From assembly GCA_963667715.1 (NCBI GenBank), contig OY763926.1, positions 2,138,201 to 2,202,200 on the forward strand: a stretch of 64,000 bases of DNA. Reading direction: 5' to 3'. The notes beneath the pieces were generated by a model that worked only from the letters and a program-made list of their open reading frames with translations, searched no databases and had not been told where the DNA came from. Both the position numbers and the translations under genes were made by a program. Numbering within the stretch: the first letter of the stretch is position 1; each line of letters starts with the position of its first letter. This document shows positions 1 to 64,000 of the stretch, piece by piece. Source of the stretch: Sedimentisphaerales bacterium (GTDB lineage: Bacteria > Planctomycetota > Phycisphaerae > Sedimentisphaerales > SM23-30).

Positions 1-44
1 ATATGTACGACTTTGGCCAGTTGGCCGAAAATTGGCTGAAGTAA
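1..44 (+). CDS. 3' end of an upstream CDS (partial, continues left of the window) with a dockerin-like tail
   Basis: nt 3-41 read MYDFGQLAENWLK, followed by TAA at 42-44. The next gene ends the same way (...LETFTEYWLK*). A further member of the tandem family therefore probably lies upstream. Confidence 0.5.
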   Translation, partial: MYDFGQLAENWLK

Positions 45-91
45 ATATAATTGAGTCTACTAATATTAAATATACATATTCTGGAGTGTTT

Positions 92-3000
92 ATGAGTAAA
101 TTGTGCTATATACTTTACATTATGATTTTGTGCTTGGTACCATTCTCGTCTCAAGTTAGAGCTTATTCTGGAGGTGATGGTACTCCAGATAGTCCTTACG
201 AGATCAGTACCGCTGAAGAACTAATATTTTTAGGTAGTGATATCGAAAACTATTCATGCTCCTTTATCCTTACAGACGATCTGGATCTAAGCTCTTACAG
301 TTTTACTGAATCTGTTATCGCGACCACAGCTGATTTTACTGGGTGTTTCGATGGTAATAACCATATTATCAGTAACCTTCATATCAATGCACCTGGAGTA
401 AGTAATGTGGGACTATTTTCTAAATTGAATGGTGCAGAGATAAAGAATGTAATAATTACTTTAGCTGATATTAGTGCTGAGGAATATGTAGGTATACTTG
501 CAGGCCGTAGTGAAAGTTCTTTGATTACTTATTGTATAGTGAATGGTAAAGTAAGTGGAAGGTCTCTGAATACTGGAGGTATTTATGGTTGGGGTGTTTA
601 TGATGTGCTAAGCAAATGTTCTGCTGATGTGAATGCTTCTGGTTTCGGCAATGTTGGCGGTATCGCTGGTTTTTTTGCAAGAGGGACATTGACATACTCA
701 TCTGCTACAGGTATTGTTACTGGAGGTATGGATTCTGGAGGATTTAGTGCTGGAATTGTTAGTAACTTATATCAAGCGTCAATTTCAAATTGTTATGCAT
801 GTTGCAAAATCTCTGGTAAGGATAAAGCTGGTGGCATTTGTGCTTATGGTAAAGATAGTACTATAGACAGTTGTTATTCAGCAAGTAGTATTGTTGCAGT
901 GACTAATCCGGGGAGCATTCTTGCTGCAGACTATGGTTGCCCTGTCAGCAATTCATTTTATAATACTGAGCTTTGTAGTAGCGACGTACATCATTCTACA
1001 GGGTCTACAGGTCTTACTTCTGCCGAAATGTGTGATAAATCATTTTTTATAAATCAGGGCTGGGATTTTGTAGGAGAGACAGATAATGGCACTGTAGATA
1101 ACTGGAATATTGAACAAAATCTATACCCTACTTTTAGTTGGCAGGGGTATAGCCCCGTCAATGTGCCAAATCTATTGGGATTAACTTACAGTCAGGCATT
1201 AATTGAGCTGAATAATGTTGGTTTAACACCAGGTCTGATCCAATATTCATACAACATGGGACCCAAAAACGTTGTCTATGGTCAATCGATTCCAGCAGGT
1301 AGTGAATCATATAATATGTATCTTGTTAGTCTAAATATTTCTTTAGGTGATCGTTATTCTGGTGGTTATGGAACTTCTGCATCACCGTATTTAATATCTA
1401 AGGTTGATGATTTGTTAGCACTAGGTGAAAATACAAATGATTATAATAAATATTTTCGGTTGGTTAATGATATTGATATGGAGCCAGCTGGGGTACTGAC
1501 ACGTGCCGTAATAGCCCATAACCCTAGGGTCAGTTGGAGTTTTAGTGGTACTGAATTTACCGGTGTCTTTGATGGTAATGGTAAAACTATTAGTAATCTC
1601 ACTATTGAGAATGAGGATGGGTACTATATCGGTTTATTTGGAAGAATTGGCGAATCGTCAATAGTTAGCAATCTGAAATTAACTAATTGTAGTATAATTG
1701 GTAATACAACAACTGGTTTCATAGCTGCTTCTAGTTCATACGCAACTCTGGAAAATTGTTTGGTTACTGGAAGTATGAAATCTGTTACTCACTCTGGTGG
1801 AATATCTGGTTCTAGTTATCGTTCTGTATTTAATAATTGCACTTTAAATTGTTCTATTGATGCCACTGGCGATAAAGTGGGTGGTATTCTAGGAAGTGGT
1901 AATTCTTGTACTATAAATAATTGTGCTGCAAATGTTTCCATTACTTCCGGTATTCCAGTATATTCATCAAGTGCAACTGGGATTGGCAAATATGCTGGTG
2001 GTATTGCTGGCTATCTTGAAGACACAGATCTTAATGGCTGTTATTCGTCAGGTATTGTAAACGCTCGAACAATAGTTGGAGGTTTAGTAGCTCTGAATTC
2101 AGGTTCAATTATAAATTGCTATTCTACTTGTGATGTATTATGTGAAAATTCCTCATATGCCGGTGGTATAATTGCTCATAATTATGGAAATGTTGTAAAT
2201 TGCATTTTTGTTGGATCTGTTATGTCAGTAGGTGAATTTACGGGCGCACTTGTTGGTGAAAATTCTGCTAATGTCAATAATTCATATTTTTATAAATATT
2301 CAGGACCTAATAACCAAATAGGAACTGCGATTGATGACTTACAAATATTTGATAAAAAAACATATGTTGGTTTTGATTTTGTAGGTGATTCAAATGATGG
2401 TATCGACGATATATGGAATATTAGTAATGGTAATATTCCATATTTAACGTGGCAAAATGATGAAGTTAGATTTGTGTCTCCTCTTACTAATGTAGAAACC
2501 ACTCTTCTTGGCAGTGGTAGTCATAATGACCCATTTATTATTGCTAGTAAAAGTGATCTTTTAGAGTTTAGTAGCAATCCTGGATTAAGAATTGGATACT
2601 ATTCATTAGAAAGTGATATCAATCTTTCTGGGTATACATTTTCTCAGGCTGTTGTAACAGGGATTTTTAATGGTACTTTTTTAGGGAATAATCATATAAT
2701 CCAAAATGTCGAAATTGATGCTAGCGAAAATAGTTCTGGATTCTTTTCTATTTTAACAGGAAATGTTAGCCAGCTGAATCTAATTGGTGTTTCTATAAAC
2801 GCTAGAGAGTTAGATTATGCAGGTGGCCTCTCAGGGATAATCGCATATTCAGATATTGAAGACTGTTATGTCGTGTCGAATATTATTGCAAATGATTATG
2901 TGGGGGGGATGGCAGGGTCTTCTTTATCGCTTATGGCACATAATAATATATGTCAAGCCGACATAAATGCTGAGGATTATAGTGGTGGATTGTTTGGTGA

Positions 3001-4936
3001 GTGTATTGGGGGTGTCGTAAGTAGTTGCTTGACAATAGATGGAACTATTAATGGTGGAGGTTATTCTGGCGGTCTGATTGGGAAAACTGTTAATGTGAGT
3101 ATAGATAAATGTTACACTGATAACATCGTACATTCCAGATATTATGTGGGTGGGTTAGTTGGGGCTCTTAGTACTTGTTCTGTTGTTTCATCTGTTTCAC
3201 ATGGAGCAATATATACTTCGAGTTGGGATGTTGGTGGATTAATAGGGCATTCTTATGATAGTACTATTGATAATTGCTATTCAACCTCTTTGCTAGATGG
3301 CTCATATGATGCATCTGGTTTTGTTGGTGTAAATAATAGTACTGTTATTTCAAATTGCTATTCAGATGGAGTAGTTTCTGATTCATATTATTCTATATCA
3401 GGATTTACGTATTACGGCAATAATATATTCAATTCTTTTTGGGATATTGACTCAAGCGGTCAGTCTGAAGGTATACTGTCTGGGAGTACCAGTGAGTTAG
3501 TAGGGTTGTCAACTGAAGATATGCATAACCCGGATATATTTATCGATGCTGGATGGGACTTCGTTGGTGAAACTGATAATGGCACTGATGATATATGGGA
3601 TTCCATTCCTGGGCAAAGTCCTCATTTGACTTGCGAGACAATGGATATGCCAGATTTTACGGGTATGTCTTTGGCACAGGTCCAGCTATATATATCTAAA
3701 CATTATTTCTCGTTTGGTGCTGTATCGTATGCCTTTAGCGATGTCCCCAAGGGAAAAGTCTGTTTTCAGTCTATCGAAAGTGGGGCTAAGGTATATGCCG
3801 GACAGACGGTAGATGTCTCTCTCTCTCTTGGCATAGCATTTTCAGGTGGTAATGGTTCTATTAACGATCCGTATCAGATTTCAACGGCCGCTGATCTGAT
3901 AATGTTTAGTGATATACAATCATTTTTAGCGTCTGATGCGTATTATGTACTTACAAACAATATTGATATGAGTGGTCATCCTTTTACAAATTCTTTGATT
4001 TCGCCTAATGCCAGCCCTGATACTGATTTTACAGGTATTAAGTTTGAAGGTAACTTCAATGGTAAAGGTTACACTATAAATGATCTTACTATAAATAATA
4101 CTGAACATTACTATACCGGTTTGTTTGGTTATATTAGCTCAAATGCAGCTATTTCAAATTTGAAATTAGTAAATGCTAATATTTCTGGTGATAATTATAC
4201 CGGTGCTCTTTCCGGCTATTCTGATGGTGCTGATGTCTCGGCTTGCTATGTAGAGGGTGCTGTTTCTGGTAATATTTACGTTGGTGGACTGATTGGGCGG
4301 GTTGATCGTACTTCGCTCAGCAATTCTGTGTCAGAAGGAAGTATTAATGGTAAATATTATTCCGGTGGTATAGCGGGCTATAGCTATCAGTCTATAATAC
4401 ATGACTCATATTCTTTATCAGACATCATAAGTGATGATATTGCTGGTGGACTTATAGGAAGAAGTAACTATAGTAATTTGGAAAAATGCTATGCAAGGGG
4501 AAATGTAGAATGTGACGGCTCGATTTATGGTGGACTAATAGGCTATCGTGATGCTGGAACTGTTATTGTTTGTATGTGGGATTATCAGGCCAGTGGTTTT
4601 GGAGATGAAGGTATGGAACACCTAGGTGCTACAGCATACTCAACCGCCCAAATGCAAGCCATCACCACCTACCTTACCGCCGGCTGGGATTTCGTCTCTG
4701 AAACTGCCAACGGTTCATCCGATCTGTGGCGTATGTCTTCAATGTCCGGCTATCCAATTCTCTCATGGCAAAAGGATATACCTTTCGACACCACCGGCAG
4801 CTACGGCATAGACATCCTGGATTTCCAGACCCTTGCCCAGCAGTGGCTCCAGCCAGACCAAAGCTTAGATATAGACCAGTCCGGCACAGTCGATCTCGCC
4901 GACCTGGAGACCTTCACCGAATATTGGCTAAAGTAA
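92..4936 (+). CDS. Giant secreted GLUG-repeat protein with four modules and a C-terminal dockerin-like module
   Basis: ORF 32..4936. I place the start at ATG 92 because MSKLCYILYIMILCLVPFSSQVRA looks like a signal peptide. There are four modules of about 330-400 aa, starting near nt 167, 1351, 2503 and 3838. Each opens with GxG...(D/S)PYxIS and FTGxFDGNxHxISNL, continues with many GG(I/L)xG GLUG-type repeats, and closes with GWDFVGETDNGTxDxW...YPxLxW. PASTA-like linkers sit between modules. The tail is DIDQSGTVDLADLETFTEYWLK*. Confidence 0.85.
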   Translation: MSKLCYILYIMILCLVPFSSQVRAYSGGDGTPDSPYEISTAEELIFLGSDIENYSCSFILTDDLDLSSYSFTESVIATTADFTGCFDGNNHIISNLHINAPGVSNVGLFSKLNGAEIKNVIITLADISAEEYVGILAGRSESSLITYCIVNGKVSGRSLNTGGIYGWGVYDVLSKCSADVNASGFGNVGGIAGFFARGTLTYSSATGIVTGGMDSGGFSAGIVSNLYQASISNCYACCKISGKDKAGGICAYGKDSTIDSCYSASSIVAVTNPGSILAADYGCPVSNSFYNTELCSSDVHHSTGSTGLTSAEMCDKSFFINQGWDFVGETDNGTVDNWNIEQNLYPTFSWQGYSPVNVPNLLGLTYSQALIELNNVGLTPGLIQYSYNMGPKNVVYGQSIPAGSESYNMYLVSLNISLGDRYSGGYGTSASPYLISKVDDLLALGENTNDYNKYFRLVNDIDMEPAGVLTRAVIAHNPRVSWSFSGTEFTGVFDGNGKTISNLTIENEDGYYIGLFGRIGESSIVSNLKLTNCSIIGNTTTGFIAASSSYATLENCLVTGSMKSVTHSGGISGSSYRSVFNNCTLNCSIDATGDKVGGILGSGNSCTINNCAANVSITSGIPVYSSSATGIGKYAGGIAGYLEDTDLNGCYSSGIVNARTIVGGLVALNSGSIINCYSTCDVLCENSSYAGGIIAHNYGNVVNCIFVGSVMSVGEFTGALVGENSANVNNSYFYKYSGPNNQIGTAIDDLQIFDKKTYVGFDFVGDSNDGIDDIWNISNGNIPYLTWQNDEVRFVSPLTNVETTLLGSGSHNDPFIIASKSDLLEFSSNPGLRIGYYSLESDINLSGYTFSQAVVTGIFNGTFLGNNHIIQNVEIDASENSSGFFSILTGNVSQLNLIGVSINARELDYAGGLSGIIAYSDIEDCYVVSNIIANDYVGGMAGSSLSLMAHNNICQADINAEDYSGGLFGECIGGVVSSCLTIDGTINGGGYSGGLIGKTVNVSIDKCYTDNIVHSRYYVGGLVGALSTCSVVSSVSHGAIYTSSWDVGGLIGHSYDSTIDNCYSTSLLDGSYDASGFVGVNNSTVISNCYSDGVVSDSYYSISGFTYYGNNIFNSFWDIDSSGQSEGILSGSTSELVGLSTEDMHNPDIFIDAGWDFVGETDNGTDDIWDSIPGQSPHLTCETMDMPDFTGMSLAQVQLYISKHYFSFGAVSYAFSDVPKGKVCFQSIESGAKVYAGQTVDVSLSLGIAFSGGNGSINDPYQISTAADLIMFSDIQSFLASDAYYVLTNNIDMSGHPFTNSLISPNASPDTDFTGIKFEGNFNGKGYTINDLTINNTEHYYTGLFGYISSNAAISNLKLVNANISGDNYTGALSGYSDGADVSACYVEGAVSGNIYVGGLIGRVDRTSLSNSVSEGSINGKYYSGGIAGYSYQSIIHDSYSLSDIISDDIAGGLIGRSNYSNLEKCYARGNVECDGSIYGGLIGYRDAGTVIVCMWDYQASGFGDEGMEHLGATAYSTAQMQAITTYLTAGWDFVSETANGSSDLWRMSSMSGYPILSWQKDIPFDTTGSYGIDILDFQTLAQQWLQPDQSLDIDQSGTVDLADLETFTEYWLK

Positions 4937-5003
4937 ATATATTTGAACCACGAGCATGGTTATTTGAGTGATCATGTTTTTATTACAGTTAAATGGAGTG
5001 TTA

Positions 5004-8000
5004 ATGAGAAGTTTTAATGTACTTTATATTGTATTGTCTATACTTATTGCCTCATCGGCTTTTGCCGCCAACGGCGTTTTGCCCGGCTCCGGCACAGAAA
5101 ATGACCCATATCTCATCGAAGATAGGGCTGATTTCTTTTATTACTGCTGGTGTTCTGAATATCAGCTAGCCGATGTTTACACCAAACAGCTGTGTGATAT
5201 AGACCTGGCAGATTCCCCTTTTAATAATTGCTGTTTCCAGGGAAATTATAGCTCAGCCACGTCTACTGTGCCAAATGCATATCAATTTTCTGGTATTTAC
5301 GATGGTAACAACAAGACGATCTCCGGCTTAACTGTTAACGCTGGTTATTTTTATGGAAGTGCTATTGGTGGGTTAGTTGGACATTTAACATCTACAGGTG
5401 TGCTAAAAAATATTATTATTAAAGATGCATACGTACAGTCAACATACTACGAACGTTATAACGCATTATTATGTGGTAACAACAACGGTACTATCGTTAA
5501 TTGTCATGTCACTGGACAGGTTGCAGCTAACGACACATTATCTGTAGGTCTTTTGGCTGGTATAAATCAAGATGGTGGTATCATACGCCACTGTAGTGCT
5601 ATGGGCAGGGTATTGCATAACTCTGGCTGGGATTCTGGTGGTATTTGCGCTAATAATCTAAGCATTATTTCTGATTCTTATGCTGATGTAGATATTGTTG
5701 CTGTTAATACAAGGTATGCCGGCAGCTTCTGTGGCTATACACACAATTTCAATAATCTGAATAATATCAGTATAACAAACTGTTATGCAAAAGGTTCAGT
5801 TACCGCCGATGAAGTTGTTGGCGGTTTCTGCGGTAAAAACTCATGGATGCTTTCTAACTGCTACAGTTCAGCCCAGGTTCACTCATTATCCGGTCAGGAG
5901 GCTGGTTTCTGCTATGAATATGACAGTGATTTAACCTCCTGTGTGTCAAGTTGTGTATGGGATAATGACCTTGCTTCATCTCCTGATTATTCTTATGATC
6001 CACTACTATTGTATTTAACTATGGATGATATTGTTAACGAAACAGCCGAAAACCATGGCACTCTCGATTATAGTTCTGCCGTAAATGGTACTCCTGCTAT
6101 CGTTGCAGGTATATCAGGAAACTGTTTAGAGTTTGACGGTGCAAGCGATTACCTGGAATTCGATGATTACAATGGAATATACTACAATATGCCCAGAACT
6201 ATTTCGACCTGGATTAAAACTTCAGCTACAAACAGGCAGGTTATAACCGGTTGGGGCAAGCGTGTTAGCGGCAAGATTTGGCAGCTCAATATTGAACCAG
6301 ACGGCCATCTTAGACAACTTGTCGGTGGCGGGTATAAACAGTCTTCTCTAGTTGTAAATGACGGCCAATGGCATCATGTTGCCGTAGTTTTACCTTTTGG
6401 CGATCCTGCGACTGTTGCTGATATTAAAATATATATTGACGGCGTATGTGATACAAATTCCATAGCTTCCTCTGAGCAGGAAATATCTACTGGGATATTA
6501 GGGAAAATGACTATAGGTATGAACTACATCGATGACACTGCCAATAATTTCTTTAATGGCTGTATTGACGAATTTCGTCTTTATAATGGTGCATTGTCTG
6601 ATACCGATATCGCCGGGCTTGCCGTTTTGCTTGAGCCCAATGTTCAGGTTGTTGTTAGTGGAAAATCAGCTCTCGAAATGCAGGATATAAACACCTACCT
6701 TAGTGCCGGCTGGGACATTACAGCTTCTGATAGTGGTTCCAATAGCTCAACCTGGGTCATTTCTGACTCCTCTTTCCCGGAATTCTCATGGAGCAAGCCT
6801 AGAAACGATACTGTATTTTTTGACAGAAAGAACCTGAAAGGTATTACTTGTGACGAAGCTGTTGCCTTGCTTGCGGATTCTGGTATTACTGCAAATATTA
6901 TCTATGATTGCAGTCGTATTATTCCTGCTGACACTGTCATTACTTCCGAAGCCGATTCTGTTATATTAAGAAATGCTACAGAGCTAAATGTTATCGTTAG
7001 CTCTGGCCCATATGACTGGTCAACCAATCCTGGTACTGGAACCGCCATTGACCCGTACCAGATTACTACTCCCGGTATGCTCTTTGGTCTGCCTATTGAC
7101 AAATTTTATCACTTCAAGTTAATGAATGATATCGATCTGGTCAGTTACTATTTTTCTAACGGTTCAGTTATTCGTTCAGATTATACTAGTGGAAACACTT
7201 TTAGAGGTGTTTTTGATGGTAATGGTCACGTAATAAGAAATGCTAATATTTATGGCTTTTGTAGCTATAATGTTTATAGTCTCAATATTCCTGGCTATTA
7301 TCATGTTGATGGTAAATGTGCAGGACTCTTTAGTGTTATCTGGGACGAAAATTCTGTAGTCGAAAATCTTGGCCTTGAAAATATTACTATTTCAGGTGAT
7401 GCTGATCTTACTGGTGGGTTTGTTGGTGTATGTGATTCAGCACGTATACAAAACTGTTACGTTAATGGTGGTAAAATTTTTGCAAGCGCCTCAATAGCTA
7501 CCAATATACTAGGTGGCTTTGCTGGTTATGGGGTAAATATTAAATCTTGTTATGCATCATTAAGTCTCGAATGTCGAATTACTAGTTATAATGATACTTT
7601 GTACTGCGGTGGTTTTGTTGGAATAGGATCAAAAATTGCTAATTGCTATAGTAATAGTAAGCTTTATGTTGGTTCTTCAATGAAGTATTACCCCGGTGGA
7701 TTTACAGGTATTGTTGCTTCAGATTATTCTATAACTAATTGCTACTCATCTTCTAAATTTATTTTTGCTGGTGCTGATGATGTTCTAAATAATGGCTTTA
7801 TTGGTACAAGTGGTGGGCAATATGTACACAGTGTCAATAGCTGTTTCTGGGATTGTGAGATTAGTAATATTGGTCAGGCGGATGTTACAAATCGCGGCGC
7901 TACAGCCAAAACAACTGCTCAAATGCACGATGTTAACACCTATCTTAATGCCGGCTGGGATTTTACGGATGAATCGTCCAATGGTACTAATGATTACTGG

Positions 8001-10142
8001 TACCTAGATCCAGAATCAACGTACCCTAAGCTAGTATGGCAAAGTGTAAAACCCGCTGTGTATGCAAGCTCTCTTATAGGTAATACTAAACAATATGTAA
8101 TCGATACCCTTACTGATATTGGTGTTGCAGCAACTGTAAAATACGATTATGACCCAGATTACCCCGTTGGCACTGTATTCTTAATAGACGGACCTGACTA
8201 CTTACAACAAGGTACCCAAGCAAAGGTACTCGTTAGTCTGGGGAGTTACAACTGGGCTGACAACCCTGGTGATGGTACACAAGCTAGACCATGGCAGTTA
8301 TCTACTGTTGGTATGTTTAGAGCCATGAAATATCCTCAGTATTCAGGTTACTCAATAGTGATGAATGATATTGATTTTTCTGGATATACTTTTGAGCGCC
8401 ATGTTATAGGCATGGTAGATGGCGATCTGACTGACTTTACAGGAAACTTTGACGGTAACCATAAGTTGCTTTCAAATATCAATATTGTTTCAAATAATTA
8501 TCGTACGCTCGGTTTCTTTGGTATAAATACCGGTAATATCTCAAACTGTGTCATAGATAATATTCAGCTTCAGCTTGATTGTAATGTTCTAAATACGATC
8601 TTTGCTGGTTCGTTTGTGTATATGAATAGCGGTACAGTATCATCGTGCTCTGTTATTTCTTGTAGCGTAAATACTTATGGTTTTACTGACTACGGGTTAA
8701 ATGTTAGTGTAGGTGGTTTTTGTTCCAATAACTCAGGAAGCATCTCGAAGTGTTCTGTTGGTATTGATATAAATTTATCTTGTCAGGTATACCGTGATTG
8801 TGTTGCTGGATTTGTTGCGCAAAACTATAGTGGTATTATAACCAAGTCATATTCTGATATAGATATTGAAGTCTATTCTAATTCAAGCAACAGTTTGATC
8901 ATATCTGGTTTCGTTGGTGACTATTATGGCTCGACTATCTATGATTGTTATGCACAGGGTAGCATTACGACGGATAATGCTGACACCGTGTATTTATTTG
9001 GAGCATACCGTTACGTTGAAAGATCTTATGCAGCAGTATCTGTAGATATTACCGGCAGTGCAGAAGTTACCATTGCCTATAATGATAATGAATCTCAATC
9101 TTTCTGGGATAACCAGTTATGCCCAGTATCCGATTATCCTTTCGGGTATCAAACAATAGCTCTTTCTACTGCCCAGCTGTGCGATATCAACACTTATTCT
9201 AATACCGACTGGGATTTCAGCTCATCTGACGGTACCCCGCCTGTATGGCAAATTTTAGGCAATAATTATCCAACTTTAGTTTGGCAGGGTACACCAGATA
9301 CCGATAATAGTGGCTGTGTTGACCTGCTCGATATGGCCAAAATTGCCCAAAACTGGCTAAGTACAGACCCGCTGAAATCGTCATTGGACTTCGATCAGTC
9401 AGGACAGATAGACCTTGTTGACCTCGAGATTTTTAGCGAACTATGGCTTGAGAAATTTTTAATATCAAATTTAGTTGCTTATTGGCCTTTAGATAATGCA
9501 GACGATGGAATTGTAAACGATAGTTCCGATTATAGCCACAACGGCAGCATTTTCGGTGCTCCTATCATAACAACAGGTGTAAATGATAGCTGTTTTGATT
9601 TCGATGGTAGTAATGACTATATCTATGTTGAAAGCTTTGGCGGTATTGCCGGCGCAAGCCCCAGGACTATTGCTGCTTATATAAAGGCAGAATCAGACCT
9701 GGAAAATCAGGAAAATAACTTGCACGCTATTGTCAGCTGGGGTGATTTCGATCGATATGAAAAATGGTTTGTCACGCTTGATTCCGCTACCGGCCAGCTA
9801 GCACTCGGTATAAGCGGAACCAGACTAATGGGAGGCCCCGATCTGGAGGATGGGCAATGGCATCATATTGCCGTGGTCCTTCCTGAAAATGCTGATAATA
9901 TCAATGAAGTTCTGCTCTATGTCGACGGCCAACTTGTTACTTCAAATGCCGGTTCGCTTAATGCAGTTATAAACACCGACTACACCGAAGTAATTATCGG
10001 TGCAACGAATAGAGCATCACAAGGCGAAGCACGTGATATGGCACAATTCTTTGACGGCTCTATAGACGATCTATGTATCTACAATAAAGCACTCTCACCT
10101 GAACAAATCACAGAATTGTGTCAAATGAATATTGTCCAATAA
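5004..10142 (+). CDS. Giant secreted GLUG-repeat protein with two LamG (Laminin_G_3-type) domains and an internal dockerin-like module
   Basis: ORF 4968..10142. ATG 5004 gives MRSFNVLYIVLSILIASSAFA, which looks like a signal peptide. It has three GLUG modules (FRGVFDGNGHVIRN, FTGNFDGNHKLLSN, GGFxG repeats, GWDF...YPxLVWQ). LamG 1 lies near nt 6020-6620 (CLEFDGASDYLEF...GQWHHVAVV...IDEFRLYNGALSDTDI). A dockerin-like stretch follows (DTDNSGCVDLLDMAKIAQNWL...DFDQSGQIDLVDLEIFSELWL). A terminal LamG 2 lies near nt 9470-10140 (CFDFDGSNDYIYV...GQWHHIAVV...IDDLCIYNKALSPEQI). Confidence 0.85.
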   Translation: MRSFNVLYIVLSILIASSAFAANGVLPGSGTENDPYLIEDRADFFYYCWCSEYQLADVYTKQLCDIDLADSPFNNCCFQGNYSSATSTVPNAYQFSGIYDGNNKTISGLTVNAGYFYGSAIGGLVGHLTSTGVLKNIIIKDAYVQSTYYERYNALLCGNNNGTIVNCHVTGQVAANDTLSVGLLAGINQDGGIIRHCSAMGRVLHNSGWDSGGICANNLSIISDSYADVDIVAVNTRYAGSFCGYTHNFNNLNNISITNCYAKGSVTADEVVGGFCGKNSWMLSNCYSSAQVHSLSGQEAGFCYEYDSDLTSCVSSCVWDNDLASSPDYSYDPLLLYLTMDDIVNETAENHGTLDYSSAVNGTPAIVAGISGNCLEFDGASDYLEFDDYNGIYYNMPRTISTWIKTSATNRQVITGWGKRVSGKIWQLNIEPDGHLRQLVGGGYKQSSLVVNDGQWHHVAVVLPFGDPATVADIKIYIDGVCDTNSIASSEQEISTGILGKMTIGMNYIDDTANNFFNGCIDEFRLYNGALSDTDIAGLAVLLEPNVQVVVSGKSALEMQDINTYLSAGWDITASDSGSNSSTWVISDSSFPEFSWSKPRNDTVFFDRKNLKGITCDEAVALLADSGITANIIYDCSRIIPADTVITSEADSVILRNATELNVIVSSGPYDWSTNPGTGTAIDPYQITTPGMLFGLPIDKFYHFKLMNDIDLVSYYFSNGSVIRSDYTSGNTFRGVFDGNGHVIRNANIYGFCSYNVYSLNIPGYYHVDGKCAGLFSVIWDENSVVENLGLENITISGDADLTGGFVGVCDSARIQNCYVNGGKIFASASIATNILGGFAGYGVNIKSCYASLSLECRITSYNDTLYCGGFVGIGSKIANCYSNSKLYVGSSMKYYPGGFTGIVASDYSITNCYSSSKFIFAGADDVLNNGFIGTSGGQYVHSVNSCFWDCEISNIGQADVTNRGATAKTTAQMHDVNTYLNAGWDFTDESSNGTNDYWYLDPESTYPKLVWQSVKPAVYASSLIGNTKQYVIDTLTDIGVAATVKYDYDPDYPVGTVFLIDGPDYLQQGTQAKVLVSLGSYNWADNPGDGTQARPWQLSTVGMFRAMKYPQYSGYSIVMNDIDFSGYTFERHVIGMVDGDLTDFTGNFDGNHKLLSNINIVSNNYRTLGFFGINTGNISNCVIDNIQLQLDCNVLNTIFAGSFVYMNSGTVSSCSVISCSVNTYGFTDYGLNVSVGGFCSNNSGSISKCSVGIDINLSCQVYRDCVAGFVAQNYSGIITKSYSDIDIEVYSNSSNSLIISGFVGDYYGSTIYDCYAQGSITTDNADTVYLFGAYRYVERSYAAVSVDITGSAEVTIAYNDNESQSFWDNQLCPVSDYPFGYQTIALSTAQLCDINTYSNTDWDFSSSDGTPPVWQILGNNYPTLVWQGTPDTDNSGCVDLLDMAKIAQNWLSTDPLKSSLDFDQSGQIDLVDLEIFSELWLEKFLISNLVAYWPLDNADDGIVNDSSDYSHNGSIFGAPIITTGVNDSCFDFDGSNDYIYVESFGGIAGASPRTIAAYIKAESDLENQENNLHAIVSWGDFDRYEKWFVTLDSATGQLALGISGTRLMGGPDLEDGQWHHIAVVLPENADNINEVLLYVDGQLVTSNAGSLNAVINTDYTEVIIGATNRASQGEARDMAQFFDGSIDDLCIYNKALSPEQITELCQMNIVQ

Positions 10143-10181
10143 GTATTCATAAATATTATTGATATTATCAAGCTTACTTTA

Positions 10182-10221
10182 CAGGCAAATGTTACCTATC
10201 TCAACATTTGCCTGTTTTTTA
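10182..10221 (+). terminator. Rho-independent terminator after the second giant gene
   Basis: Perfect 12-bp stem caggcaaatgtt (10182-10193) / aacatttgcctg (10203-10214) with a 9-nt loop, followed by tttttt (10215-10220). Confidence 0.7.
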
Positions 10222-10624
10222 TTTGTATCATTCTCTTCGCCAATTACATATGTGCATTGAGCTAGAAATAAGTAGTTAATATTGAGGGCATGTAATTCTG
10301 TTAATTACTACATTTCAAGTCCGGCTAAATGGTAAGTGTAGCTGATTAAGGATGTTATAAAATACTATAGGCATTTATCTCTATCAATATTGAATTAGCA
10401 GGTATCTGCCATAATAATTGGAACTCCAAAATACTTGATTTTTTATCTGATATTTGATATTTTATCGAAAAGAGGAATCAAAAGGGGTATTTGGACAAAC
10501 ACATATGTTCTGCTGGATATCAAACGTTGATACTTTTATGTGTTTTAGTTGCAATAGTCACATGAGATTATAGGCAAAGGACGTTTTGCTTATATTACAG
10601 CCGTTACAGGGGGAGTCTGCCGTG

Positions 10625-13600
10625 ATGAAATGGGTTTTATTCGCTGGTATATTATTAATATTATCTTCATCTTTATTGGCATTGGATGGTAATGGGCTAT
10701 CAGATAATCCTTATTTGATCCAGACTCAGGATGATTTCGATGAATTTGCTGACGTGCAAAATGCAGATGTCTTTTGGGCTAGTGGTGTTTATATAAGATT
10801 GGATACAGATCTTGATCTGACAGGTAAGGAATACGACCGGGCAGTGATAGCTCCTGATATCGATAACACTCTCTGGGAATATGACGGCATATCTTTCTCA
10901 GCTTTTTTTGATGGAAACGATCATACAATTAGTAATCTTTCCATCGACTCAATAAATGCAGATAACGATTATATTGCTCTGTTCGGTCAGATTAGTGGCG
11001 AAAACTCTGAGATAAAAGATCTTACGCTTATTAATTGCTCAGTTAAAGGTGGAAATAGTTCCCAGTATACCGCCGGAATAGTAGCTTTTAATGACTCTGG
11101 AACTGTTCATAATTGTTCGGTATATGGTTCAATTAATGGTAGGGAAGCAGGAGGTATTTGTGGTCAAAACTCACATGGTGAAATTACAGACTGTTTTGCA
11201 AATGTAACTATCTATAGTAGGGCTACCGCAGGTGGCATATGCAGTACAAATTACTTTGGTAGTATTCTGGACTGTCATGCTGAAGGAACCGTTGAAGGTC
11301 GTTATGACGCTAATTACATCAGCGGACTTTGCGGCCTTAATACAAGTAGTACCATCCAAAGATGTTCTTCCTCGGTGAGAGTAATTGGTGGTGATGAGTA
11401 TGCTGGCGGATTATGCGGCTTTAATTATTCTGACAGCTGTATTAGTGAATGTTATGCTACTGGTAATGTTACCGGCGATAAATATATTGGTGGATTTGTC
11501 GGTAGAAATACCGGCGCCGTTATTAACGACTCATATTGTACTGGCAATGTTTTGATTAGGAGCTACGGACAGTTCTCTGGCGGTTTTTGCGGCGAAAACT
11601 CTGGAACCGTACAAAACTGTTATTCTATTGGCAAAATTGACAATTCCAACTTTCCAAGATACTATGGCGGTTTCTGCGGCTCTACCGATCGAAGTGTAAT
11701 TCAAAACTGTTACTGGAGCGAGGATACTGAGTATCTGCCAGGACTGGGATCTCTGATATACAGTGCTGGTGGTTACCGGTTATCCAGTAATCAGATGAAG
11801 TCCGAGTCAAACTACCTTGGCTGGCACAATGGACTTTGGAAGATTGAAGAAGGCATTGATTATCCGCGTCTTGCTTGGGAAAATAAACCTGGTACAGTAA
11901 TTGATCATGTTGAAAATAAAACATATTACGGCAATGGAACTGATCAGCCTTATGAGCTTGCAAATGCAGACGATATTGTATGTATGTCAAAGCGGCCGCA
12001 GGACTGGGATAAAAAGTTTATCCTGGTAGCAAATATCGATATGTCCAGTGTTTTGGACTATTCTCCTGTTTCCTGCTTTACCGGAAGTCTCGATGGCCAA
12101 AACTTCACTATTAGTAACTTCACCATAGATGCATCTTCAGACGGTAACAACCATTGTCTGGGTTTTCTTGGCGTATTACAATATGGTGGTGCCGTTAAAA
12201 ATGTTAAGGTTGAAAATGTTAGTATTACCTGCGGTACTTTTGGGCGGTTTCTGGGTGGACTCTGCGGCCTGAATAATTCCGAGGAAATATATAACTGTCA
12301 TGTCACCGCCAGTTTTAATACAGGTGATTCCACCAGAAGCGTAGGCGGACTTTGCGGCTATAATAACTGTGGCCCCATCAGTTATTCAAGTGCAAACACG
12401 ACTTTTGCGGTTCCAATGGAGGCTCAATATTATGGCGGGCTTTGCGGAAATAATGCTGGACTAGGTATTGTTGAGCGATGCAAGGCTCAAATCAACTGCA
12501 CGCAAAATTGGGGAACTCAGGCTGTCGGTGGCTTGTGCGGAGCAAATTTCGGGACCAGCAAGATTTCTGAATCATTCTCTACCGGTACAATTGCAAATGA
12601 CCGAAGTGGTAATAAAGTCGGCGGACTATGTGGTTTGAACAATGGTGAAATCAGTAATTGCTACAGCCTCGTAGCTATCGATAACTTTTCTGCTTCTCCT
12701 ATAAGTGGTGGCTTGTGTGGCTGGCTCGAAGATGGTACTATCAGCGATTGTTTTTCAGCTGGTGCTATGACAGGGGAGCAATTGCAGCCAAATAGCTTTT
12801 GCGGTTTAATCCGTGACGCTGATATCTCAGCATCTTTCTGGGATAATGAACTATCACCACAATCTGCTTATTACGTTGGTGTCGAAGGTAAAACAACACT
12901 TGAGATGTACGCAAAGAGCACCTTTACTTATGCCGGGTGGGACTTTACCAGCGACGACGGCAATCCTGCACTTTGGCAGGCAAGATATAAGGACTATCCT
13001 CATTTCATATGGGAAGGGCTTTCTACTCAATATGTCACAGTACCAGACTTAGAGCGTATGCTCAAAGCTGATGCAATTACTGCCATTGTTGATGCCGGCC
13101 TTACTGTTGGCTCGATTACAATTGCAGAAAACGCAGATGTGCCGCTAAACAGTGTGATTAGCCAATCGTATCCGGCAGGTACTTCATTAGAAGTATGGAC
13201 GGCAATTAACTTAATTGTTACACGTGAGCCTGAGATGGTTACTGTCCCTGATGTTATTGGCACTACTCAGTCAGACGCTGAAAATGCCATTATAGCGGCT
13301 GGTTTTGCCGTCGGGACGGTCACAACATCATATAATGCTTCAGTCCCGGCTGGTACTGCAATGGCCCAGTCGCCAGCTGGTGGAACAACATATCTTGAAG
13401 GTTCAGATATTGCCCTTACGATCTCGCTTGGTTCTGCAATTTCAGGATCAGGTACAGAGTCTGAACCGTTTATGATTGATTCAATTGATGCTTATCTTGA
13501 ATTTTCAGACCTTGACAACTCTGCTATATATTGGGCTCCATATGTTCATACGCATTTGACTTCTGACCTTGACCTGGCAGATGTTTCCGTCAGTCGGATT

Positions 13601-15346
13601 GGGATTTCTGATAGCATGTGTTACCAGGGCTTCTTTAATGGCAACTCTCATACAATTTCAAATTTGACTATAAATGTACCAGAAGATTATTATGTTGGCA
13701 TGTTCGGTAGAATCAATGCTTCAGCTAAGATAACAAATCTCCTTCTCCAAAGCCCAGTGGTTACCGGTGAGTATTACGTCGGCGCCCTTTGCGGTTATAA
13801 CGATGGCGGCAGTATCACTCTTTGTGGTGTAGATTCAGCCTATATAGTTGGCGATGAGTGTGTGGGTGGTCTTATTGGAGAAAGTGCCTGGCATACGAAC
13901 ACTGACGATACCTTTATAGTTCCCAAAATTGATCGGTGCTATTCAACGGGACAGGTTAATGGCCAAAGTAAGATTGGCGGACTTGTTGGGCAAAGCAGTG
14001 TTTCGCAGATGCTAAGGTCTTTTTCAACAGCTAATGTAAATGGCAACCTGAATATTGGTGGTTTGATTGGTTTGCATTATGGTCATGTCCCGGTAGCAAA
14101 CTGTTTTTCGCAGGGGGATGTCTGGGGACAGGGTAATGTTGGAGGTATGGTTGGTGTTAGTTATGCTGTCGATACTGATTGTGGATTTAGCAATTGCTAT
14201 TCCAGTGGCCAGGTGAATGGGACGAACTCTACCGGTGGACTGATTGGTAAAAACTATAGTGGTGTCAATTTCCATAGTTGCTACTGGGATACCGATAGTA
14301 GTGGTCTTACATTCAGTGACGGCGGCGTAGGGAAGCCAACTCAGCAAATGCAAGATCAGGCAATATATCTTAATTGGGATTTTGATACCCCTGTGTGGAT
14401 GATTAACGGCCAAAACTACCCACGATTGATCTGGCATAGTCCTGACATTGATGATAATGGAATTGTAGATATTTCCGATTTTGCAATCCTTTCAGACAAC
14501 TGGCAGTTAGCCGTTAGTTCTTTGAACGGGGCAGATCTAAACGGAGATTCTAGTGTGAGTATCGATGATCTCATACTAATAGTTCAAAACTGGCTTTCTG
14601 TGGATGTGATAGCAAATCATGTTTCTGCTATAGAAAGTGCTACAGGGATAATGTATGGCAAACCAGATGATAGTAATGACACTGTCTATGTTTTTGAATT
14701 ATCAGTATATACAGATTCTAATGTTGAAAAAATAGAATTCCTTACCCCTGCTGGTTATTTATATGAAATCACTAATGAGCTGTATACCGAAACCTGTTCG
14801 CCTCATGGTTGCATTGAGACAGAATATGTATTCGATGAGGACGAAGCCGTAAATGTAGGTAACCAGCAATATGAATGGGTGTATGAAGCCTGTTTTAGCA
14901 ATATCGAATCACTAGATAATTATGGCGATGGCTGGTACGAATTCACCTTCTATCTTCCTAACGGCCGAATTGAGCAAAGCAGGTTGTTCTACGGCAATAC
15001 ATCCACTGGAGAAATTATTCCACAGCCAACTGAGGAGCCAGTCTTCACCTCTCCAACTCATGGCCAAAGTATATCGAATCCAATTACATTCTCATGGCAA
15101 GAATGCACCGATAGTAATGTATCATTTATTTATTTCGATGCCGAAAATGAAGACAACGATGACGAGATCGAATACGGCCAACTCGATAAATCTGTAACAA
15201 GTTTGGATGGGATAGATTTGAGTGCTGGTAGCTGGACGGCATATTTAAATCTTGTGGCTATAGACTCATCAATAAATATAGATGATATTGACGTCTTTAT
15301 AGCTAAGTTTACGGTTACCGAATTAGATTTCATTGTCGAACCATAA
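10625..15346 (+). CDS. Giant secreted GLUG-repeat protein with two PASTA domains, a dockerin-like module and a unique C-terminal domain
   Basis: ORF 10586..15346. ATG 10625 gives MKWVLFAGILLILSSSLLA, which looks like a signal peptide. Modules carry FSAFFDGNDHTISNL, FTGSLDGQNFTISNF and YQGFFNGNSHTISNL, with very regular GGxCG/GGLxG repeats. Two PASTA-type units are present: VTVPDLERMLKADAITAIVDAGLTVGSI... and VTVPDVIGTTQSDAENAIIAAGFAVGTV.... The dockerin-like stretch is DIDDNGIVDISDFAILSDNW...DLNGDSSVSIDDLILIVQNWL. Confidence 0.85.
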   Translation: MKWVLFAGILLILSSSLLALDGNGLSDNPYLIQTQDDFDEFADVQNADVFWASGVYIRLDTDLDLTGKEYDRAVIAPDIDNTLWEYDGISFSAFFDGNDHTISNLSIDSINADNDYIALFGQISGENSEIKDLTLINCSVKGGNSSQYTAGIVAFNDSGTVHNCSVYGSINGREAGGICGQNSHGEITDCFANVTIYSRATAGGICSTNYFGSILDCHAEGTVEGRYDANYISGLCGLNTSSTIQRCSSSVRVIGGDEYAGGLCGFNYSDSCISECYATGNVTGDKYIGGFVGRNTGAVINDSYCTGNVLIRSYGQFSGGFCGENSGTVQNCYSIGKIDNSNFPRYYGGFCGSTDRSVIQNCYWSEDTEYLPGLGSLIYSAGGYRLSSNQMKSESNYLGWHNGLWKIEEGIDYPRLAWENKPGTVIDHVENKTYYGNGTDQPYELANADDIVCMSKRPQDWDKKFILVANIDMSSVLDYSPVSCFTGSLDGQNFTISNFTIDASSDGNNHCLGFLGVLQYGGAVKNVKVENVSITCGTFGRFLGGLCGLNNSEEIYNCHVTASFNTGDSTRSVGGLCGYNNCGPISYSSANTTFAVPMEAQYYGGLCGNNAGLGIVERCKAQINCTQNWGTQAVGGLCGANFGTSKISESFSTGTIANDRSGNKVGGLCGLNNGEISNCYSLVAIDNFSASPISGGLCGWLEDGTISDCFSAGAMTGEQLQPNSFCGLIRDADISASFWDNELSPQSAYYVGVEGKTTLEMYAKSTFTYAGWDFTSDDGNPALWQARYKDYPHFIWEGLSTQYVTVPDLERMLKADAITAIVDAGLTVGSITIAENADVPLNSVISQSYPAGTSLEVWTAINLIVTREPEMVTVPDVIGTTQSDAENAIIAAGFAVGTVTTSYNASVPAGTAMAQSPAGGTTYLEGSDIALTISLGSAISGSGTESEPFMIDSIDAYLEFSDLDNSAIYWAPYVHTHLTSDLDLADVSVSRIGISDSMCYQGFFNGNSHTISNLTINVPEDYYVGMFGRINASAKITNLLLQSPVVTGEYYVGALCGYNDGGSITLCGVDSAYIVGDECVGGLIGESAWHTNTDDTFIVPKIDRCYSTGQVNGQSKIGGLVGQSSVSQMLRSFSTANVNGNLNIGGLIGLHYGHVPVANCFSQGDVWGQGNVGGMVGVSYAVDTDCGFSNCYSSGQVNGTNSTGGLIGKNYSGVNFHSCYWDTDSSGLTFSDGGVGKPTQQMQDQAIYLNWDFDTPVWMINGQNYPRLIWHSPDIDDNGIVDISDFAILSDNWQLAVSSLNGADLNGDSSVSIDDLILIVQNWLSVDVIANHVSAIESATGIMYGKPDDSNDTVYVFELSVYTDSNVEKIEFLTPAGYLYEITNELYTETCSPHGCIETEYVFDEDEAVNVGNQQYEWVYEACFSNIESLDNYGDGWYEFTFYLPNGRIEQSRLFYGNTSTGEIIPQPTEEPVFTSPTHGQSISNPITFSWQECTDSNVSFIYFDAENEDNDDEIEYGQLDKSVTSLDGIDLSAGSWTAYLNLVAIDSSINIDDIDVFIAKFTVTELDFIVEP

Positions 15347-15543
15347 AATGCCTTGTCTACCCATAAAAACGATGCATTCAGTCCCTCCGTATATGAAGCT
15401 TTGCATTAGTGCTTACATTTTATCACATTGGGGTTGCGGCTTGACCGTCCTAAGTTCTTTATGTATAATTATCTACTTGTATATTTGCGGCATTATTCGT
15501 AATGCCGTTCTAGTATTTGATGTGGTTTAGGTTAGAGTAGAAA

Positions 15544-17550
15544 ATGGCAAAGTTTAAGATAAAGAGCGATTTTGGCCCGGCTGGCGATCAGCCCGCAGCT
15601 ATTGCACAGCTGTATCAAGGCTTGATACAAGATCAGACATATCAGACACTTATGGGTGTAACCGGCTCTGGTAAGACCTTTACTATGGCCAATGTTATTG
15701 AAAAATATCAAAAGCCTGCTTTGGTAATCAGTCATAATAAAACTCTGGCCGCCCAGCTCTACGAGGAATTCAAAGAGATATTCCCTGATAATGCAGTAGA
15801 ATACTTCGTAAGTTACTACGATTACTATCAGCCGGAAGCTTATATCCCCCAGCGTGATATCTACATAGAAAAGGACGCCGCCAGAAACGACGATCTCGAC
15901 CGTCTCAGACTCAGTACTACTACCTCACTCCTTAGTCGTAGTGACACTATTGTAGTTGCCAGTGTATCCTGTATATTTGGTTTGGGTAGTCCTGACGATT
16001 ATAAAAACTACATTGTACCTCTGCGAGTTGGTTTAGAAATAGACCGTGACCAGATGCTCCTAGACCTAACAGCTATCAGCTACGAACGCAACGATATTGG
16101 TTTCGAACGTGGCCGTTTCCGTGTTAGAGGCGATGTGGTGGAAATATGGCCGGCTTATAACCAATATGCGGTGCGGGTCGAGTTCTTCGGCGATGAAATA
16201 GAAGCTTTATCTCTGATCAGCCCCGTTAGTGGCGAAATCCTTGCCAGTGAAACTCAGTTTTTCATATATCCTGCTAAACACTATGTTATGCCTGAGGATC
16301 GCGTTGATGAAGCAACCGCATCGATAGAAAAAGAGCTGAAGCAGCGTCTATACCAGCTTCGCGGCGAAGGTAAGCTGCTCGAAGCTCAGCGTCTCAACGC
16401 CCGTACCCGCTACGATATTGAAATGATACGTGAAGTTGGTTTTTGTAGTGGTATCGAAAATTACGCACGTCATATGGCAGCTCTGGCACCGGGTGCCAAA
16501 CCATTTACTCTGCTTGACTATTTCCCTGATGATTTCCTCATGCTCATCGATGAATCTCACGTTACTCTGCCTCAGTTGCGTGCTATGTACGCTGGTGACC
16601 GTAGCCGTAAACAGGTTCTCGTTGATCACGGTTTCCGTCTACCTAGTGCCATGGATAACCGTCCGCTACAGTTTGAGGAGTTCGAAGAAAGCTGGGATAA
16701 GGTAGTTTTCGTCTCTGCTACACCTGGCCCGTATGAGCTGGAACAGTGTAATGGTGAGGTTGTGGAGCAGGTTATTCGGCCAACAGGTCTGCTTGACCCG
16801 GAAATCTTTGTTGAGCCGGCCTCTGAACAGGTTCCTCATCTGCTCAAAGAAATTGAAAAACGTTGTTCTAAGCATGAGCGTGTTCTGGTGACGGTACTTA
16901 CTAAACGTCTGGCGGAAGACCTCAGTAACTACATTAAAGATAGTGGCTTCAAATGTGCCTATCTACATAGCGAAATTGATACTTTAGAGCGTGTGGATAT
17001 CCTCAAACAGCTTCGAGAAGGGCAGTTTGATGTGCTTGTTGGTGTGAATTTGCTCAGAGAAGGTCTCGACTTGCCGGAAGTGTCGCTTGTCGCTATTTTG
17101 GATGCTGACAAGGAAGGCTTCCTGCGTAGCGAAACAGCTCTTATCCAGACTATCGGCCGTACTGCTCGAAATGTCAATGCTCAGGTTATACTCTACGGCG
17201 ATAAAGTCACCCCGTCTATGCAGAATGCTATCGATGAGACCAATCGCCGCCGTGAATTGCAGAAAGAATACAACGAAACTCACGGTATTACTCCACAGAC
17301 CGTTAAAAAGGCGATACGTAAATCCCTTGAAACGGAGTTCCAGGCTCGCAAACTCGCTGAAGAGATCGTTACTCACGATGGTACTGAATTTGACCGTGAT
17401 GAGCTTATTAGTACTCTGGAAAAAGAAATGTTCGCTGCTGCTGAAGCTATGGAGTTTGAAAAGGCGGCACGACTCAGAGACCAGATCCAGGAGCTGAAAG
17501 ACGCTCCACAGGTCGGCAAAACTGTTAAAAAGAAAAGAAAAAAGAAATAA
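15544..17550 (+). CDS. uvrB: Excinuclease ABC subunit B
   Basis: 668 aa. The N-terminus [20 protein letters not shown] and the Walker A motif [12 protein letters not shown] are present. The helicase motifs and the C-terminal UVR-type segment [21 protein letters not shown] are typical of UvrB. Confidence 0.97.
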
Positions 17551-17573
17551 TAGCTTTCAATAATGGAATATTT

Positions 17574-18848
17574 ATGGAAACAATAGCAAAAAACGCAAGA
17601 CAGGCTTCGATCGTTACCGCATCTCTTTCAACTGAGGTTAAAAATGCTGCCTTAGCAGCTGTTATAAACGCAATGAACGCTGCTGCTGACGATATTTTCA
17701 AAGCTAATCAAGCCGATATGGACGCTGCTGTTGATGCTGGTCTGGCCAGTCCATTGGTAAAACGATTAAAATTTGACCGTGCCAAGCTTGACGGCGTAAT
17801 TGCCGGTATCGAGACCCTTATCGATCTACCTGACCCTGCCGGCCAGCGTATCGATGCTGTTAAGCTCGATAATGATCTCATCCTTGAACGCGTCCGCTGT
17901 CCGATCGGGGTACTTGGTATCGTATTTGAAAGCAGGCCTGACGCACTTGTCCAGATTTCTACCCTGGCTCTTAAAAGCGGCAATGCCGTATTGATGAAGG
18001 GCGGTAGTGAGGCGGCCAATACTAATCGTATCCTGGCTGACACTATATACAATGCTGCGGTCAAGGCTGGTCTGCCACAGGGCTGGATGGCTCTACTCGA
18101 AACCAGAGACGATGTAAAGGCCATGCTTGCTATGGATAAGTATATTGATCTGGTTATACCCAGAGGGTCAAATGCATTCGTTCAGTATATCATGAATAAT
18201 ACCAAGATACCTGTAATGGGACACGCCGACGGCATATGTCACGTCTATATTGACGATAAAGCCGATATTGACAAAGCGGTTAAAGTTGCTTTTGACAGTA
18301 AATGTCAATATCCAGCTGTATGCAATGCTATGGAAACTCTGCTGGTATCTGCCGAGATTGCTCCAACGGTTCTGCCCAAGCTCGCCGCCGAATATCAAAA
18401 AGCGAACGTCGAGCTCAGGGGAGACTCAAAAACATGCGACATTCTTGACAGTTGCGTTCCTGCAACAGAAGATGACTGGTCTACCGAATATAATGATATG
18501 ACCCTCTCGATCGCCATTGTTGACGATATGGCCCAGGCTATCGAACATATAAACAATTTCGGCTCTGGTCATACCGATTGCATCGTCACCGAAGATTCTG
18601 CTCGTGCTAAACAGTTCATGGCTCTCGTTGATTCTGCAAGCGTATTCCATAACTGCTCGACCCGATTCGCTGACGGCTTCCGTTACGGCCTGGGCGCTGA
18701 GGTTGGCATCAGTACCGGCAAGATCCACTCTCGTGGCCCGGTTGGCCTTGAAGGGCTAATGATTTACAAATGGCTCATGACCGGCAATGGCCACGCTGTC
18801 GCCGATTTTGAGCCAAATGGCAAACCATACCTCCACGAAAAGATATGA
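17574..18848 (+). CDS. proA: Gamma-glutamyl phosphate reductase (glutamate-5-semialdehyde dehydrogenase)
   Basis: 424 aa. Motifs VRCPIGVLGIVFESRPDALVQISTLALKSGNAVLMKGGSEA and FHNCSTRFADGFRYGLGAEVGIST are characteristic of ProA. The gene starts 23 nt after uvrB. Confidence 0.95.
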   Translation: METIAKNARQASIVTASLSTEVKNAALAAVINAMNAAADDIFKANQADMDAAVDAGLASPLVKRLKFDRAKLDGVIAGIETLIDLPDPAGQRIDAVKLDNDLILERVRCPIGVLGIVFESRPDALVQISTLALKSGNAVLMKGGSEAANTNRILADTIYNAAVKAGLPQGWMALLETRDDVKAMLAMDKYIDLVIPRGSNAFVQYIMNNTKIPVMGHADGICHVYIDDKADIDKAVKVAFDSKCQYPAVCNAMETLLVSAEIAPTVLPKLAAEYQKANVELRGDSKTCDILDSCVPATEDDWSTEYNDMTLSIAIVDDMAQAIEHINNFGSGHTDCIVTEDSARAKQFMALVDSASVFHNCSTRFADGFRYGLGAEVGISTGKIHSRGPVGLEGLMIYKWLMTGNGHAVADFEPNGKPYLHEKI

Positions 18849-18870
18849 TCAAATAATTATATAATATTTT

Positions 18871-18912
18871 CAGCCTTAGGATGACAGCAGTGTATGTCCT
18901 AAGGCTGTTTTT
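18871..18912 (+). terminator. Rho-independent terminator after proA
   Basis: Stem cagccttagga (18871-18881) / tcctaaggctg (18897-18907), followed by ttttt. Confidence 0.7.
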
Positions 18913-19172
18913 GTATAAAAGCTCTCCAGTTTAATAACATATTCTACAGTAAGTGATTACGTACAAATATGCGTTACCATATATCTGGTAGAAGTAGTAA
19001 TCTGATTAATATATTGCATAATTAAATAGTGGTAAACTTTAAGGCTTTATGTTATTGGACTACAAAAGTTGGTTTAATTAAGAATATTTGTAAAAAAATA
19101 TACTAAAATCACCTAATTAAGTCATAATATTTTGTAAGTATGATCATTTTTTGTAGGTGAGAGAAGTTTCAA

Positions 19173-19676
19173 ATGTCTAAAAAAGACGAATTTCTGGTAC
19201 AATTTGTAAAATCCAATAAGCAGCTGTTTGGGTATATCCTCTCTTTGGTGCCTTCCCATTCTGATGCCGAGGATATTCTTCAGGAAACCACCTGCATGCT
19301 GTGGGACAAATTCGAAGAATTTGAACCTGGCACCAATTTTCTGGCATGGTCTAAAAGTATTGCGAAAAATAAGGCCTTTGAACATTACCGAAAGAAAAAA
19401 AAGTCTCTGCACATAGATATTGATGTTCTTGAAAATATTTATGAAAAGCATAATGCTGGCGATATGGAAGAACATATGGCTGCTCTGAGGGGGTGTCTGG
19501 GCAAGCTGGAAGAAAACGATCTTAAGCTTATCCAGTTAAAGTTCCAGAATGGTATCTCTATTAAAGAGATTGCCCAGAACACTGATCGGTCAGTTCATAC
19601 CTTGTATAAAAGGATGGCTTGTTTGTATACTTTGCTCCAGTCATGTGTTAGAAAAACGCTATTGAGCTGGAGTTAA
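19173..19676 (+). CDS. ECF-type RNA polymerase sigma factor (sigma-70 family, regions 2 and 4)
   Basis: 167 aa. Region 2-like: DAEDILQETTCMLWDKFEEFEPGTNFLAWSKSIAKNKAFEHYRKKK. Region 4 HTH-like: ISIKEIAQNTDRSVHTLYKRM. An anti-sigma-like gene follows directly. Confidence 0.85.
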   Translation: MSKKDEFLVQFVKSNKQLFGYILSLVPSHSDAEDILQETTCMLWDKFEEFEPGTNFLAWSKSIAKNKAFEHYRKKKKSLHIDIDVLENIYEKHNAGDMEEHMAALRGCLGKLEENDLKLIQLKFQNGISIKEIAQNTDRSVHTLYKRMACLYTLLQSCVRKTLLSWS

Positions 19677-19690
19677 AATGACCTTGGTAG

Positions 19691-21406
19691 TTGTATGTAA
19701 GGAAATATACTGTGAACGTTAAAGAAATAGTTGAGTTCTATCAGAAAGTGATCGCTTCTCTGGAAGGTGACATCTCCGATGCCGACTTCCAGCAGATGAT
19801 GCTCAAGGTACAGGATGACCCTGAGGCAGCCTACTTCTATTCTGAGCTCATAAAGATACATACTAATCTCTGTTGCCCTAAGTTAGCGGATTCCGTTTTT
19901 AATGGTGAAGATGTTGTCATCTCGAAAGCTTATTACGACCTGATAAATGGACGTACTGATACTTGGATGGCCTTGCTTGAAACTGAGATAAGTGCACCAA
20001 GTACTCCAAAGATAATCGATAAATCACTTTCATTGCAAACTGGCTCAGAGTCTGTTACCAGAAAAATGAAACTCTCGCTTTATGCTTTTACTTTTGCCGC
20101 TGTTGCTATGATCTTTGTTGCAGTAATGCTTCAGATAAATACGATAAATAATATCATTTATAATCAACCACCTTCATTACCTGCAACATATCAGGAAGTT
20201 GCTACCTTGACCGAATCGGTTAATGCGGTTTTTGAAGATGAAGTAATTTCTGCTGATAGTCTATATCGTTTCTCTACAGATTCAATGCCGGTTGTGCTTA
20301 AAAGCGGTGTAGCTAAAATCGAGTTTGATACTGGTGTGTCAATGTTACTAGAGGGACCTGCTGAAATTACTTTTACTGCTGCTAATGAATGTTTCATGGA
20401 GTATGGAAGCATTTATGCATCAGTTTCAAAAAGTGGTTATGGTTTTACCGTATCGACTAACGATAGTCGTATTGTAGATCTTGGCACTGAGTTTGGGGTT
20501 ACTGCTGATAAAGATGGAAATGTAGAAATGCATGTACTCAAAGGTAAGACCAGTGTGATTGGCAAAAACAGTCGTAATGAATCTGTCTATATTGCTGGCC
20601 AGGCCTGTCGTATTGTTCGTAGTGTTGGTAGGCCGGTAAGTATTGCCTGTGATAAAAACAAATATATAAGAGTAATAAACTCAGAACAGGGAACATGCTG
20701 GAGGGGGCAGGATGTAGATCTTGCCAGTATTGTAGCTGGTGGTGATGGTGTTGATATACCAGATGACTTATGTGGTATTGATCCTCTTACTGGAGAGGTA
20801 AACGATATCCGAAAGCAAGACTATCAAAGATATGGAGATTTTCAGCTACATAGTGTCCCCAGCAGAGAATTTATTGATGGTGTCTTTGTGCCTGATGGCT
20901 CAAAACTGTTTAAAGTTACCTCTGATGGTCATGTTTTTAGAGAATGCCCAGTTACATCTAATTCTTATTGGTGTGATATTACCACTAATAATGTTGTCAA
21001 GAAGGATAGTTCCGAAGGCAGCAAGATGATAAATGTCAAACTTGGCGAAATGGAGTTTGGCAAGGGTTCTGGTAATGATATGATTTTCATGCATTCAAAT
21101 GCTGGTATAACATTTGACCTGGCAAAGATCAGAAATAAGTATAATATTAGTTTTAAGAGTTTCACTGCTGACTGTGGTGTAGTCTCTAATGTTGGTGTAC
21201 GCAGCAAGGCTGTAATGATGGTTCTCATTGACGGTGAATGTGTATATACAATGAACATTACTAGAGAAGGCAATGTTGAACCTGAGGAAATTGACCTTAA
21301 ACTCAATGATAAGGACAAGTTCCTTACTCTTGTTGTAGTTGACGGAGGAGATGAGAATGGCTATGATTGGTGTGTTTTCGCAAATCCCATTCTAAGAATT
21401 CGCTAA
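19691..21406 (+). CDS. FecR-family transmembrane anti-sigma factor with a C-terminal NPCBM-like domain
   Basis: The frame opens at TTG 19691, GTG 19712 is an alternative start, and there is no in-frame ATG nearby. The N-terminal cytoplasmic part is followed by one TM segment (LSLYAFTFAAVAMIFVAVMLQI). FecR-type segment: VAKIEFDTGVSMLLEGPAEITF...GFTVSTNDSRIVDLGTEFGV...VEMHVLKGKTSV. The C-terminus resembles NPCBM: FGKGSGNDMIFMHSNAGITFDL...FTADCGVVSN...LTLVVVDGGDENGYDWCVFANPIL. Confidence 0.75.
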   Translation: MYVRKYTVNVKEIVEFYQKVIASLEGDISDADFQQMMLKVQDDPEAAYFYSELIKIHTNLCCPKLADSVFNGEDVVISKAYYDLINGRTDTWMALLETEISAPSTPKIIDKSLSLQTGSESVTRKMKLSLYAFTFAAVAMIFVAVMLQINTINNIIYNQPPSLPATYQEVATLTESVNAVFEDEVISADSLYRFSTDSMPVVLKSGVAKIEFDTGVSMLLEGPAEITFTAANECFMEYGSIYASVSKSGYGFTVSTNDSRIVDLGTEFGVTADKDGNVEMHVLKGKTSVIGKNSRNESVYIAGQACRIVRSVGRPVSIACDKNKYIRVINSEQGTCWRGQDVDLASIVAGGDGVDIPDDLCGIDPLTGEVNDIRKQDYQRYGDFQLHSVPSREFIDGVFVPDGSKLFKVTSDGHVFRECPVTSNSYWCDITTNNVVKKDSSEGSKMINVKLGEMEFGKGSGNDMIFMHSNAGITFDLAKIRNKYNISFKSFTADCGVVSNVGVRSKAVMMVLIDGECVYTMNITREGNVEPEEIDLKLNDKDKFLTLVVVDGGDENGYDWCVFANPILRIR

Positions 21407-21648
21407 TTTGTATGTTTGAATTATTATAAATATTGCGTGGTCTCTTTTTATATAACCTCATTCTATCTGGTTGTGTTATTGAGACTGATCTGTATTATCA
21501 AATTATTATTTAATGAATATTAGTATATTCTTGCGGAGAATGTACGTCTATAGGTCTGGCATTTGTACAGGAGGAAGTTTTTAAGTTGGTGTATTAATTG
21601 TTTATATTGTTCGCAAACGTTTACATTTTATTTTGAAAGGTTAAAAGA

Positions 21649-23670
21649 ATGAAGAAAAGTGAAATGAAATTTGCAGTGCTTTTAACTGCATTGCTAAGTG
21701 TTGTTGCTTTTGGTTCTACCCCCATCGAACTGGTTAATGCCGATTTCGATCTGCCGGGTGTAGTTAAAGTAACCGGATGGGATGGTACTGGTGCTGCTGG
21801 TAGTAATACTGAAGATATTCCTGGTTGGTTTTCTGATGCTGATGCTGCTGACTCTGGTGTTGAGACAAATTCTTTTGCAACTACTGGCAACTGGATTGCT
21901 TTTATAATGCAATCTGATGAGTCTATCTGGCAGACAACTAGCCATGTTATCGACTCTGGCCAGAGTTTCGTACTCTCGCTGGATGGGCGTAACACATCAA
22001 ATGCTGGTACTGTTACTATGTCTTTGTACTTTCTTGATGGTACTGAAAGAGTTACTTTTGCTACTCAGGATATAGTACTTACTGGCGAAATGGTTAGATA
22101 TAGCCTTATCGCTCCGTCTGTTGACGCTGCTTCTCCTGCCGTTGGCAATGTTGTTGGTGTCGAGATCAATCATATTCTCAGTGAAAATGGTACTTCAAAT
22201 GGTTGGGCTGGTATTGATACTGTTACTCTTGAAGTTAATTATGTATCTCCAGTTGCTCCAGCTGTTGAAGAAGAGTATGTTGATATAAACGGTACTCTTG
22301 AATGGGCTGTAGCTAACGATTGGAATGTCGACTTGTACCTGACAACTGATGAACCTAATATGGATACAATTTCATCTTATAAGAAGGTTACCAATCAGCA
22401 GATTACTGAATATACTTTTGCTAACCTTGACTTCTACTCAACTTACTACTGGCGTGTAGATGCTTACGAGCCTAATGATGCTTCTTATATCATTCATAAA
22501 GGCCCAGTTTGGAGCTTCACTACCAGAGCTCAGGAACCGCTGGTTGCTATTGCTATGAAGGACCTCACTGTGGCTTATGGCGAAACAGCTGTTTTCTCTA
22601 TGACTGCATCTGATACCGAACAGGCTGTTTGGTATAAAGTTGGCGAAGAAGCTCCACTTTCTGGTGCTAAATATTCTTCTTCTGTTGTTGCTGACGCTGA
22701 TAAGTTCATTGTTACTCTTGAAATCGCTGATTTCCAGTTAGCTGATGAAGGTTCATACTATGCTGTTTTGAGTAATTCTGCAACTACACAAACTACCGAA
22801 ACTGCTCCTGTTAAGCTGCTCGCCGAAAGATTAATGGGTTGGTGGGAATTCAATGGTAATATCGAAGATTCTGTAGATACTGTTATTCCAGGTGTAACTC
22901 CACATGATGGTACTATGGTTACTGTTGGTAGTGATGTTCCTTACACAGATGCTCTTAACTATACTCCTGGTATTATCGATCAGGCTTTGGAATTTACTCC
23001 TGCAGACGATGAAAATAATAGTTCTGCGTATTTTGCTTCACTTGGTTCAGAAGAAGATATGAATTTTGTATCTCGTGGTTTCACTGTTGCTACATGGTTC
23101 AAGACAAATCATGATGGTTGGGGTGCGATTGTTGGTAAAGGCCGTCGTCTTACTAATGGTTGGGTTATGGAACACAATAATAATGATGTAACCCTCGTAT
23201 TCAGAGGTGGTAGTGCTGCTGGTGTTAGTGCTAACATTGCTGATGGTCAGTGGCATCTGCTTGTTGGTACATATAACCCAGAAAAAGGCATGGTTGAAAT
23301 GTATGCTAGTGATGTTGATGATAAGGGTCAGTTGAGACTCAAGTACAGCGGAGTAACATCTGTTGCACCATCAACAACAACCGAGCTGCCTTTGACCGTT
23401 GGTATCGAACTTGATCCTGACTTTGAAAATGTTTATTCGATCGTTGCTGGTGAAGTTGACGACCTTAAAGTATATAGCTATGCAATGACTGCTGAAGAAG
23501 TTGCTGGTATGCTATATTACCCTGTAGTTAACGCTCCAATTTGTATGGAATCTGAAATTGGTGGTGAAGGTATTTATGACGTAAATGATGACTGTCAGAT
23601 CGACGTTATCGACTTTGCCGCTTTCGCTGCAAATTGGTTAGAATGTCGTGTGTATCCTGATTGCCAATAA
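21649..23670 (+). CDS. Secreted LamG-domain protein with an Ig-like domain and a Cys-containing dockerin-like C-terminus
   Basis: 673 aa. Signal peptide-like start MKKSEMKFAVLLTALLSVVAFG. Ig-like stretch VFSMTASDTEQAVWYKV...EGSYYAVLSN. LamG stretch ALEFTP...FTVATWFK...GQWHLLVGTY...VDDLKVYSYAMTAEEV. Tail DVNDDCQIDVIDFAAFAANWLECRVYPDCQ*. Confidence 0.8.
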   Translation: MKKSEMKFAVLLTALLSVVAFGSTPIELVNADFDLPGVVKVTGWDGTGAAGSNTEDIPGWFSDADAADSGVETNSFATTGNWIAFIMQSDESIWQTTSHVIDSGQSFVLSLDGRNTSNAGTVTMSLYFLDGTERVTFATQDIVLTGEMVRYSLIAPSVDAASPAVGNVVGVEINHILSENGTSNGWAGIDTVTLEVNYVSPVAPAVEEEYVDINGTLEWAVANDWNVDLYLTTDEPNMDTISSYKKVTNQQITEYTFANLDFYSTYYWRVDAYEPNDASYIIHKGPVWSFTTRAQEPLVAIAMKDLTVAYGETAVFSMTASDTEQAVWYKVGEEAPLSGAKYSSSVVADADKFIVTLEIADFQLADEGSYYAVLSNSATTQTTETAPVKLLAERLMGWWEFNGNIEDSVDTVIPGVTPHDGTMVTVGSDVPYTDALNYTPGIIDQALEFTPADDENNSSAYFASLGSEEDMNFVSRGFTVATWFKTNHDGWGAIVGKGRRLTNGWVMEHNNNDVTLVFRGGSAAGVSANIADGQWHLLVGTYNPEKGMVEMYASDVDDKGQLRLKYSGVTSVAPSTTTELPLTVGIELDPDFENVYSIVAGEVDDLKVYSYAMTAEEVAGMLYYPVVNAPICMESEIGGEGIYDVNDDCQIDVIDFAAFAANWLECRVYPDCQ

Positions 23671-23709
23671 TTGATATTTCATTTTCTTATATGATATTTG
23701 ATCATAGTG

Positions 23710-23746
23710 GCCCGTCTGTTCTCAGTAGCAGGCGGGCTGTTTTTTA
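23710..23746 (+). terminator. Rho-independent terminator
   Basis: Stem gcccgtctg (23710-23718) / caggcgggc (23729-23737) with one G-U pair, followed by tg and a T-run. Confidence 0.65.
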
Positions 23747-23888
23747 TGGTATATACCTGCAGTAGTTACCTAAAGTGCCATGTCGCCCTGGTTGTAACTC
23801 CGGCCTATACAAGGAGATATCTCTCTATTGACTAAAACTTGCAATAACTGTTTGTTTTTGCCCCTAATCATATGTTACAATTAAACTT

Positions 23889-26318
23889 ATGATAAAAACT
23901 TTCATCTGGCTCCACAAAAGAGAACTGATCTTTAATTACTGTATATATTTGATCATTCTGTTTTTGACATTCAGTACACACGCCTGTGCTGACAGTATCA
24001 TTCTCAGGCCCCAGGTGCATACATCTAGTGCTGATTTAAGTAAATCGGCTATAAATCTTAAAGAGCTTCTCCCTGCAAATTCTGACTATTATATTTCCTG
24101 GAGTCTGCCTGAACCGGTAGCTATACCAGATGATGATCTCGCTTGGCTTGAGGTGGTCTGTGACCCCAACGGCATCATAGTACCAGGCAATGTTGTTACG
24201 AAAGTTGAGTTATATCATAATATTTCCCATACTTGGAACGGTGATCTTGAAATCCAGCTGGCTAATGAACTGCACACCTGGCAGGTTCATTCTTCTAGTG
24301 ATGATTCAACTAATGATTATGATGAGCTGCTGCAAAACTTCTCTGACTTTACTGGTGATGACCCTTGCCAGATGTGGTATTATCGTGTCCGTGATATTGT
24401 TGGTGAAGATGTTGGAACCTTAAATGAAATGGTTCTCAAGGTCTACTATTCTCCCTCTAACCCCGCAATAAAGCTCGATAAAGAGTCACTTGAGCTCGAC
24501 TGCAGCGACACTCAACTCACTACAACGACATCTGCATCGGATAAGTCCTCGACCGTCTCGACAACTTCGAAACTGCTTAATCAGTATGTTATAGATAGTA
24601 AACTCAGTCGTGACAATAGCGTAAATGTTATCGTAAACCTTAATCCTGCTTTTATAACTAAGGCGTTAAATATCACAAAAGCGGGGCGTAGTACCAAAGA
24701 ATATCAAAATGCTATTAGTAGTGTCCGTAGTGAACTGTTATCCCAATTAAAGTCGAAAAAAGCCCTAAAAGTAAGAAAGCAGTATGATAATCTCTTATCA
24801 TTTTCCGCAACTGTAGATTTCTCTCAATTGCAGGATTTGATTGCAAGCGATTATGTCTATTCCGTCGAGCCTGTGATAAAGCTTGAGCTGTTTACCGCTC
24901 AGGGCCTACCGCTAATGCACGCCCTCGACTCACGCTCTTCTATCTCCGGCCAAGGTATTGCAATCGCTATATGTGATACCGGAATTGATTACACTCATCC
25001 TGATTTGGGTAACGGCACTTTCCCGAATGACAAGGTTATTGGCGGTTATGACTTTGGGTCTAATGACGCTGACCCTATGCCGGTCGGTGTAGCTCATGGT
25101 ACTTCCTGTGCCGGCATTGCCGCTGGCGATATTACCAGCTCTGGTGACTTTATTGGTGGCGTAGCCCCTGGAGCAAAACTGTACGCTCTGAAGGTGTCAG
25201 ATGACGATGCTGAAAATATGACCAATGAAGCTGTCCTTAACGCCTGGGACTGGTGTCTGACCCATCAATATGATGACCCGAATAACCCTATTATGGTTAT
25301 CAGTAACAGCTTCGGCTCCGACTCCTTCTCATCTGTTTGCGATACAGCGTCATCAGCTTTTACTCTTATGGTTGAACAGCTAAATACCGCCGGCATTACT
25401 CTTCTCGCTGCCTCTGGCAATGATGGCTATTGCTCATCTATTGCCTGGCCATCCTGTATGAGTGGTGTTATTTCCGTTGGTGCCGTATATGATACACCTT
25501 TCTCTTCTGTGTCTTATTGCGTTGAGCCAACCTCCTGTGTTGCTGAGCCCGATACGTACTATGACTGCTCTACAGAATATTATTGCAGAAATACCAATTC
25601 TGTTGCCGGGGAAGTTACCTGCTATTCTAATTCAGCTTCTATACTCGATATTCTGGCTCCGTCAACCTCGGTTTACACAACTGATATCGCCGGCTCTGAC
25701 GGCTACACCACAGATGATTATTATTCGGCTTTTGGTGGTACTTCAGCCGCTTGTCCCTACGCTGCTGGTGCTGTTGCAGTTTTACAATCGCAAATGTACC
25801 AGATCTCCGGCACATATCTCACGCCTGACCAGGTCAAAGACCATATAAAATCGACTGGAACTAATATCGTTGATGGTAAGTCTGCTATCTCAACTCCTAT
25901 GGTTGATCTGGCCAATGCTCTTGAAAATCTCGTATTTTGCTCTCAACAGTCATTGCAAATCCAAAATATTGGTGCCGAAACTCTACAAGTCACTGATATT
26001 CAAACCCCGCAATGGATTTCGTTAGACCCGGCTCCGCCATATACTGTTCTACCATCGTCTAGCCGGAGTATATGTATTGCTGTTGATTGCTCCCCATGTG
26101 ACGGAAGTTTTATTTCGCAAGACTCTGAATTGATAATATACTCAAACGACCCTGATAGCCCGGCTCTCATCTTGCCTGTTTCGCAGCTTTGCAGTGTGTG
26201 CTTACAAAAGCCCACAGCAGATATCACTGGCGATTGCATGGTTAATGTGCTTGATCTGGCCGAGATAGCCCAACGCTGGCTGGATTGCAATCTCTATCCT
26301 GCTATTTACTGCCAATAG
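23889..26318 (+). CDS. Subtilisin-family (S8) serine protease with an N-terminal P-domain-like module and a Cys-containing dockerin-like C-terminus
   Basis: 809 aa. Catalytic triad contexts: AICDTGIDYTHPDLG (Asp), HGTSCAGIAAG (His), GGTSAACPYAAGAVAVL (Ser). The upstream segment VELYHNISHTWNGDLEIQLAN...CQMWYYRVRDIVGEDVGTLNEMVLKVYY resembles a proprotein-convertase P domain. Tail DITGDCMVNVLDLAEIAQRWLDCNLYPAIYCQ*. Confidence 0.9.
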   Translation: MIKTFIWLHKRELIFNYCIYLIILFLTFSTHACADSIILRPQVHTSSADLSKSAINLKELLPANSDYYISWSLPEPVAIPDDDLAWLEVVCDPNGIIVPGNVVTKVELYHNISHTWNGDLEIQLANELHTWQVHSSSDDSTNDYDELLQNFSDFTGDDPCQMWYYRVRDIVGEDVGTLNEMVLKVYYSPSNPAIKLDKESLELDCSDTQLTTTTSASDKSSTVSTTSKLLNQYVIDSKLSRDNSVNVIVNLNPAFITKALNITKAGRSTKEYQNAISSVRSELLSQLKSKKALKVRKQYDNLLSFSATVDFSQLQDLIASDYVYSVEPVIKLELFTAQGLPLMHALDSRSSISGQGIAIAICDTGIDYTHPDLGNGTFPNDKVIGGYDFGSNDADPMPVGVAHGTSCAGIAAGDITSSGDFIGGVAPGAKLYALKVSDDDAENMTNEAVLNAWDWCLTHQYDDPNNPIMVISNSFGSDSFSSVCDTASSAFTLMVEQLNTAGITLLAASGNDGYCSSIAWPSCMSGVISVGAVYDTPFSSVSYCVEPTSCVAEPDTYYDCSTEYYCRNTNSVAGEVTCYSNSASILDILAPSTSVYTTDIAGSDGYTTDDYYSAFGGTSAACPYAAGAVAVLQSQMYQISGTYLTPDQVKDHIKSTGTNIVDGKSAISTPMVDLANALENLVFCSQQSLQIQNIGAETLQVTDIQTPQWISLDPAPPYTVLPSSSRSICIAVDCSPCDGSFISQDSELIIYSNDPDSPALILPVSQLCSVCLQKPTADITGDCMVNVLDLAEIAQRWLDCNLYPAIYCQ

Positions 26319-26323
26319 ATTTG

Positions 26324-26917
26324 CTACGTTAGACGCTTAAAGAAGAATGGATTGAATGACCGCTCAGTACTAACTGTGCTCATCGGTCCATGTGCCGGGT
26401 ATATTCGAGTATTGTCATCAAGGGTAAAAACCTGTTCTATTACAGACTTTATCTGACGTCTGGTGTTATTAATTCCGTGCGTACCACCAACACTTCCGGC
26501 AAACAACGCATCGCCAGTAAATACATTCCCATCACAATAGTATGATATACCATTTGCCGTATGGCCCGGTGTCGACAGACACCTTATCTCATGTTCGCCC
26601 AATGCGATTCTGTAATCATGTCCTACCGTAATGTCAGCATCAGGGTATTCGCTTTCTCCGGCATACGAGGTCAGCTCAAATGCCTCCTTAAACTGCCCAA
26701 AGCCCTCAATATGGTCCCAATGCCCATGTGTGATCAACAGATGCTTCAGGCTAAGATTATGGCTTTCTATAAACTCTGGTATCTCAGGCCGAAATCCGCC
26801 CGGATCAATAAAAGCCGCCTCGCGACTGGCCTTATCAAATATTAGGTAGCCATTGATCGGGTAGCCGCCAATAGTAAATCCTTTGACAGCCAGTTGATTA
26901 TTATTTGAATTGATCAT
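26324..26917 (-). CDS. MBL-fold metallo-hydrolase (glyoxalase II-like)
   Basis: 197 aa with the HxHxDH motif in LLITHGHWDHIEG and a later TPGHT. Its start codon overlaps the stop of the upstream gene (TAATG at 26915-26919). Confidence 0.85.
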   Translation of the reverse strand: MINSNNNQLAVKGFTIGGYPINGYLIFDKASREAAFIDPGGFRPEIPEFIESHNLSLKHLLITHGHWDHIEGFGQFKEAFELTSYAGESEYPDADITVGHDYRIALGEHEIRCLSTPGHTANGISYYCDGNVFTGDALFAGSVGGTHGINNTRRQIKSVIEQVFTLDDNTRIYPAHGPMSTVSTERSFNPFFFKRLT

Positions 26918-27549
26918 TATAATTCCAGCCCAACTATCCCGTTTATATTGTCTGCCTGTCTAATGTCGCTATTAATAAATTCAGTATCACTGAAATAGCT
27001 ACGATGAAATACTGCATTACTCAAATCACAATCTATAAAACGACAATTATAAAACTCGGCAGTGCGGAATATAGTCTTCTTTAATCGACAACCCTTAAAG
27101 GTAACATTATTAAAGATCGCCCCCGGCATTCTTACAAAGAAACTGTCACAATCCTCCAGAGTACAGTTATTCCAGAATGAACCGCTAAAAGCCGTCTCTG
27201 TTAGTCTGGCTGATTTGAAATGACTATTGCTGAATGTACTCCCGCCCAGATCGCATAAATGCATTTTGCATTTATCGAATACTGTCCCGTTAAAATTCGA
27301 CCTGCTCATGAATGTCCGGCAAAAATCACTATCTGATATCTTGCAATCAGTAAAACTGCTTTCAGCTATCTTACTGTCATTGATCACCGTATTGCTGATA
27401 CCAGACAAATTCGCTGATAACCCATCCATAACGCACAGGTCAATATTGCGTTCAGCTATCTCATATTCAAATAGTCGAACGTTATTGAATGTGCCTTCAG
27501 ATATCGCCATATCTGCTGGAAAACTATTTAGCTTTGGGTTCATTGCCAT
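26917..27549 (-). CDS. Pentapeptide-repeat protein
   Basis: 210 aa dominated by A(D/N)LxX-type five-residue repeats (e.g. CDLSNAVFHRSYFSDTEFINSDIRQADN, CDLGGSTFSNSHFKSARLTETAFSGSFW). The start lies 2 nt after the upstream stop. Confidence 0.8.
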   Translation of the reverse strand: MAMNPKLNSFPADMAISEGTFNNVRLFEYEIAERNIDLCVMDGLSANLSGISNTVINDSKIAESSFTDCKISDSDFCRTFMSRSNFNGTVFDKCKMHLCDLGGSTFSNSHFKSARLTETAFSGSFWNNCTLEDCDSFFVRMPGAIFNNVTFKGCRLKKTIFRTAEFYNCRFIDCDLSNAVFHRSYFSDTEFINSDIRQADNINGIVGLEL

Positions 27550-27551
27550 GA

Positions 27552-29765
27552 TTACAGTCCAAGGTCAAGTCTCAGCGTTCTGAACAGCCAACTCAGGAAT
27601 GTCTGCCCCAGTGTCTTATCTTCATAGTTGATCTTTATACGGCCGGTAAGGCCATCTCTCAAGCCGATACTGTCTTCACCGTCAATTGGTAGTACAAGCT
27701 CGTAAATATTGTCCGACGGCTTTAACAGCTGGTCATTATCTGTTGTTGGCTGGGTTGGTATATCACCATGGAATATCGTTGCAAAAGCAGGGGTGCTAAG
27801 CACTTCAGCCTTGGTATCCGGGATACTCTTTACCTTTGAAAGTATCATTTTATCGTCCATCGCCCATAGTTTTATCTGAGCTGTTTGACCGATCTCGGCA
27901 AATTCCATATCCTGTGACTTAACCGCTGCGACCGCCTCAAATTTACCCGGCTTACATACTGCCAGCAGTTCAGTGCCAACGTCAAGGTATGTACCTTCCA
28001 GCCAATCAAGCGGAATTGAATTTGTCAGCACTACAATACCGTCGATTGGAGACTTTATCTCCAGCCTTGATTGTTCCTGCTTTGCTCGTTCAAACTGAAG
28101 CTCTAACGCCAGATATTCTTCGTCCAGCTGTCTTTCTTCGATATCTCTACCTTGTTTCTTGGCTTCTTTACGCTTTATGTCAACTTGCTGTTTCTGTATC
28201 TCCAGGTCTTTTACCCCGTAGTTAAGTACCGGGTCGGTCAACCTGATTATCACATCCCCAGCCTTCACCGGCATACCATCATATGGCAACGCCAGACCGG
28301 AATCTGCTAATGATACAAATCCTGAGCGGTTCACATATAGCGGAGTAAGGTCTGCCGGACGTATTACACACTGGGTTTCTATACTCTGCTCCGTCGGTAT
28401 CCACGCTACGCCTACAATTGAACCAATCATCAGTACTGATATTACACTGGCCGTTATAGGGTGAATATTCAGTGAGTCCCATTGATTAAATAGGAACTTC
28501 ATTAGCTTGAACAATGGCAGTACGAACGATGCATATATTGACGATACTGCCAATACACCACCGATTACTCCCCAGCCGTAAGGGTCCAGAAACGTCCAAA
28601 CCATTACTATGATCGCGAACATAATGAACCATCTGTATATCGCACTTAGAATCGCAAAGCTGAATATGCCCAGCTCACGATTTTCTACATCAATTGGCTT
28701 TTCAGCTTTCTTTACGCCCAATACATATTTCTTACCTAAATACTGCAAGTAGTTCGTGGCCTTTTGCTTCATATTGGGTATTTCGAGCATATCCATCACG
28801 AAGTAATATCCATCATATCTCAGTAGGGGGTTGCCATTGAACATGATAGTATTTATACTTGCCGCCAGCATTACATTGAGGGCAAACTGATTGACAAGAT
28901 TGCCCGGAACGGTCAACGCCCATATCCACGTCGCCATTCCCGCTAAAAATACTTCTACCGCTATTCCTGCCGCCGTGATCCATACGCGCTTGTGCTTCTC
29001 GTTTATCATCCACGCGTCAGACACATCACAATACATCGCCGGCATAAATACCAGAAACAGCAAACCCATCTCATGTACTTCTGTCCCGAAGTGCTTCGCG
29101 ACCAGACCGTGACCAAACTCGTGTATGATCTTTATACAGAATAATGCTGGAAACAGAAACATTAGGTTAGTCCAGCTCAACAATGGCTGACGACCGCCCA
29201 GGTTATCGATATTTGAAAATAGCAAATATAGTGACCCGGTAAACATTAGTATTGTAAATATTACCATTGTCTTACTGAATATATATGGGCCTATTGTGCG
29301 GTTCATTTTTGTCAGCAGCTTATCAGGGTCCAGCAGGGGGATCTTATAGAACATATACTCAGTCTTGAGCTTCTGGAAGAAACTTCTGGTGAGCTGCTGC
29401 TTCCTGCTCAGTAAGTAATCGCTCGTATTATCTCCGCTGCCAATCAGTAGATTCCCACCACGCATCATAATGATAAAGCTCATTACTGCCTGAGCATCAT
29501 ATGTATCGTCAGGAAAACGCTCTGCCAATGCTTTTAACACATCTTCGATCGTTGTCTTACCGTTGAGCATCTTGAATATTGTATACTCCGGCGGACGCAA
29601 ACGGTAATATCTCAGGGTGGTTGGATCTTTCAGTACATAACATGGGTGGCCGTAATATACCTGTTCTGTGATCTCCAGATCGGCTCTTGCCTTTGGCAGC
29701 ACACCCGAATCTGAGTCCTTGTTTGATCTTGCTGATAATTTATCTATATCTATTTCTTGTGTCAT
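27552..29765 (-). CDS. Membrane M50-type zinc metalloprotease fused to a HlyD-like periplasmic adaptor, with an N-terminal PqqD/RRE-like domain
   Basis: 737 aa. HExxH sits in a TM segment (IKIIHEFGHGLVAKHFG), and there are multiple TM helices. C-terminal coiled coil (QKQQVDIKRKEAKKQGRDIEERQLDEEYLALELQFERAKQEQ) and barrel-sandwich motifs (VKAGDVIIRLTDP, IKSPIDGIVV) are typical of HlyD/MFP proteins. N-terminal YVLKDPTTLRYYRLRPPEYTIFKMLNGKTTIEDVLKALAERFP...VMSFIIMMRGGNLL resembles a PqqD-type peptide-binding domain. Confidence 0.8.
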   Translation of the reverse strand: MTQEIDIDKLSARSNKDSDSGVLPKARADLEITEQVYYGHPCYVLKDPTTLRYYRLRPPEYTIFKMLNGKTTIEDVLKALAERFPDDTYDAQAVMSFIIMMRGGNLLIGSGDNTSDYLLSRKQQLTRSFFQKLKTEYMFYKIPLLDPDKLLTKMNRTIGPYIFSKTMVIFTILMFTGSLYLLFSNIDNLGGRQPLLSWTNLMFLFPALFCIKIIHEFGHGLVAKHFGTEVHEMGLLFLVFMPAMYCDVSDAWMINEKHKRVWITAAGIAVEVFLAGMATWIWALTVPGNLVNQFALNVMLAASINTIMFNGNPLLRYDGYYFVMDMLEIPNMKQKATNYLQYLGKKYVLGVKKAEKPIDVENRELGIFSFAILSAIYRWFIMFAIIVMVWTFLDPYGWGVIGGVLAVSSIYASFVLPLFKLMKFLFNQWDSLNIHPITASVISVLMIGSIVGVAWIPTEQSIETQCVIRPADLTPLYVNRSGFVSLADSGLALPYDGMPVKAGDVIIRLTDPVLNYGVKDLEIQKQQVDIKRKEAKKQGRDIEERQLDEEYLALELQFERAKQEQSRLEIKSPIDGIVVLTNSIPLDWLEGTYLDVGTELLAVCKPGKFEAVAAVKSQDMEFAEIGQTAQIKLWAMDDKMILSKVKSIPDTKAEVLSTPAFATIFHGDIPTQPTTDNDQLLKPSDNIYELVLPIDGEDSIGLRDGLTGRIKINYEDKTLGQTFLSWLFRTLRLDLGL

Positions 29766-29924
29766 AACGCCTTTAGGTTCTTTGCTAAAATAGTCTTATG
29801 TATTCTTAAGCTCTCTATTCTATCATAAATAGTTACAATAGTAAATATCGGGTATGTAACATTATAGACTTACTTTTTATGAAAGATTATGCTTTATTTT
29901 TTGAATTCATATTAAACTGCGGGC

Positions 29925-29957
29925 AAAAAAAAACCGGGCTGGACAAGTCCAACCCGG
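29925..29957 (-). terminator. Rho-independent terminator (minus strand)
   Basis: On the minus strand, CCGGGTTGGAC (29957-29947) pairs with GTCCAGCCCGG (29944-29934) with one G-U pair, followed by a run of nine T (29933-29925). Confidence 0.75.
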
Positions 29958-30111
29958 AGTATTAGTTGTTTGTGAGCTTTCTACCCTTATGGATCATTAT
30001 TACCCAGAACAAAGCAGAAAAATCTACCCTTACCACCCCGGATAATCGCCTAAGCAGGCTCACTCCCAACATAGCATTCTATGTTTTGGGATTCTGCTCT
30101 TTTTTCCTTCT
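29925..30111 (-). ncRNA. Candidate structured small RNA or cis-regulatory leader of about 185 nt, class unknown
   Basis: A discrete unit with a sigma-70-like promoter (30117-30145) and an intrinsic terminator (29925-29957), and no ORF longer than 8 codons. Internal hairpin CCCAAAACAUAG/CUAUGUUGGG. Long-range complementarity GAGCAGAA/UUCUGCUU and GUGAGC/GCUCAC. Repeated UAAGGGUAGA. The segment CCGGGGUGG can pair with the 3' arm of the terminator (CCAGCCCGG). Confidence 0.35.
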
Positions 30112-30116
30112 CTATT

Positions 30117-30145
30117 AATATAGCTAGTTTTATCGGACTTTTCAA
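30117..30145 (-). promoter_or_regulatory. Sigma-70-like promoter TTGAAA-17 nt-TATATT (minus strand)
   Basis: The minus strand reads TTGAAA (30145-30140), a 17-nt spacer agtccgataaaactagc, and TATATT (30122-30117). The predicted start is near 30110. Confidence 0.4.
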
Positions 30146-30300
30146 GTTAATTTTGTAAAAAAGTGTAACAATGTAAAGCCTTGTTTTTCAATATATTATC
30201 GAATTTAACCTAAAATTAACGGGCCGACCATTCTTGGTTTAGTGTCCGGGATTATAATTTCTTCGGCATATTTACTATAGTTTAGGTTAGGTGGGCCCAG

Positions 30301-31227
30301 CTACTTCACCTTTATAAGATTATGAATTCTCGCAAAGTGGATCTTATAGCTGTTCCAATATCCCCAGGCAATTCCCAGGCTGCCAAACACCATGAAGGTA
30401 ATTGGCAATACTGTCTGAGCTGTGTTTTTTGGTGGTACCAATACCGGACTCACTCCAATAGATGCCAGGCTATCCCATATTGAGCTGCCACCGAACAGGT
30501 AAAAATATCCTGCTACAATAATTGGTACTGGCAGGTACGCTTTGCCCGTAGTACGAAAATATTGATGGCTTGCCATTACTGCCAGGAAAAACGCTGCTGT
30601 TACCGCAAATGCCTGCTGGCCAATAGAAACCGCTGTTGATAGTACGATTGTACTTCCTGCCGAAGACAAATATGACAGGTCACCCTTGCACAAATATGGT
30701 AATATTATTATAGCTATCAGACTTGTAGCAAAAGTGGCTGTTGCACATTTGGGGAATGTCACGTCAAACTTGACCTTATCAGCTATCTCGCTTACTTGCT
30801 GTTCCTTCTTTTTGACCATTTTGCCAAGTATTACAACTACCGCCAGACTCACTAAGATTGGAATATACCATAGTATCGCATCTACAAACATTAGTTTGAA
30901 CATATGCGATCTCGCCGCCTGCCCTTGATTGGCTACCAATAGATTATTAAGGTTATCTGAGTACACCGCCGGCAATGCAAGTACAAATGGGCCTGCCAGG
31001 GGGGCTATGTATCTTGTATTCTTACCTCCCAGGAAAAATGCCGCTGCTGCCGCTGCCGCCGCTGCTATTGTATACGTTAATATTGCCCCGTAACTGCCGG
31101 AAAATACAATGTTTATCGGCGTACCGCAATTATTGAACTGAAATCTCGAATTGATCGCCCAGCTTATTACGATTGCCAGTAGAATTATTGCCGTTATTCT
31201 TATTTTTGTTAGTATGTGTAATTTCAT
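30301..31227 (-). CDS. Polytopic membrane protein of unknown function
   Basis: 308 aa, strongly hydrophobic with about 8-9 predicted TM stretches and an Ala9 run. I recognise no family motif. Confidence 0.65.
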   Translation of the reverse strand: MKLHILTKIRITAIILLAIVISWAINSRFQFNNCGTPINIVFSGSYGAILTYTIAAAAAAAAAFFLGGKNTRYIAPLAGPFVLALPAVYSDNLNNLLVANQGQAARSHMFKLMFVDAILWYIPILVSLAVVVILGKMVKKKEQQVSEIADKVKFDVTFPKCATATFATSLIAIIILPYLCKGDLSYLSSAGSTIVLSTAVSIGQQAFAVTAAFFLAVMASHQYFRTTGKAYLPVPIIVAGYFYLFGGSSIWDSLASIGVSPVLVPPKNTAQTVLPITFMVFGSLGIAWGYWNSYKIHFARIHNLIKVK

Positions 31228-31391
31228 GCTTTATAGAATAATCTTTCCACCTTGTTTAGGCAAGTTATTTGTATCTGAATGTTTATACTCCAATTATCAA
31301 CTGCTCAGACTTGATTTTTAGCCTCTATTTGGTTTTAATGTATATCCTTATATTTGGTTACATACAATATTATAAATGATAGTGGTTTTTT

Positions 31392-31886
31392 ATGGATAAG
31401 ATCGAAAAAGTAGAGAGCATCTCACAGATTAACAGTGTCGCTGAACTTGCTAAAAAAATATGGCAGGAGCATTATACTCCTATCATTGGCCCCGAGCAGG
31501 TCAGCTATATGGTTGATAAGTATCAGTCTGCACCCGCTATTACCGAACAAATGGTTAACGGCTATCAATATTTTCTTGTCGTTGAGCAGGGCGAATACGC
31601 CGGCTATTTCTCCATAAGATTCGACCCTGACCAGCTATTTCTTAGTAAGTATTATATCGACTCTGCTTTCAGAGGCAGGGGCCTTGGCAGGGTTGCCATG
31701 GACTATATTGAGATGACGGCTCGCAACCATCATCTCAAGAGTATCTACCTTACCGTCAATAAGCACAACTCAAACTCTATTGCCATATACAAAAAGCTCG
31801 GATTCGAAATTATCGAAAGTCTCGTCAGTGATATCGGCAATGGTTTTGTTATGGACGATTATAAGCTCCAGAAATTAGTCCAATGA
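31392..31886 (+). CDS. GNAT-family N-acetyltransferase
   Basis: 164 aa. The acetyl-CoA binding motif context is YIDSAFRGRGLGRVAMDYIE, and the protein ends with NSNSIAIYKKLGFEI. Confidence 0.85.
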   Translation: MDKIEKVESISQINSVAELAKKIWQEHYTPIIGPEQVSYMVDKYQSAPAITEQMVNGYQYFLVVEQGEYAGYFSIRFDPDQLFLSKYYIDSAFRGRGLGRVAMDYIEMTARNHHLKSIYLTVNKHNSNSIAIYKKLGFEIIESLVSDIGNGFVMDDYKLQKLVQ

Positions 31887-32867
31887 CGGTGATTTCATCT
31901 CAAAGGTTGCATATTTACCTAGCTCCTGAACTCCATTGTTCTCCAGCCAGTTGCGACCCTTAACATCATCACACAGCCAGCCATCCCAAAATGCTAGTGA
32001 ATATTCCTGTATATACCGCTGGATCTTCTTGTCTCGCCCGCGATTGAATATAAGTGGCAGTCGACCGGTAAACACCATGTGGTCGCCGCCCTGGAAGTTT
32101 ATCAGGTATTGCTGCGACTTATCAGCAAAGTCAAACGGCACACGTCTCGCTGCCGCAAATGTCTCACCGACCGGACTATCGTCTTTCGTTCCCGTCATAT
32201 GCATACATGGTATGGTTATCCCGCTAAAAGCTCGTCTCTTCTGTTCGTCTGTCTTTTCAGTCACCGGCGTACTCATCGGTACAACAGCCTTGATACGACT
32301 GTCTGTCAGCGATATATTTGGCAGCATACCCTTTGTCACACAGGCCAGAGTAGTATGAGCACCAAATGAATGCCCCGATAATCCCAGCCGGGACATATCA
32401 AGTTTCCCTTTTAGCTTAACATCGCTAATATTTAGCTCTTCAAGCTTATCGATCGAAAAACGAACGTCAAAAACTCTGTTCAGGGCACTTACTGCATTAG
32501 CTGCCGCTTTCAAATCGCTCCACGCTTTCATAGGCCCTTTATTCTTCCACACATTACTGTCACTGCCGGGATGCTGAATATGCACGCTCACATACCCGCA
32601 GCTGGCCCAATATTGGCCAAGAAACGCATAATGTTCACAGCTGCCACCCAGACCATGTGAAAATATTATCACCGGAAACGGCCCGCTGCCAACTGGACAA
32701 TATATCCGCACCGGAAAACTCCGACCACGCGATTTATCCAGCCATTGATCGTTAATCGTTGTTATCTCGTAGGTTGGCTCATGTTGATATCTGGTATTTA
32801 ACGTTTCTGCACCCCAGGCAAAGGCGCAGCTGCACAATAAGGCTGCCATGATCATAGCTCTCATCAT
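31875..32867 (-). CDS. Secreted alpha/beta hydrolase (dienelactone hydrolase / PAF-acetylhydrolase-like)
   Basis: 330 aa. The signal peptide-like start is MMRAMIMAALLCSCAFAWG. The nucleophile elbow is GLSGHSFGA, and an oxyanion-region segment reads VIIFSHGLGGS. Its 3' end overlaps the GNAT gene by 12 nt (convergent). Confidence 0.8.
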   Translation of the reverse strand: MMRAMIMAALLCSCAFAWGAETLNTRYQHEPTYEITTINDQWLDKSRGRSFPVRIYCPVGSGPFPVIIFSHGLGGSCEHYAFLGQYWASCGYVSVHIQHPGSDSNVWKNKGPMKAWSDLKAAANAVSALNRVFDVRFSIDKLEELNISDVKLKGKLDMSRLGLSGHSFGAHTTLACVTKGMLPNISLTDSRIKAVVPMSTPVTEKTDEQKRRAFSGITIPCMHMTGTKDDSPVGETFAAARRVPFDFADKSQQYLINFQGGDHMVFTGRLPLIFNRGRDKKIQRYIQEYSLAFWDGWLCDDVKGRNWLENNGVQELGKYATFEMKSPSLD

Positions 32868-33049
32868 TCTTACTCCATTTTCCCTCTTGAAGGTTGGGCA
32901 AGCTGTTTAAATTGTCGAAAATTGTTAGCAGTGTCAGCAAGCCATCTAGCAACCGCCAGAATAACCCGCATATACAAAACTAATACCAGCAAAATAAATA
33001 ATAGTTACAAAAAAATTACTAATACGTTAAGTTTTTTTATCTATTGCAC

Positions 33050-33553
33050 TTATGCTTTCTTAAAAAATGCTTCATTGAAATAAGATTTTGGAAGTTTCTC
33101 TATCAGTGTTTTTTCTGCTGTTTCGGCTCTCTCGTTAATCGTTTTAGAAAGATATGTGGTATGGTTAATGATTTTGTCTCTACGATCTTTTGGTAATCTT
33201 GGGAACCTGTCGTGGTTAATCGTTTCTACGCAAGTAGCAAAGTCTGTAACTGCATTAAAAAAATGCTGAACTTGATATATTACTTCAGCTGGGAATTTGT
33301 ATTTCTCTAATTCTATTTTGTGAAGTATGTTTACATCACTAGAATGGGCGATCATAACACAGCCATTATCAGCATGTTTTTTGATAGTATCCCAATCAAT
33401 ATCTTGTCCACAATGCCCAGAAACAACTTCCTTTATCTCGACCATGATTAGCACTGCCACACTCTTCCTCTGCATCCGAAAATCAACATGCCTTTGAAAC
33501 ATGGTATAAATAAAACCCATAGTAACAGTTATTAAGCTTATTATTAACGCCAA
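33050..33553 (-). CDS. Hypothetical protein with an N-terminal TM helix
   Basis: 167-aa ORF with no competing ORF and no recognisable motif. Confidence 0.45.
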   Translation of the reverse strand: MALIISLITVTMGFIYTMFQRHVDFRMQRKSVAVLIMVEIKEVVSGHCGQDIDWDTIKKHADNGCVMIAHSSDVNILHKIELEKYKFPAEVIYQVQHFFNAVTDFATCVETINHDRFPRLPKDRRDKIINHTTYLSKTINERAETAEKTLIEKLPKSYFNEAFFKKA

Positions 33554-33876
33554 CGGACTTCTCCTTACAACATAAATCAGATAATAAACAAATAATCGAA
33601 AACGAACCCCATATATTTAACCATCAGCCTCCCGCAAATTCAAACTAAAATATTAGTCTCCCTCAAATCCCCCCCATATACACCAATTACTCACTCCGCA
33701 ATGGTCTGTGCATGTCCGTGTTCGTCCTTCCCCGAAATACGGCCCCCATAAATCCTATCGAAAATATTCCCCCTTACCTACTAATCCCTGCAATAACTAT
33801 TCTTAATGTTATCATCTCAAACCAAATCAAAATCGCCAACCAACTCTTTGCGACTTTGCGTCCTAGCGTTAAACTT

Positions 33877-34245
33877 TTAATTCTTTCTGTTTTCCAACCC
33901 ATTTATCAGCCCGGAGATCATTTTGGAGATTTCTTCAAGCTGTGATTTCATCTCTTTATGTTCTAAATCTGATATCAACTTTTTACGTTTAACGATTTCC
34001 AGTATCGGAATACATTCCTGGGTTGAGCCGCGAGCGATAATGAAGAAGTGTTTGCGATCGGCTTTCGTGAAACGGCCGTTTCCTTCAGCTATGTTTAGAG
34101 ATATTGATAATGAAGCCCTGTTGAGCTGATCTGATAAGAAATAATATCCTTTCGGGAATTGCTCGGTAATGGACATCATTTGCTCGACAAAATCAACAGC
34201 TTTCTGATAGACCTTGAGATTTTCAAACATGAATGGCACGAACAC
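33877..34245 (-). CDS. Four-helix-bundle protein (23S rRNA intervening-sequence protein family)
   Basis: ENLKVYQKAVDFVEQM...LNIAEGNGRFTKADRKHFFIIARGSTQECIPILEI matches the hallmark pattern of this family. The start may be the internal ATG at 34230. Confidence 0.8.
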   Translation of the reverse strand: MFVPFMFENLKVYQKAVDFVEQMMSITEQFPKGYYFLSDQLNRASLSISLNIAEGNGRFTKADRKHFFIIARGSTQECIPILEIVKRKKLISDLEHKEMKSQLEEISKMISGLINGLENRKN

Positions 34246-34470
34246 ACCGTGATTAGGAATTAGAGTATTTGAACAGTTGATGAAGATTTGCTTATCTACA
34301 GATCAACGGCTCGGTTATCATACTGTTCTTATTTGAGCATGAGATCAGTAGAACAGAAGACCGCAGGAGGTCTAATTCGTATGTGAGTTCAGTATCGCCA
34401 CCGGCTATTATTCTACTGCTCAACGGTTCTAATCGGTCACCTGCTCTGATTTTTTCAGTAAAGCTGAAAA

Positions 34471-34520
34471 AATCGGGCTGACAGGATTTGAACCTGCGAC
34501 CTTTTGACCCCCAGTCAAAC
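34471..34520 (-). repeat. att-type direct repeat: displaced 3' portion of tRNA-Pro (anticodon stem to 3' end, plus 2 nt)
   Basis: The 50 bp are identical to 51157-51206 except for one position (t at 34489 versus c at 51175, in the T-loop). Similarity stops abruptly at both edges. Confidence 0.9.
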
Positions 34521-34555
34521 TCATTTACCCTATATTTATGCCAAAAACGCAATAG

Positions 34556-34577
34556 TCGAAATCTTTTTCGAAATCTT
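34556..34577 (+). repeat. Tandem TCGAAATCTT x2 with 12-bp phasing (candidate integrase arm-type sites)
   Basis: tcgaaatctt occurs at 34556-34565 and 34568-34577. A further gtcgaaat overlaps the integrase start (34649-34656). A related pair lies at the other island end (51065-51086). Confidence 0.5.
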
Positions 34578-34656
34578 ATCCTTGTTTTTCGCTGAAAAAT
34601 AGCTATAATAAGTTATTGGAGTACGATTATTATAGTTTAAAATAAGGTGTGTCGAA

Positions 34657-36408
34657 ATGGCAAAAAGAACCGAACCCAGATATGGTATCACAAAAGTTAA
34701 AACCGAGAATGGTCAAAATGTGAAATTGGTTAATGACTATAAGCAAAGACCGATTATGGATTTGATTTTTCAGCCATCTACCTACTACTATTTGCATAAG
34801 CGATGGAAAAATTTAAAAGCGAATGGCTACCCCAAAAACAAGTGGCACTATGGTTCCAACTTCGATATCGCCATAAAAGAGTTCAGATTAGTAGAAGCAG
34901 AATTAAGAAACAAAGATAACACATATATGCGGATTCCATATGATAGTATCAGAGAGATCGGGGAGGTCGGGGAGATAACCGAAAATAAGAGCAATGAGCA
35001 CTTTTCATCAGAATTGGCGTTAAGTTTTGCAATTCCATCTATAAATGAAACGTTAAAAATAGATAAAAATGCTCTTCTAGATATCGAATTTGTCGGTTTT
35101 TTGGAAGGAGCGAGAGAACATTTTTTGACAGCTTGTAAAAATGGCGATATAAAACCTGATGACTATGCCCCTTTATATCAATACTACAAAGAACAGGGGG
35201 CTATCATAGATGGCTTCCAGATGAACGAATCAGTCTTATATTCGTTAGTTAGAAATCTGTTAATTAATGACACCGACATGATAGCAGACAAGACAGGGCT
35301 ACCCTGCCTAAAGACCTTCCATGAACAACTAAGACAATATAAGGAGCCTTTGCCATTACTTTATACTGAGGTTCTTGAGACTTATATAGCTCAAGCGACT
35401 TGTGATGCTGGTACTAAGAACAGGGCGGTGAGATACTTTGAGAGATTTGTTGAAATTGTCGGAAAAAAGGACATGTCAAAAATCGATAAAAACGATGTCG
35501 CAAAATTCAAGAATTATCTGGATTCTCTTGTAAATTCAAGAAGCGGTAAAAAAGCATCAAACGTATCTTTGAACGCCTTTTCCAAAGATGTTAAAACAGT
35601 TCTTAATGCCTATGTAAATGAAGAAGATAGCAGCAAAGTAGAAGCGGCGCGGAATCTCGCAGAATTGATTAAAGATGGCATAGAAAGGAAGCAGACAAAG
35701 CCGAATAAAGTTCAAAAATGGGATGCTCACGCTCTATATGAGCTTTTCAATTTACCCCAAATTAAAAATGATAAGGTACTTAAATTGATGTTTTTGTTGA
35801 CTCTTAATTGCGGATGGAATTCTGTTGATGTGGCTAATTTTTCTAGGTCAGATGACAAAGAATCAAAGCATATATATCGAATAAAAGAACCGAATCCTAA
35901 CTTTAGCTATGGTTTAGAAGAAAATGAGACTAATAATAGATACCTAAAAGAACATATAATGATTGATTTTCCGCGTATAAAAATGAAATGCGTATATGAC
36001 AGACAATGTATTTTGTGGGAAAAGACAGCTGATTTGCTGGACGAATATTTAAAAGAAACTGCTGAGCTAAAAAGCGATTTTGTCTTTGTGAATCCTAAAA
36101 CAAAAACTAAATATTCCGACCAATATCTTTCTTGTAAATTCGGAGATTTTTTTGACAAGAAAAAATTAAATATGCCCAAAATTAAATTAGCTAATGACAG
36201 GAATGCCCTATTCAAACACCTGCGTTCAACACTATCTACTATCGCGCACGAGAACAGAGTGCAATATCTTGTAATAGACTTGTTTCTTGGACATTCTTTG
36301 AGAAAAGCAGGGGAGATTGGTTCTTATGTGGGCAATCTAGAAAAGGCACTCCATGAGATTGCCGATGGCGGCTACAATGATCTTAAGAATGTAATTGATA
36401 CGCTGTAG
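34657..36408 (+). CDS. Tyrosine-type site-specific integrase (long form)
   Basis: 583 aa. The C-terminal catalytic signature is LFKHLRSTLSTIA...DLFLGHSLRKAGEIGSYV (HxxR ... LGH ... Y). The gene sits next to the att repeat. Confidence 0.8.
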   Translation: MAKRTEPRYGITKVKTENGQNVKLVNDYKQRPIMDLIFQPSTYYYLHKRWKNLKANGYPKNKWHYGSNFDIAIKEFRLVEAELRNKDNTYMRIPYDSIREIGEVGEITENKSNEHFSSELALSFAIPSINETLKIDKNALLDIEFVGFLEGAREHFLTACKNGDIKPDDYAPLYQYYKEQGAIIDGFQMNESVLYSLVRNLLINDTDMIADKTGLPCLKTFHEQLRQYKEPLPLLYTEVLETYIAQATCDAGTKNRAVRYFERFVEIVGKKDMSKIDKNDVAKFKNYLDSLVNSRSGKKASNVSLNAFSKDVKTVLNAYVNEEDSSKVEAARNLAELIKDGIERKQTKPNKVQKWDAHALYELFNLPQIKNDKVLKLMFLLTLNCGWNSVDVANFSRSDDKESKHIYRIKEPNPNFSYGLEENETNNRYLKEHIMIDFPRIKMKCVYDRQCILWEKTADLLDEYLKETAELKSDFVFVNPKTKTKYSDQYLSCKFGDFFDKKKLNMPKIKLANDRNALFKHLRSTLSTIAHENRVQYLVIDLFLGHSLRKAGEIGSYVGNLEKALHEIADGGYNDLKNVIDTL

Positions 36409-36673
36409 TTTGGATTTGACAACTAATGCCTGGCTCTTAGTTGTTTTGCTAAAAATGTGTATTTCACCCTATTCCAGCAATATAATTTTAATTATAAGAT
36501 TTTGTTTCTCGTCTTTCTGGCAAGATTCTACGCTGTATTTAGGATTATTATCTATGTATTTTAATATCTTATTTTTAACATATTCCTGTTTATTATTCTG
36601 TTCTATATTTTCTGTTATTGCCATTTTTGCAACTCATTATCTTGGAGATATTTGGACAAATTATAAAATAATT

Positions 36674-37273
36674 CTATTGGTGTTTTCTAATAATAGAATA
36701 TATAGTTGGTATAGAAATACCGACAGTTCGGCTAATTTCAGCTTTTGAGAGTCCTTGTTGTAGTAATGCCAGAACAGGTTTTATCTTGCAAGCTGTTTTA
36801 GGTTTTACCCCTTTTTTGCTTCCTCCCCATATCTTCCCTCTCGCCTTTGCAGCAGCTTGTCCGGATGTCACTCTTTCAGCTCTAATTTCTGTTTCATACG
36901 CAGATACTGAGGCGATTATGTTGGCATTCAATCGTCCGGCAGGGGTGCTCAAATCCAAATGGTCTTTAAGGCTGATTAGATTACACTGGAAATGTTGAAG
37001 TTCTTCGAAAAGCTTAGTTAGCCCTGATGCTGTTCTGCCTAAGCGATCCAGACGATATATAACAATCTGGTCTATTTTAGAATTACGCAGATCTTCCAAA
37101 AGTTTTGACATTGCGGGTCTATCCATACTTTTACCAGTAAACTTGTCTTTATACCATTTTACATTATGCGGTTGATGGGTATCAATCCATCTAGTCAATT
37201 CATCTTCCTGGCTGTCAAGTTTCTGCTGAATTGTGGAGATACGACAATATATTGCTGTTATTTTCTTACTCAT
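36674..37273 (-). CDS. Serine recombinase (resolvase/invertase family)
   Basis: 199 aa. The N-terminal catalytic motif is AIYCRISTIQQ, followed by VIYRLDRLGRT. The C-terminal HTH is LSKAEISRTVGISIPTIYSII. Confidence 0.9.
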   Translation of the reverse strand: MSKKITAIYCRISTIQQKLDSQEDELTRWIDTHQPHNVKWYKDKFTGKSMDRPAMSKLLEDLRNSKIDQIVIYRLDRLGRTASGLTKLFEELQHFQCNLISLKDHLDLSTPAGRLNANIIASVSAYETEIRAERVTSGQAAAKARGKIWGGSKKGVKPKTACKIKPVLALLQQGLSKAEISRTVGISIPTIYSIIRKHQ

Positions 37274-37783
37274 AGCTCTACCTCGAATCGATAAAAATCA
37301 TCTTTACTTCATTTTTTATGCTTTACGTTATTAAAAAGCGGGGTTTATGCTTCAAAATGGCATGTTAGCAAACCAATATTCATTTTTTATGGTTTTATAG
37401 TGTTTTACAGTGTTAGTTTGTTTCAAGTTTAGATTTCAAGCCGAAAACCATTAATATTAATTGTAGTCAAAAAAGTGGAAATTAATAGTAAATAAACAAA
37501 AAACTATACAAGAAAGTATATTTAATGTTAGCTTGTGTCAAATGTGGAATTTTTCTATACTTTATGCCAAATATGTAACTTATCTCTATTGGTCGATGAA
37601 TCTGTTTAATGCAGCTAGATTTTTCCCAAAATAATAATAAAAATAATATTTATTCTTGGTATTTGATGATAATTATATTGAAATATGTCTTTGACTTAAG
37701 TGTTGCAAATAGTTATTATAGATATTTGTTCTAACTATTTATTATAAGGGATTTTATATTGATTTTCAAGGCGTAATAATGAT

Positions 37784-40700
37784 ATGGCTAGTGAGTTTAT
37801 AACTAATAAAGATAAAAAATTATCAGATGTAATTAATAACATATTGCCAGCAACTGACAATTTGTATTTTCTGGTTGGTTATTTTTACTTTTCCGGCTTC
37901 GAGAAAATATACAAGCAAGTTATTGATAAGAAATTGAAAATACTAGTTGGGCTTCAAATTGAAATCGATTTGACGAACAGAATCAAAGAGTTGTATTTTC
38001 TTGAAAAATTGAATATTTCTAGGGCTAAAGTAAGGGATAATTATCTTCAATCAATAGTTGATGTATTTAATGAAACTGATATATTTGATACTGAAGAAAA
38101 ACAAGATGCTTTCAGGCTATTTATCGATAAAATTCATGATGGAACCATGGAAATAAGAAAAACTCAGGAATCAAATCATGCAAAATTATATATCTTCGAG
38201 AACAAAACGGAGCAAAATCATGGTGGGGAATTTCTGGGGACAGTTATTACAGGCTCAAGCAATCTAACACATTCAGGACTTGAGGGAAGGTTTGAGATCA
38301 ATGTCAGCTTGAGGGATAATTATAACTTTACGCTAGCCCAAAATCTCTTTCTTGAGCTATGGGAAAAATCAGTCGTAATCGTTGATGAGAATAATAAAAA
38401 TGATTTTTTGAATAAGGTTGTAGAAAAAATATGGCTAGATAAGCTGCCAAAGCCTTTTTTACTTTATATAAGAGTTCTTGCCGAATATTTTGCGGAGCAA
38501 GAAGAGTTAATTACGCTGCCTGCTGATATTACTGATGGAAAATATTTTAACTTTAAGTATCAAGTAGATGCAATTAAAAGAGCTATTGGTATTATTGAAC
38601 GTCATAATGGTGTTATAGTTGCTGATGTAGTAGGTCTTGGGAAAAGTATTATTGCTTCTACCGTTGCTCATAATTTAAATCTAAAAACCATTGTAATAGC
38701 TCCTCCACATCTTGAACAGCAGTGGAATGACTATAGATATGAGTTTAGCTTCAATGCCAAGGTGTATAGTTCTGGTAAAATAAAAACGGCATTGGAAGAA
38801 AATCTTGATGATGAACAAAAGCTTATAATCATTGACGAAGCTCATAAGTACAGAAACGAATTAAATGCGGATTATGCCTATTTGCACCAGTTATGCCAGC
38901 AAAACAAGGTAATGCTTCTCACGGCTACGCCTTTTAATAATCGTCCTCAAGATATATTTTCTATGATTAAGTTGTTCCAGATACCCACACGGTCAACTAT
39001 AAGAACAATAGAGAACTTGTCTTATCAGTTTTATAGTTTAATACTGCGTTATAAAGAAATCAAAAAGATACAGCGTAGTAAAACTGAAAGTCAGCAAGAA
39101 ATAGAAAAACGCATTAATGAAGTTGCTAATGAGATCAGAGATATACTTTCCCCTCTGATCGTTAGAAGAAGTCGTTTAGACCTTGAGGCTATTGAGGAGT
39201 ATAAGGAAGATTTAGTTCAGCAAAATATATCATTTCCTGTTGTAAATGATCCGATTGAACTTGAATATAACCTTGATGATATAGAAGAGCTGTATGCAAA
39301 TACATTGCATAAAATTTGCCCCCAGAACGAAGATGAAGGTTTTATCGGTGCACGATATATGCCGGTTAACTATGTAAAGAATTTTGATAAATACAAAAAG
39401 AATATAGCTAAAGATATGGGGATCGACGAGAACTTGTTAAAGCAATCACAGGTTAACTTAGCAAAATTTATGCGGAGGCTTTTAGTTAGAAGATTTGAAA
39501 GTTCAATGGAATCATTTAGGCTGTCTCTAAGGTCGATGATAAAATCTTCTGAGACTATTGAAAGCTGGTATGAAAAGAAGGGCGGAGTACCTGTTTTTAA
39601 GAAAGGTGACCTCCCTGGTCCTGAAGATTTACTTAATCTTACAGGTGATGATGCTCTCAAAACTCTTGATGAATTACTTGAAGATGAAAAACTGGACAAA
39701 TACGTTCAGCGTGGGTTATGGTTTATTGAGAAAAAAGAACTTAAGGTAGGCTTTATCCTTCAAGTTAAAAAGGATATTCAGCTACTTAAGGAGATATATA
39801 ATGACTGGTTCGGCAATAGAATTATTTCTGATCCAAAGCTTAGTCATTTTACAGAGCTAATTAAATCCCAATTAAGAAGTGATCCAACAAGAAAAATAGT
39901 AGTATTCACTGAATTTGCCGATACCGCAAATTACTTATATGAATCTCTCAAGGATGGTTTAAGGATATTCAAATACTCATCATCTGATAATACTAAAGAA
40001 AATAAGCAGACTATCAGATCGAACTTTGATGCTGGTTATGACAAGCCAGAAAATGATTTTGATATTTTGATTGCAACAGATGCGATATCTGAAGGTTATA
40101 ATTTACATCGAGCAGGTACAATATTTAATTATGATATACCATATAATCCTACAAGAGTAATTCAGCGCGTAGGTAGAATTAATCGAATAAACAAAAAAGT
40201 CTTTGATGAGTTGTTTATCTATAATTTCTTTCCTAGTGCTACAGGCGAAAAAGAAACTCACATTAAAGAAATTGCTACTCTAAAAATGGATATGATACAT
40301 GCCTTGCTTGGTGAAGATACCATGGTTTTGACAGATCAGGAGAAGCTTGGTTCTCGCTTTGCGGTACAGTTCAAGGAACAAATTGGTAAACAGGAACAGT
40401 TATCACCTGAAGCAAAGTACGAAAATCTGATAAAGAATTACAGAGCATATAATCAAGATATTATAAATGAAGCTCTTGCAGTTCCGAAAAGAGTAAAAAT
40501 TAAACGTTCATTCAAAAAGGATGAGGATGGAGTTTTATTATTTGCCCGCAAAGGGAAAGAATACGTATTCAAGCTTACAAAACCGGAGGGTGAATCAACG
40601 AATCTGACCTCAGCTAAAGGTTTAGAATTATTTGAAGCAGAACTACAGGAAGACCCGCATGAGGTTTCAAAAGTATTTGATAAAGTTTACCAGATTGCAA

Positions 40701-41023
40701 AGTCAAATCTCTTTATTACCAAGACCGTGATGACAAAAGATAAAGGCAAAAAAGATGCTATAGCAAAATTGAAATTGCTGAAAAAAGACTTTTCTCAATA
40801 TCGTGACTATCTTGAAGATTTGGTATATGTTGCTGAAAAGCTGGATGCATTGCCGGAAAGATACCTGAAAATGATACGGGCTATTAGCATAGATACAATA
40901 GAACAGGATATGAACAGTTTTATTGATGAAGTATCTACCACATATCTTAGTAAAATAATTGATCGTGAACAAGCTATAGCAAATGAGAAGGAATCCCTAA
41001 TCATAGCAGAGGAATTGATTTAA
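37784..41023 (+). CDS. PLD-like nuclease domain fused to an SNF2/DEAH-family helicase
   Basis: 1079 aa. The N-terminal HKD-like motif is NHAKLYIFE...GTVITGSSNLT. Helicase motifs: I ADVVGLGKSIIA, II IIIDEAHKYRN, III LLTATPFNN, VI VIQRVGRINR. Confidence 0.85.
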   Translation: MASEFITNKDKKLSDVINNILPATDNLYFLVGYFYFSGFEKIYKQVIDKKLKILVGLQIEIDLTNRIKELYFLEKLNISRAKVRDNYLQSIVDVFNETDIFDTEEKQDAFRLFIDKIHDGTMEIRKTQESNHAKLYIFENKTEQNHGGEFLGTVITGSSNLTHSGLEGRFEINVSLRDNYNFTLAQNLFLELWEKSVVIVDENNKNDFLNKVVEKIWLDKLPKPFLLYIRVLAEYFAEQEELITLPADITDGKYFNFKYQVDAIKRAIGIIERHNGVIVADVVGLGKSIIASTVAHNLNLKTIVIAPPHLEQQWNDYRYEFSFNAKVYSSGKIKTALEENLDDEQKLIIIDEAHKYRNELNADYAYLHQLCQQNKVMLLTATPFNNRPQDIFSMIKLFQIPTRSTIRTIENLSYQFYSLILRYKEIKKIQRSKTESQQEIEKRINEVANEIRDILSPLIVRRSRLDLEAIEEYKEDLVQQNISFPVVNDPIELEYNLDDIEELYANTLHKICPQNEDEGFIGARYMPVNYVKNFDKYKKNIAKDMGIDENLLKQSQVNLAKFMRRLLVRRFESSMESFRLSLRSMIKSSETIESWYEKKGGVPVFKKGDLPGPEDLLNLTGDDALKTLDELLEDEKLDKYVQRGLWFIEKKELKVGFILQVKKDIQLLKEIYNDWFGNRIISDPKLSHFTELIKSQLRSDPTRKIVVFTEFADTANYLYESLKDGLRIFKYSSSDNTKENKQTIRSNFDAGYDKPENDFDILIATDAISEGYNLHRAGTIFNYDIPYNPTRVIQRVGRINRINKKVFDELFIYNFFPSATGEKETHIKEIATLKMDMIHALLGEDTMVLTDQEKLGSRFAVQFKEQIGKQEQLSPEAKYENLIKNYRAYNQDIINEALAVPKRVKIKRSFKKDEDGVLLFARKGKEYVFKLTKPEGESTNLTSAKGLELFEAELQEDPHEVSKVFDKVYQIAKSNLFITKTVMTKDKGKKDAIAKLKLLKKDFSQYRDYLEDLVYVAEKLDALPERYLKMIRAISIDTIEQDMNSFIDEVSTTYLSKIIDREQAIANEKESLIIAEELI

Positions 41024-41024
41024 T

Positions 41025-44000
41025 ATGAAATATGATTTTAATGCCAAATACCATAGAAGTAATTTTTTGAATTTCCTTAAAAACGATTTTCTCCCAGACG
41101 ATCTTGAATTGTTTGATGAGAAAATTGACCTTGAATTTGCTCCAAACCATATTCAGACTGTTGCTAAAGTTGGCGAGGTGAAATCATTAGGTCTGACCGT
41201 TTTTGAAGTATTGCATAATTCAGAAAATGATCCAAGAGTAACACTATCTAGAGATGTATTCAGATTGATAAGTAATCTGTCAATAGAGCGTGCTTTGGTG
41301 GTTTTTCATACTAATAAGAGTGAAAACTATCGGTTGTCTCTAGTTACCATTGAGTTTAAGCTCAATAAAAATAAATTGACAAGAGAATATTCAAACCCGA
41401 AAAGATATTCATATTTTCTTGGTCCTAGAGCCAAAACTAATACTCCAGAACAATTTTTAACCAAGGGAAGAGTTTCATCGTTAACAGAACTCCAGAATTG
41501 TTTCTCGATCGAAGTTGTAAACCGGCAGTTTTATCAGGAAATTGCTACAGTCTTTACAGAACTTACTGGCGGGCAAAGAGATATCGGCAGCAGGCATATC
41601 GACGCAGGTAACGGGTGTCTGATTATACCCGGAGGAAACAATGAAAAAACAAGGAAAGAATTTGCGGTTCGTTTAATAGGTCGTTTAGTGTTTTGCTGGT
41701 TTCTTAAAAAGAAAATATCAAGTAATAATGTTCCATTAATTCCAGATGATGTATTATCTTTACAGGCATTGAATGAGAATTCTAATTATTATCATTATAT
41801 TCTTGAACCACTATTCTTTGAAACTCTAAATAAGAACTTAGAGCACAGGCATCCGAAATATCAAACAAAACCTTGGGATATAATACCATTTCTAAATGGA
41901 GGGTTATTTGATCCACATGAGGAAGATTATTATGAATTTGACAGGATCACGGGAGTATCAGGCAAGTACATTAATATATTAAAAGTACCAGATGAGAAAA
42001 TTAAGGAATTAGTAACAATATTTGAAACCTATAATTTTACCATTGACGAAAATACTTCAGTTGATATTGAACTCTCTATTGATCCTGAAATGTTAGGGAG
42101 AATATTTGAAAATCTTCTAGCTGAAATTAATCCAGAAACAGGTGAAACAGCCAGAAAAGCAAGCGGTAGTTATTATACACCAAGAGAAGTTGTTGACTAT
42201 ATGGTTGATAAAAGTCTCGAACATTACCTTATTGCTAATCTTGGAATTGAGCATACTAGTGATGTTAAATCATTATTAAACTATGTTGAAGACTCCCCAT
42301 CTATTAGTGAAGAGATAGTTGATAAAGCTCTCGATGCACTTTACAATATAAAAATTCTTGACCCAGCCTGTGGTTCAGGTGCTTTTCCTATGGGGGTTCT
42401 GCAAAAGATACTTCTAATATTGCAAAAACTAGACCCCGAATCAGGGAAATGGCTTGAAAGACTTCTTGATGACATAGATGATGAAACTGTCAAAGAATAT
42501 CTTAGGACTCATATGAATACGGACTATATTCATAAATTAGGTATGATAAGAGACTCTATTTATGGAATCGATATTCAGCCTATAGCAACTGAAATTTCAA
42601 AGCTTAGAGTCTTTTTATCTCTTATTATTGAAGAGAATATTAAAGACGGAGAACCCAATAGGGGGATTGAACCTCTCCCTAACTTGGAATTTAAGTTCGT
42701 TTGTGCCAATACCCTTATTAGCCTTGGAGAACAAATCGATTTTACTAACAATGATAAAGCATTAAAACTTCAAAAGAAACTTGAAAGAATACGGAAAAAG
42801 TATCTCAGTAGTTCTGGCGAATCTAAGCAAAAAATCAAAGATGAGTATAAAAATATTAAAGATAAATTATTTAATGAAGTTATTGGATTGATGTGGTCAA
42901 AAGCAAGTAAAAGGATGGAACAACTATCTACTTGGAATCCTTTTGCAGATGAGCCTTGTGGCTGGTTTGACTCAAAATTTATGTTTGGTGTTGACAAAGG
43001 CTTCGACATAATTATAGGAAACCCTCCCTATATAAAAGAATATACAAGTAGAGCAGCATTCGATGGGGTCAGAGAAGAACAGTACTACCAAGGTAAAATG
43101 GATATTTGGTATTTATTTGCTTGCAATGCTATTGATTGGTTAAAGAATAATGGAGTTCATTGTTTTATTGCAACAAATAATTGGATAACTAATGCCGGAG
43201 CATCAAAGCTAAGAAATAAAGTAGTAAACGAAACTAACATTCTTCAGTTTGTTGATTTTGGCAATTATAAAATATTTGATAATGCTGACATTCAAACAAT
43301 GGTTTATGTATTGAGTAAATCTAAAAGACCAAAAAAATACAGTGTGAATTATTCGAGGTTAAATAATCCTAATGTAACTAGAGATTACTTAAGCACTTTC
43401 TTGAAATCAGATTTTCAGACGGATAATTATACAAAGAGGGATGTTGAGTTTGATAGAGCTAAATTCAAGGATAAATATATTTCATTTTGCGAAAGTAATA
43501 CTGAAGTTGTATTAAAAAAAATCTTAGATAAAAGTAATTTTAATTTTACTAATGATGAAGTTGCACAAGGTATTGTTGCTCCGCAAGACTTTGTTAATAG
43601 AAAAAGTGCAAGTAAGTTAGGTAATAAATATAAAATTGGATTTGGGATATTTGTTCTTTCTGACGAAGAGAAAAATACTCTTAACCTTGATGAGGCTGAA
43701 CTCAAATTACTAAAGCCATATTATACATCTAATGAGCTATTTAAATATTACGGCAATCGTAATAATCAGCAATGGGTAATCTATACTCGTTCAAATATTA
43801 ATAGTACAATTGATGACTACCTAAATATTAAAGAACATTTAGATAGATTTGCTTCCGTAATCACCTCTGATAATGCGCCTTATGGATTACATAGAGCAAG
43901 GAAAGAACACTTTTTTCAAGATGAAAAAATAATATCCATTCGTAAATGTAGTGAACCAAGTTTTACCTACACAGATTTTGATTGTTATGTATCACAAACA

Positions 44001-44333
44001 TATTTTGTGATCAGAACACACAGGCTAAATATGAAATATTTAACTGGATTCATGAATAGTAAAATTGTTAAGTTCTGGCTTAAAAATAAAGGAAAGATGC
44101 AAGGAGATAATTATCAGGTGGATAAAGCTCCATTGATGAGCATTCCAGTCATGAGACCATCTACGGAAATTCAAAACAAAATTGAAGAGATGGTTGATAC
44201 GATCATTGAATTAAGAGCAAATAGCCATGACGATAATATCCCTAAACATGAAGATTCAATAAATACGATAGTATTTGACATGTTTGATCTTAGTGATGAT
44301 GATATTGCTATTATTGAGGATTCTATTAAATAA
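41025..44333 (+). CDS. Eco57I/PglX-like N6-adenine DNA methyltransferase (large form, no recognisable nuclease domain)
   Basis: 1102 aa. Motifs: GSYYTPREVVDYMV, the SAM-binding motif ILDPACGSGAFP, and the catalytic motif IIIGNPPYIKEY. A long C-terminal region is compatible with a target-recognition domain. The start lies 1 nt after the helicase stop. Confidence 0.85.
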   Translation: MKYDFNAKYHRSNFLNFLKNDFLPDDLELFDEKIDLEFAPNHIQTVAKVGEVKSLGLTVFEVLHNSENDPRVTLSRDVFRLISNLSIERALVVFHTNKSENYRLSLVTIEFKLNKNKLTREYSNPKRYSYFLGPRAKTNTPEQFLTKGRVSSLTELQNCFSIEVVNRQFYQEIATVFTELTGGQRDIGSRHIDAGNGCLIIPGGNNEKTRKEFAVRLIGRLVFCWFLKKKISSNNVPLIPDDVLSLQALNENSNYYHYILEPLFFETLNKNLEHRHPKYQTKPWDIIPFLNGGLFDPHEEDYYEFDRITGVSGKYINILKVPDEKIKELVTIFETYNFTIDENTSVDIELSIDPEMLGRIFENLLAEINPETGETARKASGSYYTPREVVDYMVDKSLEHYLIANLGIEHTSDVKSLLNYVEDSPSISEEIVDKALDALYNIKILDPACGSGAFPMGVLQKILLILQKLDPESGKWLERLLDDIDDETVKEYLRTHMNTDYIHKLGMIRDSIYGIDIQPIATEISKLRVFLSLIIEENIKDGEPNRGIEPLPNLEFKFVCANTLISLGEQIDFTNNDKALKLQKKLERIRKKYLSSSGESKQKIKDEYKNIKDKLFNEVIGLMWSKASKRMEQLSTWNPFADEPCGWFDSKFMFGVDKGFDIIIGNPPYIKEYTSRAAFDGVREEQYYQGKMDIWYLFACNAIDWLKNNGVHCFIATNNWITNAGASKLRNKVVNETNILQFVDFGNYKIFDNADIQTMVYVLSKSKRPKKYSVNYSRLNNPNVTRDYLSTFLKSDFQTDNYTKRDVEFDRAKFKDKYISFCESNTEVVLKKILDKSNFNFTNDEVAQGIVAPQDFVNRKSASKLGNKYKIGFGIFVLSDEEKNTLNLDEAELKLLKPYYTSNELFKYYGNRNNQQWVIYTRSNINSTIDDYLNIKEHLDRFASVITSDNAPYGLHRARKEHFFQDEKIISIRKCSEPSFTYTDFDCYVSQTYFVIRTHRLNMKYLTGFMNSKIVKFWLKNKGKMQGDNYQVDKAPLMSIPVMRPSTEIQNKIEEMVDTIIELRANSHDDNIPKHEDSINTIVFDMFDLSDDDIAIIEDSIK

Positions 44334-44351
44334 AATTTTGTGAGAGTTTTT

Positions 44352-46325
44352 ATGGCACGAAAAAAAGTAACAGCAGGTAAAGACTTTATACAAAAAATTG
44401 GTATCACTGATCCAATTTCTGCTTTAGCTGAGTTGATTTGGAATTCCTTTGATGCTGGTGCCAATACTGTTGAAGTAGTTCTTCGCTCAAATGGTACTGG
44501 AGCAGTCCAGGATATAGAGATAATAGATGATGGTGAAGGGATTGCATACGAGGAACTTGCTCAGGCATTTGGTAACCTTGGCAATTCTAAAAAACTTACT
44601 AATAAAGAAACGGTCAATGGGAGATTAGTTCACGGCAAAGAGGGCAAAGGGAGATTTAAGACTTTTTCATTATGTAATAAGCCTATATGGGTAACTGTGT
44701 TTAAAAATGACAATGAATATTATAAGCATATAATATCTATTGATAATGTCTTTTCAGATGAATATGACGACTCAGATCCAGAAGTCTCCCCGCTAAAGAA
44801 AACTGGAACAACAGTTATTCTTAAAGATATCCTGCAAGGACAGAATTCATTAGCAAGGGATGATGCGAAAATAAAGGTCGCAAAGCATTTTGTTTTGTAT
44901 TTACTTAATTATCCAGGACTATCACTTGTTTTTGACTCACGCAAAATCGTTATTGATGATTTTATTAAAACCAAAAAAACATACAATCTACCTACGGGAA
45001 ATAATGATAAGCTTACTGTAATTGAATGGAACGAAAGACTTGAGAGTAAACAATTACATCTGTGCAATGAGCATGGTTTTTGTCGGCATGAAATTGCTGC
45101 TGGGGTACATGCTCCTGGAATTGAATATTCAGCCTACCTGCAATCAACAATGATTGAAGATGTATATAATTCAGGGAATTTAGGCTTGGGTGATATGAGT
45201 TTAGACCTGATAAAGCTCATTGATGTTGCTAAAGATACTATCAGGGATCATATTCGTAAGCGTCTGGCAGAAGAAGCTGGTGATATTGTTAAAGAGTGGA
45301 AAGAGCAAAACATATATCCATATTCAGATGACGAGCCAACCGGACCAATAAAAGAAGCTGAAAGAGAAGTCTTTGATATTGTTGCTATAACGATCAATGA
45401 GCAGCATCCGACATTTAAGCGAAATGATCTCTCAAATAAAAAACTAACTCTGGCTTTAGTTAAGCAGGCATTAGAAACAAATCCATCTGGCATTTCCAAG
45501 ATACTTCAGGAATTGCTATCTTTACCTAAAGAAGAACAAGATGGTTTGGTAGAGCTACTGCAAAGAACCACCTTGAGTTCCATTATTAAAGCCAGTTCAG
45601 TCGTTGCAGATCGCTTAGATGCCATTGGAGCATTTGAGCATATTATCTTTAATAGTAATTGGAAGAAGACTCTTCTGGAAAGAACGCAACTTCATAGACT
45701 GCTTGTGCATCATCTTTGGATTTTTGGAGAAGGTTATACGTTGGATAGTGACGATGAGTCATTAACTGCTATTCTTGAAAAGCATATTAAGAAACTTGGC
45801 AGAAAGAAAATTATTGAGGATGTAAATGTTAAAACAGTATCAGGAATCAATGGTATTCCTGACCTATTGCTTTCAAAACAATTTACTCATTCCCATGAAT
45901 TATTTGAAAATCTTGTAATTGAACTTAAAAGACCCTCAATTAAACTTGGTAATACTGAATTGACACAGATAGAAGATTATGCTATTACAGTTTCAGAAGA
46001 TGAAAGATTCGATACAGATAGATACAAATGGAAGTTTATTTTAGTTGGGAATAATTATGATAGGTTTGTGAAAGCAAAAATCAACCAACCACGTTTTCCT
46101 AAATATTGCTCTATGGACTCTGGAAATGTACAGGTTTATGTTAGAACTTGGGCAGATATTTTCGCTGATGCTAAATTGAGATATAAGTTTTTTAGTGAAA
46201 AGCTTGAGATTGAAGCTAAAACCGAAAGTGGTATGGCAAATTTTCAAGAGAAGTATGGTCATTTGATTACCGGGAATGGTATGTCTAAGAAGAAGGAAAA
46301 AGAAGCAGGTAAGGCTCCCAAATAA
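44352..46325 (+). CDS. GHKL-type ATPase (HATPase_c_3-like) fused to a PD-(D/E)xK nuclease-like C-terminal domain
   Basis: ATG 44352, with GTG 44340 also possible. Bergerat-fold boxes: ALAELIWNSFDAGA (N box), IEIIDDGEGI (G1), HGKEGKGRF (G2). The C-terminus WIFGEGY...GIPDLLLSKQF...ENLVIELKRPSIKLG...QIEDY fits a D...E-x-K nuclease core resembling DUF4263/Shedu-type domains. Confidence 0.75.
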   Translation: MARKKVTAGKDFIQKIGITDPISALAELIWNSFDAGANTVEVVLRSNGTGAVQDIEIIDDGEGIAYEELAQAFGNLGNSKKLTNKETVNGRLVHGKEGKGRFKTFSLCNKPIWVTVFKNDNEYYKHIISIDNVFSDEYDDSDPEVSPLKKTGTTVILKDILQGQNSLARDDAKIKVAKHFVLYLLNYPGLSLVFDSRKIVIDDFIKTKKTYNLPTGNNDKLTVIEWNERLESKQLHLCNEHGFCRHEIAAGVHAPGIEYSAYLQSTMIEDVYNSGNLGLGDMSLDLIKLIDVAKDTIRDHIRKRLAEEAGDIVKEWKEQNIYPYSDDEPTGPIKEAEREVFDIVAITINEQHPTFKRNDLSNKKLTLALVKQALETNPSGISKILQELLSLPKEEQDGLVELLQRTTLSSIIKASSVVADRLDAIGAFEHIIFNSNWKKTLLERTQLHRLLVHHLWIFGEGYTLDSDDESLTAILEKHIKKLGRKKIIEDVNVKTVSGINGIPDLLLSKQFTHSHELFENLVIELKRPSIKLGNTELTQIEDYAITVSEDERFDTDRYKWKFILVGNNYDRFVKAKINQPRFPKYCSMDSGNVQVYVRTWADIFADAKLRYKFFSEKLEIEAKTESGMANFQEKYGHLITGNGMSKKKEKEAGKAPK

Positions 46326-46343
46326 TTTTTTGTTATTACCGTA

Positions 46344-46380
46344 CCCCCATCCCCATCCCCTTGGGATCGATTACCTCCCC
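46344..46380 (-). repeat. C-tract cluster (G-tracts on the minus strand) directly after the operon
   Basis: The plus strand has ccccc at 46344-46348, cccc at 46351-46354, cccc at 46357-46360 and cccc at 46377-46380, including the tandem ccccat ccccat. This is conspicuous in an otherwise AT-rich island. Confidence 0.5.
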
Positions 46381-47275
46381 TAAGTTTGACAGGGACTCTA
46401 AAGTTCGGCTTTTGAGCCAGGATTTTTTATGCTCAATATTAATAAGAATTTCCCTTATTCTTGTAGGGTCATGTTGTTTGATTTATTTGCCTTAATGGTC
46501 GCCGATACGCTGTCGCTACCGCTTTTTTCCGAAGACTTAATCCCCTTGTGTCTTTGGTTGAGCGTGGGTGCTGGGGGCGATCCTAGGCGTTTTCTGTGCG
46601 TAGGTGAAATTCTTGTGTGAAAATAGGTTATGTGATAACCTAAAAACGCATAAAATTGCTTTATGGTAACTAATTATTTCACTATAGTAGCTTTTTTCGT
46701 TAAAATGCCGAAATCACTGGCGTAAATACTTCTAAATTTCGACATTTAATTGATTAATTATTAATCTTAATCCAATGGTACTTGGTCTCAGCATAAATCA
46801 AGTAGCCGTTTTGGTTCTGAAGGAAGCGGAATCAATCGAGAGAGAAAGAGACTAGTTATACAAAACTGGTTTCTGTATGTAGATAGTGTCCGTGTAGATA
46901 CACATGAAATAAGGGTAAATTGGGGCGAAAAATGAGGGTGCAATTGAGTTTATTGAATGGCAAAAACTTCATTAAATTTCAAAATATCTTTTAGTATCTC
47001 CATGTATTAGAATCACCCATAATAGCTCATTATAGCGGTTTATATGGAACTTCGCCCTAAGTTGATTCTGTGGACAGAAACAAGTGTGTACGCATATATA
47101 TACTTATTTCTCTCGCGCTCCCCTGGGGGTTCTATTGAGAAAAAGAGGAGATAGATCAGAGTAGTTGAATGAGTGTGAGTATTCAAAGGTTCGTCAGTTA
47201 GCGGAATTATTGGCGACAGAATAGACCATAAATAAGAAAGTAGGATAAATGTAATGTTATTAAAGGATAAATAAA

Positions 47276-49009
47276 TTGAGTGTAAACAATAGAAGGAAAA
47301 GCATTTTAAAGACGTATGAACCGTCAATGAAATATCTAAAACAAATGAGAAGGGATATAGACGATTTATATCGTCCAGAACCTAAATTGAATAAAGATAC
47401 TGGATTGCTGCATTATACTGTAAGACAATACTCAAAGTTCATGAAGCAATTTACAACGTTTGAGACTTATGGAACTGGTGAACAAAAGAAATGGGTTATA
47501 TCACCAAATCTTAGGAAAGACTTAAGCAAAGAAAACTATGAATATTATCAACTATGCAAAGCGAATAATCGTAAGTATATACCATTACATAACTTTAAAT
47601 TAAGAACATTCATTAGTCCACTAGATAGCTCTATCCCTTCATTAGAAGGACATTTATGTGGTAATCATTCTATTCTTTATAACAATGATGATACGGGCAA
47701 ATTTGCCCTTGTAGTAATAGACATAGATTTCCATATTGATTCCAATATTGATAATGATTCTTTAGATATGACTAATCATATCATAAATAACTTTCACGAT
47801 GGTATTTACTTTGATAAATCAACGAAAAAGAGGGGATATCATCTATATTTGCTTGTTTATAAAGAAGGATATATAGCCCAGGAAATTAATGATATTCTAA
47901 AAAAATATAATAGAATTTTATCTTATTACTATAATGTAATACTTGATTATAATTGTGATTATGATGGCGTAAAAGCCAATTTAAAGCATTATAAAGAAGA
48001 TTGGTCGATTTATTGTGGAAGTTTATGCAAAGCTCCAAGACCTGATCTGGAAGACATAGAACAATGTGGGATATTATTTAATTCAAATAAGGTTCACACC
48101 ATATATGATATCATGATTAATGCATGTAAGGTCAATGATTTGATTGTTGACTATTACTCGCATAATGAAACAAAAATGACAAAGAAAGAGATAGATAGAC
48201 TCTGTAGTGTATTAATTGATGATCCCTCAAAGAATAAAATCAAAAGACTCATTAAGACCCCAAGGAAAAACAGAAGGAAAAATAAGAGAGCTAATAAGAA
48301 AAATAACAATATAAATATAGAAAATAACTCTATTATACAATTTGGTACAAAATTGAGTGATAGGTCATATCAAGATATAGTTGAAGAGTTGAGGTTATAT
48401 CCTTTATCTGATACATTGCAAAAGAGTAAAGACTTTTATTTCCACTACTGTAGGCTTAAAGGCTGCTGTGTAAGTCCTGAAGAAGCTGAAAGGGAATATG
48501 TAGACCAAGGGCTTAACAATACCCTGGGGAGTACTGAGAGTCGTGTGCAGCGTTTTGTGAAAATGAACATGCACGAGTATTTTGATATAAGTAAAATTAA
48601 AAAGAATTATATGCCAGCTATAATTGATAATATCAAACAAATTATGGGTGAGAGTGACCTGAAGTATCACGATGGTAAAAATCGGAGAATAACATATGAT
48701 GATATTGCTTTATATATTCACCATATCCTAGTAATAAAAAAGAATGAGGGAACTTTTGGATATTTGGCATTTCAGCAGGTATATAGTAGATATTTTGGTA
48801 AAAAAATAGCCAGAAACGCCATTGCTCAGATTAAGAAGGTCTTGTCAGATAAAATGATACTTGAATCCAATTTTGATTTAAAAAACATCGGTAAAAAGGG
48901 GGCTGATAATATGATCATTCTTAAAGAGATTATAGAAGACAAGCAAACGTTCTTGCAGGCGTATTATAGAAGAGGGGGAGATTGTAGTAATGAGAGATGT
49001 ATCGGTTAA
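47276..49009 (+). CDS. Putative replication protein, primase-polymerase (AEP)-like
   Basis: 577 aa, starting at TTG 47276 or ATG 47327. GKFALVVIDIDFH (DxD-type metal site) and KKRGYHLYLL (G-x-H-x-Y) resemble AEP prim-pol motifs I and III. There is a basic low-complexity stretch PRKNRRKNKRANKK. The assignment is tentative. Confidence 0.4.
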   Translation: MSVNNRRKSILKTYEPSMKYLKQMRRDIDDLYRPEPKLNKDTGLLHYTVRQYSKFMKQFTTFETYGTGEQKKWVISPNLRKDLSKENYEYYQLCKANNRKYIPLHNFKLRTFISPLDSSIPSLEGHLCGNHSILYNNDDTGKFALVVIDIDFHIDSNIDNDSLDMTNHIINNFHDGIYFDKSTKKRGYHLYLLVYKEGYIAQEINDILKKYNRILSYYYNVILDYNCDYDGVKANLKHYKEDWSIYCGSLCKAPRPDLEDIEQCGILFNSNKVHTIYDIMINACKVNDLIVDYYSHNETKMTKKEIDRLCSVLIDDPSKNKIKRLIKTPRKNRRKNKRANKKNNNINIENNSIIQFGTKLSDRSYQDIVEELRLYPLSDTLQKSKDFYFHYCRLKGCCVSPEEAEREYVDQGLNNTLGSTESRVQRFVKMNMHEYFDISKIKKNYMPAIIDNIKQIMGESDLKYHDGKNRRITYDDIALYIHHILVIKKNEGTFGYLAFQQVYSRYFGKKIARNAIAQIKKVLSDKMILESNFDLKNIGKKGADNMIILKEIIEDKQTFLQAYYRRGGDCSNERCIG

Positions 49010-49313
49010 TGGCAATACTATAGTGATAATCGAGATATTATAGTAAGGCTACTGAGTTACAGTTAAGCAAATAGCAACGATAGTGTTTTTCATCTACGCA
49101 GGAGGCAATCTAGTACGTTTTACATTTCCATAATTTAATATTGAAAAAGCATCTATTCCTTATATTAGTTAGATTGCTACGTATCAACCAACTAGTTATA
49201 AGGATGAGTATTATGAATAATTATGAAATTCATTTTCGGTTTAATGGAAGTTTTTATAAGGAGCTGATTACCTGTCAAAATGGCTTTAAAGCTCGTGATC
49301 TGATAAAAGCTAA

Positions 49314-50678
49314 GGGAGTGTTCATTTAACTGTGTAAATGGTCTCCATTATTATATGGGCAGAAACATATCTGCCCGTATTTTACATATTCATTCTATCG
49401 CCGAACTTAATGGCGAATTGGTTCATTGCTGTGTTCCAGCATCTAATTGGCATTGTCCATTTTTTAGAGATATTTTCAAGAGCCAAGTAAAATATCTTCA
49501 TTATCGAAGCTTCGCTAGGGAATGCTCCTTTGGTTTTAATAACCTTACGTAGAGATCTATTAAGTGATTCTATGGCATTAGTAGTATAAATAGCCTTGCG
49601 GATATCTGCCGGGTAATCAAAAAATGGAATGATATGTTGCCAGTTATTTCGCCAGCTTTTACTGATCATAGGGTATTTGCTATCCCACTTATCAGCAAAG
49701 TCGTCTAGTGCCATCTCTGCTTGTTGCTCGGTAGCTGCGGTATAGATCAGCTTCAGGTCAGCACATAACTCCTTGCGTTCTTTCCAGTTAACAAATCGAG
49801 TGGAGTTACGTATCATATGCACAATACAAAGCTGAACCTGGGTTTGAGGAAAAACTGATTCTATAGCTTCCGGAAAGCCCTTCAAGCCATCAACACATGC
49901 TATGAATATATCTTTTACTCCACGATTCTGAAGTTCGGTAATAACACCCAACCAGAACTTAGCTCCTTCTGTTTTAGCTATCCAGATACCTAAAAGCTCT
50001 TTCATGCCATCCATATTGACACCCAGAGCAAGATATACTGATACATTAGCCACCTTGCCATCCTGACGGCATTTGACCACTATGCAGTCAAGGAACACTA
50101 TAGGATATATGGGATCTAAGGGACGGTTATGCCAGGCTTTAACTTCCTCCATAATACTCTCTGTAGCCTGGCTGATAAGACCTTCTGAGACATCTACCTG
50201 ATACATATCCAACAGACTTGCCTGAATATCACGAACACTCATGCCGCGACCGTACATGGCGATTATTTTATCATTAAATCCTTCAAAGCATCTCTCACCT
50301 TTAGGTATAAGCTTAGGCTCAAAGGTGCTTTTGCGGTCTCGAGGGGGATTTAGCTCTACTTCATCGGAATCGATAACAACAGCCTTTTTGCCTCTGCCAT
50401 TACGGCTGTTACCGCTATTATTGCCTTTGGGGTCGTGTTTACTATAACCCAGATGATCACTCATCTCCGCATCCAATGCTCGCTCAACTATTCGCTTTTT
50501 CAACTCAGCAAATAATCCAGATTCACCCCAGAACTTCTCCGGTGTGCAGTAACCATCTAGTAATTCATCAATTAACGAATCTTTACGCTTCTCGGATTCT
50601 GTGCGTTTAGCCATAAATTTACCTCCATATAAAAGATAACATATTTATGATCATTTACACAGTTAAATGAACACTCCC
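49314..50678 (-). mobile_element. IS256-family insertion sequence (1365 bp), apparently intact
   Basis: Perfect 27-bp terminal inverted repeats: gggagtgttcatttaactgtgtaaatg at 49314-49340 and its reverse complement at 50652-50678. An 8-bp target-site duplication aaagctaa lies at 49306-49313 and 50679-50686. The element has a single transposase ORF. Confidence 0.92.
49382..50614 (-). CDS. IS256-family (Mutator-type) transposase
   Basis: 410 aa. Hallmark segments: ERALDAEMSDHLGY, IFIACVDGLKGFPEAI and YTTNAIESLNRSLRKV. Confidence 0.95.
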   Translation of the reverse strand: MAKRTESEKRKDSLIDELLDGYCTPEKFWGESGLFAELKKRIVERALDAEMSDHLGYSKHDPKGNNSGNSRNGRGKKAVVIDSDEVELNPPRDRKSTFEPKLIPKGERCFEGFNDKIIAMYGRGMSVRDIQASLLDMYQVDVSEGLISQATESIMEEVKAWHNRPLDPIYPIVFLDCIVVKCRQDGKVANVSVYLALGVNMDGMKELLGIWIAKTEGAKFWLGVITELQNRGVKDIFIACVDGLKGFPEAIESVFPQTQVQLCIVHMIRNSTRFVNWKERKELCADLKLIYTAATEQQAEMALDDFADKWDSKYPMISKSWRNNWQHIIPFFDYPADIRKAIYTTNAIESLNRSLRKVIKTKGAFPSEASIMKIFYLALENISKKWTMPIRCWNTAMNQFAIKFGDRMNM

Positions 50679-50750
50679 AAAGCTAAGTATCCTGGTGCGC
50701 AGATTACTTCTGTTTCTCATATTAAATAAAATCAAAAACTAATCTGAATT

Positions 50751-50796
50751 AGACCATTGAGCTGAACTGGGATACGCTTAATGGTCTTATTTTTTA
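50751..50796 (+). terminator. Possible terminator of the IS-disrupted small ORF
   Basis: agaccatt (50751-50758) pairs with aatggtct (50780-50787), followed by tatttttt. The loop is long, so this call is weak. Confidence 0.35.
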
Positions 50797-51064
50797 ATAA
50801 ATCTTTTGTCCCAATGAAAGGAGTGGTAGAGAACGTAATTTGTTATACCTGGAGTAATTTTATAGTTCCGGTAGCGTAGATAATTAGGTAAACAGTTTTG
50901 AACATATCAATGAGCTATTATGGAAATTCTGCAATAATGACCAAGATCGCCGTCAGGTATATGATACATCTGGTAAGTTATATCTGTTGACCACACCTGG
51001 TTAGATTTATCTTTTTCGCTAAATGATTGACTTTTACCGCTGATAATCTTTCGATTTGATGAAA

Positions 51065-51086
51065 GTCGAAACCTTTGTCGAAACCT
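51065..51086 (+). repeat. Tandem GTCGAAACCT x2 with 12-bp phasing (candidate arm-type sites, right end)
   Basis: gtcgaaacct occurs at 51065-51074 and 51077-51086. Related tttcga/tcgaaa elements lie immediately around it. The same core occurs in the left-end repeats. Confidence 0.5.
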
Positions 51087-51156
51087 ATTGATTTCGATGG
51101 ATATGTGACTAAAACATCTATTATAGCCCAATTACCTATAGAAAAAGGACTTATGC

Positions 51157-51206
51157 AATCGGGCTGACAGGATTCGAACCTGCGACCTTTTGACCCCCAG
51201 TCAAAC
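51157..51206 (-). repeat. att-type direct repeat within the intact tRNA-Pro
   Basis: Partner of 34471-34520, with 49 of 50 positions identical. Confidence 0.9.
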
Positions 51207-51233
51207 GCGCTAGCCAAGCTGCGCCACAGCCCG
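51159..51233 (-). tRNA. tRNA-Pro (anticodon GGG)
   Basis: Minus-strand sequence: CGGGCTGTGGCGCAGCTTGGCTAGCGCGTTTGACTGGGGGTCAAAAGGTCGCAGGTTCGAATCCTGTCAGCCCGA. It folds as a cloverleaf: acceptor CGGGCTG/CAGCCCG, D stem GCGC/GCGC, anticodon stem TTTGA/TCAAA, loop CU-GGG-GG, T arm GCAGG-TTCGAAT-CCTGT. CCA is not encoded. Confidence 0.9.
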
Positions 51234-51391
51234 ATATCTCAAATATTTCTATATGAGAAGTGCATAATATTAATCATAAATACTATTTCAGTCAAGTGAT
51301 AAATATGGAAGTATAAAGCAAGTAAGTGCAAGATAAGTAATTGCAAATCAGTATGATATGAGCAAGTAGCTGCCGGTATCCTAGTAGTTTC

Positions 51392-51730
51392 TTATACGCC
51401 TATCGCTTCGCTAGGTGGGTTTATTTCCTGTGGTTTGCCGTCGATGGTAATTGTGAAATGGATATCTGCTACCGTCAAAACATCGCCCGGGTGAACTGTT
51501 GTCGGTATTTCGATTTTCTTCTTATTGATAAATGTCCCGTTAGAGCTTTCCAGATCTGAAATTGTAACTTTATCATCAGTCATTGATACTTTGCAGTGAT
51601 GGCGAGAAACAGACGATTTCAATACCCGTATATTGCAGTCTGGCTGACGACCGATGATCGTGTCATTATCCACAATAGGTATATCTTTTCTCTTGCCGTT
51701 TTTCTTAAATAAAACTAACGCTGTGTTCAT
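51392..51730 (-). CDS. FHA-domain protein
   Basis: 112 aa. IIGRQPDCNIRVLKSSVSRHHCKV...ISDLESSNGTFINKKKI is a classic FHA signature (G-R ... S-x-x-H ... N-G). Confidence 0.85.
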   Translation of the reverse strand: MNTALVLFKKNGKRKDIPIVDNDTIIGRQPDCNIRVLKSSVSRHHCKVSMTDDKVTISDLESSNGTFINKKKIEIPTTVHPGDVLTVADIHFTITIDGKPQEINPPSEAIGV

Positions 51731-52162
51731 TAAGAAGCTCCAAAGTAATCCAAATGGTCAAATACCAGACAAATCCGGCACAACCCGCTCTCCTTGAATA
51801 AGGGAACTGACTATTCTCCAATACTTTACACTAAATATATCGGATATTACAAGGCGAATAATTATTTTTTTTCCTCGCAATTCTACCAATAGTAACGATT
51901 TGTAATCCCTTGTCAATAAAGTATTTTGAACTCGTGCCCTAATTTGCCGCCTTTCGTTATGGGACGCTCTTGCTGTTCTCTGCTTGTTAAATTGTGATAT
52001 TTAGCAATAAATATTAGGTTTTAACTGGTTAAGATAGGTAGAGTGCTTGGCGATTTAGAACCCGGCTCTCAAAAAACTTCTGTAACATTGAAAGATATTT
52101 TTTGACTATTTACCTTATTAACACTCAATAAAATGCACACTTATGCTGCGATTATGCTCGTT

Positions 52163-53041
52163 TTAATCTCGTATGATTACGCCCAACTTATCAACAGCCT
52201 GGTTCTGTATCTGACGAATTCGCTCTTTCGATAGGCCCAGAATCGTGCCAATATCCTTCAGTGTCATCTGATTGCCGTTATACTCGCCAACCGAAAACCG
52301 CATTTTCAATACCTGTTTCTCAACTTCCGACAGATTCCCGCGGTTGCCAAGTATATAATATCTCAGCTGCCTGATAGCGTCCAGTATCCGCTGCTGACGC
52401 ATCTGCTGGCAGGTATTATCGATCTCCAGCCCTGGGTCGTAGTTCACAAATGATATCCGGTTTAGCTTGTACTGCTTCTTGGCCAGCCTGGCAAAGCTCT
52501 TGCCGATTGCCCGGCACGCATACGTACTAAAATGAAACCCCAAACGATAATCATAGCATTCTGTCACTCTCAGCAACGCCATCGAACCTTCGCTTACTAG
52601 TTCGCCGTATTCCAAACTCCCGTATTTGCAATTCTGGGCCATATTCAGCACAAGCCCCATATTACACGTAGTTATAAAATCTCGCAATTTTATCTGCTTT
52701 ACATCCCACTTGATTATTGCTACCAAAAGTTTTGGATTTACCTCTTTACTGCTTAATATCTTTTCCCTCAAACAGTTTTCAACATATCGATAATAGTGTA
52801 GCTGTGCAAACATTATCTCATGTTGTTGATGTGTTGGAGGATACCCCGGCTCAATCTCGATCTTATGTTCGTTTAACGACCTTACCCAACCTGAAGCTCT
52901 AAAACAAGTGTCATCTTGATACTTTATCCCATCTTTGAGCACTCGCTTTATCCGCTTGGTCTCAATAGCCTTCAGACCCATCGAGTCGAACAGGCTAGAC
53001 AGTTTTTCTATCTGTTTTTGTATTTTCGCGTCCTGCGTCAT
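52163..53041 (-). CDS. Sigma-70 family RNA polymerase sigma factor (non-ECF, group 3-like)
   Basis: The ORF extends to 53071, and I prefer ATG 53041 (MTQDAKIQ...). Region 2-like: ELVSEGSMALLRVTECYDYRLGFHFSTYACRAI. Region 4.2: TLKDIGTILGLSKERIRQIQNQAVDKLG. Confidence 0.8.
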   Translation of the reverse strand: MTQDAKIQKQIEKLSSLFDSMGLKAIETKRIKRVLKDGIKYQDDTCFRASGWVRSLNEHKIEIEPGYPPTHQQHEIMFAQLHYYRYVENCLREKILSSKEVNPKLLVAIIKWDVKQIKLRDFITTCNMGLVLNMAQNCKYGSLEYGELVSEGSMALLRVTECYDYRLGFHFSTYACRAIGKSFARLAKKQYKLNRISFVNYDPGLEIDNTCQQMRQQRILDAIRQLRYYILGNRGNLSEVEKQVLKMRFSVGEYNGNQMTLKDIGTILGLSKERIRQIQNQAVDKLGVIIRD

Positions 53042-53274
53042 AGTTTGCTCCCAAATAATGGTGATTACCATTTTTCCGCACCTATAATTAGAACCGCATT
53101 CTCTAGCAAATACAATAAGACATAGTGCTGTATTATTTATGGTACTGTTTTACTAAAATCATATAGGGGATTTGCATGATTTTTTCCCGACTTTCCCTCT
53201 GAGTGCATATAATTGCAAAAAAACGATAAATCGCTATAGTAAAGATGCTTATTCTTCGCTATAATAAAAAATTC

Positions 53275-54453
53275 ATGAAAATATTTTTGACCAAATCGTG
53301 TTTGTCTTTTTTAACTGCCGTTCTAACACTGGCAGTCTTTAATATTTCCATTTGTTTTGCCGCCGAGTTCGAGGCGGCTGTCTATTTTTCTGATGGCACT
53401 GTCAAATCTGGCCAGCTCTCCATACCCGCTAATAAACCCCTAAAGCTCAACATGCCCGATTCTGGCGACATATACACTTCTGATATGGTTACCGGCGAGC
53501 CTGTCAGATACGGCCGGGTTAAAAAGATTTACCTGGATTCCATATCTAAAATAGAGTTCTTTCTCCAAAAGCAGGAAATGTTGCGCAAGTGGAAGTTTAT
53601 CAGCCAGACACATTACGACCCAAATACAGCCGAAGCTGACTACACTCCAGCTGAAAAAGAATACTCCGGCGAACCTTATCCGCTTATCTATCTGGCCGCC
53701 TCAATAACTGCCAATAGTGGCGAGCTTTTTGCCGGCCATCTATATTCTACAGCTCTTTACCTGAAAACCGCCGATTCGGTTGAAAAGCTCCCGCTGCTCT
53801 CCAAGGTTAGAGGCAAGCAGGGCCAGTCTCTCGACGATCTGGTATATATCACCTGTATAAAGTTCATCGACCCCGCTAACGTTTTCAGTGAATTCGACAA
53901 TTTCACTCTCAACAATTTTAAGCTCAAAAATAACGATAAATGTTTCGCCGTCACCCAGCGCAGCCTCACTCCCGTGCCGGCAGCTATCGACCTGGCCGCC
54001 AACTCTGTTTCAGTCAGGTCTGCTTTAGGTGAAAATGTCTTTTTAGCTATTGTACGCGATGGCAATTATCTTGTCGGATTCCCTTCCAAGGGTCCACAAG
54101 ACCTTTTTCAGCTTACTCAGGAACACCTCGCCCGCGTCAAAGACTTTTATAATGATCGTTCGCTTATTGCTGTTATGATTTCTGATTCTGGCAATGAGCT
54201 ATACTCACTTGTTAATCTCAGGCGACGCTATGCCGAAACCAATTTCGGTGATATCGGCGGCGAATGGGATAATGCTTCCGGCGGAATAGTAGAACCATGG
54301 CGGCTTAGTATCTGGCGATGGCGATATGACAAACAAAATAACGAACTTGTACTTACCGCAAGGGGTACCTTCAATAGACTAATATTCAAACCCGGTGATA
54401 AAACTCCCAGGGTTAAGATTGAGGAGAATTTATGGATTTCAATAGAGAAATAG
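53275..54453 (+). CDS. Hypothetical secreted protein
   Basis: The ORF starts at 53245. ATG 53275 gives MKIFLTKSCLSFLTAVLTLAVFNISICFA, which looks like a signal peptide. I recognise no family motif. Confidence 0.6.
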   Translation: MKIFLTKSCLSFLTAVLTLAVFNISICFAAEFEAAVYFSDGTVKSGQLSIPANKPLKLNMPDSGDIYTSDMVTGEPVRYGRVKKIYLDSISKIEFFLQKQEMLRKWKFISQTHYDPNTAEADYTPAEKEYSGEPYPLIYLAASITANSGELFAGHLYSTALYLKTADSVEKLPLLSKVRGKQGQSLDDLVYITCIKFIDPANVFSEFDNFTLNNFKLKNNDKCFAVTQRSLTPVPAAIDLAANSVSVRSALGENVFLAIVRDGNYLVGFPSKGPQDLFQLTQEHLARVKDFYNDRSLIAVMISDSGNELYSLVNLRRRYAETNFGDIGGEWDNASGGIVEPWRLSIWRWRYDKQNNELVLTARGTFNRLIFKPGDKTPRVKIEENLWISIEK

Positions 54454-55241
54454 AAGTAGCAAAGGCCGCGGCCAAAGCTGCTGGTGATTATGCACTTATC
54501 AATATTGCTGCCGAGAGTCGTGCCAAACAGTGCGATAACTCTATCGTTACCGACATCGACGTAAATGCCCAGAAGATGATTATTGACGCATTACGTGCCG
54601 AGTTCCCATCTTACGGCATTATCGGCGAAGAGCCGGACGATAACAGCGGTCAGATGCTGCTAAATATTCCGCCTTCGGGCGATCTTGACGCATGGTGGAT
54701 CATCGATCCTATCGACGGCACCAGAAACTTCGCTTTTGGCCTGCCGTATTTCGCTGTTAGTATCGGCCTGTTCATCGACGGCTATCCCGCCGCCGGTGTT
54801 ATCTACTATCCAGACCGCAAAGAAATGTTCTTCTCTGACGGCAAGACCGCCTGTTGTAATGACGCTAGTGGCCTATCTGTTAAGGACGAGCTTATCCACC
54901 ATAATAGCCAGATTTGCGTCTCTGGCCTTCTCCATGAATATTGGACTGCTCAGCAGGTTGAACGCGTATTCAAAAACTGTGTACATATGAATCTTGGTAC
55001 CGCCGCATTACATATGGCCTACATTACCGCTGGCAAATATTCCGCTGGCATCTTTCTTCGTACCAAGCTATGGGATGTCGCCGGCGGTGCCGCCATGCTC
55101 CAGGCAGCAGGGGGCGTACTTAAAGACTTCTCCGGCGATGACATTTTCCCATTCGACTGTGCCAACTATACCGGCAAAGTTGTACAATGCCTACTCGGCA
55201 ACCAGAATATAGTTAATCAAATTGCCGACATGATCAAATAA
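54432..55241 (+). CDS. Inositol monophosphatase family protein (SuhB-like)
   Basis: 269 aa. It carries the IMPase motifs GEEP and WIIDPIDGTRNF, plus the later WDVAGGAAML. It overlaps the upstream gene by 22 nt. Confidence 0.9.
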   Translation: MDFNREIEVAKAAAKAAGDYALINIAAESRAKQCDNSIVTDIDVNAQKMIIDALRAEFPSYGIIGEEPDDNSGQMLLNIPPSGDLDAWWIIDPIDGTRNFAFGLPYFAVSIGLFIDGYPAAGVIYYPDRKEMFFSDGKTACCNDASGLSVKDELIHHNSQICVSGLLHEYWTAQQVERVFKNCVHMNLGTAALHMAYITAGKYSAGIFLRTKLWDVAGGAAMLQAAGGVLKDFSGDDIFPFDCANYTGKVVQCLLGNQNIVNQIADMIK

Positions 55242-55554
55242 GTAGCACAAGCGTCCTCACTTGTGATTCCTGACATTACGTTGTAAAATGTATTGTATAT
55301 CAGGTAGAGAGAGTATCATGAAACCCTGACTTTTTTTGACCAGCACGCCTTGGTTGCAATAGCATATTGGAAATGTAAAATACTATTTCTATAATAATTC
55401 TACGTATTTCTTGCCTAAATCCGCAATGGTGTATTTTTCCTTTTTTTACAAGTCTGTTATGCAATATAATGGTATTTGTAACTGTTAAAACAGCTGCAAA
55501 ATACCCTGCCATGTGACCAGCGTATTGGTCCTGCCAACAAACATACACACCACT

Positions 55555-56850
55555 ATGAATATTAAATTAATAACCAGGCAATACACCATTTTTCTATTTG
55601 GACTTTTCGTAACCGCATTTGGTGTTGCCTTTATCACCAAAGCTCTTCTGGGCACATCTCCTATTTCATCAATTCCATATAGTCTCTCGCTTATATACCC
55701 AAAACTATCTATGGGGAACTGGACTATTGTCTTTAGCATACTGCTAATTATCTTTCAAATTGTTCTACAAGGTAAAAGCTCTAACAAGCTCGAACTATTC
55801 CTTCAGCTTATTATTACCTTTGCTTTTGGCTATTTGATCGATTTATCTATGTATTGCCTGCGTGCTTTTAACCCGGACATATATGTCATTCAGTTGATAT
55901 CTTTGGTATCTGGTTGTGCAATTATTGCTCTTGGCGCATATATGCAGGTAATTGCAGATGTTGTTATGCTTCCCGGTGACGCTTTAGTAAGAGCATTGAG
56001 TAAGCTCTTAAAAAGAGAATATGGAGAGATAAGGGTTATCTCAGATGTTACTATGTCTGTTATTGCCGGTATACTTTGCCTGGCCTTTCTGCACAAGCTA
56101 TCTGGCGTACGTGAAGGGACGATTATTGCCGCTTTTATTACTGGCATTATAGTAAAAGTATATATCAATAAACTTAAGCCGCTGACAAACTGGCTTCTCC
56201 CTGAAAAAACGGTACAGACCCAGCCTTCAACTCCAATATCAGAAGATAACTTTGTACTTACAATATCACGCGAGTATGGCAGTGGCGGTCTGATGATCGG
56301 CAAACTTGTTGCAAAGATATTAAGAATACCATATTACGATTACGAGCTCATTCGCCTTGCCGCTCAGCAAAGCGGTTATGCCGAAGAGTTTATCCGCGAA
56401 CATGAACAAATGATTGACAGACCATTCCTGCATGAACTATATGCTCGCTATACCTCAGCTGTAAATGAGGATGATAATCCTGTTATTGAGCAGATATATC
56501 ACATCGAAGAGCAGGTAATTAAAGAACTTGCAGCTCGCCATTCATGCGTCATAGTAGGGCGGTTGGCAAATTATATCTTACGCGATCATAAAAATGGTCT
56601 GCACGTCTTTGTTAATGCTGATATAATGACTAAGATAAAGGCTATCTGCAAAAAAGATAATCTCCCCCCTGAATTCGCTCAAAGAAAGATCGCTAGAATT
56701 GACATAGAGCGAGCTAATCATTGTCGCTATTTCACTCATCGTCAGTGGGGTAGATCAAACTACTACGACCTGGTCTTAAACTCCTCCAGGTACGGCATAA
56801 AAGGCTCTGCCCGAATCATTGTTCAAGCTGTAAAACAAGCCTTGAAGTAG
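55555..56850 (+). CDS. Fusion of a YczE/YitT-like membrane domain with a cytidylate-kinase-like (P-loop) domain
   Basis: The ORF starts at 55513, and I prefer ATG 55555 (MNIKLITRQYTIFLFGLFVTAFGVAFI). The N-terminal part has about 6 TM segments. The C-terminal half starts LTISREYGSGGLMIGKLVAKILRIPYYDYELI, typical of the cytidylate kinase-like family. Confidence 0.7.
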   Translation: MNIKLITRQYTIFLFGLFVTAFGVAFITKALLGTSPISSIPYSLSLIYPKLSMGNWTIVFSILLIIFQIVLQGKSSNKLELFLQLIITFAFGYLIDLSMYCLRAFNPDIYVIQLISLVSGCAIIALGAYMQVIADVVMLPGDALVRALSKLLKREYGEIRVISDVTMSVIAGILCLAFLHKLSGVREGTIIAAFITGIIVKVYINKLKPLTNWLLPEKTVQTQPSTPISEDNFVLTISREYGSGGLMIGKLVAKILRIPYYDYELIRLAAQQSGYAEEFIREHEQMIDRPFLHELYARYTSAVNEDDNPVIEQIYHIEEQVIKELAARHSCVIVGRLANYILRDHKNGLHVFVNADIMTKIKAICKKDNLPPEFAQRKIARIDIERANHCRYFTHRQWGRSNYYDLVLNSSRYGIKGSARIIVQAVKQALK

Positions 56851-56859
56851 TTCCTATTC

Positions 56860-57624
56860 CTACTTGCTCATCATTTTTCGATACTGAGCCGGCGATATTC
56901 CAATTGTCTTCTTAAACTGCCTCGAAAATGCGCTCTGATCAGCATATCCACACTCCTGTGCGATCGCTGCGATTGGCAGTCTGCTTTCCTGAAGTTTCCA
57001 GACTGCAACCTCAATTCTGGTTTTCTGTATAAACTGGCCTGCGGTAAGCTTGAATATCTTCTGCATTCTCTGTTCAAACTGATACGTTGACATCCCTGCC
57101 ATTGACGCAAGGTCGTCGATCAGTAGCGGTTGGCTGTAATTCTTTTTTATATATGTCACTACATCTGCTATGCCCGTATAGTCTTTGTTCTTATCGTTAT
57201 GCTGTTGAAGGTCGCGTGAGATACCTGCTATCCCGATTATGCTATCGCTAGAACTTTTCAACGGTACTTTTGTAGTCAAACACCAGCAAAGATTCAGATT
57301 CGGTGATATATGCAGCTCTAATTGATTATGGATCGGCTTGCCTTCTTTGAGTATTTGTTCATCCTGAGATCGATATTGCACTCCCAGCGGTTCAGGGTGC
57401 ACTTCATCTGGCAGTTTACCGATTATTTCAGATTTACTTTTATACCCGCAGCGATTTACTAGCGTCTGATTAATGACAATATATTTACCTTCTGCATTTT
57501 TGATAAAATAAACGGTATCGGTAAGCTGGTCAAAAAGCTCTTCGCTGGTATAGTTTTCACTTAACTGCTTAAAGAAATCCGACTTTAATAGCGTAATATC
57601 ATTCATTATATCGTGTCCCGGCAT
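56860..57624 (-). CDS. AraC-family transcriptional regulator with an N-terminal PAS-like sensor domain
   Basis: 254 aa. The C-terminal double HTH is LASMAGMSTYQFEQRMQKIFKLTAGQFIQKTRIEVAVWKL...IAQECGYADQSAFSRQFKKTIGISPAQYR. The N-terminal half is PAS-like (TDTVYFIKNAEGKYIVINQTLVNRCGY). Confidence 0.85.
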   Translation of the reverse strand: MPGHDIMNDITLLKSDFFKQLSENYTSEELFDQLTDTVYFIKNAEGKYIVINQTLVNRCGYKSKSEIIGKLPDEVHPEPLGVQYRSQDEQILKEGKPIHNQLELHISPNLNLCWCLTTKVPLKSSSDSIIGIAGISRDLQQHNDKNKDYTGIADVVTYIKKNYSQPLLIDDLASMAGMSTYQFEQRMQKIFKLTAGQFIQKTRIEVAVWKLQESRLPIAAIAQECGYADQSAFSRQFKKTIGISPAQYRKMMSK

Positions 57625-57807
57625 ATGTCTGTAGTTTGTTATCGTTCGTTAAAATGCTGTAAGTCGCTGTAAATCAATATGTAATAAAAATAGCAATAAT
57701 AACTGTTTTCTCTAGAATATTTCTTACCATTACTTTCTATAATAATTTGCTCTCACCTGGGCTGATAAGCCACTATCGAAGATGAGATTCATAGTCGATT
57801 TAATCGT

Positions 57808-57854
57808 AATATTCATTATTCTCATGATTTACAGGTATGAGAATAATGAATATT
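57808..57854. promoter_or_regulatory. Perfect 18-bp inverted repeat in the araC-like/proC divergent intergenic region (candidate operator)
   Basis: aatattcattattctcat (57808-57825) and atgagaataatgaatatt (57837-57854) are exact reverse complements separated by 11 nt. Confidence 0.4.
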
Positions 57855-57969
57855 ATACGCACTGGCAAGCATTTTGTTAGACTTATTTACTTATATTTGA
57901 TAACCTTATAGCTTATTTCCGCGCATTGTGGGATAAGCTGCTTATCTACTTTGCCCGGAATGGTTAATA

Positions 57970-58788
57970 TTGATGAATAAACAGGATAAAATGATGAAAA
58001 TTGGCTTTATTGGCTGCGGAAAAATGGCAAATGTGCTCATCGGCTCTTTTATTGACGCTGAAATGGCAGCCCCGGAACATATTATTTGTTCTGATATAAA
58101 TATTGAATTGTTAAATAATGCACGTGAAATCTTTGGGGTTTCTGTTACTTCTGATAATTCTAAGGTTTTCGCTGAGGCTGATATTATATTTCTTGCTACT
58201 AAACCTCAGGGGTTTGCTGACGCAGTAAGTGGTCAAAGTGAAAATCTTCGTAATGGTCATCTACTTGTCTCGATTATGGCTGGTATTACTATTGCTAAGA
58301 TCAAGGCCACTCTTAATGCTCCTGTTATCAGGGTTATGCCAAATGTTGCCTGCCTAATTGGACAGATGGCCGCTGGTTTCACCGTTGGCGACGATGTGCC
58401 GGCTGATCAGGCGGAATATGTAGCAAAACTACTCAACTGTGCTGGACATGCTATCCAGGTTGAAGAATCTCAGCTTGACGCTGTTACGGGCCTTAGTGGC
58501 TCTGGTCCAGCTTTTGTCGCTTATCTTATTCAGGCTTTTATCGATGCTGGGGTTAAGGATGGACTTGACCCGGATGTAGCTCGATCTCTCGCGATTCAGA
58601 CTTTTGTCGGTACTGCTCATATGCTCCGCGAAAAGGATATTCAGCCTGATAAGCTCATAGAAATGGTATCCTCGCCCAATGGTACGACTGTTGCCGGTAG
58701 GGCCATTCTCGAAAGCAGCGATGTCGCCGATGTTATTTCTAAAACCGTTTCCAGAGCTGCTCAGCGTAGTTCTGAGCTTTCGAATTAG
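57970..58788 (+). CDS. proC: Pyrroline-5-carboxylate reductase
   Basis: The NAD(P)-binding N-terminus is MKIGFIGCGKMA. The true start may be ATG 57973 or 57991/57994. Further matches are RVMPNVACLIGQ and SSPNGTTVAG. Confidence 0.9.
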   Translation: MMNKQDKMMKIGFIGCGKMANVLIGSFIDAEMAAPEHIICSDINIELLNNAREIFGVSVTSDNSKVFAEADIIFLATKPQGFADAVSGQSENLRNGHLLVSIMAGITIAKIKATLNAPVIRVMPNVACLIGQMAAGFTVGDDVPADQAEYVAKLLNCAGHAIQVEESQLDAVTGLSGSGPAFVAYLIQAFIDAGVKDGLDPDVARSLAIQTFVGTAHMLREKDIQPDKLIEMVSSPNGTTVAGRAILESSDVADVISKTVSRAAQRSSELSN

Positions 58789-58861
58789 TTTTCGCCTTAT
58801 AATGCTTGTTGCCCACAGGTATCACAAGCGTACTCGTTAAGGAGCATAGCTTTAGCTTTTT

Positions 58862-59890
58862 ATGGATTTTGCACCAATTAAATTAAAACACGCTTTTAAG
58901 CCACGATTATGGGGCGGTAATATACTAAAATCTCACTTCTCCTTACCAGAAGATGCCAATGGTATCGGTGAATGCTGGGCTCTTGCCGATTTGCCAGATG
59001 AAGAATCTGTTATCGACGGCGGGCGTTTTGACGGCAGGAACTTGCATTGGTTCCTCGAAGTCCATGGCGAATCTTTCGGCTTTAACCAACAGCAGTGTCA
59101 GAACACCTTCGGTTTGTTGAATAAGTATCTGGGGGCAGGTGATATTCTCAGCTTACAGGTCCACCCGGACGCTCCTGTTTGCCGTAAGTACAATCTATCC
59201 GGCCCTAAAGTAAAATGTTGGTATGTAATTGATGCTGCTGACGATGCTTATATCTATAATGGGCTTATTGATGGTGTTGTTAAGGACGATATGAAAGCAG
59301 CTTTGGCCGATGGTTCTGTTGAAAGCCTGCTGCTCAAAAGAAAAGTCAAAAAGGGAGATTTCTTCTTTGTGCCAGCTGGCACCTTACATGCCTTAGGGGC
59401 TGGTATCCTGGTTGCTGAGGTTGGCACACCTTCACGTGCCGCTTTCAGGCTTTATGATTGGGCTCGTAAAGACGACAGCGGAAATGGCCGTCAGCTCAAT
59501 ATTGATGAGGCTCTCGAATCTACCTATTTCGAAGACTCTATTATCGACGAGGATTCACAGCCGGCATTTATCCACGGTACTTTACAGACCTTCACCGAGT
59601 CGCTTGGTGAAACCAGGGTACTGGTCGAAAATCCTTATTTCAGCGTTGCTGAACTTACCTCTTCCGCAGGTACTAAAAAGTTCAAAACTCCGGTTCCTTT
59701 CGCTATTTTGCCTGTTAGCGGCTCGGCTACTATTTATAATGAAATGTGCACGGAAGAAACAGTTGAAATAAAAATGGGATCTGGTATTATTTTCCCCGCT
59801 AGTCAGCATGGTGTCATTGAGTTTAACGATGATTGCTGTCTGCTGATTTGCACTTTGGGGCCGATTGATATAAATGACAATGTGAGCTAG
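58862..59890 (+). CDS. manA: Class I mannose-6-phosphate isomerase
   Basis: 342 aa. KPRLWGG, ECWAL, LSLQVHPD and FFVPAGTLHALGAGILVAEV are the conserved zinc-site and active-site segments of type I PMI. Confidence 0.85.
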   Translation: MDFAPIKLKHAFKPRLWGGNILKSHFSLPEDANGIGECWALADLPDEESVIDGGRFDGRNLHWFLEVHGESFGFNQQQCQNTFGLLNKYLGAGDILSLQVHPDAPVCRKYNLSGPKVKCWYVIDAADDAYIYNGLIDGVVKDDMKAALADGSVESLLLKRKVKKGDFFFVPAGTLHALGAGILVAEVGTPSRAAFRLYDWARKDDSGNGRQLNIDEALESTYFEDSIIDEDSQPAFIHGTLQTFTESLGETRVLVENPYFSVAELTSSAGTKKFKTPVPFAILPVSGSATIYNEMCTEETVEIKMGSGIIFPASQHGVIEFNDDCCLLICTLGPIDINDNVS

Positions 59891-59971
59891 TTTGCATTGT
59901 ATAATTATGGGATATAATTAAATTATACCCTTATATTTAACCGTAGTGATTACAGGTTAGGAAAGAACAAT

Positions 59972-61030
59972 ATGGAAAGAATTCAGAAAGTAATGGCTGA
60001 GGCCGGTGTTGCCTCTAGAAGAACATGTGAAGAAATGATTGCTGAAGGGCGGGTAACCGTTAACGGTAAGCTCGTTACCGAACTGCCTTTTATGGTCGAT
60101 AAGTTCAAAGATAGAATTATCGTTGATGAACGAAAGCTTCGTTTTGAGAAAAAAGTCTATTATCTCCTCAATAAGCCTAAAAAGGTTATCTGTACCAATC
60201 ATGACCCTGATAACAGAAGACGTACGATCGATCTTATGAAAGATGTGCGTGAACGTGTTTACCCTGTTGGACGGCTTGACGCTGACTCTCAGGGGCTCGT
60301 TATCATGACTAATGACGGTGAGCTGGCAAATGAGCTTACCCACCCTCGTTACGGCGTACCAAAAACTTATATCGCCGAGATCGCTACCAATATCAGCCAT
60401 GATGATGTAGAAAGACTTAAACGTGGTTTCTTTATCTCTCGTGGCGGCAGGGCGTCTATGGATAGTGTCAAGGTGTTAAAGCGTGACAGAAGACACTCTC
60501 TGCTTGAAATTACGCTCAGAGAAGGGCGTAATCGTCAGATCAGACGTATGCTTCTCAGACTTGGCCATGAAGTCACCAGGCTAACTCGTGTAACTTTTGG
60601 CCCACTTAACCTTAGAGGCTGCGGAGTTGGTAAACATCGCCAGTTAAAGCCTTTTGAGATCGAAGAACTAAAAAAGTCAGTTGAAAAATACAAGGCTAAA
60701 GCAAAGGCTGACTCGAAAAAGAAGGTTAAATTGCCACCGTTAAAGCCAAAAACCGAGCCAGTTAAAACTGAAGAAAAGAAAAAGGTTACTAAGACAGCTA
60801 AGGTTGTAAAGCCAGAACCGGTTAAGACTACTCGTAAGTCAATGTACGGCTCAAAAACGACAACTACTACTGAGCCTGCTCGTCCAGCTGCCAGAAAAAC
60901 CGGAAAGACTACTCGCTCTGCATCAGCTAAGCCGGCTGTTAAGCGTGTAGCTAAAAAGACCATCATGGGTAAACCAGACCCGGCAAAAAACAGCAGACGT
61001 AAGCCAACAGGCAAACGCGGCCGCAACTAA
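59972..61030 (+). CDS. rluB: 23S rRNA pseudouridine synthase (RluB/RsuA family) with a Lys-rich C-terminal tail
   Basis: The S4 domain is RIQKVMAEAGVASRRTCEEMIAEGRVTVNG. The catalytic motif is VGRLDADSQGLVIMTNDG. A lysine- and proline-rich tail of about 110 aa follows. Confidence 0.9.
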   Translation: MERIQKVMAEAGVASRRTCEEMIAEGRVTVNGKLVTELPFMVDKFKDRIIVDERKLRFEKKVYYLLNKPKKVICTNHDPDNRRRTIDLMKDVRERVYPVGRLDADSQGLVIMTNDGELANELTHPRYGVPKTYIAEIATNISHDDVERLKRGFFISRGGRASMDSVKVLKRDRRHSLLEITLREGRNRQIRRMLLRLGHEVTRLTRVTFGPLNLRGCGVGKHRQLKPFEIEELKKSVEKYKAKAKADSKKKVKLPPLKPKTEPVKTEEKKKVTKTAKVVKPEPVKTTRKSMYGSKTTTTTEPARPAARKTGKTTRSASAKPAVKRVAKKTIMGKPDPAKNSRRKPTGKRGRN

Positions 61031-61050
61031 TGCTAGTATCCAACATAAAA

Positions 61051-61090
61051 AAGGCTGTGCAAAATCAAAATGCACAGCCTTCTCTTTTTT
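61051..61090. terminator. Bidirectional hairpin terminator between convergent rluB and the GH43 gene
   Basis: aaggctgtgca (61051-61061) pairs with tgcacagcctt (61071-61081). An A-run lies upstream and a T-run downstream. Confidence 0.7.
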
Positions 61091-61113
61091 ATATCGATCT
61101 GTAGTGTCTTATC

Positions 61114-62070
61114 TTACCCGCCAATACCTTCCGATGTCATAATAACCCTTTTCATCGTACCGTCCGGATTATAATATAAATAGTCTATACATACCGATCT
61201 GCGAAAACTACAGCCGGCAGTTGGTATAGAGCCATTATGGTATATGAAATAATCCTTACCCTTAAATTCGATTATCGACTGATGGTTAGTATTGCTATTG
61301 CCTGCCACCTCATTCAGTATACCTTTATATTCCCACGGCCCGGTTATACTCTTACTCATTGCATACGCCGTCTTTTCCGGAAATTCATACGCATATGACA
61401 AATAATACCAGTCTCCTTTTTTGCTTATCCAGGGAGCTTCAGTGTAGTTCGGCAGACTGTCGATCGTGTGGATCTCTCCGTCCATCTCTATCATATTATC
61501 TTTTAGCTTCACCCACCGGCATTTCGTATTTCCCCAGAACAGGTATGCCTGCCCGTCATCGTCGATCCATACTGTCGGGTCAATGTCATCCCACGATATT
61601 TTCGTATCGGTTGTCATATCATTAGTAATTAGTGCTGTCCCGCGTGCATCCTTAAATGGACCCAGTGGACTATCAGCTACCGCTACTCCAATTGCCTTAC
61701 CGTGAATTGTCTTATGTGACGCTGTTACATACCAGTAAAATTTGCCGTCTTTCTCTATCACCTGTGCCGCCCACGCATCATCAGCCGCCCAGGGCAGGTC
61801 CGCCGGCTTCAATGGTACAGGGTGCTCCTGCCAATTGATCATATCTTTAGAAGAATATACCAGCCATTCATGCATCTCATATCTATTTCGTGAAGAAGGG
61901 CACTGGTCGTGCCCAGCGTACAGATACACCGTGTTATCGTACACCAGCGCCGCCGGATCTGCTGTATATTTATCCGTTATTATTGGATTCGCCGCCATCG
62001 ATACCGATGCACATATCGCAGAAAATGCGATTATTATAACTACTATCTTTAGCAATCTGGTTATTTTCAT
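61114..62070 (-). CDS. Glycoside hydrolase family 43 (beta-xylosidase / alpha-L-arabinofuranosidase-like), secreted
   Basis: The ORF extends to 62115. ATG 62070 gives MKITRLLKIVVIIIAFSAICASVSMA, which looks like a signal peptide. ADPAALVYDNTVYLYAGHD and DAWAAQVIEKDGKFYWY are typical of the GH43 five-bladed propeller. Confidence 0.85.
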   Translation of the reverse strand: MKITRLLKIVVIIIAFSAICASVSMAANPIITDKYTADPAALVYDNTVYLYAGHDQCPSSRNRYEMHEWLVYSSKDMINWQEHPVPLKPADLPWAADDAWAAQVIEKDGKFYWYVTASHKTIHGKAIGVAVADSPLGPFKDARGTALITNDMTTDTKISWDDIDPTVWIDDDGQAYLFWGNTKCRWVKLKDNMIEMDGEIHTIDSLPNYTEAPWISKKGDWYYLSYAYEFPEKTAYAMSKSITGPWEYKGILNEVAGNSNTNHQSIIEFKGKDYFIYHNGSIPTAGCSFRRSVCIDYLYYNPDGTMKRVIMTSEGIGG

Positions 62071-62325
62071 TCTATATACCCTCTGTAAAATGTTAAATAT
62101 CACTATCGATTTCAAACTGACAAATTGAATTGAACGATCTCATTAAGAGTATTGTAGTGTGTTATAATGCACTATTGCAAGCATATTCTGGCTCTATTTG
62201 CTCTATGTAGCACGTTTCTGGTGATAAACATGCAAACCCTGCGTACTGTGGTTTATTGCTGTATTGAAGTGGTGAATACTGTACTATAATAGGATTACTT
62301 TTGGCAAAACTATAACGCAATATGG

Positions 62326-64000
62326 TTAATTAAGAGTGCACCCCGTATGTGTCGGTTGATTATATCCGCTATTCTGCCAGGCAATAGCTAACCGGTATAC
62401 TGCATCATGCATCAGGGTAGTATGCCTGAATTCTGCTGGAATTGTAGTTGTATACACCCGCAGACTCTTCCAGTCTTTACTCGGCCATATGATCTCTTCT
62501 CGCCAGTCGCCCAGTATGTCCCCGCAAAGAGATGGATTAGCTTTTGTACCATTAATAGACGTACAGCCATCAGCAATAAATACTGTCTCGGCATTACCTC
62601 GCTTCTCCGGCGAATATTTACCTATCCACGTCCCATCCAACAGTTCTCTGGTCACGTCACCATCCCACCATACCAGAAAATTACAGCTGCTTGGCCGTTT
62701 GCCGATTATTTCCCCTTTGCAGCTGTACAGGTTACCATCTGCCAGTGACCAACATTCCGAACCCTTGTACTCACTCGTAATATCACCTGCAACACCCCGG
62801 CCTATATCACGATGCCGATTCACTGGTAGTGACCATATCACCTCACCTGTCCTGGCATCTCGAAAATCAACTCCCGGTATTTTACCCGCCACTGTTTCCT
62901 CGTGAGGCATGAAAAATTCCAGCCCCGGCCTATCTGGGGCAAGATCCCCCAGGTGACCGGCATCGCCATGACCAAAACCGGTCGAATATAACCCACTCCC
63001 GTCATTATCTATTGCACATGAGCCATAGGTTATCTCATCATAACCATCCCCGTCAACATCGCCGACATACATCGAATGATTACCCTGACCGATATACTCA
63101 TCTAACCCGCCCGCCAGCGTGTCAAAGCACCACATTGGCACAAGTTTACCATCTATATAGTCCCATGTTGCTATCGCCGTTCTACCCGCTGAGGTCTTGC
63201 CGTGATAATAACCTCTTGCCATTATTAATGACGGCCTATCGCCTTTCAGCCAGCCTGCTGCCGCCAGAAATCTGTCAACCCGGTTACCATATGTATCCCC
63301 CCATATTTTCGGATTACCACGTGCCGGAACATAATTAACTGTATCCATCGCCTTACCGTCTGTGCCTCTGAATACCGTTAGATACTCAGCTCCCGCCAAT
63401 ATATATCCGTTAGCATTACGATAGTCTTTATCATTACCGATCTTATCCCCACGCCCATCAACCGTACCGTCTGCGGTTTTACAAGCAACTTCTGCCTTTC
63501 CGTCACCATCCAGATCAAACACAACAAATGGTGTATAGTGTGCACCAGACCGAATATTAACTCCAAGATTCACCCGCCATAGACTTCGCCCATCCAGCTC
63601 CAAACCTTCGAGAATAGCCGGACTGGTCATTCCTTTATGGCTGTTATCGTGGCTTATCCCTTCCCATTTTACGACCAGTTCATATTCACCATCGCCATCC
63701 AGATCGCCTACTGATATATCATTTGGCCGGTATGGAAATACCCTGTTGCCAAATTTTACCCCATCTGGTGCTGATAGTGGTATTTCCAGATACTCCTCAC
63801 TCCACGGCACAATATTTTCCTGGCTCGCCATTACCGCTGCACTATCACTTACAGCTTTTATACTGTAAACCGAATCCGACTTACCTTCATGGTCAATAAG
63901 ATCGGTAGTATCAACAATAGGATTATCTGTTATCTTTACCCCGTCTCTGTACACCTCAAAGCCGACACTATCCGCATCGCTTTCAAGCAGTCGCCAGCTA
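62326..64000 (-). CDS. Rhamnogalacturonan lyase, PL11 family (YesW/YesX-like), with the N-terminus outside the window
   Basis: Repeated Ca-binding FG-GAP-like loops: VGDLDGDGEYELVVKW, FDLDGDGKAEVACKT, VGDVDGDGYDEITYG. The C-terminus reads YRLAIAWQNSGYNQPTHTG. The frame stays open upstream of Met 63954 to the window edge (…WRLLESDADSVGFEVYRDG). Confidence 0.85.
   Translation of the reverse strand, partial: SWRLLESDADSVGFEVYRDGVKITDNPIVDTTDLIDHEGKSDSVYSIKAVSDSAAVMASQENIVPWSEEYLEIPLSAPDGVKFGNRVFPYRPNDISVGDLDGDGEYELVVKWEGISHDNSHKGMTSPAILEGLELDGRSLWRVNLGVNIRSGAHYTPFVVFDLDGDGKAEVACKTADGTVDGRGDKIGNDKDYRNANGYILAGAEYLTVFRGTDGKAMDTVNYVPARGNPKIWGDTYGNRVDRFLAAAGWLKGDRPSLIMARGYYHGKTSAGRTAIATWDYIDGKLVPMWCFDTLAGGLDEYIGQGNHSMYVGDVDGDGYDEITYGSCAIDNDGSGLYSTGFGHGDAGHLGDLAPDRPGLEFFMPHEETVAGKIPGVDFRDARTGEVIWSLPVNRHRDIGRGVAGDITSEYKGSECWSLADGNLYSCKGEIIGKRPSSCNFLVWWDGDVTRELLDGTWIGKYSPEKRGNAETVFIADGCTSINGTKANPSLCGDILGDWREEIIWPSKDWKSLRVYTTTIPAEFRHTTLMHDAVYRLAIAWQNSGYNQPTHTGCTLN

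Follow-up and report, generated by a model that had tools for sequence, protein, structure and literature searches.

For the GLUG beta-helix of the M26 IgA1 proteases (NTD2), a non-catalytic gating function has been described, in which the domain repositions on substrate binding (PMC9637739). The solved structures of this domain from S. pneumoniae and G. haemolysans (6XJA, 6XJB, 7JGJ, 7UVK, 7UVL) as well as the structure of BACOVA_03286 from Bacteroides ovatus (3N6Z) have the Glug family and the fold in common with the modules of three large proteins encoded by the locus analysed here. In contrast to these known proteins, each of the three contains three to four complete capped modules and lacks a G5 domain, a protease domain and an HExxH motif. 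Furthermore, the host is a planctomycete and not a mucosal Gram-positive bacterium or Bacteroides.

More closely related are annotated GLUG/PASTA proteins from Sedimentisphaerales, Phycisphaerae and Pontiella, with examples in Sedimentisphaera salicampi and Pontiella sulfatireligans. These are members of the same family, with E values down to 1e-280, and share the module type with the three proteins as well as the PASTA linkers, the dockerins at the C-terminus and the extensions of LamG or Ig-like type. However, most of these relatives are encoded by isolated genes whose surroundings are unrelated, with one to five modules per protein, and an array of three or four such genes was not present in any of 51 related loci. 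In the searchable literature no experimental characterisation of them was found, and literature searches combining GLUG with Planctomycetes, Phycisphaerae or beta-helix returned nothing relevant.

With respect to the dockerins, non-cellulosomal cohesin-dockerin assemblies have been proposed for planctomycetes under the name "planctosome" (PMC6461901), and a Coh2-Doc1-Coh1 assembly of this kind has been proposed for L. sulfuriphilus (PMC11557425). The dockerins found here have two EF-hand-like DxDxxGxVDxxD loops and helices like the cellulosomal type I dockerins. They differ from these in their cargo, which would be a multi-beta-helix rod and not a glycoside hydrolase, in helices that end in a conserved WL, with a CGxC between the repeats in many relatives, and in the further domains which follow the dockerin in genes 2 and 3.

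A last comparison concerns the giant adhesins (SiiE, serine-rich repeat, autotransporter and two-partner-secretion proteins), which are also large and have a signal peptide, beta-rich repeats and calcium-binding elements. Here, the Ig-like tail of gene 3 resembles tandem Ig/FN3 stalks including those of SiiE, a likeness which is generic. On the contrary, an autotransporter barrel, a TPS domain, an LPXTG motif and a T1SS signal are all missing from the proteins described here, and their solenoids are discrete capped modules instead of one continuous helix. An assignment to the autotransporter or two-partner-secretion adhesins was rejected, since no Pfam or NCBIfam match to an autotransporter beta-barrel or TPS domain was found in genes 1–3, whose C-termini are dockerin, LamG or Ig-like.

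Arrangement and domain order of the three genes

Within the window, which is the whole analysed stretch of 64,000 bases, the ORF list places genes 1–3 as neighbours on the plus strand at positions 92–15346. The ATG starts at 92, 5004 and 10625, each with a GGAG upstream, lead to proteins of 1614, 1712 and 1573 aa, and identical sequences are present as called genes of a 4,585,758-bp contig in a public protein collection. The ORF list and the public gene calls confirm the three complete head-to-tail genes of the first-pass annotation, and their estimated share of about a quarter of the window was correct as well (15346 of 64000 bases, 24%).

The 3' end of an upstream gene occupies positions 1–44 (+), with 13 codons (3–41) and the stop codon (42–44). 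This end, MYDFGQLAENWLK followed by the stop as read directly from the sequence, resembles the end of gene 1 (...ETFTEYWLK and stop) and can therefore be regarded as a dockerin-type tail. A fourth paralogue had been claimed from it; 13 codons are too short to show GLUG modules. The tail is probably the end of a fourth family member.

A terminator-like hairpin with a 13-bp stem and a U-run is located directly after gene 2 (10181–10224, +; -17.2 kcal/mol, z = -4.7), and none of 200 shuffles was equally stable. The spacer upstream of gene 3 is AT-rich and has 482 nt. A second terminator-like hairpin lies in the interval between gene 3 and uvrB (15487–15508, +; -12.2 kcal/mol, z = -3.0). As predicted transcription units, the upstream gene, gene 1 and gene 2 would be transcribed together and gene 3 alone. 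A scan for sigma-70 promoters was uninformative, with 74 sites compared to 56 expected. The 64-kb window also encodes the pectin-degrading enzymes GH43 and RGL11.

Gene 1 (92–4936, +) was analysed with the ORF list, Pfam, a motif scan and a module HMM. It encodes a signal peptide, module 1 (161–1147), a PASTA domain (about 1148–1351, 34 bits), module 2 (1352–2458), a short linker, module 3 (2498–3637), a second PASTA domain (about 3638–3835, 44 bits), module 4 (3836–4774) and a C-terminal dockerin (about 4787–4933).

For gene 2 (5004–10142, +), the ORF list, Pfam and an in-house profile revealed a signal peptide and module 1 (5073–6779), into which a Laminin_G_3 domain is inserted (6135–6614, 74.4 bits alone in Pfam). 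These are followed by a PASTA-like domain, module 2 (7020–8045), a divergent PASTA-like domain, module 3 (8256–9290) and a terminal cassette (9297–10109) of dockerin (9297–9431) and C-terminal Laminin_G_3 (9603–10109). The insertion lies in the C-terminal part of module 1, after the last coils and before the GWD cap, and it is collinear in the relatives P0207, P0208, P0213 and P0243. The terminal cassette is found with 41–51% identity in P0060, P0236, P0128, P0100, P0256, P0207 and others. With 1300 aa versus 1712 aa, P0207 is shorter than gene 2, of which it is a likely relative, yet it has kept both end cassettes. Laminin_G_3 (PF13385, concanavalin A-like lectin) is present in two copies, with 136.5 bits and above the gathering threshold. 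These two copies were detected by Pfam in gene 2 only, so the LamG insertions ascribed earlier to the paralogues hold for this gene but not for the others.

Gene 3 (10625–15346, +; ORF list, Pfam and AlphaFold2) starts with a signal peptide, module 1 (10676–11884), a short linker and module 2 (11918–13018). A pair of PASTA domains (about 13025–13438), module 3 (13433–14440), a dockerin (14444–14581) and a C-terminal extension (14609–15343) of two Ig/FN3-like beta-sandwich domains complete the protein. No Pfam family matches this extension, but a local phmmer search detected its domain in 11 retrieved proteins besides gene 3. It is kept after the dockerin in P0002–P0006, P0010, P0017 (two copies) and P0029, and in the alignment of P0023 and P0047 it apparently stands directly after the module cap. 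Full-length relatives of gene 3 with 44% and 35% identity agree with it in the order of modules and in the extension.

Fold of the modules, the linkers and the dockerin segment

The motif scan and the module HMM agree on four, three and three modules in genes 1, 2 and 3, the numbers which had been given before. The modules have a size of 313–403 aa, and the LamG-bearing module comprises 569 aa. The conserved order of motifs proposed at first pass was recovered by the motif scan, with an N-terminal cap (GxGxxxxPYxI ... FxGxFDGNxHxIxNL) and a C-terminal cap (GWDF...W...YPxLxW). The 10–15 GG(L/I/F)xG turns per module, however, were an overestimate, since the recognisable GLUG coils, of 28–30 residues each, number 5–8 per module, with a spacing of 27–31 residues and the consensus DYVGGLCGNNYSGSISNCYSTGDINGRG. 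The Glug family (PF07581) matches genes 1–3 with 62.2, 73.0 and 128.7 bits at a cutoff of 20.5, which places all three proteins within this family.

Module 2 of gene 3 (11918–13018, +) was modelled by AlphaFold2 as a capped beta-solenoid with coils of about 30 residues (pLDDT 91.8, pTM 0.92). Using Foldseek, this model matched 3N6Z with an E value of 1e-8 and the beta-helix domains of the IgA1 proteases with E values of 6e-5 to 1e-3, the TM score to these solved GLUG domains being about 0.53–0.57. On sequence level, residues 178–368 of 6XJA/6XJB were matched with an E value of 3e-4. The predicted fold of the module is a self-contained beta-solenoid like that of the solved GLUG domains, and the beta-helix/GLUG units postulated earlier agree with the model of this one module. 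In an alignment of 31 modules, invariance or near-invariance is limited to G, P, F, W, C, Y, L and M and to one Asp of the cap. No conserved acidic or basic residues are present in the coils across these 31 modules, with which module-specific catalytic sites remain compatible.

Genes 1–3 contain six PASTA or PASTA-like domains in total. The PASTA family (PF03793) was detected in gene 1 with 65.5 bits and in gene 3 with 85.7 bits, both above the gathering threshold, and the PASTA structures of PknB match the linkers at an E value of 1e-7. The PASTA-like linkers of the first-pass annotation are clear in these two genes, whereas those of gene 2 are marginal or divergent, one of them reaching 21.2 bits at a PASTA cutoff of 23.2 and the other being matched by the in-house profile only. 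At two junctions, between modules 2 and 3 of gene 1 and between modules 1 and 2 of gene 3, a short linker without PASTA is found instead.

As single sequences, the dockerin segments of genes 3, 2 and 1 reach 23.0, 19.9 and 17.0 bits with Dockerin_1 (PF00404), compared to a cutoff of 22.9. A profile built from 19 tail sequences of the family matched the solved type I dockerins 2Y3N_B, 2VN6_B, 2MTE, 1DAQ and 5NRK_B with E values of 7e-9 to 7e-6, the range over the solved type I dockerins matched being 7e-9 to 1e-5. The alignment spans both calcium-binding repeats of the type I dockerins, whereas matches to calmodulin span one loop. In gene 3, each of the two DxDxxGxVDxxD loops is followed by a helix ending in WL or WQ. 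AlphaFold2 predicted two helices of this segment at the expected places, but with low confidence (pLDDT 50–63). The profile comparison identifies the tail segment as a type I dockerin homologue, which substantiates the dockerin-like tail suggested earlier; its position is C-terminal in gene 1 only, while about 220–250 further residues follow it in genes 2 and 3.

Such an internal dockerin is atypical for a terminal anchor and was counted against an anchor role in genes 2 and 3. A cohesin is not encoded among the ORFs of the 64-kb window. N-terminal signal peptides were read directly from the sequence of all three proteins (MSKLCYILYIMILCLVPFSSQVRA followed by Y, MRSFNVLYIVLSILIASSAFA followed by A and MKWVLFAGILLILSSSLLA followed by L), and their export is therefore plausible.

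Relatives, age of the paralogues and alternative explanations

More than 1200 relatives were found, and the named ones are mostly "GLUG motif-containing" or "PASTA domain-containing" proteins of Sedimentisphaerales/Phycisphaerae. A query with the single LamG-bearing module retrieved 5817 cluster representatives at E <= 1e-10 from a library of 1.84 billion sequences, a count which includes matches to LamG alone. Searching with gene 3 alone revealed no close relative in the genome contigs, whereas an alignment of five orthologues as query did retrieve relatives. Many family members lack any PASTA domain in Pfam, and further domains found in relatives, with roles in extracellular sorting or as accessory parts, are a T9SS tail (PF18962), fn3, PKD, Big_1, BACON and Peptidase_C10. 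The family is large, already annotated and experimentally uncharacterised, and genes 1–3 are ordinary new members of it.

The first-pass annotation interpreted the array as rapidly diversifying, with shuffled accessory domains. In terms of mechanism, the tandem genes would be a contingency array of adhesins and would exchange modules and accessory domains with each other by shuffling or conversion. Adjacent genes on the same strand with varying numbers of modules and varying accessory domains would fit such an array, and so would the range of one to five modules among family members and the shortened P0207 with its two end cassettes. However, the pairwise identity of the modules within and between genes 1–3 amounts to 22–35%, and no DNA repeat of more than 63 nt or more than 81% identity is present in positions 1–15400. 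Furthermore, for nine of the ten modules the best match is a protein of another organism, and genes 2 and 3 were not found among the best 120 database matches of gene 1. Modules 1 and 2 of gene 3 are in positional orthology with modules 1 and 2 of P0002 (51% and 49% identity), and the architectures of genes 2 and 3, including their C-terminal cassettes, recur in other organisms. On account of the low module identity, the lack of long DNA repeats and the best matches outside the array, a recent duplication or gene conversion was rejected. Judged by their sequences, genes 1–3 are old, divergent paralogues and do not form a cluster of recent copies or one that has been homogenised. The array is one of anciently diverged paralogues standing side by side, with dockerin only, dockerin plus LamG and dockerin plus two Ig-like domains as three recurrent tail subtypes. 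At this level the contingency array is largely refuted, and we regard it as quite improbable.

Classical dockerin cargo are enzymes, and the modules might likewise be enzymes of the pectate-lyase fold (polysaccharide lyase, hydrolase, esterase or epimerase), which would make the proteins docked multi-catalytic depolymerases. The host does encode pectin-degrading enzymes, and the fold class is common to PL6, GH28, CE8, AlgE4 and phage tailspikes, which appear as second-tier matches in Foldseek. These matches are, however, non-significant (E 0.04–0.5, TM 0.2–0.3), while the significant structural relatives, 3N6Z and the NTD2 of IgA1 protease, are non-catalytic. Since in addition no enzyme family of Pfam or NCBIfam matches genes 1–3 and the coils lack conserved polar residues, membership in the carbohydrate-active enzymes (PL, GH28, CE8) was rejected, and an enzymatic role of the modules appears improbable. 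Another possibility arises from the six PASTA or PASTA-like domains. Muropeptides are bound by the PASTA domains of PknB and PBP2x, and planctomycetes have peptidoglycan. Alternatively, the domains could thus bind peptidoglycan inside the envelope, where the proteins would be structural components tethered as rods in the periplasm or cell wall. This is unlikely, considering that PASTA occurs here as a single or double spacer between modules, is missing from two junctions and from many family members, that relatives from Bacteroidia have T9SS export tails and that dockerin, LamG and Ig-like domains are typically extracellular. That the proteins are degenerate M26-type (IgA1-protease-like) peptidases or accessory subunits is suggested by a partial Peptidase_M26_N match in gene 1 (Pfam, 49.9 bits), by weak matches to ZmpA and ZmpD and by the structural matches to IgA1 protease. 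Nevertheless, the partial match is confined to the beta-helix region (profile positions 156–250 of 250), and the ZmpA and ZmpD models of NCBIfam score 15–22 bits at a cutoff of 3000. Neither an M26 catalytic domain (Pfam) nor an HExxH zinc motif was found in the proteins of genes 1–3. The absence of the catalytic domain refutes M26 membership, and together with the missing zinc motif it rules out a protease, so that we give this explanation hardly any probability.

Proposed role of the rods

We cautiously favour the explanation that the three proteins come from a lineage-expanded family of Sec-exported and non-enzymatic binding or scaffold rods of a beads-on-string type, which are attached via their dockerins and belong to anaerobic Planctomycetota of the Phycisphaerae/Sedimentisphaerales type. 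Mechanistically, beta-solenoid beads joined by PASTA or short linkers would form a long segmented rod. The dockerin near the C-terminus would most likely attach this rod in a calcium-dependent manner to a cohesin-like partner or to another component of the envelope. The solenoid faces together with the LamG or Ig-like domains may present ligand-binding surfaces at the cell exterior, for which polysaccharides or the surfaces of particles or cells would be the probable ligands. The adhesin or surface-layer role of the first-pass annotation is likewise putative, as is a cohesin-mediated assembly. Counted against this explanation was that a protein of 170 kDa would have to cross the outer membrane of the planctomycete.

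A wider proposal, which we consider tentative and rather unlikely, would assign the multi-module GLUG-PASTA-dockerin proteins, as cargo or as fibres, to a display system of cohesins and dockerins, which would be calcium-dependent, non-cellulosomal and general to anaerobic Phycisphaerae. Here, the proteins, with their rigid beta-helix beads in a row, would be rods that capture polysaccharide particles or other cells in a polyvalent manner, and the three tail types would set the position or the partner.

The practical outcome of this analysis is a corrective one, as the array is real and its reading as rapidly diversifying is not supported. As it consists of old paralogues, it cannot serve as an example of how adhesins diversify rapidly. 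Proteins with GLUG beta-helices are numerous and almost wholly uncharacterised, and the sole mechanistic knowledge stems from the gating domain of IgA1 protease. They would be among the largest exported proteins of anaerobic, polysaccharide-degrading planctomycetes. Since genuine dockerin homologues are present, these proteins are good candidates to study how the cell surface of such bacteria is assembled and how substrates are retained there.

Gene layout and surroundings of the array

Three long forward-strand ORFs occupy the initial 15.3 kb of the window, namely gene 1 (92–4936, 1614 aa), gene 2 (5004–10142, 1712 aa) and gene 3 (10625–15346, 1573 aa), each with a GGAG 5–9 nt upstream of its ATG (at 92, 5004 and 10625, respectively). 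Identical products are on record as unnamed called genes of a 4,585,758-bp NCBI/ENA contig. The 3′ end of an upstream gene (3–44, forward strand) encodes ...MYDFGQLAENWLK, whose final residues are similar to the end of gene 1 (...DLETFTEYWLK). These 13 residues are enough to call a dockerin-type tail. The first-pass annotation counted at least four paralogues; the three complete genes stand, but 13 residues are insufficient to establish the fourth as a GLUG paralogue. Along the array, successive genes are separated by 47, 67, 482 and 197 nt. Gene 2 is followed by a U-run hairpin with a 13-bp stem (10181–10224; −17.2 kcal/mol, z −4.7) and gene 3 by a weaker one (15487–15508). Therefore, one transcript may cover the upstream gene and genes 1 and 2, and gene 3 is probably transcribed alone.

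GC at third codon positions (GC3) increases along the array (0.255, 0.321 and 0.349) and amounts to 0.40–0.46 in the uvrB, proA-like, GH43 and RluD-like genes, above all three array genes. The third-position AT-richness of gene 1 equals that of a low-GC island (0.32–0.35) at 36674–51234. The low GC3 could reflect separate histories, foreign origin or low expression and is given little weight.

This island resembles a mobile defence island adjoining a tRNA. It comprises a serine recombinase (36674–37273, reverse strand), an HKD/PLD and SNF2 helicase (37784–41023; PADLOC DrmD, 121 bits, candidate "HKD+Snf2"), a type IIG RM-like methyltransferase (41025–44333, 264 bits), a HATPase_c_3 protein (44340–46325), a 577-aa ORF without assigned function and an IS256/Mutator transposase (49382–50614, reverse strand), after which comes tRNA-Pro(GGG) (51158–51234, reverse strand). 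Directly downstream of uvrB and the proA-like gene, a row at 19173–26318 encodes an ECF sigma factor, an anti-sigma protein of the FecR type carrying an NPCBM domain at its C-terminus, a 673-aa protein with LamG and Ig I-set domains and an 809-aa S8 subtilase, which may form a regulated secreted-protein module. On the reverse strand at 26324–29765, genes for an MBL-fold and a pentapeptide-repeat protein accompany one for a 737-aa fusion with PqqD, M50 peptidase and HlyD-type barrel-sandwich matches, an unusual combination that suggests peptide processing or export.

Modules, linkers and C-terminal cassettes

Pfam Glug is matched in all three proteins with 62–129 bits (cutoff 20.5), and motif scan and module HMM agree on the 4, 3 and 3 modules proposed before. 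The modules span 313–403 aa, except gene 2 module 1, in which a LamG insertion ahead of the C-terminal cap extends the length to 569 aa. The coil HMM finds 5–8 GLUG coils per module (consensus DYVGGLCGNNYSGSISNCYSTGDINGRG, spacing 27–31 residues), and the 10–15 turns reported at first were an overcount. AlphaFold2, run on gene 3 module 2 with a 31-sequence module alignment, bears out the beta-helix-like nature of the repeats: the model is a confident beta-solenoid with a helical N-cap and a C-cap (pLDDT 91.8, pTM 0.92).

PASTA-like linkers are likewise present. Pfam PASTA detects two domains in gene 1 (65.5 bits) and two tandem domains in gene 3 (85.7 bits), the latter pair also matching PknB PASTA structures (E 1e-7). 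The gene 2 linkers are two divergent PASTA-like units, one scoring 21.2 bits and the other matching only a profile derived from the five remaining units. Short linkers of about 15–20 residues occupy the m2–m3 junction of gene 1 and the m1–m2 junction of gene 3. Read directly from sequence, all three N-termini carry putative Sec signal peptides with VRA, AFA and LLA as their final residues, and none has a lipobox.

Dockerin_1 is matched with 17–23 bits against a cutoff of 22.9. In the aligned segments, each of the two DxDxxGxVDxxD loops leads into a helix with WL at its end. A profile of 19 segments, three from the window and sixteen from relatives, finds the solved type I dockerin 2Y3N_B first (E 6.8e-9), followed by 2VN6_B, 2VN5_B, 2MTE, 1DAQ and 5NRK_B; these alignments cover both repeats, whereas calmodulin matches cover one loop only. 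These matches upgrade the segments from dockerin-like to dockerin homologues. AlphaFold2 confidence over the segment is low (pLDDT 50–63), and no cohesin is encoded within the 64-kb window. In the family alignment of dockerin segments (A4), Trp-Leu closes each helix, and a CGxC between the repeats is conserved in many relatives and missing from the three window proteins; the solved dockerin sequences in the profile alignment show neither feature.

A dockerin is present in all three proteins, as had been noted, but is the terminal element only in gene 1 and the upstream fragment. In gene 2 it is followed by a LamG domain, and the LamG domains described earlier as varying accessories are confined to this gene (two Laminin_G_3 copies). 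In gene 3 it precedes 245 residues that AlphaFold2 models as two beta-sandwiches (pLDDT > 90), with generic tandem Ig/FN3 matches to CD45, SiiE and EpoR (TM 0.2–0.3). Among relatives outside the window, a dockerin and LamG tail 41–51% identical to that of gene 2 recurs in P0060, P0236, P0128, P0100, P0256, P0207 and others. Most carriers of the two-sandwich domain, namely P0002–P0006, P0010, P0017 (with two copies) and P0029, have it about 235–245 residues after the dockerin; the alignment of P0023 and P0047 apparently places it directly behind the module cap. Both extensions are thus recurrent cassettes.

Distribution and age of the paralogues

Of 8000 candidates scored in the gene 3 search, 1237 proteins reached E ≤ 1e-10, and the search with gene 2 module 1 returned 18,679, 5,817 and 535 cluster representatives at E ≤ 1e-3, 1e-10 and 1e-30, LamG-only matches included. 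The relatives are annotated as "GLUG motif-containing protein", "PASTA domain-containing protein" or hypothetical and stem from Sedimentisphaerales, Phycisphaerae, Planctomycetota MAGs, Sedimentisphaera salicampi and Pontiella sulfatireligans, with a few from Bacteroidia carrying T9SS tails. Scanning species-representative genomes yielded 48 loci, of which nearly all are labelled Phycisphaerae-type by record title (Sedimentisphaerales, Anaerohalosphaeraceae or Phycisphaerales; many TPA MAGs "uncultured Pirellulales"); one Acidobacteriota match covers the PASTA region only. Together with three metagenome loci, these are mostly single genes of 1–5 modules in unrelated neighbourhoods. Two separate GLUG genes occur at about five of them and a run of three at none, a weak negative since many contigs are short. 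This distribution makes a Sedimentisphaerales-like planctomycete the most likely host of the window.

The array had been read as rapidly diversifying adhesins with shuffled domains. This is contradicted by how old and distant the paralogues are. Modules compared in pairs share 22–35% identity within and between genes alike, and the longest direct DNA repeats in 1–15400 are 35–63 nt at 60–81% identity, on conserved cap motifs. Nine of the ten modules find their best BLAST match in another organism's protein rather than in a window gene; the proteins compared came from the gene 3 search, which favours the modules of gene 3, not those of genes 1 and 2, where six of seven modules match best outside the window genes. 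Gene 3 has full-length relatives of unchanged architecture (P0002, 44%; P0003, 35% identity), and its modules 1 and 2 are 51 and 49% identical to the same-position modules of P0002. The LamG-in-module N-terminus of gene 2 is collinear over 569 residues with P0207, P0208, P0213 and P0243 (32–39% identity), of which P0207 also has the dockerin and LamG tail. Gene 1 has no close relative (best matches 27–33%), and gene 2, gene 3 and P0060 are absent from its best 120 matches. Taken together, these data contradict recent duplication, gene conversion and fast shuffling.

The same 4.59-Mb chromosome encodes a fifth paralogue, P0060, of 2051 aa and five modules; it is distinct from the gene upstream of the window, and its dockerin and LamG tail is 51% identical to that of gene 2. 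P0207, from another organism, has 1300 aa, about 400 fewer than gene 2, and keeps both gene 2 end cassettes. Its comparison with gene 2 suggests that whole internal modules were lost or gained over long times.

Putative role of the proteins

Foldseek against the PDB gave six matches to gene 3 module 2 at E ~1e-3 or better, all GLUG beta-helices: Bacteroides ovatus BACOVA_03286 (3N6Z; E 1e-8, TM 0.53/0.57) and the M26 IgA1 proteases 6XJA, 6XJB, 7JGJ, 7UVK and 7UVL. In the latter, the beta-helix (NTD2) has no catalytic role and acts as a gate, moving to let the substrate in (PMC9637739). The window proteins share this fold but lack the M26 catalytic domain, which excludes an M26-type protease; the partial Peptidase_M26_N match in gene 1 covers only the beta-helix part of the profile. 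That the modules themselves are enzymes has no significant support, since pectin methylesterase, AlgE4, PL6 lyases, tailspikes and autotransporter passengers match only at E ≥ 0.04 and TM ≤ 0.3, a generic similarity of fold. Invariant or near-invariant residues of the 31-module alignment are Gly, Pro, Phe, Trp, Cys, Tyr, Leu and Met, plus one Asp in the WDF cap, and a motif search found no HExxH in the three proteins. Due to the gate-like relatives, this residue set and the missing HExxH, the modules are read as structural or binding scaffolds rather than enzymes. Peptidoglycan-tethered periplasmic proteins, with PASTA as putative tether, are a possible alternative.

Best supported is that the three products are putative exported, non-enzymatic proteins, which would form segmented rods, bind ligands through the beta-helix faces and the LamG or Ig-like domains, and be attached through the dockerin. 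On the reverse strand at 61114–63954, a GH43 gene adjoins a family 11 rhamnogalacturonan lyase (RGL11_C, 669 bits); this pair indicates a pectin-degrading lifestyle of the host and fits the rod model as context. By analogy, published planctomycete cases would fit as well: non-cellulosomal cohesin-dockerin assemblies have been proposed in this phylum (PMC6461901), and Limihaloglobus sulfuriphilus (Sedimentisphaerales) is reported to encode a scaffoldin-like protein along with 13 dockerin fusions (PMC11557425).

Overall, the first-pass structural annotation was correct, and its array observation accurate apart from the corrections on genes, modules and C-termini. Genes 1–3 are additions to an annotated, widespread and experimentally unstudied family; they are relevant to research on the planctomycete surface and on GLUG and dockerin modules and will be no surprise to the specialist.

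Follow-up and report, generated by a model that had tools for sequence, protein, structure and literature searches.

The window analysed here, i.e. the whole 64,000-nt stretch of contig OY763926.1 from a Sedimentisphaerales bacterium, contains on its minus strand a short intergenic unit (30145-29925) that is flanked by two protein-coding genes. The upstream neighbour (30301-31227, minus strand) encodes an orphan polytopic membrane protein of 308 aa, and the downstream neighbour (27552-29765, minus strand) encodes a 737-aa fusion of a PqqD-like domain, an M50 metalloprotease and an HlyD-type barrel-sandwich domain, as identified by Pfam matches. The best NCBIfam matches of the M50 fusion are the daptide and YydH/LiaK RiPP maturation metalloproteases, both under the cut-off. 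The membrane protein has no Pfam or NCBIfam family and no PDB relative; only 8 relatives were found among 5.8 billion proteins, a profile search returned the same 8, and its AlphaFold model (pLDDT 49.6) is too poor for a fold search.

The window and nine other Sedimentisphaerales contigs each carry the unit, as a single copy per locus. At all ten homologous loci, it is located between a gene for an orphan membrane protein of about 310 aa and an M50-PqqD-HlyD gene, and it lies immediately upstream of, and co-oriented with, the latter in 10/10 loci; the M50 orthologs found downstream of the RNA in every locus share 67-81% identity. The distribution of the membrane-protein gene matches that of the RNA, i.e. 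the gene is present in 9/9 loci reaching far enough upstream and is missing from loci without the RNA. A covariance model of the element (R1) gave a single match per locus with scores of 118-162 bits, and a search with this model found no copies in the rest of the window, in loci L002-L009 or in L086. No R1 match was obtained in nine loci carrying M50 orthologs that are 50-57% identical, and the M50 orthologs of other Sedimentisphaerales without the RNA have an HlyD-like gene directly before them. Searches of phages, plasmids and viral contigs yielded no homolog of the RNA. A pattern scan of JGI metagenomes gave 6 matches, about 6 being expected by chance, and R1 recognised none of them; all six are chance matches. 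So far, the RNA is known from a single narrow clade of Sedimentisphaerales (Planctomycetota, Phycisphaerae).

A preliminary description of this region had proposed a minus-strand promoter at 30145-30117, and this assignment was confirmed. The predicted promoter consists of a -35 element, TTGAAA (30145-30140), a spacer box, GTCCGATAA (30138-30130), and a -10 element, TATATT (30122-30117), with 17-nt spacing; it matches at 10/12 positions and is the best of 7 promoter-like sites in a 1-kb region, in which 2.9 such sites are expected. The arrangement TTGAAW-17-TATAWT with a GTCC(G/C)ATAA box recurs in 9/9 full-length homologs, in which the spacing is exactly 17 nt, inside an AT-rich spacer that is otherwise unalignable. 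The start of the RNA near 30110 is deduced solely from the position of the -10 element, and both transcript ends are predictions; the length that follows from them is about 184-186 nt for the window and 165-195 nt for the relatives. At the 3' end (29964-29925, minus strand), a sequence scan identified a linker, UAAUACU (29964-29958), and, where the preliminary description had placed an intrinsic terminator (29957-29925), a terminator hairpin, CCGGGUUGGA-CUUG-UCCAGCCCGG (29957-29934), followed by U9 (T9 in the DNA; 29933-29925). The hairpin comprises 10 pairs (7 G-C) and the loop CUUG. The terminator is present in all 10 homologs, separate scans of L001 and L083 also detected it, and five pairs of its stem have changed on both sides with pairing kept. 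In distant homologs, promoter and terminator were both predicted at corresponding positions. A short predicted non-coding transcript is delimited by its own promoter (9/9 loci) and its own Rho-independent terminator (10/10 loci).

A further predicted promoter, that of the M50-PqqD-HlyD gene, occupies 29850-29817 on the minus strand and includes a CGATA box (29850-29846), a -35 element, TTTACT (29845-29840), and an extended -10 element, TGATAGAAT (29825-29817). It corresponds to the second possible promoter, TTTACT-17-TAGAAT with an extended TG, of the preliminary description, which we locate at 29845-29817. All loci, including L087, have kept the pattern TTTACT-17-TG-n-TA(A/G)AAT in the interval from the RNA terminator to the M50 start. 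In the window, the M50 ATG begins 160 nt past the U-tract, the distance that had been given for the start of the operon; across the loci, the gap from terminator to ATG is 110-190 nt and is mostly unconserved. Treated as a candidate motif of a wider regulon, the shared CGATA box gave no additional convincing sites within the window.

At its 5' end, the predicted RNA has a leader of about 36 nt (30110-30075) that is variable and rich in purines and contains an AAAGAG box at 30102-30097. The leaders of the homologs are 36-46 nt long and poorly alignable, and AAAGAG recurs in them (AAUAAG in L082). The leader is followed by a conserved structured core of 110 nt (30074-29965), which was defined from three alignments (A2, A3 and A5) and RNAalifold. 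In the core, helix P1 consists of P1a (GUUG, 30070-30067, with CAAC, 29968-29965), an internal loop (GGA, 30066-30064, opposite AAA, 29971-29969) and P1b (GUGAGC, 30063-30058, with GCUCAC, 29977-29972), the consensus of P1b across the homologs being GUGRGC/GCUCAC. P1 encloses the 5' side of a junction (30057-30047) with an invariant CUUAGGC, helix P3 (AUUAUCCGGGG, 30046-30036, with UUCUGGGUAAU, 30009-29999), whose tip (30035-30010) is variable in length, and the strand J3/1 (29998-29978) with an invariant GAUCCAU (29995-29989). Together, the two sides of the junction make up a large conserved loop, asymmetric in that about 11 nt face 21 nt, and sequence conservation peaks in this loop. For the variable half of J3/1, the candidate partners are a 5' CGCUAUG, the P3 tip and the P3 loop, and the partner differs by clade. 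Strict co-orientation with and adjacency to M50 in 10/10 loci, conservation centred on the junction and a terminator located 6-9 nt past P1 are features also seen in cis-acting aptamers.

The full RNA of the window folds with -63.4 kcal/mol (z = -3.9), and none of 200 shuffled sequences folds as well. RNAalifold recovers P1a, P1b and P3 with and without flanks; 97.1% of the positions of the named structure are paired, as against 26-43% in controls with slid partners, and its covariation score was reached by 0/500 shuffles. When the cores were folded singly, P1 closed the minimum-energy fold in 8/8 cases, with z-scores from -1.7 to -2.6. Minimum-energy folds that include leader and terminator are multi-branched, the leader hairpin and the terminator standing apart from each other. 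The sequence of P1 does not vary; it is compatible with pairing, and covariation gives no proof of it. In P3, 6/9 pairs vary and 98.9% of the cells stay paired, and one pair has changed on both sides among these few, closely related sequences; the support for P3 comes mostly from one-sided wobble changes, in a comparison set of 10 sequences in about 4 lineages that has low statistical power.

Several pairings had been listed in the preliminary description, and all of them are present in the sequence. Only GUGAGC/GCUCAC, which is P1b, is conserved in all relatives. The complementarity between GAGCAGAA and UUCUGCUU and the duplication of UAAGGGUAGA occur in the window and in its nearest relative only; UUCUGCUU sits in the P3 tip, and the clade of L083 is without that tip. 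The 5' hairpin of CCCAAAACAUAG and CUAUGUUGGG corresponds to P0, in which the leader segment 30090-30079 (CCCAAAACAUAG) can pair with 30074-30065. With p <= 0.003, P0 was better than shuffled sequences in three RNAs (those of the window, L081 and L082), and this was not so in the other six; because it is significant in only 3/9 RNAs, it was rejected as a general switch.

Between genomes, the core (90-110 nt) has a mean identity of 0.80 (range, 0.68-0.97), whereas the mean identity of the M50 gene is 0.69 over all nucleotides and 0.43, i.e. saturated, at third-codon positions, and the rest of the intergenic region outside the RNA unit is unalignable. Collecting homologous intergenic regions, which the preliminary description had named as a check, yielded units with a core 68-97% identical, and these comparisons demonstrate that the core has been under purifying selection at the nucleotide level. 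The statement in the same description that the interval has no ORF longer than 8 codons is false: the ORF listing includes a 36-codon ATG ORF inside the core (30072-29962) and a 31-codon TTG ORF at 30145-30050, both on the minus strand. The 36-codon ORF is not conserved, and what had been concluded from the supposed absence of an ORF therefore stands. It is broken by stops at codon 6 (L001), codon 15 (L085), codon 20 (L083 and L084) and codon 24 (L081), its ATG is lost in L088, which carries CTTTG for CTATG, and indels of 1, 2 and 19 nt in the core alignment shift its frame. No other frame on either strand is open across the homologs, and ORFs in other frames or on the opposite strand were rejected because of the same indels. 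Since stops and frameshifts in relatives break the 36-codon ORF, which we judge not to be a gene, the element is non-coding.

When the whole window was searched with Rfam 15 (4227 models) at the gathering threshold, the only match was tRNA-Pro at 51159-51233. At E <= 10 over 29700-30350, there were only terminator-driven matches of 10-19 bits, against thresholds of 35-100. This covariance-model check agrees with the preliminary description, which could match the RNA to no riboswitch, 6S, SRP, RNase P or tmRNA consensus. Searches of the full-text literature yielded neither a described sRNA or riboswitch candidate for Sedimentisphaerales nor one that matches this element. In kind, the element resembles the orphan motifs in the candidate structured RNA collections of Weinberg, Breaker and colleagues, which were obtained by comparative genomics of intergenic regions and are now in Rfam (PMC2864571, PMC5737381): it too is intergenic, conserved and confined to a single lineage, combines helices, conserved junction nucleotides and a terminator, and has no known function. 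It differs from those motifs in that no Rfam 15 model matches it, in that it comes from Sedimentisphaerales and in its number of representatives (about 10). The RNA is a new family of a familiar kind, matching no known RNA family.

Taken together, the comparison of the ten loci demonstrates that the predicted transcription signals are conserved, that P1, P3 and the terminator are compatible with all copies and that there is a single copy per locus. With the compensatory changes in the terminator and the P1/P3 fold, these data bear out the self-contained structured RNA unit of about 185 nt that had been proposed, and of the two roles suggested for it, that of an independent sRNA fits the comparative data. 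In our view, the unit is probably an independent gene for a clade-specific small structured non-coding RNA that acts in trans. The RNA would be transcribed from its own sigma-70-type promoter, would adopt a shape comprising the purine-rich leader, P1 with its purine-rich 3x3 internal loop, the junction, P3 and the terminator with its U-tail, and would be ended by the strong intrinsic terminator. Termination looks constitutive, because there is no conserved competing structure, and from such termination upstream it would follow that M50 is driven by its own conserved extended -10 promoter and not by read-through. The RNA may act through the invariant junction nucleotides, with either a protein or mRNAs from other loci, which it would bind by base-pairing, as the partner. 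As to pairing with nearby genes, no conserved complement of the invariant CUUAGGC and GAUCCAU was found in either neighbour, translation-start regions included, and duplex energies between the RNA and the neighbours' translation-start regions showed no consistent gain over shuffled sequences. The strict co-occurrence with the orphan membrane protein and the adjoining RiPP-type M50 fusion suggest that the regulated process involves this locus.

Such an RNA shares many features with terminator-ended, trans-acting bacterial sRNAs of the Hfq or ProQ type. It has a promoter of its own, is 165-195 nt long and ends in a GC-rich terminator hairpin with a long U-tail, before which lies an A/U-rich linker; its 5' segment is purine-rich (ARN-like), and its conserved unpaired stretches could be seeds. 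It is unlike them in that it is conserved through helices and a junction rather than a single seed, and in that the neighbouring genes showed no target complementarity.

The other suggested role was that of a cis-acting leader for the operon, i.e. a riboswitch or a protein- or ligand-dependent attenuator, in which the terminator would stop transcription unless a signal remodels the core and read-through would add M50 expression on top of that from the proximal promoter. We consider this explanation unlikely, although the RNA lies directly upstream of the co-oriented M50 gene in 10/10 loci and, like transcription-terminating riboswitches, it has an aptamer-like layout, i.e. a closing helix (P1), a conserved multi-strand junction and a peripheral helix (P3) with a tip of variable length, followed by a terminator that starts only 6-9 nt past P1. 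It is unlike such riboswitches in having no conserved anti-terminator, no overlap of aptamer and terminator, no match to a known aptamer class and a conserved promoter between RNA and gene. Competing structures were assessed in nine RNAs by comparing duplex energies with those of dinucleotide shuffles. The segment CCGGGGUGG in P3, for which an 8/9 match to the 3' arm of the terminator had been reported and is indeed present, pairs with that arm in the window-type RNAs at -11 to -16 kcal/mol (p = 0.03-0.10 in five RNAs, which share one conserved P3 sequence). However, the RNAs of the L083 type are without this segment, their 3'-arm pairing involves a different site (p = 0.15-0.50), and there is no terminator-competing pairing that both subclades conserve; the proposed anti-terminator, being confined to one subclade and marginal against shuffles, was rejected. 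P0 competes with P1 in three genomes, which would suit a switch. On the other hand, the 5' arm of the terminator has no significant upstream partner in 8/9 RNAs, and the terminator is separate from P1, with no overlap between them, so that neither of the usual riboswitch geometries is present. The predicted extended -10 promoter between terminator and M50 in every locus, the long and mostly unconserved gap to the ATG and the occurrence of M50 orthologs elsewhere in Sedimentisphaerales without the RNA element also argue against this explanation. A riboswitch reading for the downstream gene is not supported.

As a special case of an independent trans-acting RNA, the molecule could sequester a protein in the manner of 6S, CsrB/Rsm or Y RNA, with the conserved loop docking the titrated protein; this appears quite unlikely. 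The succession of stem, large asymmetric conserved loop and stem, with conservation peaking in the loop, would suit such a role, and so would the invariant helix sequence, which is more easily reconciled with contacts to a protein than with a simple antisense seed. GGA motifs are present in both the leader and the P1 internal loop, and the window-type clade has a further one at the top of its terminator. Against this, there are only 2-3 GGA motifs per RNA, unlike in CsrB/Rsm sponges, the one near the terminator loop is missing from the L083 clade, and even at E <= 10 there was no match to the Rfam models for 6S, Rsm/Csr or Y RNA. With 6S RNA, the element shares a length of about 185 nt, an independent gene and two helices around a large conserved internal loop, but its 5' and 3' ends form no closing stem of the kind that closes the 6S rod, and its structured core spans only 90-110 nt. 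Its distribution, restricted to one clade, is also narrower than that of a housekeeping RNA.

Alternatively, the element could represent a new aptamer-like fold on a free-standing RNA, which would sense a small molecule, peptide or protein linked to the adjacent RiPP-type PqqD-M50-HlyD protease/exporter and the orphan membrane protein, and act in trans on that system. We regard this as decidedly unlikely; if true, the aptamer-like RNA would be a ligand-responsive sRNA that has co-evolved with a peptide-maturation locus in Planctomycetota.

It is very improbable that the RNA is the 3' UTR, or a processed 3' fragment, of the membrane-protein mRNA and that the terminator simply ends that gene. 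The RNA is on the same strand as the membrane-protein gene and co-occurs strictly with it, and in the window no minus-strand terminator was detected between the stop codon of that gene and the RNA promoter. This explanation is, however, at odds with the near-consensus promoter, conserved with exact spacing in 9/9 loci within an unalignable AT-rich spacer, and with L001 and L088, in which an extra hairpin followed by T8 lies between the membrane-protein gene and the RNA promoter.

It is common in RiPP clusters for precursor genes to have a strong promoter of their own and to be separated by a terminator from the processing genes. The 36-codon ORF lies next to a protein that has a PqqD/RRE-like domain and whose M50 domain most resembles those of RiPP maturation proteases, and it could accordingly be read as a small protein gene, e.g. 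for a precursor peptide of the adjacent PqqD-M50-HlyD protein, but its varied stops, frame-shifting indels and lost ATG in L088, and conservation at the nucleotide rather than the amino-acid level, make this probability negligible.

The probable independent small RNA described here is now defined by its predicted ends and consensus fold, with ten representatives and a covariance model that works, and it could enter RNA family databases. If it regulates or partners the locus in which it lies, it would open a way into a pair of genes of no known function that is widespread in Planctomycetota; otherwise, it would be one more lineage-specific sRNA without a known role.

The minus strand of the window contains a predicted non-coding RNA gene (30110-29925) located between an orphan membrane-protein gene (30301-31227) and a gene for a 737-aa PqqD-M50-HlyD fusion protein (27552-29765; hereafter M50). 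A consensus scan of the 1-kb region returned seven promoter-like sites (2.9 expected), among which TTGAAA-17-TATATT (30145-30117, minus strand) ranked first, matching the consensus at 10 of 12 positions and bearing out the promoter proposed in the preliminary description. The strong intrinsic terminator proposed there also holds as a prediction: a hairpin of 10 pairs (7 of them G-C) with a CUUG loop at 29957-29934 (minus strand) is followed by T9 at 29933-29925. With a start taken about 7 nt past the -10 element, the predicted transcript is about 184-186 nt in length; its predicted fold has an energy of -63.4 kcal/mol (z = -3.9), and none of 200 dinucleotide shuffles was as stable. All of the pairings listed in that description are physically present in the sequence, and its observations are largely correct apart from the statement on open reading frames.

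Contigs encoding close relatives of the M50 or membrane protein were gathered and then searched by nhmmer, which identified nine additional copies of the RNA: L001:5610-5828, L081:1266-1491, L082:2615-2843, L083:2621-2829, L084:2685-2887, L085:2627-2835, L088:2740-2960, L089:5085-5290, and a partial copy ending at the contig edge, L087:1-130. In all loci of sufficient length, the order membrane gene, RNA, and M50 is constant (M50 identity, 67-81%), and the genes beyond this trio vary from locus to locus. A covariance model of the RNA, R1, recovered it once in each of these loci, scoring 118-162 bits, and found it nowhere else in the 64-kb window. The RNA is absent from ten further M50 loci; in nine loci with M50 orthologs of 50-57% identity (L002-L009 and L086), it was found by neither nhmmer nor R1, and in L002-L009 an HlyD-like gene abuts M50 where the RNA would be. 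The orphan membrane protein is confined to RNA-bearing loci, and the distributions of the two coincide. A pattern scan of JGI metagenomes gave six matches (about six expected by chance), none with the other motifs and none recognised by R1, and the RNA was not found in viral contigs, plasmids, or phages.

The RNA starts with a variable, purine-rich leader of 36-46 nt that includes an AAAGAG box; in the L083 clade its 5' end reads AAGGA(C)GAGGA. The core (30074-29965, minus strand) is closed by helices P1a (GUUG with CAAC) and P1b (GUGRGC with GCUCAC), with a 3x3 internal loop in P1 (GGA opposite RAA), in which U replaces the middle G in L001 and L088 and could pair with the facing A. The 5' side of the junction is an invariant CUUAGGC, where a 'P2' can be drawn at 2 bp only. 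The distal helix P3 (AUUAUYCGG with a partner ending GGRUAAU) bears an extra 8-bp hairpin at its tip in RNAs of the window type, which is missing from the L083 type (19 nt shorter). The strand joining P3 to P1 (J3/1, about 20 nt) consists of an invariant GAUCCAU and a variable half, and is followed by a 6-9-nt linker, the terminator, and the U-tail. RNAalifold gave the same core structure with and without flanks, and all eight cores folded singly were closed by P1a and P1b (z-scores, -1.7 to -2.6). In one homolog alignment (A3), pairing across the named structure reaches 97.1%, versus 26-43% when the 3' partners were slid, and none of 500 shuffles matched the observed pairing or covariation score. 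P1 is invariant save for one pair (A-U to G-U), six of the nine P3 pairs vary, nearly all via wobble intermediates, and about four lineages are represented among the homologs. The fold of the core is accordingly plausible and consistent, without proof by covariation. Of the conservation and covariation that the preliminary description had named as a check, nine homologs and compensatory changes in the terminator stem were obtained. The variable 3' half of J3/1 (29978-29988) can form pairs with different partners between clades: the 3' arm of the P3 tip in the window type, which accounts for the duplicated UAAGGGUAGA, the 5' CGCUAUG in the L083 type, and the P3 loop CACUAUG in L089. These clade-specific pairings may represent an alternative fold, a pseudoknot, or coincidence.

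The preliminary description had offered either a riboswitch or attenuator leader for M50 or an independent small RNA. For the former, a conserved structure competing with the terminator would be expected, and the duplex energies of candidate pairings were compared with those of dinucleotide shuffles in nine RNAs. The proposed anti-terminator pairing of CCGGGGUGG with the terminator 3' arm is marginal (p = 0.03-0.10) and limited to the window-type RNAs, five in number, which share that conserved P3 sequence; the segment is missing from L083-type RNAs, where no similar signal was seen (p = 0.15-0.50). For the terminator 5' arm, eight of the nine RNAs offer no significant partner upstream, the leader hairpin P0, which would compete with P1, is significant in three genomes only, and the terminator and P1 do not overlap. 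Moreover, the second promoter noted earlier, TTTACT-17-TAGAAT with an upstream TG, is present at 29845-29817 (minus strand) within the 160 nt separating the U-tract from the M50 ATG, and a well-conserved extended -10 promoter (TTTACT-17-TG-n-TA(A/G)AAT, usually preceded by CGATA) intervenes before M50 in every locus. A cis-acting attenuator of M50 is thus unlikely. The RNA promoter is conserved as TTGAAW and TATAWT with a GTCC(G/C)ATAA box within the spacer, the spacing being exactly 17 nt in all nine loci. The absence of a conserved competing pairing, the M50 promoter, and a hairpin with T8 that separates the RNA promoter from the membrane gene in L001 and L088 together favour a discrete, constitutively terminated transcript, with M50 expressed from its own predicted promoter. 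The element is therefore probably an independent small RNA; a version of this reading in which it acts as a protein sponge is quite unlikely. The same hairpin and T8 speak against a terminator that merely ends a 3' UTR of the membrane gene, a very improbable reading that the preliminary description had allowed for.

A (C)CGATA element is common to both conserved promoters (30130-30138 and 29846-29850, minus strand), lying in the spacer directly 3' of the -35 element in the RNA promoter (GTCCGATAA) and directly 5' of it in the M50 promoter (CGATA-TTTACT), where L001 and L088 lack it. It is possibly a site for one regulator; no further convincing copies were found within the window.

The minus strand of the RNA region was said to hold no reading frame longer than 8 codons, which is wrong, as a 36-codon ATG frame (30072-29962) and a 31-codon TTG frame are present. 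A peptide gene can nevertheless be practically discounted, because the 36-codon frame is broken by stops at codon 6 in L001, 15 in L085, 20 in L083 and L084, and 24 in L081, its ATG is lost in L088, and the alignment contains indels of 1, 2, and 19 nt. The core shows a mean identity of 0.80 (range, 0.68-0.97) between genomes, the M50 gene shows 0.69 across all positions, falling to 0.43 (near saturation) at the third position of codons, and intergenic sequence outside the RNA unit is unalignable. Judged from these comparisons, conservation of the core acts at the nucleotide level. Five positions in the terminator stem have changed on both sides with pairing kept, indicating selection on RNA structure, and the element would accordingly be classed as an RNA, neither a peptide gene nor a DNA site.

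The M50 protein combines a PqqD/RRE-like N-terminus, an M50 metalloprotease, and an HlyD-type barrel-sandwich adaptor domain. Its M50 part is closest to the daptide and YydH/LiaK RiPP maturation metalloproteases, although its score of 157 bits falls short of the curated cut-off of 300 bits. It has >2500 relatives, mostly in Planctomycetota, the nearest being from Sedimentisphaerales metagenome-assembled genomes. No precursor-peptide gene was found adjoining M50 in the window; a radical-SAM gene lies beside M50 in L087 and L088. The 308-aa upstream product is a helical membrane protein that belongs to no Pfam or NCBIfam family and lacks PDB relatives; a search of 5.8 billion proteins, with a profile included, yielded just 8 relatives, and its AlphaFold model (pLDDT 49.6) is too poor for use. 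The public annotation gives a later start and a 200-aa product (P0122). An apparent promoter occupies the approximately 40-nt upstream region; in several loci its -10-like TATTCT/TATAAA stops just a few bases short of the ATG, a possible sign of a leaderless mRNA. A (C)TGG-NN-C-Y-ACCA motif (e.g. CTGGGCCCACC, CTGGACCTACCA, or TGGTACTACCA) follows the membrane-gene stop codon in all nine loci (in the window, directly past it at about 30290-30300, minus strand) and recurs a few bases past the RNA U-tract in L001, L083, L085, L087, L088, and L089, not in the window, where the strict pattern has one further, unrelated copy. Elsewhere in the window, a low-GC island (34657-51234; 32-35% versus about 41-44% in the flanks) encodes a PLD+SNF2 helicase fusion (37784-41023), an Eco57I/MmeI-type methyltransferase (41025-44333), a HATPase_c_3 protein (44340-46325), and an IS256/Mutator-family transposase (49382-50614, minus strand) and ends with tRNA-Pro(GGG) (51158-51234); the region resembles an inserted restriction or defence island adjoining a tRNA gene.

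The RNA matches no known family in Rfam 15. In full-text literature searches, no described sRNA or riboswitch candidate came from Sedimentisphaerales or corresponded to this RNA, and nothing was found on the M50-PqqD-HlyD context. It resembles terminator-ended trans-acting sRNAs in organisation and riboswitch aptamers in its junction-centred conservation, but it has no expression platform and does have an intervening promoter, departing from a terminator riboswitch in both of the defining features open to testing here, and it differs from 6S RNA. It would best be classified as a new family of lineage-specific small structured RNA.

The predicted transcription unit is conserved, structured, and non-coding, with a single copy per locus. 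It would act in trans through its near-invariant junction or internal-loop nucleotides, which may bind a protein or pair with mRNAs encoded elsewhere; neither the neighbouring genes nor their start regions showed conserved complementarity to the RNA. Since the helix sequences are also invariant, a surface for binding a protein or ligand is no less likely than a simple antisense seed. Although narrow in distribution, the RNA is a clean and new candidate, which gene order links to an uncharacterised RiPP-like protease/exporter locus, in a phylum for which, to our knowledge, almost no regulatory RNAs have been characterised.

What the first reader, a model, noticed from the sequence alone, without database searches (positions are those of the whole stretch)
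34471..51233. 16.7 kb integrative island in tRNA-Pro(GGG) with exact attL/attR footprint
A 50-bp segment covering the tRNA from the anticodon stem to the 3' end, plus 2 nt, is present twice in direct orientation (34471-34520 and 51157-51206). The two copies differ at one position, in the T-loop: TTCAAAT in the orphan copy versus TTCGAAT in the intact gene. Similarity ends abruptly on both sides. The orphan copy is followed by what looks like the original weak tRNA terminator hairpin (ttttcag/ctgaaaa at 34451-34470). The integrase gene starts 137 nt inside the left repeat. The enclosed DNA is visibly more AT-rich than either flank. The integrase lies at the end distal to the intact tRNA, so the 3' tRNA half now in use was supplied by the element. 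This defines the element precisely enough to predict the excised circle junction and the empty site.
Basis: seen in the sequence. Interest (0 to 1): 0.6.

Follow-up and report, generated by a model that had tools for sequence, protein, structure and literature searches.

The report
Mobile defence island in tRNA-Pro gene
A 16.7-kb piece of foreign DNA carrying anti-phage genes has inserted into a proline tRNA gene in the textbook way, and its only unusual feature is a very divergent, almost unique integrase that standard island finders would miss.

Summary
One tRNA-Pro(GGG) gene lies at 51159-51233 on the minus strand. Its 3' portion (G26 to A73, plus 2 nt) recurs at 34471-34520 with 49/50 identity, in direct orientation, and nowhere else in the window. 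The enclosed DNA has 34.0% GC, against 41-43% in the flanks.

This is a classical tDNA-integrated genomic island with an anticodon-centred att site.
- **Integrase:** the gene just inside the orphan fragment encodes a 583-aa tyrosine recombinase. It scores below Pfam's threshold. It has N388 where the canonical first catalytic arginine sits. It has only one close relative among billions of proteins searched.
- **Relative:** that relative (57% identity) also sits about 125 nt from a tRNA-Pro(GGG) 3' fragment ending at the same position, and is followed by R-M/defence-type genes.
- **Arm sites:** the motif TCGAAAYCT occurs four times in 64 kb. All four are tandem pairs within about 100 nt of the two island ends, which suggests arm-type binding sites.
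- **Polarity:** a related Sedimentisphaerales genome has an uninterrupted tRNA-Pro(GGG) at the syntenic spot, with the orphan's T-loop variant.
- **Cargo:** a PLD-SNF2 helicase, a type IIG-like methyltransferase and a GHKL ATPase, plus a serine recombinase, an orphan ORF and an IS256 copy.

This is a new member of a known kind. No empty site from the same species was found, and present-day mobility is untested.

The parts
51159..51233 (-). Regenerated tRNA-Pro(GGG) gene. The 5' part (51207-51233) is chromosomal. The 3' part, within the identity block 51157-51206, is inferred to come from the element's attP. T-loop is TTCGAAT.
   Evidence: ARAGORN; Rfam RF00005 at 63.4 bits; repeat D1
34471..34520 (-). 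Displaced chromosomal 3' fragment of tRNA-Pro(GGG), G26 to A73 plus 2 nt. T-loop is TTCAAAT. This is the far att site of the island.
   Evidence: Repeat D1, 49/50 identical. Partial tRNA hit below threshold, 27.2 bits. Joined to 51207-51233 it gives a valid tRNA-Pro. It has the same T-loop variant as the uninterrupted tRNA in relative L003.
34448..34474 (-). AT-rich 11-bp hairpin just past the displaced fragment. It may be the native tRNA trailer structure. It is not a canonical terminator.
   Evidence: dG -11.5 kcal/mol, z = -2.68. Not called by the terminator scan and no T-run follows.
34555..34577 (+). Tandem pair of (G/T)TCGAAATCTT motifs, 12 nt apart. Candidate arm-type integrase binding sites on the int-proximal arm.
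   Evidence: All 4 matches to TCGAAAYCT in 64 kb lie at the two island ends; about 1.0 match is expected anywhere in the window.
51065..51087 (+). Tandem pair of GTCGAAACCT(T/A) motifs, 12 nt apart, in the same orientation as the left pair. Candidate arm-type sites on the other attP arm.
34657..36408 (+). 583-aa divergent tyrosine recombinase, the island integrase. It has a SAM-like core-binding region (about residues 240-340) and a catalytic domain with R440-x-K442, K520-x-x-R523, H546 and Y557. N388 sits at the canonical Arg I position.
   Evidence: phrog_1 integrase, E 7.6e-11. PF00589 at 14.8 bits, below the 27.1 cutoff, and PF13102 at E 0.011. Ten of ten distant relatives tested carry PF00589. 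The clade profile matches XerA 5hxy at E 7e-17 and places Y/N at Arg I.
36674..37273 (-). 199-aa small serine recombinase (resolvase/invertase type with a C-terminal HTH). Role in the island unknown. Not the likely integrase.
   Evidence: PF00239, E 2e-36; phrog_125 DNA invertase, E 1.4e-48
37784..41023 (+). 1079-aa PLD-nuclease plus SNF2-helicase fusion. First gene of the defence cassette.
   Evidence: PLDc_2, SNF2-rel_dom and Helicase_C. PADLOC 'HKD+Snf2' at 1.7e-33 and DrmD-like at 1.2e-35. A 47%-identical homologue lies next to an N6-MTase on a Parabacteroides plasmid.
41025..44333 (+). 1102-aa type IIG-like N6-adenine DNA methyltransferase with a TaqI_C-type specificity domain.
   Evidence: Eco57I at 3.6e-33, N6_Mtase, TaqI_C; PADLOC REase_MTase_IIG at 6.7e-79
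44340..46325 (+). 661-aa GHKL-type ATPase, related at its N-terminus to the BbrUII/HgiDII family. A companion gene of R-M loci.
   Evidence: HATPase_c_3 at 6e-19; NF050001 at 2.9e-18; phrog_6203 at 9e-71. A homologue directly follows a type ISP R-M gene on Phaeobacter pGal_E78.
47276..49009 (+). 577-aa orphan ORF. It has weak motifs resembling an AEP primase-polymerase. Function unknown.
   Evidence: No family hit. PF01896 at E 0.35 only. No match in plasmids, phages or viral contigs.
49314..50678 (-). IS256-family insertion sequence, 1365 bp. It has 27-nt perfect terminal inverted repeats and a transposase gene at 49382-50614. An 8-bp target duplication AAAGCTAA flanks it at 49306-49313 and 50679-50686. 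It is a secondary insertion into the island.
   Evidence: NF033543 at 417 bits; Transposase_mut at 2.6e-115; IRs and duplication; GC 40.9%, like the host

Best explanation
The 16,686-bp interval is a genomic island. It consists of 16,636 bp of unique DNA (34521-51156) plus one copy of the 50-bp core. It entered the chromosome by tyrosine-recombinase site-specific recombination between an element-borne attP and the tRNA-Pro(GGG) gene.

The attP carries a copy of the tRNA's 3' portion, from anticodon stem to 3' end. Strand exchange most likely occurred in or near the anticodon loop, with the anticodon stem arms serving as core-type sites. Integration joined the chromosomal 5' part of the tRNA to the element's 3' part, which regenerated a working gene at 51159-51233. 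It pushed the original chromosomal 3' part 16.7 kb downstream, to 34471-34520.

The enzyme is the 583-aa protein encoded 137 nt inside the displaced fragment. It is a heterobivalent-type integrase that probably also binds the TCGAAAYCT pairs on both attP arms. The payload is a restriction-modification-like anti-phage cassette: a PLD-SNF2 nuclease/helicase, a type IIG-like methyltransferase and a GHKL ATPase. An IS256 copy landed in the island later.

Shown: the repeat, the tRNA, the composition, the gene content, the remote homology, the parallel locus L001 and the motif distribution. Inferred: the crossover position, the arm-site function, which protein catalysed integration, and whether the element can still excise.
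For: - **Site geometry:** there is an exact tDNA and 3'-fragment pair in direct orientation, present only twice in the window. The reconstructed attB folds as tRNA-Pro(GGG). The reconstructed attP contains no tRNA.
- **Foreign DNA:** the island has 34.0% GC against 41-43% in the flanks, p = 2e-7.
- **Integrase homology:** phrog_1 gives E 7.6e-11. PF00589 and SAM-like hits lie below threshold in the expected order. An all-against-all HMMER search found 21 relatives, and all 10 tested carry PF00589. The clade profile hits the XerA structure at E 7e-17. R523, H546, Y557 and R440-x-K442 are conserved.
- **Independent parallel locus:** the only close homologue, P0002 (57% identity), lies on contig L001. 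Its gene starts about 125 nt after a tRNA-Pro(GGG) 3' fragment whose tRNA identity ends within 1 nt of the same position. HsdM, GmrSD and KAP-NTPase genes follow it.
- **Arm motifs:** all four TCGAAAYCT matches in 64 kb are tandem pairs with 12-nt spacing and the same orientation. They lie 35-57 nt and 70-92 nt from the core at the two island ends.
- **Related genome:** in L003, a Sedimentisphaerales chromosome, the gene order inositol-phosphatase, 402-aa gene, sigma factor, FHA gene is kept. An uninterrupted tRNA-Pro(GGG) with T-loop TTCAAAT follows, which is the orphan's variant, and no island genes are present.
- **General principle:** island-borne sequence regenerates the target tDNA, and the displaced fragment marks the far end. 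Of 3919 Islander islands, 3760 have 3' fragments and 2083 have anticodon-centred sites. Non-prophage islands peak near 13.6 kb (PMC4383910).
Against: - No empty site from the same species was found. The left-junction pattern gave no hit in metagenome contigs. The source genome could not be recovered: exact-sequence look-ups found no contig record, and the genome-contig scan with the integrase alignment found no relative of the integrase.
- The window's left flank is not syntenic with the two related genomes. They show 'tRNA without island' but not the exact attB.
- The integrase scores below Pfam's gathering threshold and lacks the canonical first catalytic arginine (N388).
- Its AlphaFold model was unusable (pLDDT 32.6), so the active-site geometry is unverified.
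- No excisionase-like gene was recognised.
- The support for polarity from the T-loop SNP rests on one relative.
Confidence: 0.85

Rival explanations
1. The island did integrate by this route but is now a fixed relic. The integrase is catalytically dead or the element lacks a directionality factor, so it no longer excises. The defence genes are in effect chromosomal.
For: - The canonical Arg I is absent (N388).
- No Xis-like ORF was found.
- An IS256 copy has inserted into the island.
- One att mismatch exists.
Against: - The integrase ORF is full length, the same 583 aa as its 57%-identical relative. All the other catalytic residues are conserved between the two.
- The lack of Arg I is shared by all 12 sequences aligned from the clade (the two close proteins plus ten distant relatives), which argues for a lineage trait and not decay.
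- There is functional precedent in the IntCTnDOT subgroup, where a downstream arginine substitutes (PMC8138268).
- The att cores are 49/50 identical. The single difference is explained by a host versus element polymorphism.
- The IS sits in a spacer or small ORF, not in int or att.
Confidence: 0.35
2. The small serine recombinase (36674-37273), not the 583-aa protein, integrated the island.
For: It is a bona fide serine recombinase: PF00239 at 2e-36, with weak similarity to the N-terminal domains of XisF and Ccr.
Against: - It is a 199-aa resolvase/invertase type. It lacks the large C-terminal domain of serine integrases.
- Only tyrosine-family integrases are known to target tDNAs (PMC4383910).
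- The parallel island L001 has the tyrosine recombinase homologue next to the same tRNA fragment, and no serine recombinase among its called genes.
Confidence: 0.03
3. The region is ancestral DNA, or an assembly chimera of a metagenome-derived genome. The half tRNA would then be a chance pseudogene or a duplication unrelated to integration.
For: The source appears to be an uncultured-organism genome: its relatives are MAGs. Left-flank synteny with relatives is absent.
Against: - A misjoin cannot create a precisely truncated tRNA 3' half that starts at the base of the anticodon stem.
- The same truncation point recurs next to the homologous integrase in an unrelated sample.
- End-specific repeated motifs, a 7-9 point GC drop and the absence of island genes from the syntenic loci of two relatives all fit insertion.
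Confidence: 0.03

Closest known systems
   Same: An intact regenerated tDNA plus a displaced 3' fragment in direct orientation. The identity block runs from the anticodon stem to the 3' end. A tyrosine recombinase gene lies at one end. The size is close to the 13.6-kb peak of non-prophage islands.
   Different: The integrase does not reach the PF00589 threshold that Islander uses (14.8 versus 27.1 bits), so that pipeline would discard this island. The host belongs to Planctomycetota, not the well-sampled Proteobacteria.
Elements known to integrate into tRNA-Pro genes: Streptomyces pSAM2 and Sinorhizobium phage 16-3 (recalled from memory, not checked here)
   Same: Integration into a proline tRNA gene, with an identity segment covering the anticodon region through the 3' end. 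pSAM2 is likewise a small (about 11 kb) non-phage integrative element.
   Different: A different isoacceptor and host phylum. No detectable conjugation (tra) or capsid functions here. No sequence relationship was tested.
IntCTnDOT-subgroup tyrosine recombinases (Smyshlyaev et al. 2021, PMC8138268)
   Same: A tyrosine recombinase that lacks arginine at the first position of the RKHRH pentad. In CTnDOT a downstream arginine substitutes for it. Here a near-invariant R440, two residues before K442, is a candidate for that role (inference).
   Different: No direct sequence comparison with IntDOT was possible. This protein is 583 aa, with a region of about 230 aa N-terminal to the core-binding domain. 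Relative to the ten distant relatives it also has an insert of about 27 aa after the Arg I motif. It targets a tRNA gene site-specifically with a 50-nt identity block.
Type ISP / type IIG restriction-modification enzymes and DISARM DrmD/DrmMI components
   Same: The domain set is nuclease plus SF2/SNF2 helicase plus N6-adenine methyltransferase plus a TaqI_C-type specificity domain. The GHKL ATPase partner also follows a type ISP gene on Phaeobacter pGal_E78.
   Different: The domains are split over two genes. The nuclease is a PLD type. There is no DrmA/DrmB (DUF1998), PglZ or BrxC, so this is neither DISARM nor BREX.

Membership tests
tDNA-integrated genomic island (Islander definition) | Intact tRNA gene plus a cognate 3' fragment in the same orientation on the same replicon | tested here: met
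tDNA-integrated genomic island (Islander definition) | Tyrosine-recombinase integrase gene inside the interval, detected with PF00589 | tested here: inconclusive
   PF00589 scores only 14.8 bits against a cutoff of 27.1. Membership of the superfamily is supported indirectly by phrog_1 at 7.6e-11, by relatives that carry PF00589 and by the profile hit to XerA at 7e-17.
tDNA-integrated genomic island (Islander definition) | The displaced fragment can restore the tRNA, so attB is reconstructible | tested here: met
   The in-silico attB gives tRNA-Pro(GGG); the attP junction gives none.
tDNA-integrated genomic island (Islander definition) | Island absent from the same site in related genomes (empty site) | tested here: inconclusive
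   L003 has an uninterrupted tRNA-Pro(GGG) after the orthologous FHA gene and no island genes. Its downstream flank differs from the window's left flank. No hit from the same species was found.
tDNA-integrated genomic island (Islander definition) | Excision to a circle and regeneration of attB | not testable with these tools
   This needs reads or PCR from the source population.
Tyrosine recombinase superfamily (catalytic R-K-H-R-H/W-Y) | Arg I in the box I motif (G-x-R-x-x-E) | tested here: not met
   The window has LNCGWN388SVD391. Alignments to XerA and to a XerC-like protein place Arg I opposite the clade's Y/N/T/H position. All 12 aligned sequences lack Arg there.
Tyrosine recombinase superfamily (catalytic R-K-H-R-H/W-Y) | Arg II, His/Trp III and the tyrosine nucleophile in box II | tested here: met
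   R523 is nearly invariant. H546 and Y557 are invariant in the 12-sequence alignment and identical in P0002.
Tyrosine recombinase superfamily (catalytic R-K-H-R-H/W-Y) | Beta-hairpin lysine, and His II (the H of H-x-x-R) | tested here: inconclusive
   R440-I-K442-M-K444 aligns with the XerA 'VRSGKGDK' hairpin, so the lysine is plausible but its exact register is uncertain. The His II position holds K520 (KHLR).
Tyrosine recombinase superfamily (catalytic R-K-H-R-H/W-Y) | Tyrosine-recombinase catalytic fold | tested here: inconclusive
   AlphaFold2 with a 2-sequence alignment gave pLDDT 32.6, so no fold search was justified.
Heterobivalent (lambda-type) integrases | Arm-type binding sites on both attP arms, distinct from the core sites | tested here: inconclusive
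   Tandem TCGAAAYCT pairs occur only at the two island ends, which fits arm sites. Binding was not tested, and the motif is not shared by L001's single visible arm.
IS256 family insertion sequence | IS256-type DDE transposase, terminal inverted repeats and an 8-9 bp target duplication | tested here: met
   NF033543 at 417 bits against a cutoff of 150; 27-nt perfect IRs and the 8-bp duplication AAAGCTAA.
DISARM / BREX defence systems | Core genes DrmA plus DrmB (DUF1998) for DISARM; PglZ plus BrxC for BREX | tested here: not met
   Only partial DrmD-like and PglX-like domain hits, far below the NCBIfam cutoffs. No DUF1998, PglZ or BrxC domain appears in any island ORF.
Type ISP restriction-modification | A single polypeptide combining nuclease, helicase-like ATPase, methyltransferase and target-recognition domain | tested here: not met
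   The same domain set is split over two adjacent genes, 37784-41023 and 41025-44333. The split pair is conserved on a Parabacteroides plasmid.

The most novel reading that the evidence does not exclude
The 583-aa protein and its single close relative may found a previously unrecognised lineage of tyrosine integrases. The lineage would be defined by several traits: no arginine at the Arg I position, an extra region of about 230 aa N-terminal to the core-binding domain, and an insert of about 27 aa in the catalytic domain. It would be dedicated to the anticodon region of tRNA-Pro(GGG) and would ferry interchangeable anti-phage cassettes in Planctomycetota-like anaerobes. Because it falls below the PF00589 threshold, islands of this type would be missed systematically by island-finding pipelines. 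Its active site would use a relocated arginine (candidate R440), as IntDOT does.
Probability: 0.45. Interest if true: 0.45.

Novelty: new member of a known kind. Interest (0 to 1): 0.3.

Why it matters
- **A cleanly delimited element.** It gives a single-nucleotide-resolved mobile defence island in an order (Sedimentisphaerales-like, Planctomycetota) where mobile elements are barely described.
- **A blind spot in island finders.** Island finders that require a PF00589 hit would reject a textbook tDNA island here, because the integrase is too divergent.
- **A possible genetic tool.** The int gene plus an attP of about 250 bp (roughly 51050-51206 joined to 34521-34580) is a candidate site-specific integration module for tRNA-Pro(GGG) in genetically intractable planctomycetes.
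- **A second arginine-less clade.** After IntCTnDOT, this clade offers another natural case for studying how tyrosine recombinases relocate a catalytic arginine.

None of this overturns current understanding.

Tried and rejected
- **Exact-sequence look-ups** of window proteins (sigma factor, FHA protein, integrase, P0001) found no contig records. Other strains of the same species could not be retrieved.
- **Integrase alignments against collections.** Alignment A3 was too diverse to make search patterns. Alignment A4 found no relative in genome contigs or viral contigs.
- **A second homology search** with the clade alignment returned only the same two proteins. No deep alignment was therefore available for structure prediction. 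The AlphaFold model from 2 sequences was unusable (pLDDT 32.6), and I ran no fold search.
- **Junction and fragment searches.** The left-junction DNA pattern had no hit in metagenomes. A pattern for orphan tRNA-Pro fragments found 4 metagenome contigs (L018-L021), none encoding this integrase, and no viral contigs.
- **Short contigs** carrying closer FHA homologues (86% and 75% identity) had no tRNA.
- **orf577** had no match in plasmids, phages or viral contigs.
- **Invertible segments.** I looked for inverted repeats that could define a segment controlled by the serine recombinase. Only weak AT-rich matches appeared, so I dropped the idea.
- **ORF 36395-36748** (117 aa) looks spurious: low complexity, overlapping the serine recombinase gene.
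- **Papers not held.** Kim et al. 2010, Wood & Gardner 2015 and Williams 2002 were unavailable. Details about IntDOT R285 and about Williams' site classes are from memory.

Full report
**1. Observation**

ARAGORN finds a single tRNA gene in the 64-kb window: tRNA-Pro(GGG) at 51158-51234 on the minus strand. Rfam places it at 51159-51233 with 63.4 bits.

The repeat finder reports a 50-nt direct repeat at 34471-34520 and 51157-51206. It is 49/50 identical, with start-to-start spacing of 16,686 nt. On the tRNA, the block runs from G26 (the base before the anticodon stem) through discriminator A73 plus two trailer bases.

The single mismatch (34489 T versus 51175 C on the plus strand) is T-loop position 57. 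The orphan has TTCAAAT and the intact gene has TTCGAAT.

The 37-nt and 22-nt cores occur only twice in the window even with three mismatches allowed. None of 100 shuffles gave a match. So this is not a dispersed repeat.

The enclosed DNA has 34.0% GC (33.4% without the IS). The left flank has 41.0% and the right flank 42.9%. No 16.6-kb window of the left flank falls below 40.0%. A Mann-Whitney test on 1-kb windows gives p = 2e-7.

The hairpin beside the orphan copy exists (34448-34474, dG -11.5 kcal/mol, z = -2.7). No T-run follows it and the terminator scan did not call it.

**2. What is inside**

| Coordinates (strand) | Feature | Main evidence |
|---|---|---|
| 34657-36408 (+) | 583-aa protein, the integrase (section 3) | |
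| 36674-37273 (-) | 199-aa small serine recombinase of resolvase/invertase type | PF00239 at 2e-36 |
| 37784-41023 (+) | 1079-aa PLD-nuclease/SNF2-helicase fusion | |
| 41025-44333 (+) | 1102-aa type IIG-like N6-adenine methyltransferase with a TaqI_C specificity domain | |
| 44340-46325 (+) | 661-aa GHKL ATPase | HATPase_c_3, phrog_6203 at 9e-71 |
| 46326-47275 | Gene-poor stretch of 950 nt | |
| 47276-49009 (+) | 577-aa orphan ORF | no family hits |
| 49314-50678 (-) | IS256-family element: 1365 bp, 27-nt perfect inverted repeats, 8-bp target duplication AAAGCTAA | |

The IS has host-like GC (40.9%), so it is a secondary arrival.

The helicase and methyltransferase pair is conserved as adjacent genes on a Parabacteroides distasonis plasmid, at 47% identity. 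A homologue of the GHKL ATPase directly follows a type ISP R-M gene on Phaeobacter plasmid pGal_E78.

The cargo is therefore a restriction-modification-like defence cassette. It is not DISARM or BREX: no DrmA/DrmB, PglZ or BrxC was found.

**3. Is the 583-aa protein an integrase?**

At default thresholds it has no Pfam, NCBIfam or PADLOC hit.

- PHROGs gives phrog_1 (integrase) at E 7.6e-11 over residues 238-548.
- At relaxed thresholds PF13102 (SAM-like core-binding domain) matches residues 251-322 at E 0.011.
- PF00589 matches residues 441-547 at 14.8 bits, below the 27.1 cutoff.

The protein is almost unique. A word-indexed search of 5.8 billion proteins returned only itself and one 57%-identical protein, P0002. 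An exhaustive HMMER scan of 1.84 billion cluster representatives found 21 relatives at E <= 1e-3. Only P0002 scored below 1e-30.

All ten distant relatives that I tested carry PF00589 above threshold. A profile of the clade matches the solved XerA recombinase at E 7e-17. The protein therefore belongs to the tyrosine recombinase superfamily, by transitive homology.

In the alignment H546 and Y557 are invariant. R523 and R440 (in the motif R440-x-K442) are nearly invariant.

The canonical Arg I position is different. The XerA and XerC-like alignments both place Arg I opposite N388 in the window protein, within the motif LNCGWN388SVD391. None of the 12 aligned sequences has Arg there.

There is precedent for this. 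In the IntCTnDOT subgroup the first arginine is missing, and in CTnDOT it is functionally replaced by a downstream arginine (PMC8138268). R440 is my candidate for that role; this is inference. AlphaFold2 with only two sequences gave an unusable model (pLDDT 32.6), so the active-site geometry is unverified.

**4. Independent support for integrase and site linkage**

P0002 lies on a 7.2-kb Logan contig, L001. The contig starts with TGAACCTGCGACCTCTTGACCCCCAGTCAAA. This is a tRNA-Pro(GGG) 3' fragment in the same orientation, with one anticodon-stem difference that marks a different host. Its tRNA identity ends within 1 nt of the window's boundary.

The integrase gene starts about 125 nt further in. 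HsdM, GmrSD and KAP-NTPase genes follow it. Two diverged copies of this integrase thus sit in the same geometry next to the same half tRNA, each followed by different genes of restriction-modification or defence type.

A more distant clade member, P0012 (L025), is preceded at about 116 nt by a 20-nt sequence resembling a tRNA T-loop-to-3'-end. This is suggestive only. P0013 shows no such fragment.

**5. Candidate arm-type sites**

The motif TCGAAAYCT occurs four times in the 64-kb window, against 1.03 expected. All four are tandem pairs with 12-nt spacing, in the same orientation. They lie at 34556/34568 (35-57 nt from the core) and at 51066/51078 (70-92 nt from the core).

In the reconstructed attP these pairs flank the core on both arms. 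That layout is expected for a heterobivalent integrase. Binding is inferred, not shown.

**6. Host and comparison with relatives**

The source genome itself could not be retrieved. The closest orthologues of the right-flank genes are in two Sedimentisphaerales (Planctomycetota) MAGs.

| Right-flank gene | Identity to the two MAGs |
|---|---|
| FHA protein | 72-78% |
| Sigma factor | 58-69% |
| Inositol monophosphatase | 68-70% |

In L003 (OY759675, a 4.24-Mb chromosome) the order inositol-phosphatase, 402-aa gene, sigma factor, FHA gene is kept. An uninterrupted tRNA-Pro(GGG) follows at 10517-10593. Its T-loop is TTCAAAT, the orphan's variant. The proS gene comes next, with no island genes.

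This fits the expected polarity. The displaced fragment is the original chromosomal half, and the TTCGAAT half now in use came with the element. It also places the crossover on the anticodon side of the T-loop.

The support is limited in three ways:
- It rests on one relative.
- L002 lacks the tRNA at this spot.
- The window's left flank is not syntenic with either relative, so the exact attB was not observed.

A species-specific left-junction pattern found nothing in metagenome contigs.

**7. Mechanism**

The best-supported account is classical integration. An attP carrying the tRNA's G26-to-3'-end segment recombined with the chromosomal tRNA-Pro(GGG), most likely in the anticodon loop with the stem arms acting as core sites.

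This regenerated the gene with element-derived 3' sequence and displaced the native 3' half. Joining the 5' part to the orphan half in silico restores a valid tRNA-Pro(GGG).

This is exactly the signature that the Islander database exploits. Of its 3919 islands, 3760 have 3' fragments and 2083 have anticodon-centred sites. Its non-prophage size peak is at 13.6 kb (PMC4383910).

The predicted excised circle is 16,686 bp. I put 0.85 on this origin. Whether the element still moves is open (about even odds):
- In favour: int and both att cores are intact.
- Against: no excisionase was recognised and an IS has landed in the island.

**8. Rivals**

- **Integration by the serine recombinase** is unlikely. 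It is the small resolvase type. tDNA targeting is known only for tyrosine integrases (PMC4383910). L001 has no serine recombinase among its called genes.
- **Ancestral DNA or an assembly chimera** cannot explain a precisely truncated half tRNA that recurs next to the homologous integrase in another sample. Nor can it explain the end-specific motifs or the GC drop.

**9. Novelty and verdict**

The kind of element is thoroughly known. The particular points here are:
- an integrase so divergent that it fails PF00589, so Islander-type pipelines would reject the island;
- a catalytic motif without the canonical Arg I;
- near-uniqueness among billions of proteins searched;
- a host from a poorly studied planctomycete order;
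- a split type-ISP-like defence cassette as cargo.

I rate it a new member of a known kind, with interest 0.3.

Noticed in passing
window 49306-50686: An IS256-family insertion sequence lies inside the island. It is 1365 bp, with 27-nt perfect inverted repeats and a perfect 8-bp target duplication AAAGCTAA. Its GC (40.9%) matches the host, not the island, so it looks like a recent secondary insertion. It splits a small ORF of about 47 aa.
   Followed up: yes
window 47276-49009: This 577-aa ORF has no family hit and no match in plasmid, phage or viral collections. Two short motifs (VVIDIDFH and KKRGYHLYLL) resemble motifs I and II of archaeo-eukaryotic primase-polymerases. PF01896 reaches only E 0.35. 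It could be a replication protein of the excised element.
   Followed up: partly
window 46326-47275: A 950-nt stretch with no convincing ORF and no Rfam match lies between the defence cassette and orf577. It might hold an origin or regulatory RNA.
   Followed up: partly
window 36674-37273: A small serine recombinase (invertase/resolvase type) is encoded between the integrase and the defence cassette. No convincing inverted repeats define an invertible segment. Its role is unknown.
   Followed up: partly
L024 9001-15664 (Parabacteroides distasonis plasmid NZ_OY725763) and L023 3055-9968 (Phaeobacter pGal_E78): The PLD-SNF2 helicase and the large N6-methyltransferase recur as an adjacent gene pair (47% identity) on a Bacteroidota plasmid. 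The GHKL ATPase homologue directly follows a single-chain type ISP R-M gene in Phaeobacter. The cassette looks like a split type-ISP-like system with an ATPase partner.
   Followed up: partly
L019 154-10685 (metagenome contig Ga0315336_1003201): In a high-GC organism a separate island of about 10.4 kb sits in tRNA-Pro(GGG), with a perfect 48-nt direct repeat at 182-229 and 10638-10685. A second 47-nt repeat lies just downstream of each copy (267-313 and 10761-10807), which hints at tandem related elements. L020 and L021 also carry orphan tRNA-Pro(GGG) halves, and none of L018-L021 encodes a relative of the window's integrase. L021 has integrase-like coding sequence next to its fragment. This tRNA appears to be a recurrent target.
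   Followed up: partly
L025 37-56; L026 2115-2162: The distant integrase relative P0012 is preceded by a 20-nt sequence resembling a tRNA T-loop-to-3'-end. The locus of relative P0013 has a hit to the Acido-Lenti-1 RNA motif below threshold (33.1 bits against a 37-bit gathering score).
   Followed up: no
window 32-15346: Three consecutive giant ORFs (1634, 1724 and 1586 aa) on the plus strand at the start of the window were not examined.
   Followed up: no
window 27552-34245: The left flank is not syntenic with the two related Sedimentisphaerales genomes. It carries a PqqD/M50-peptidase/HlyD fusion-like protein, a GNAT, a hydrolase and a gene of the 23S-rRNA-intervening-sequence protein family. 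It dips to 35.7% GC at 33-34 kb and may itself be variable DNA.
   Followed up: no
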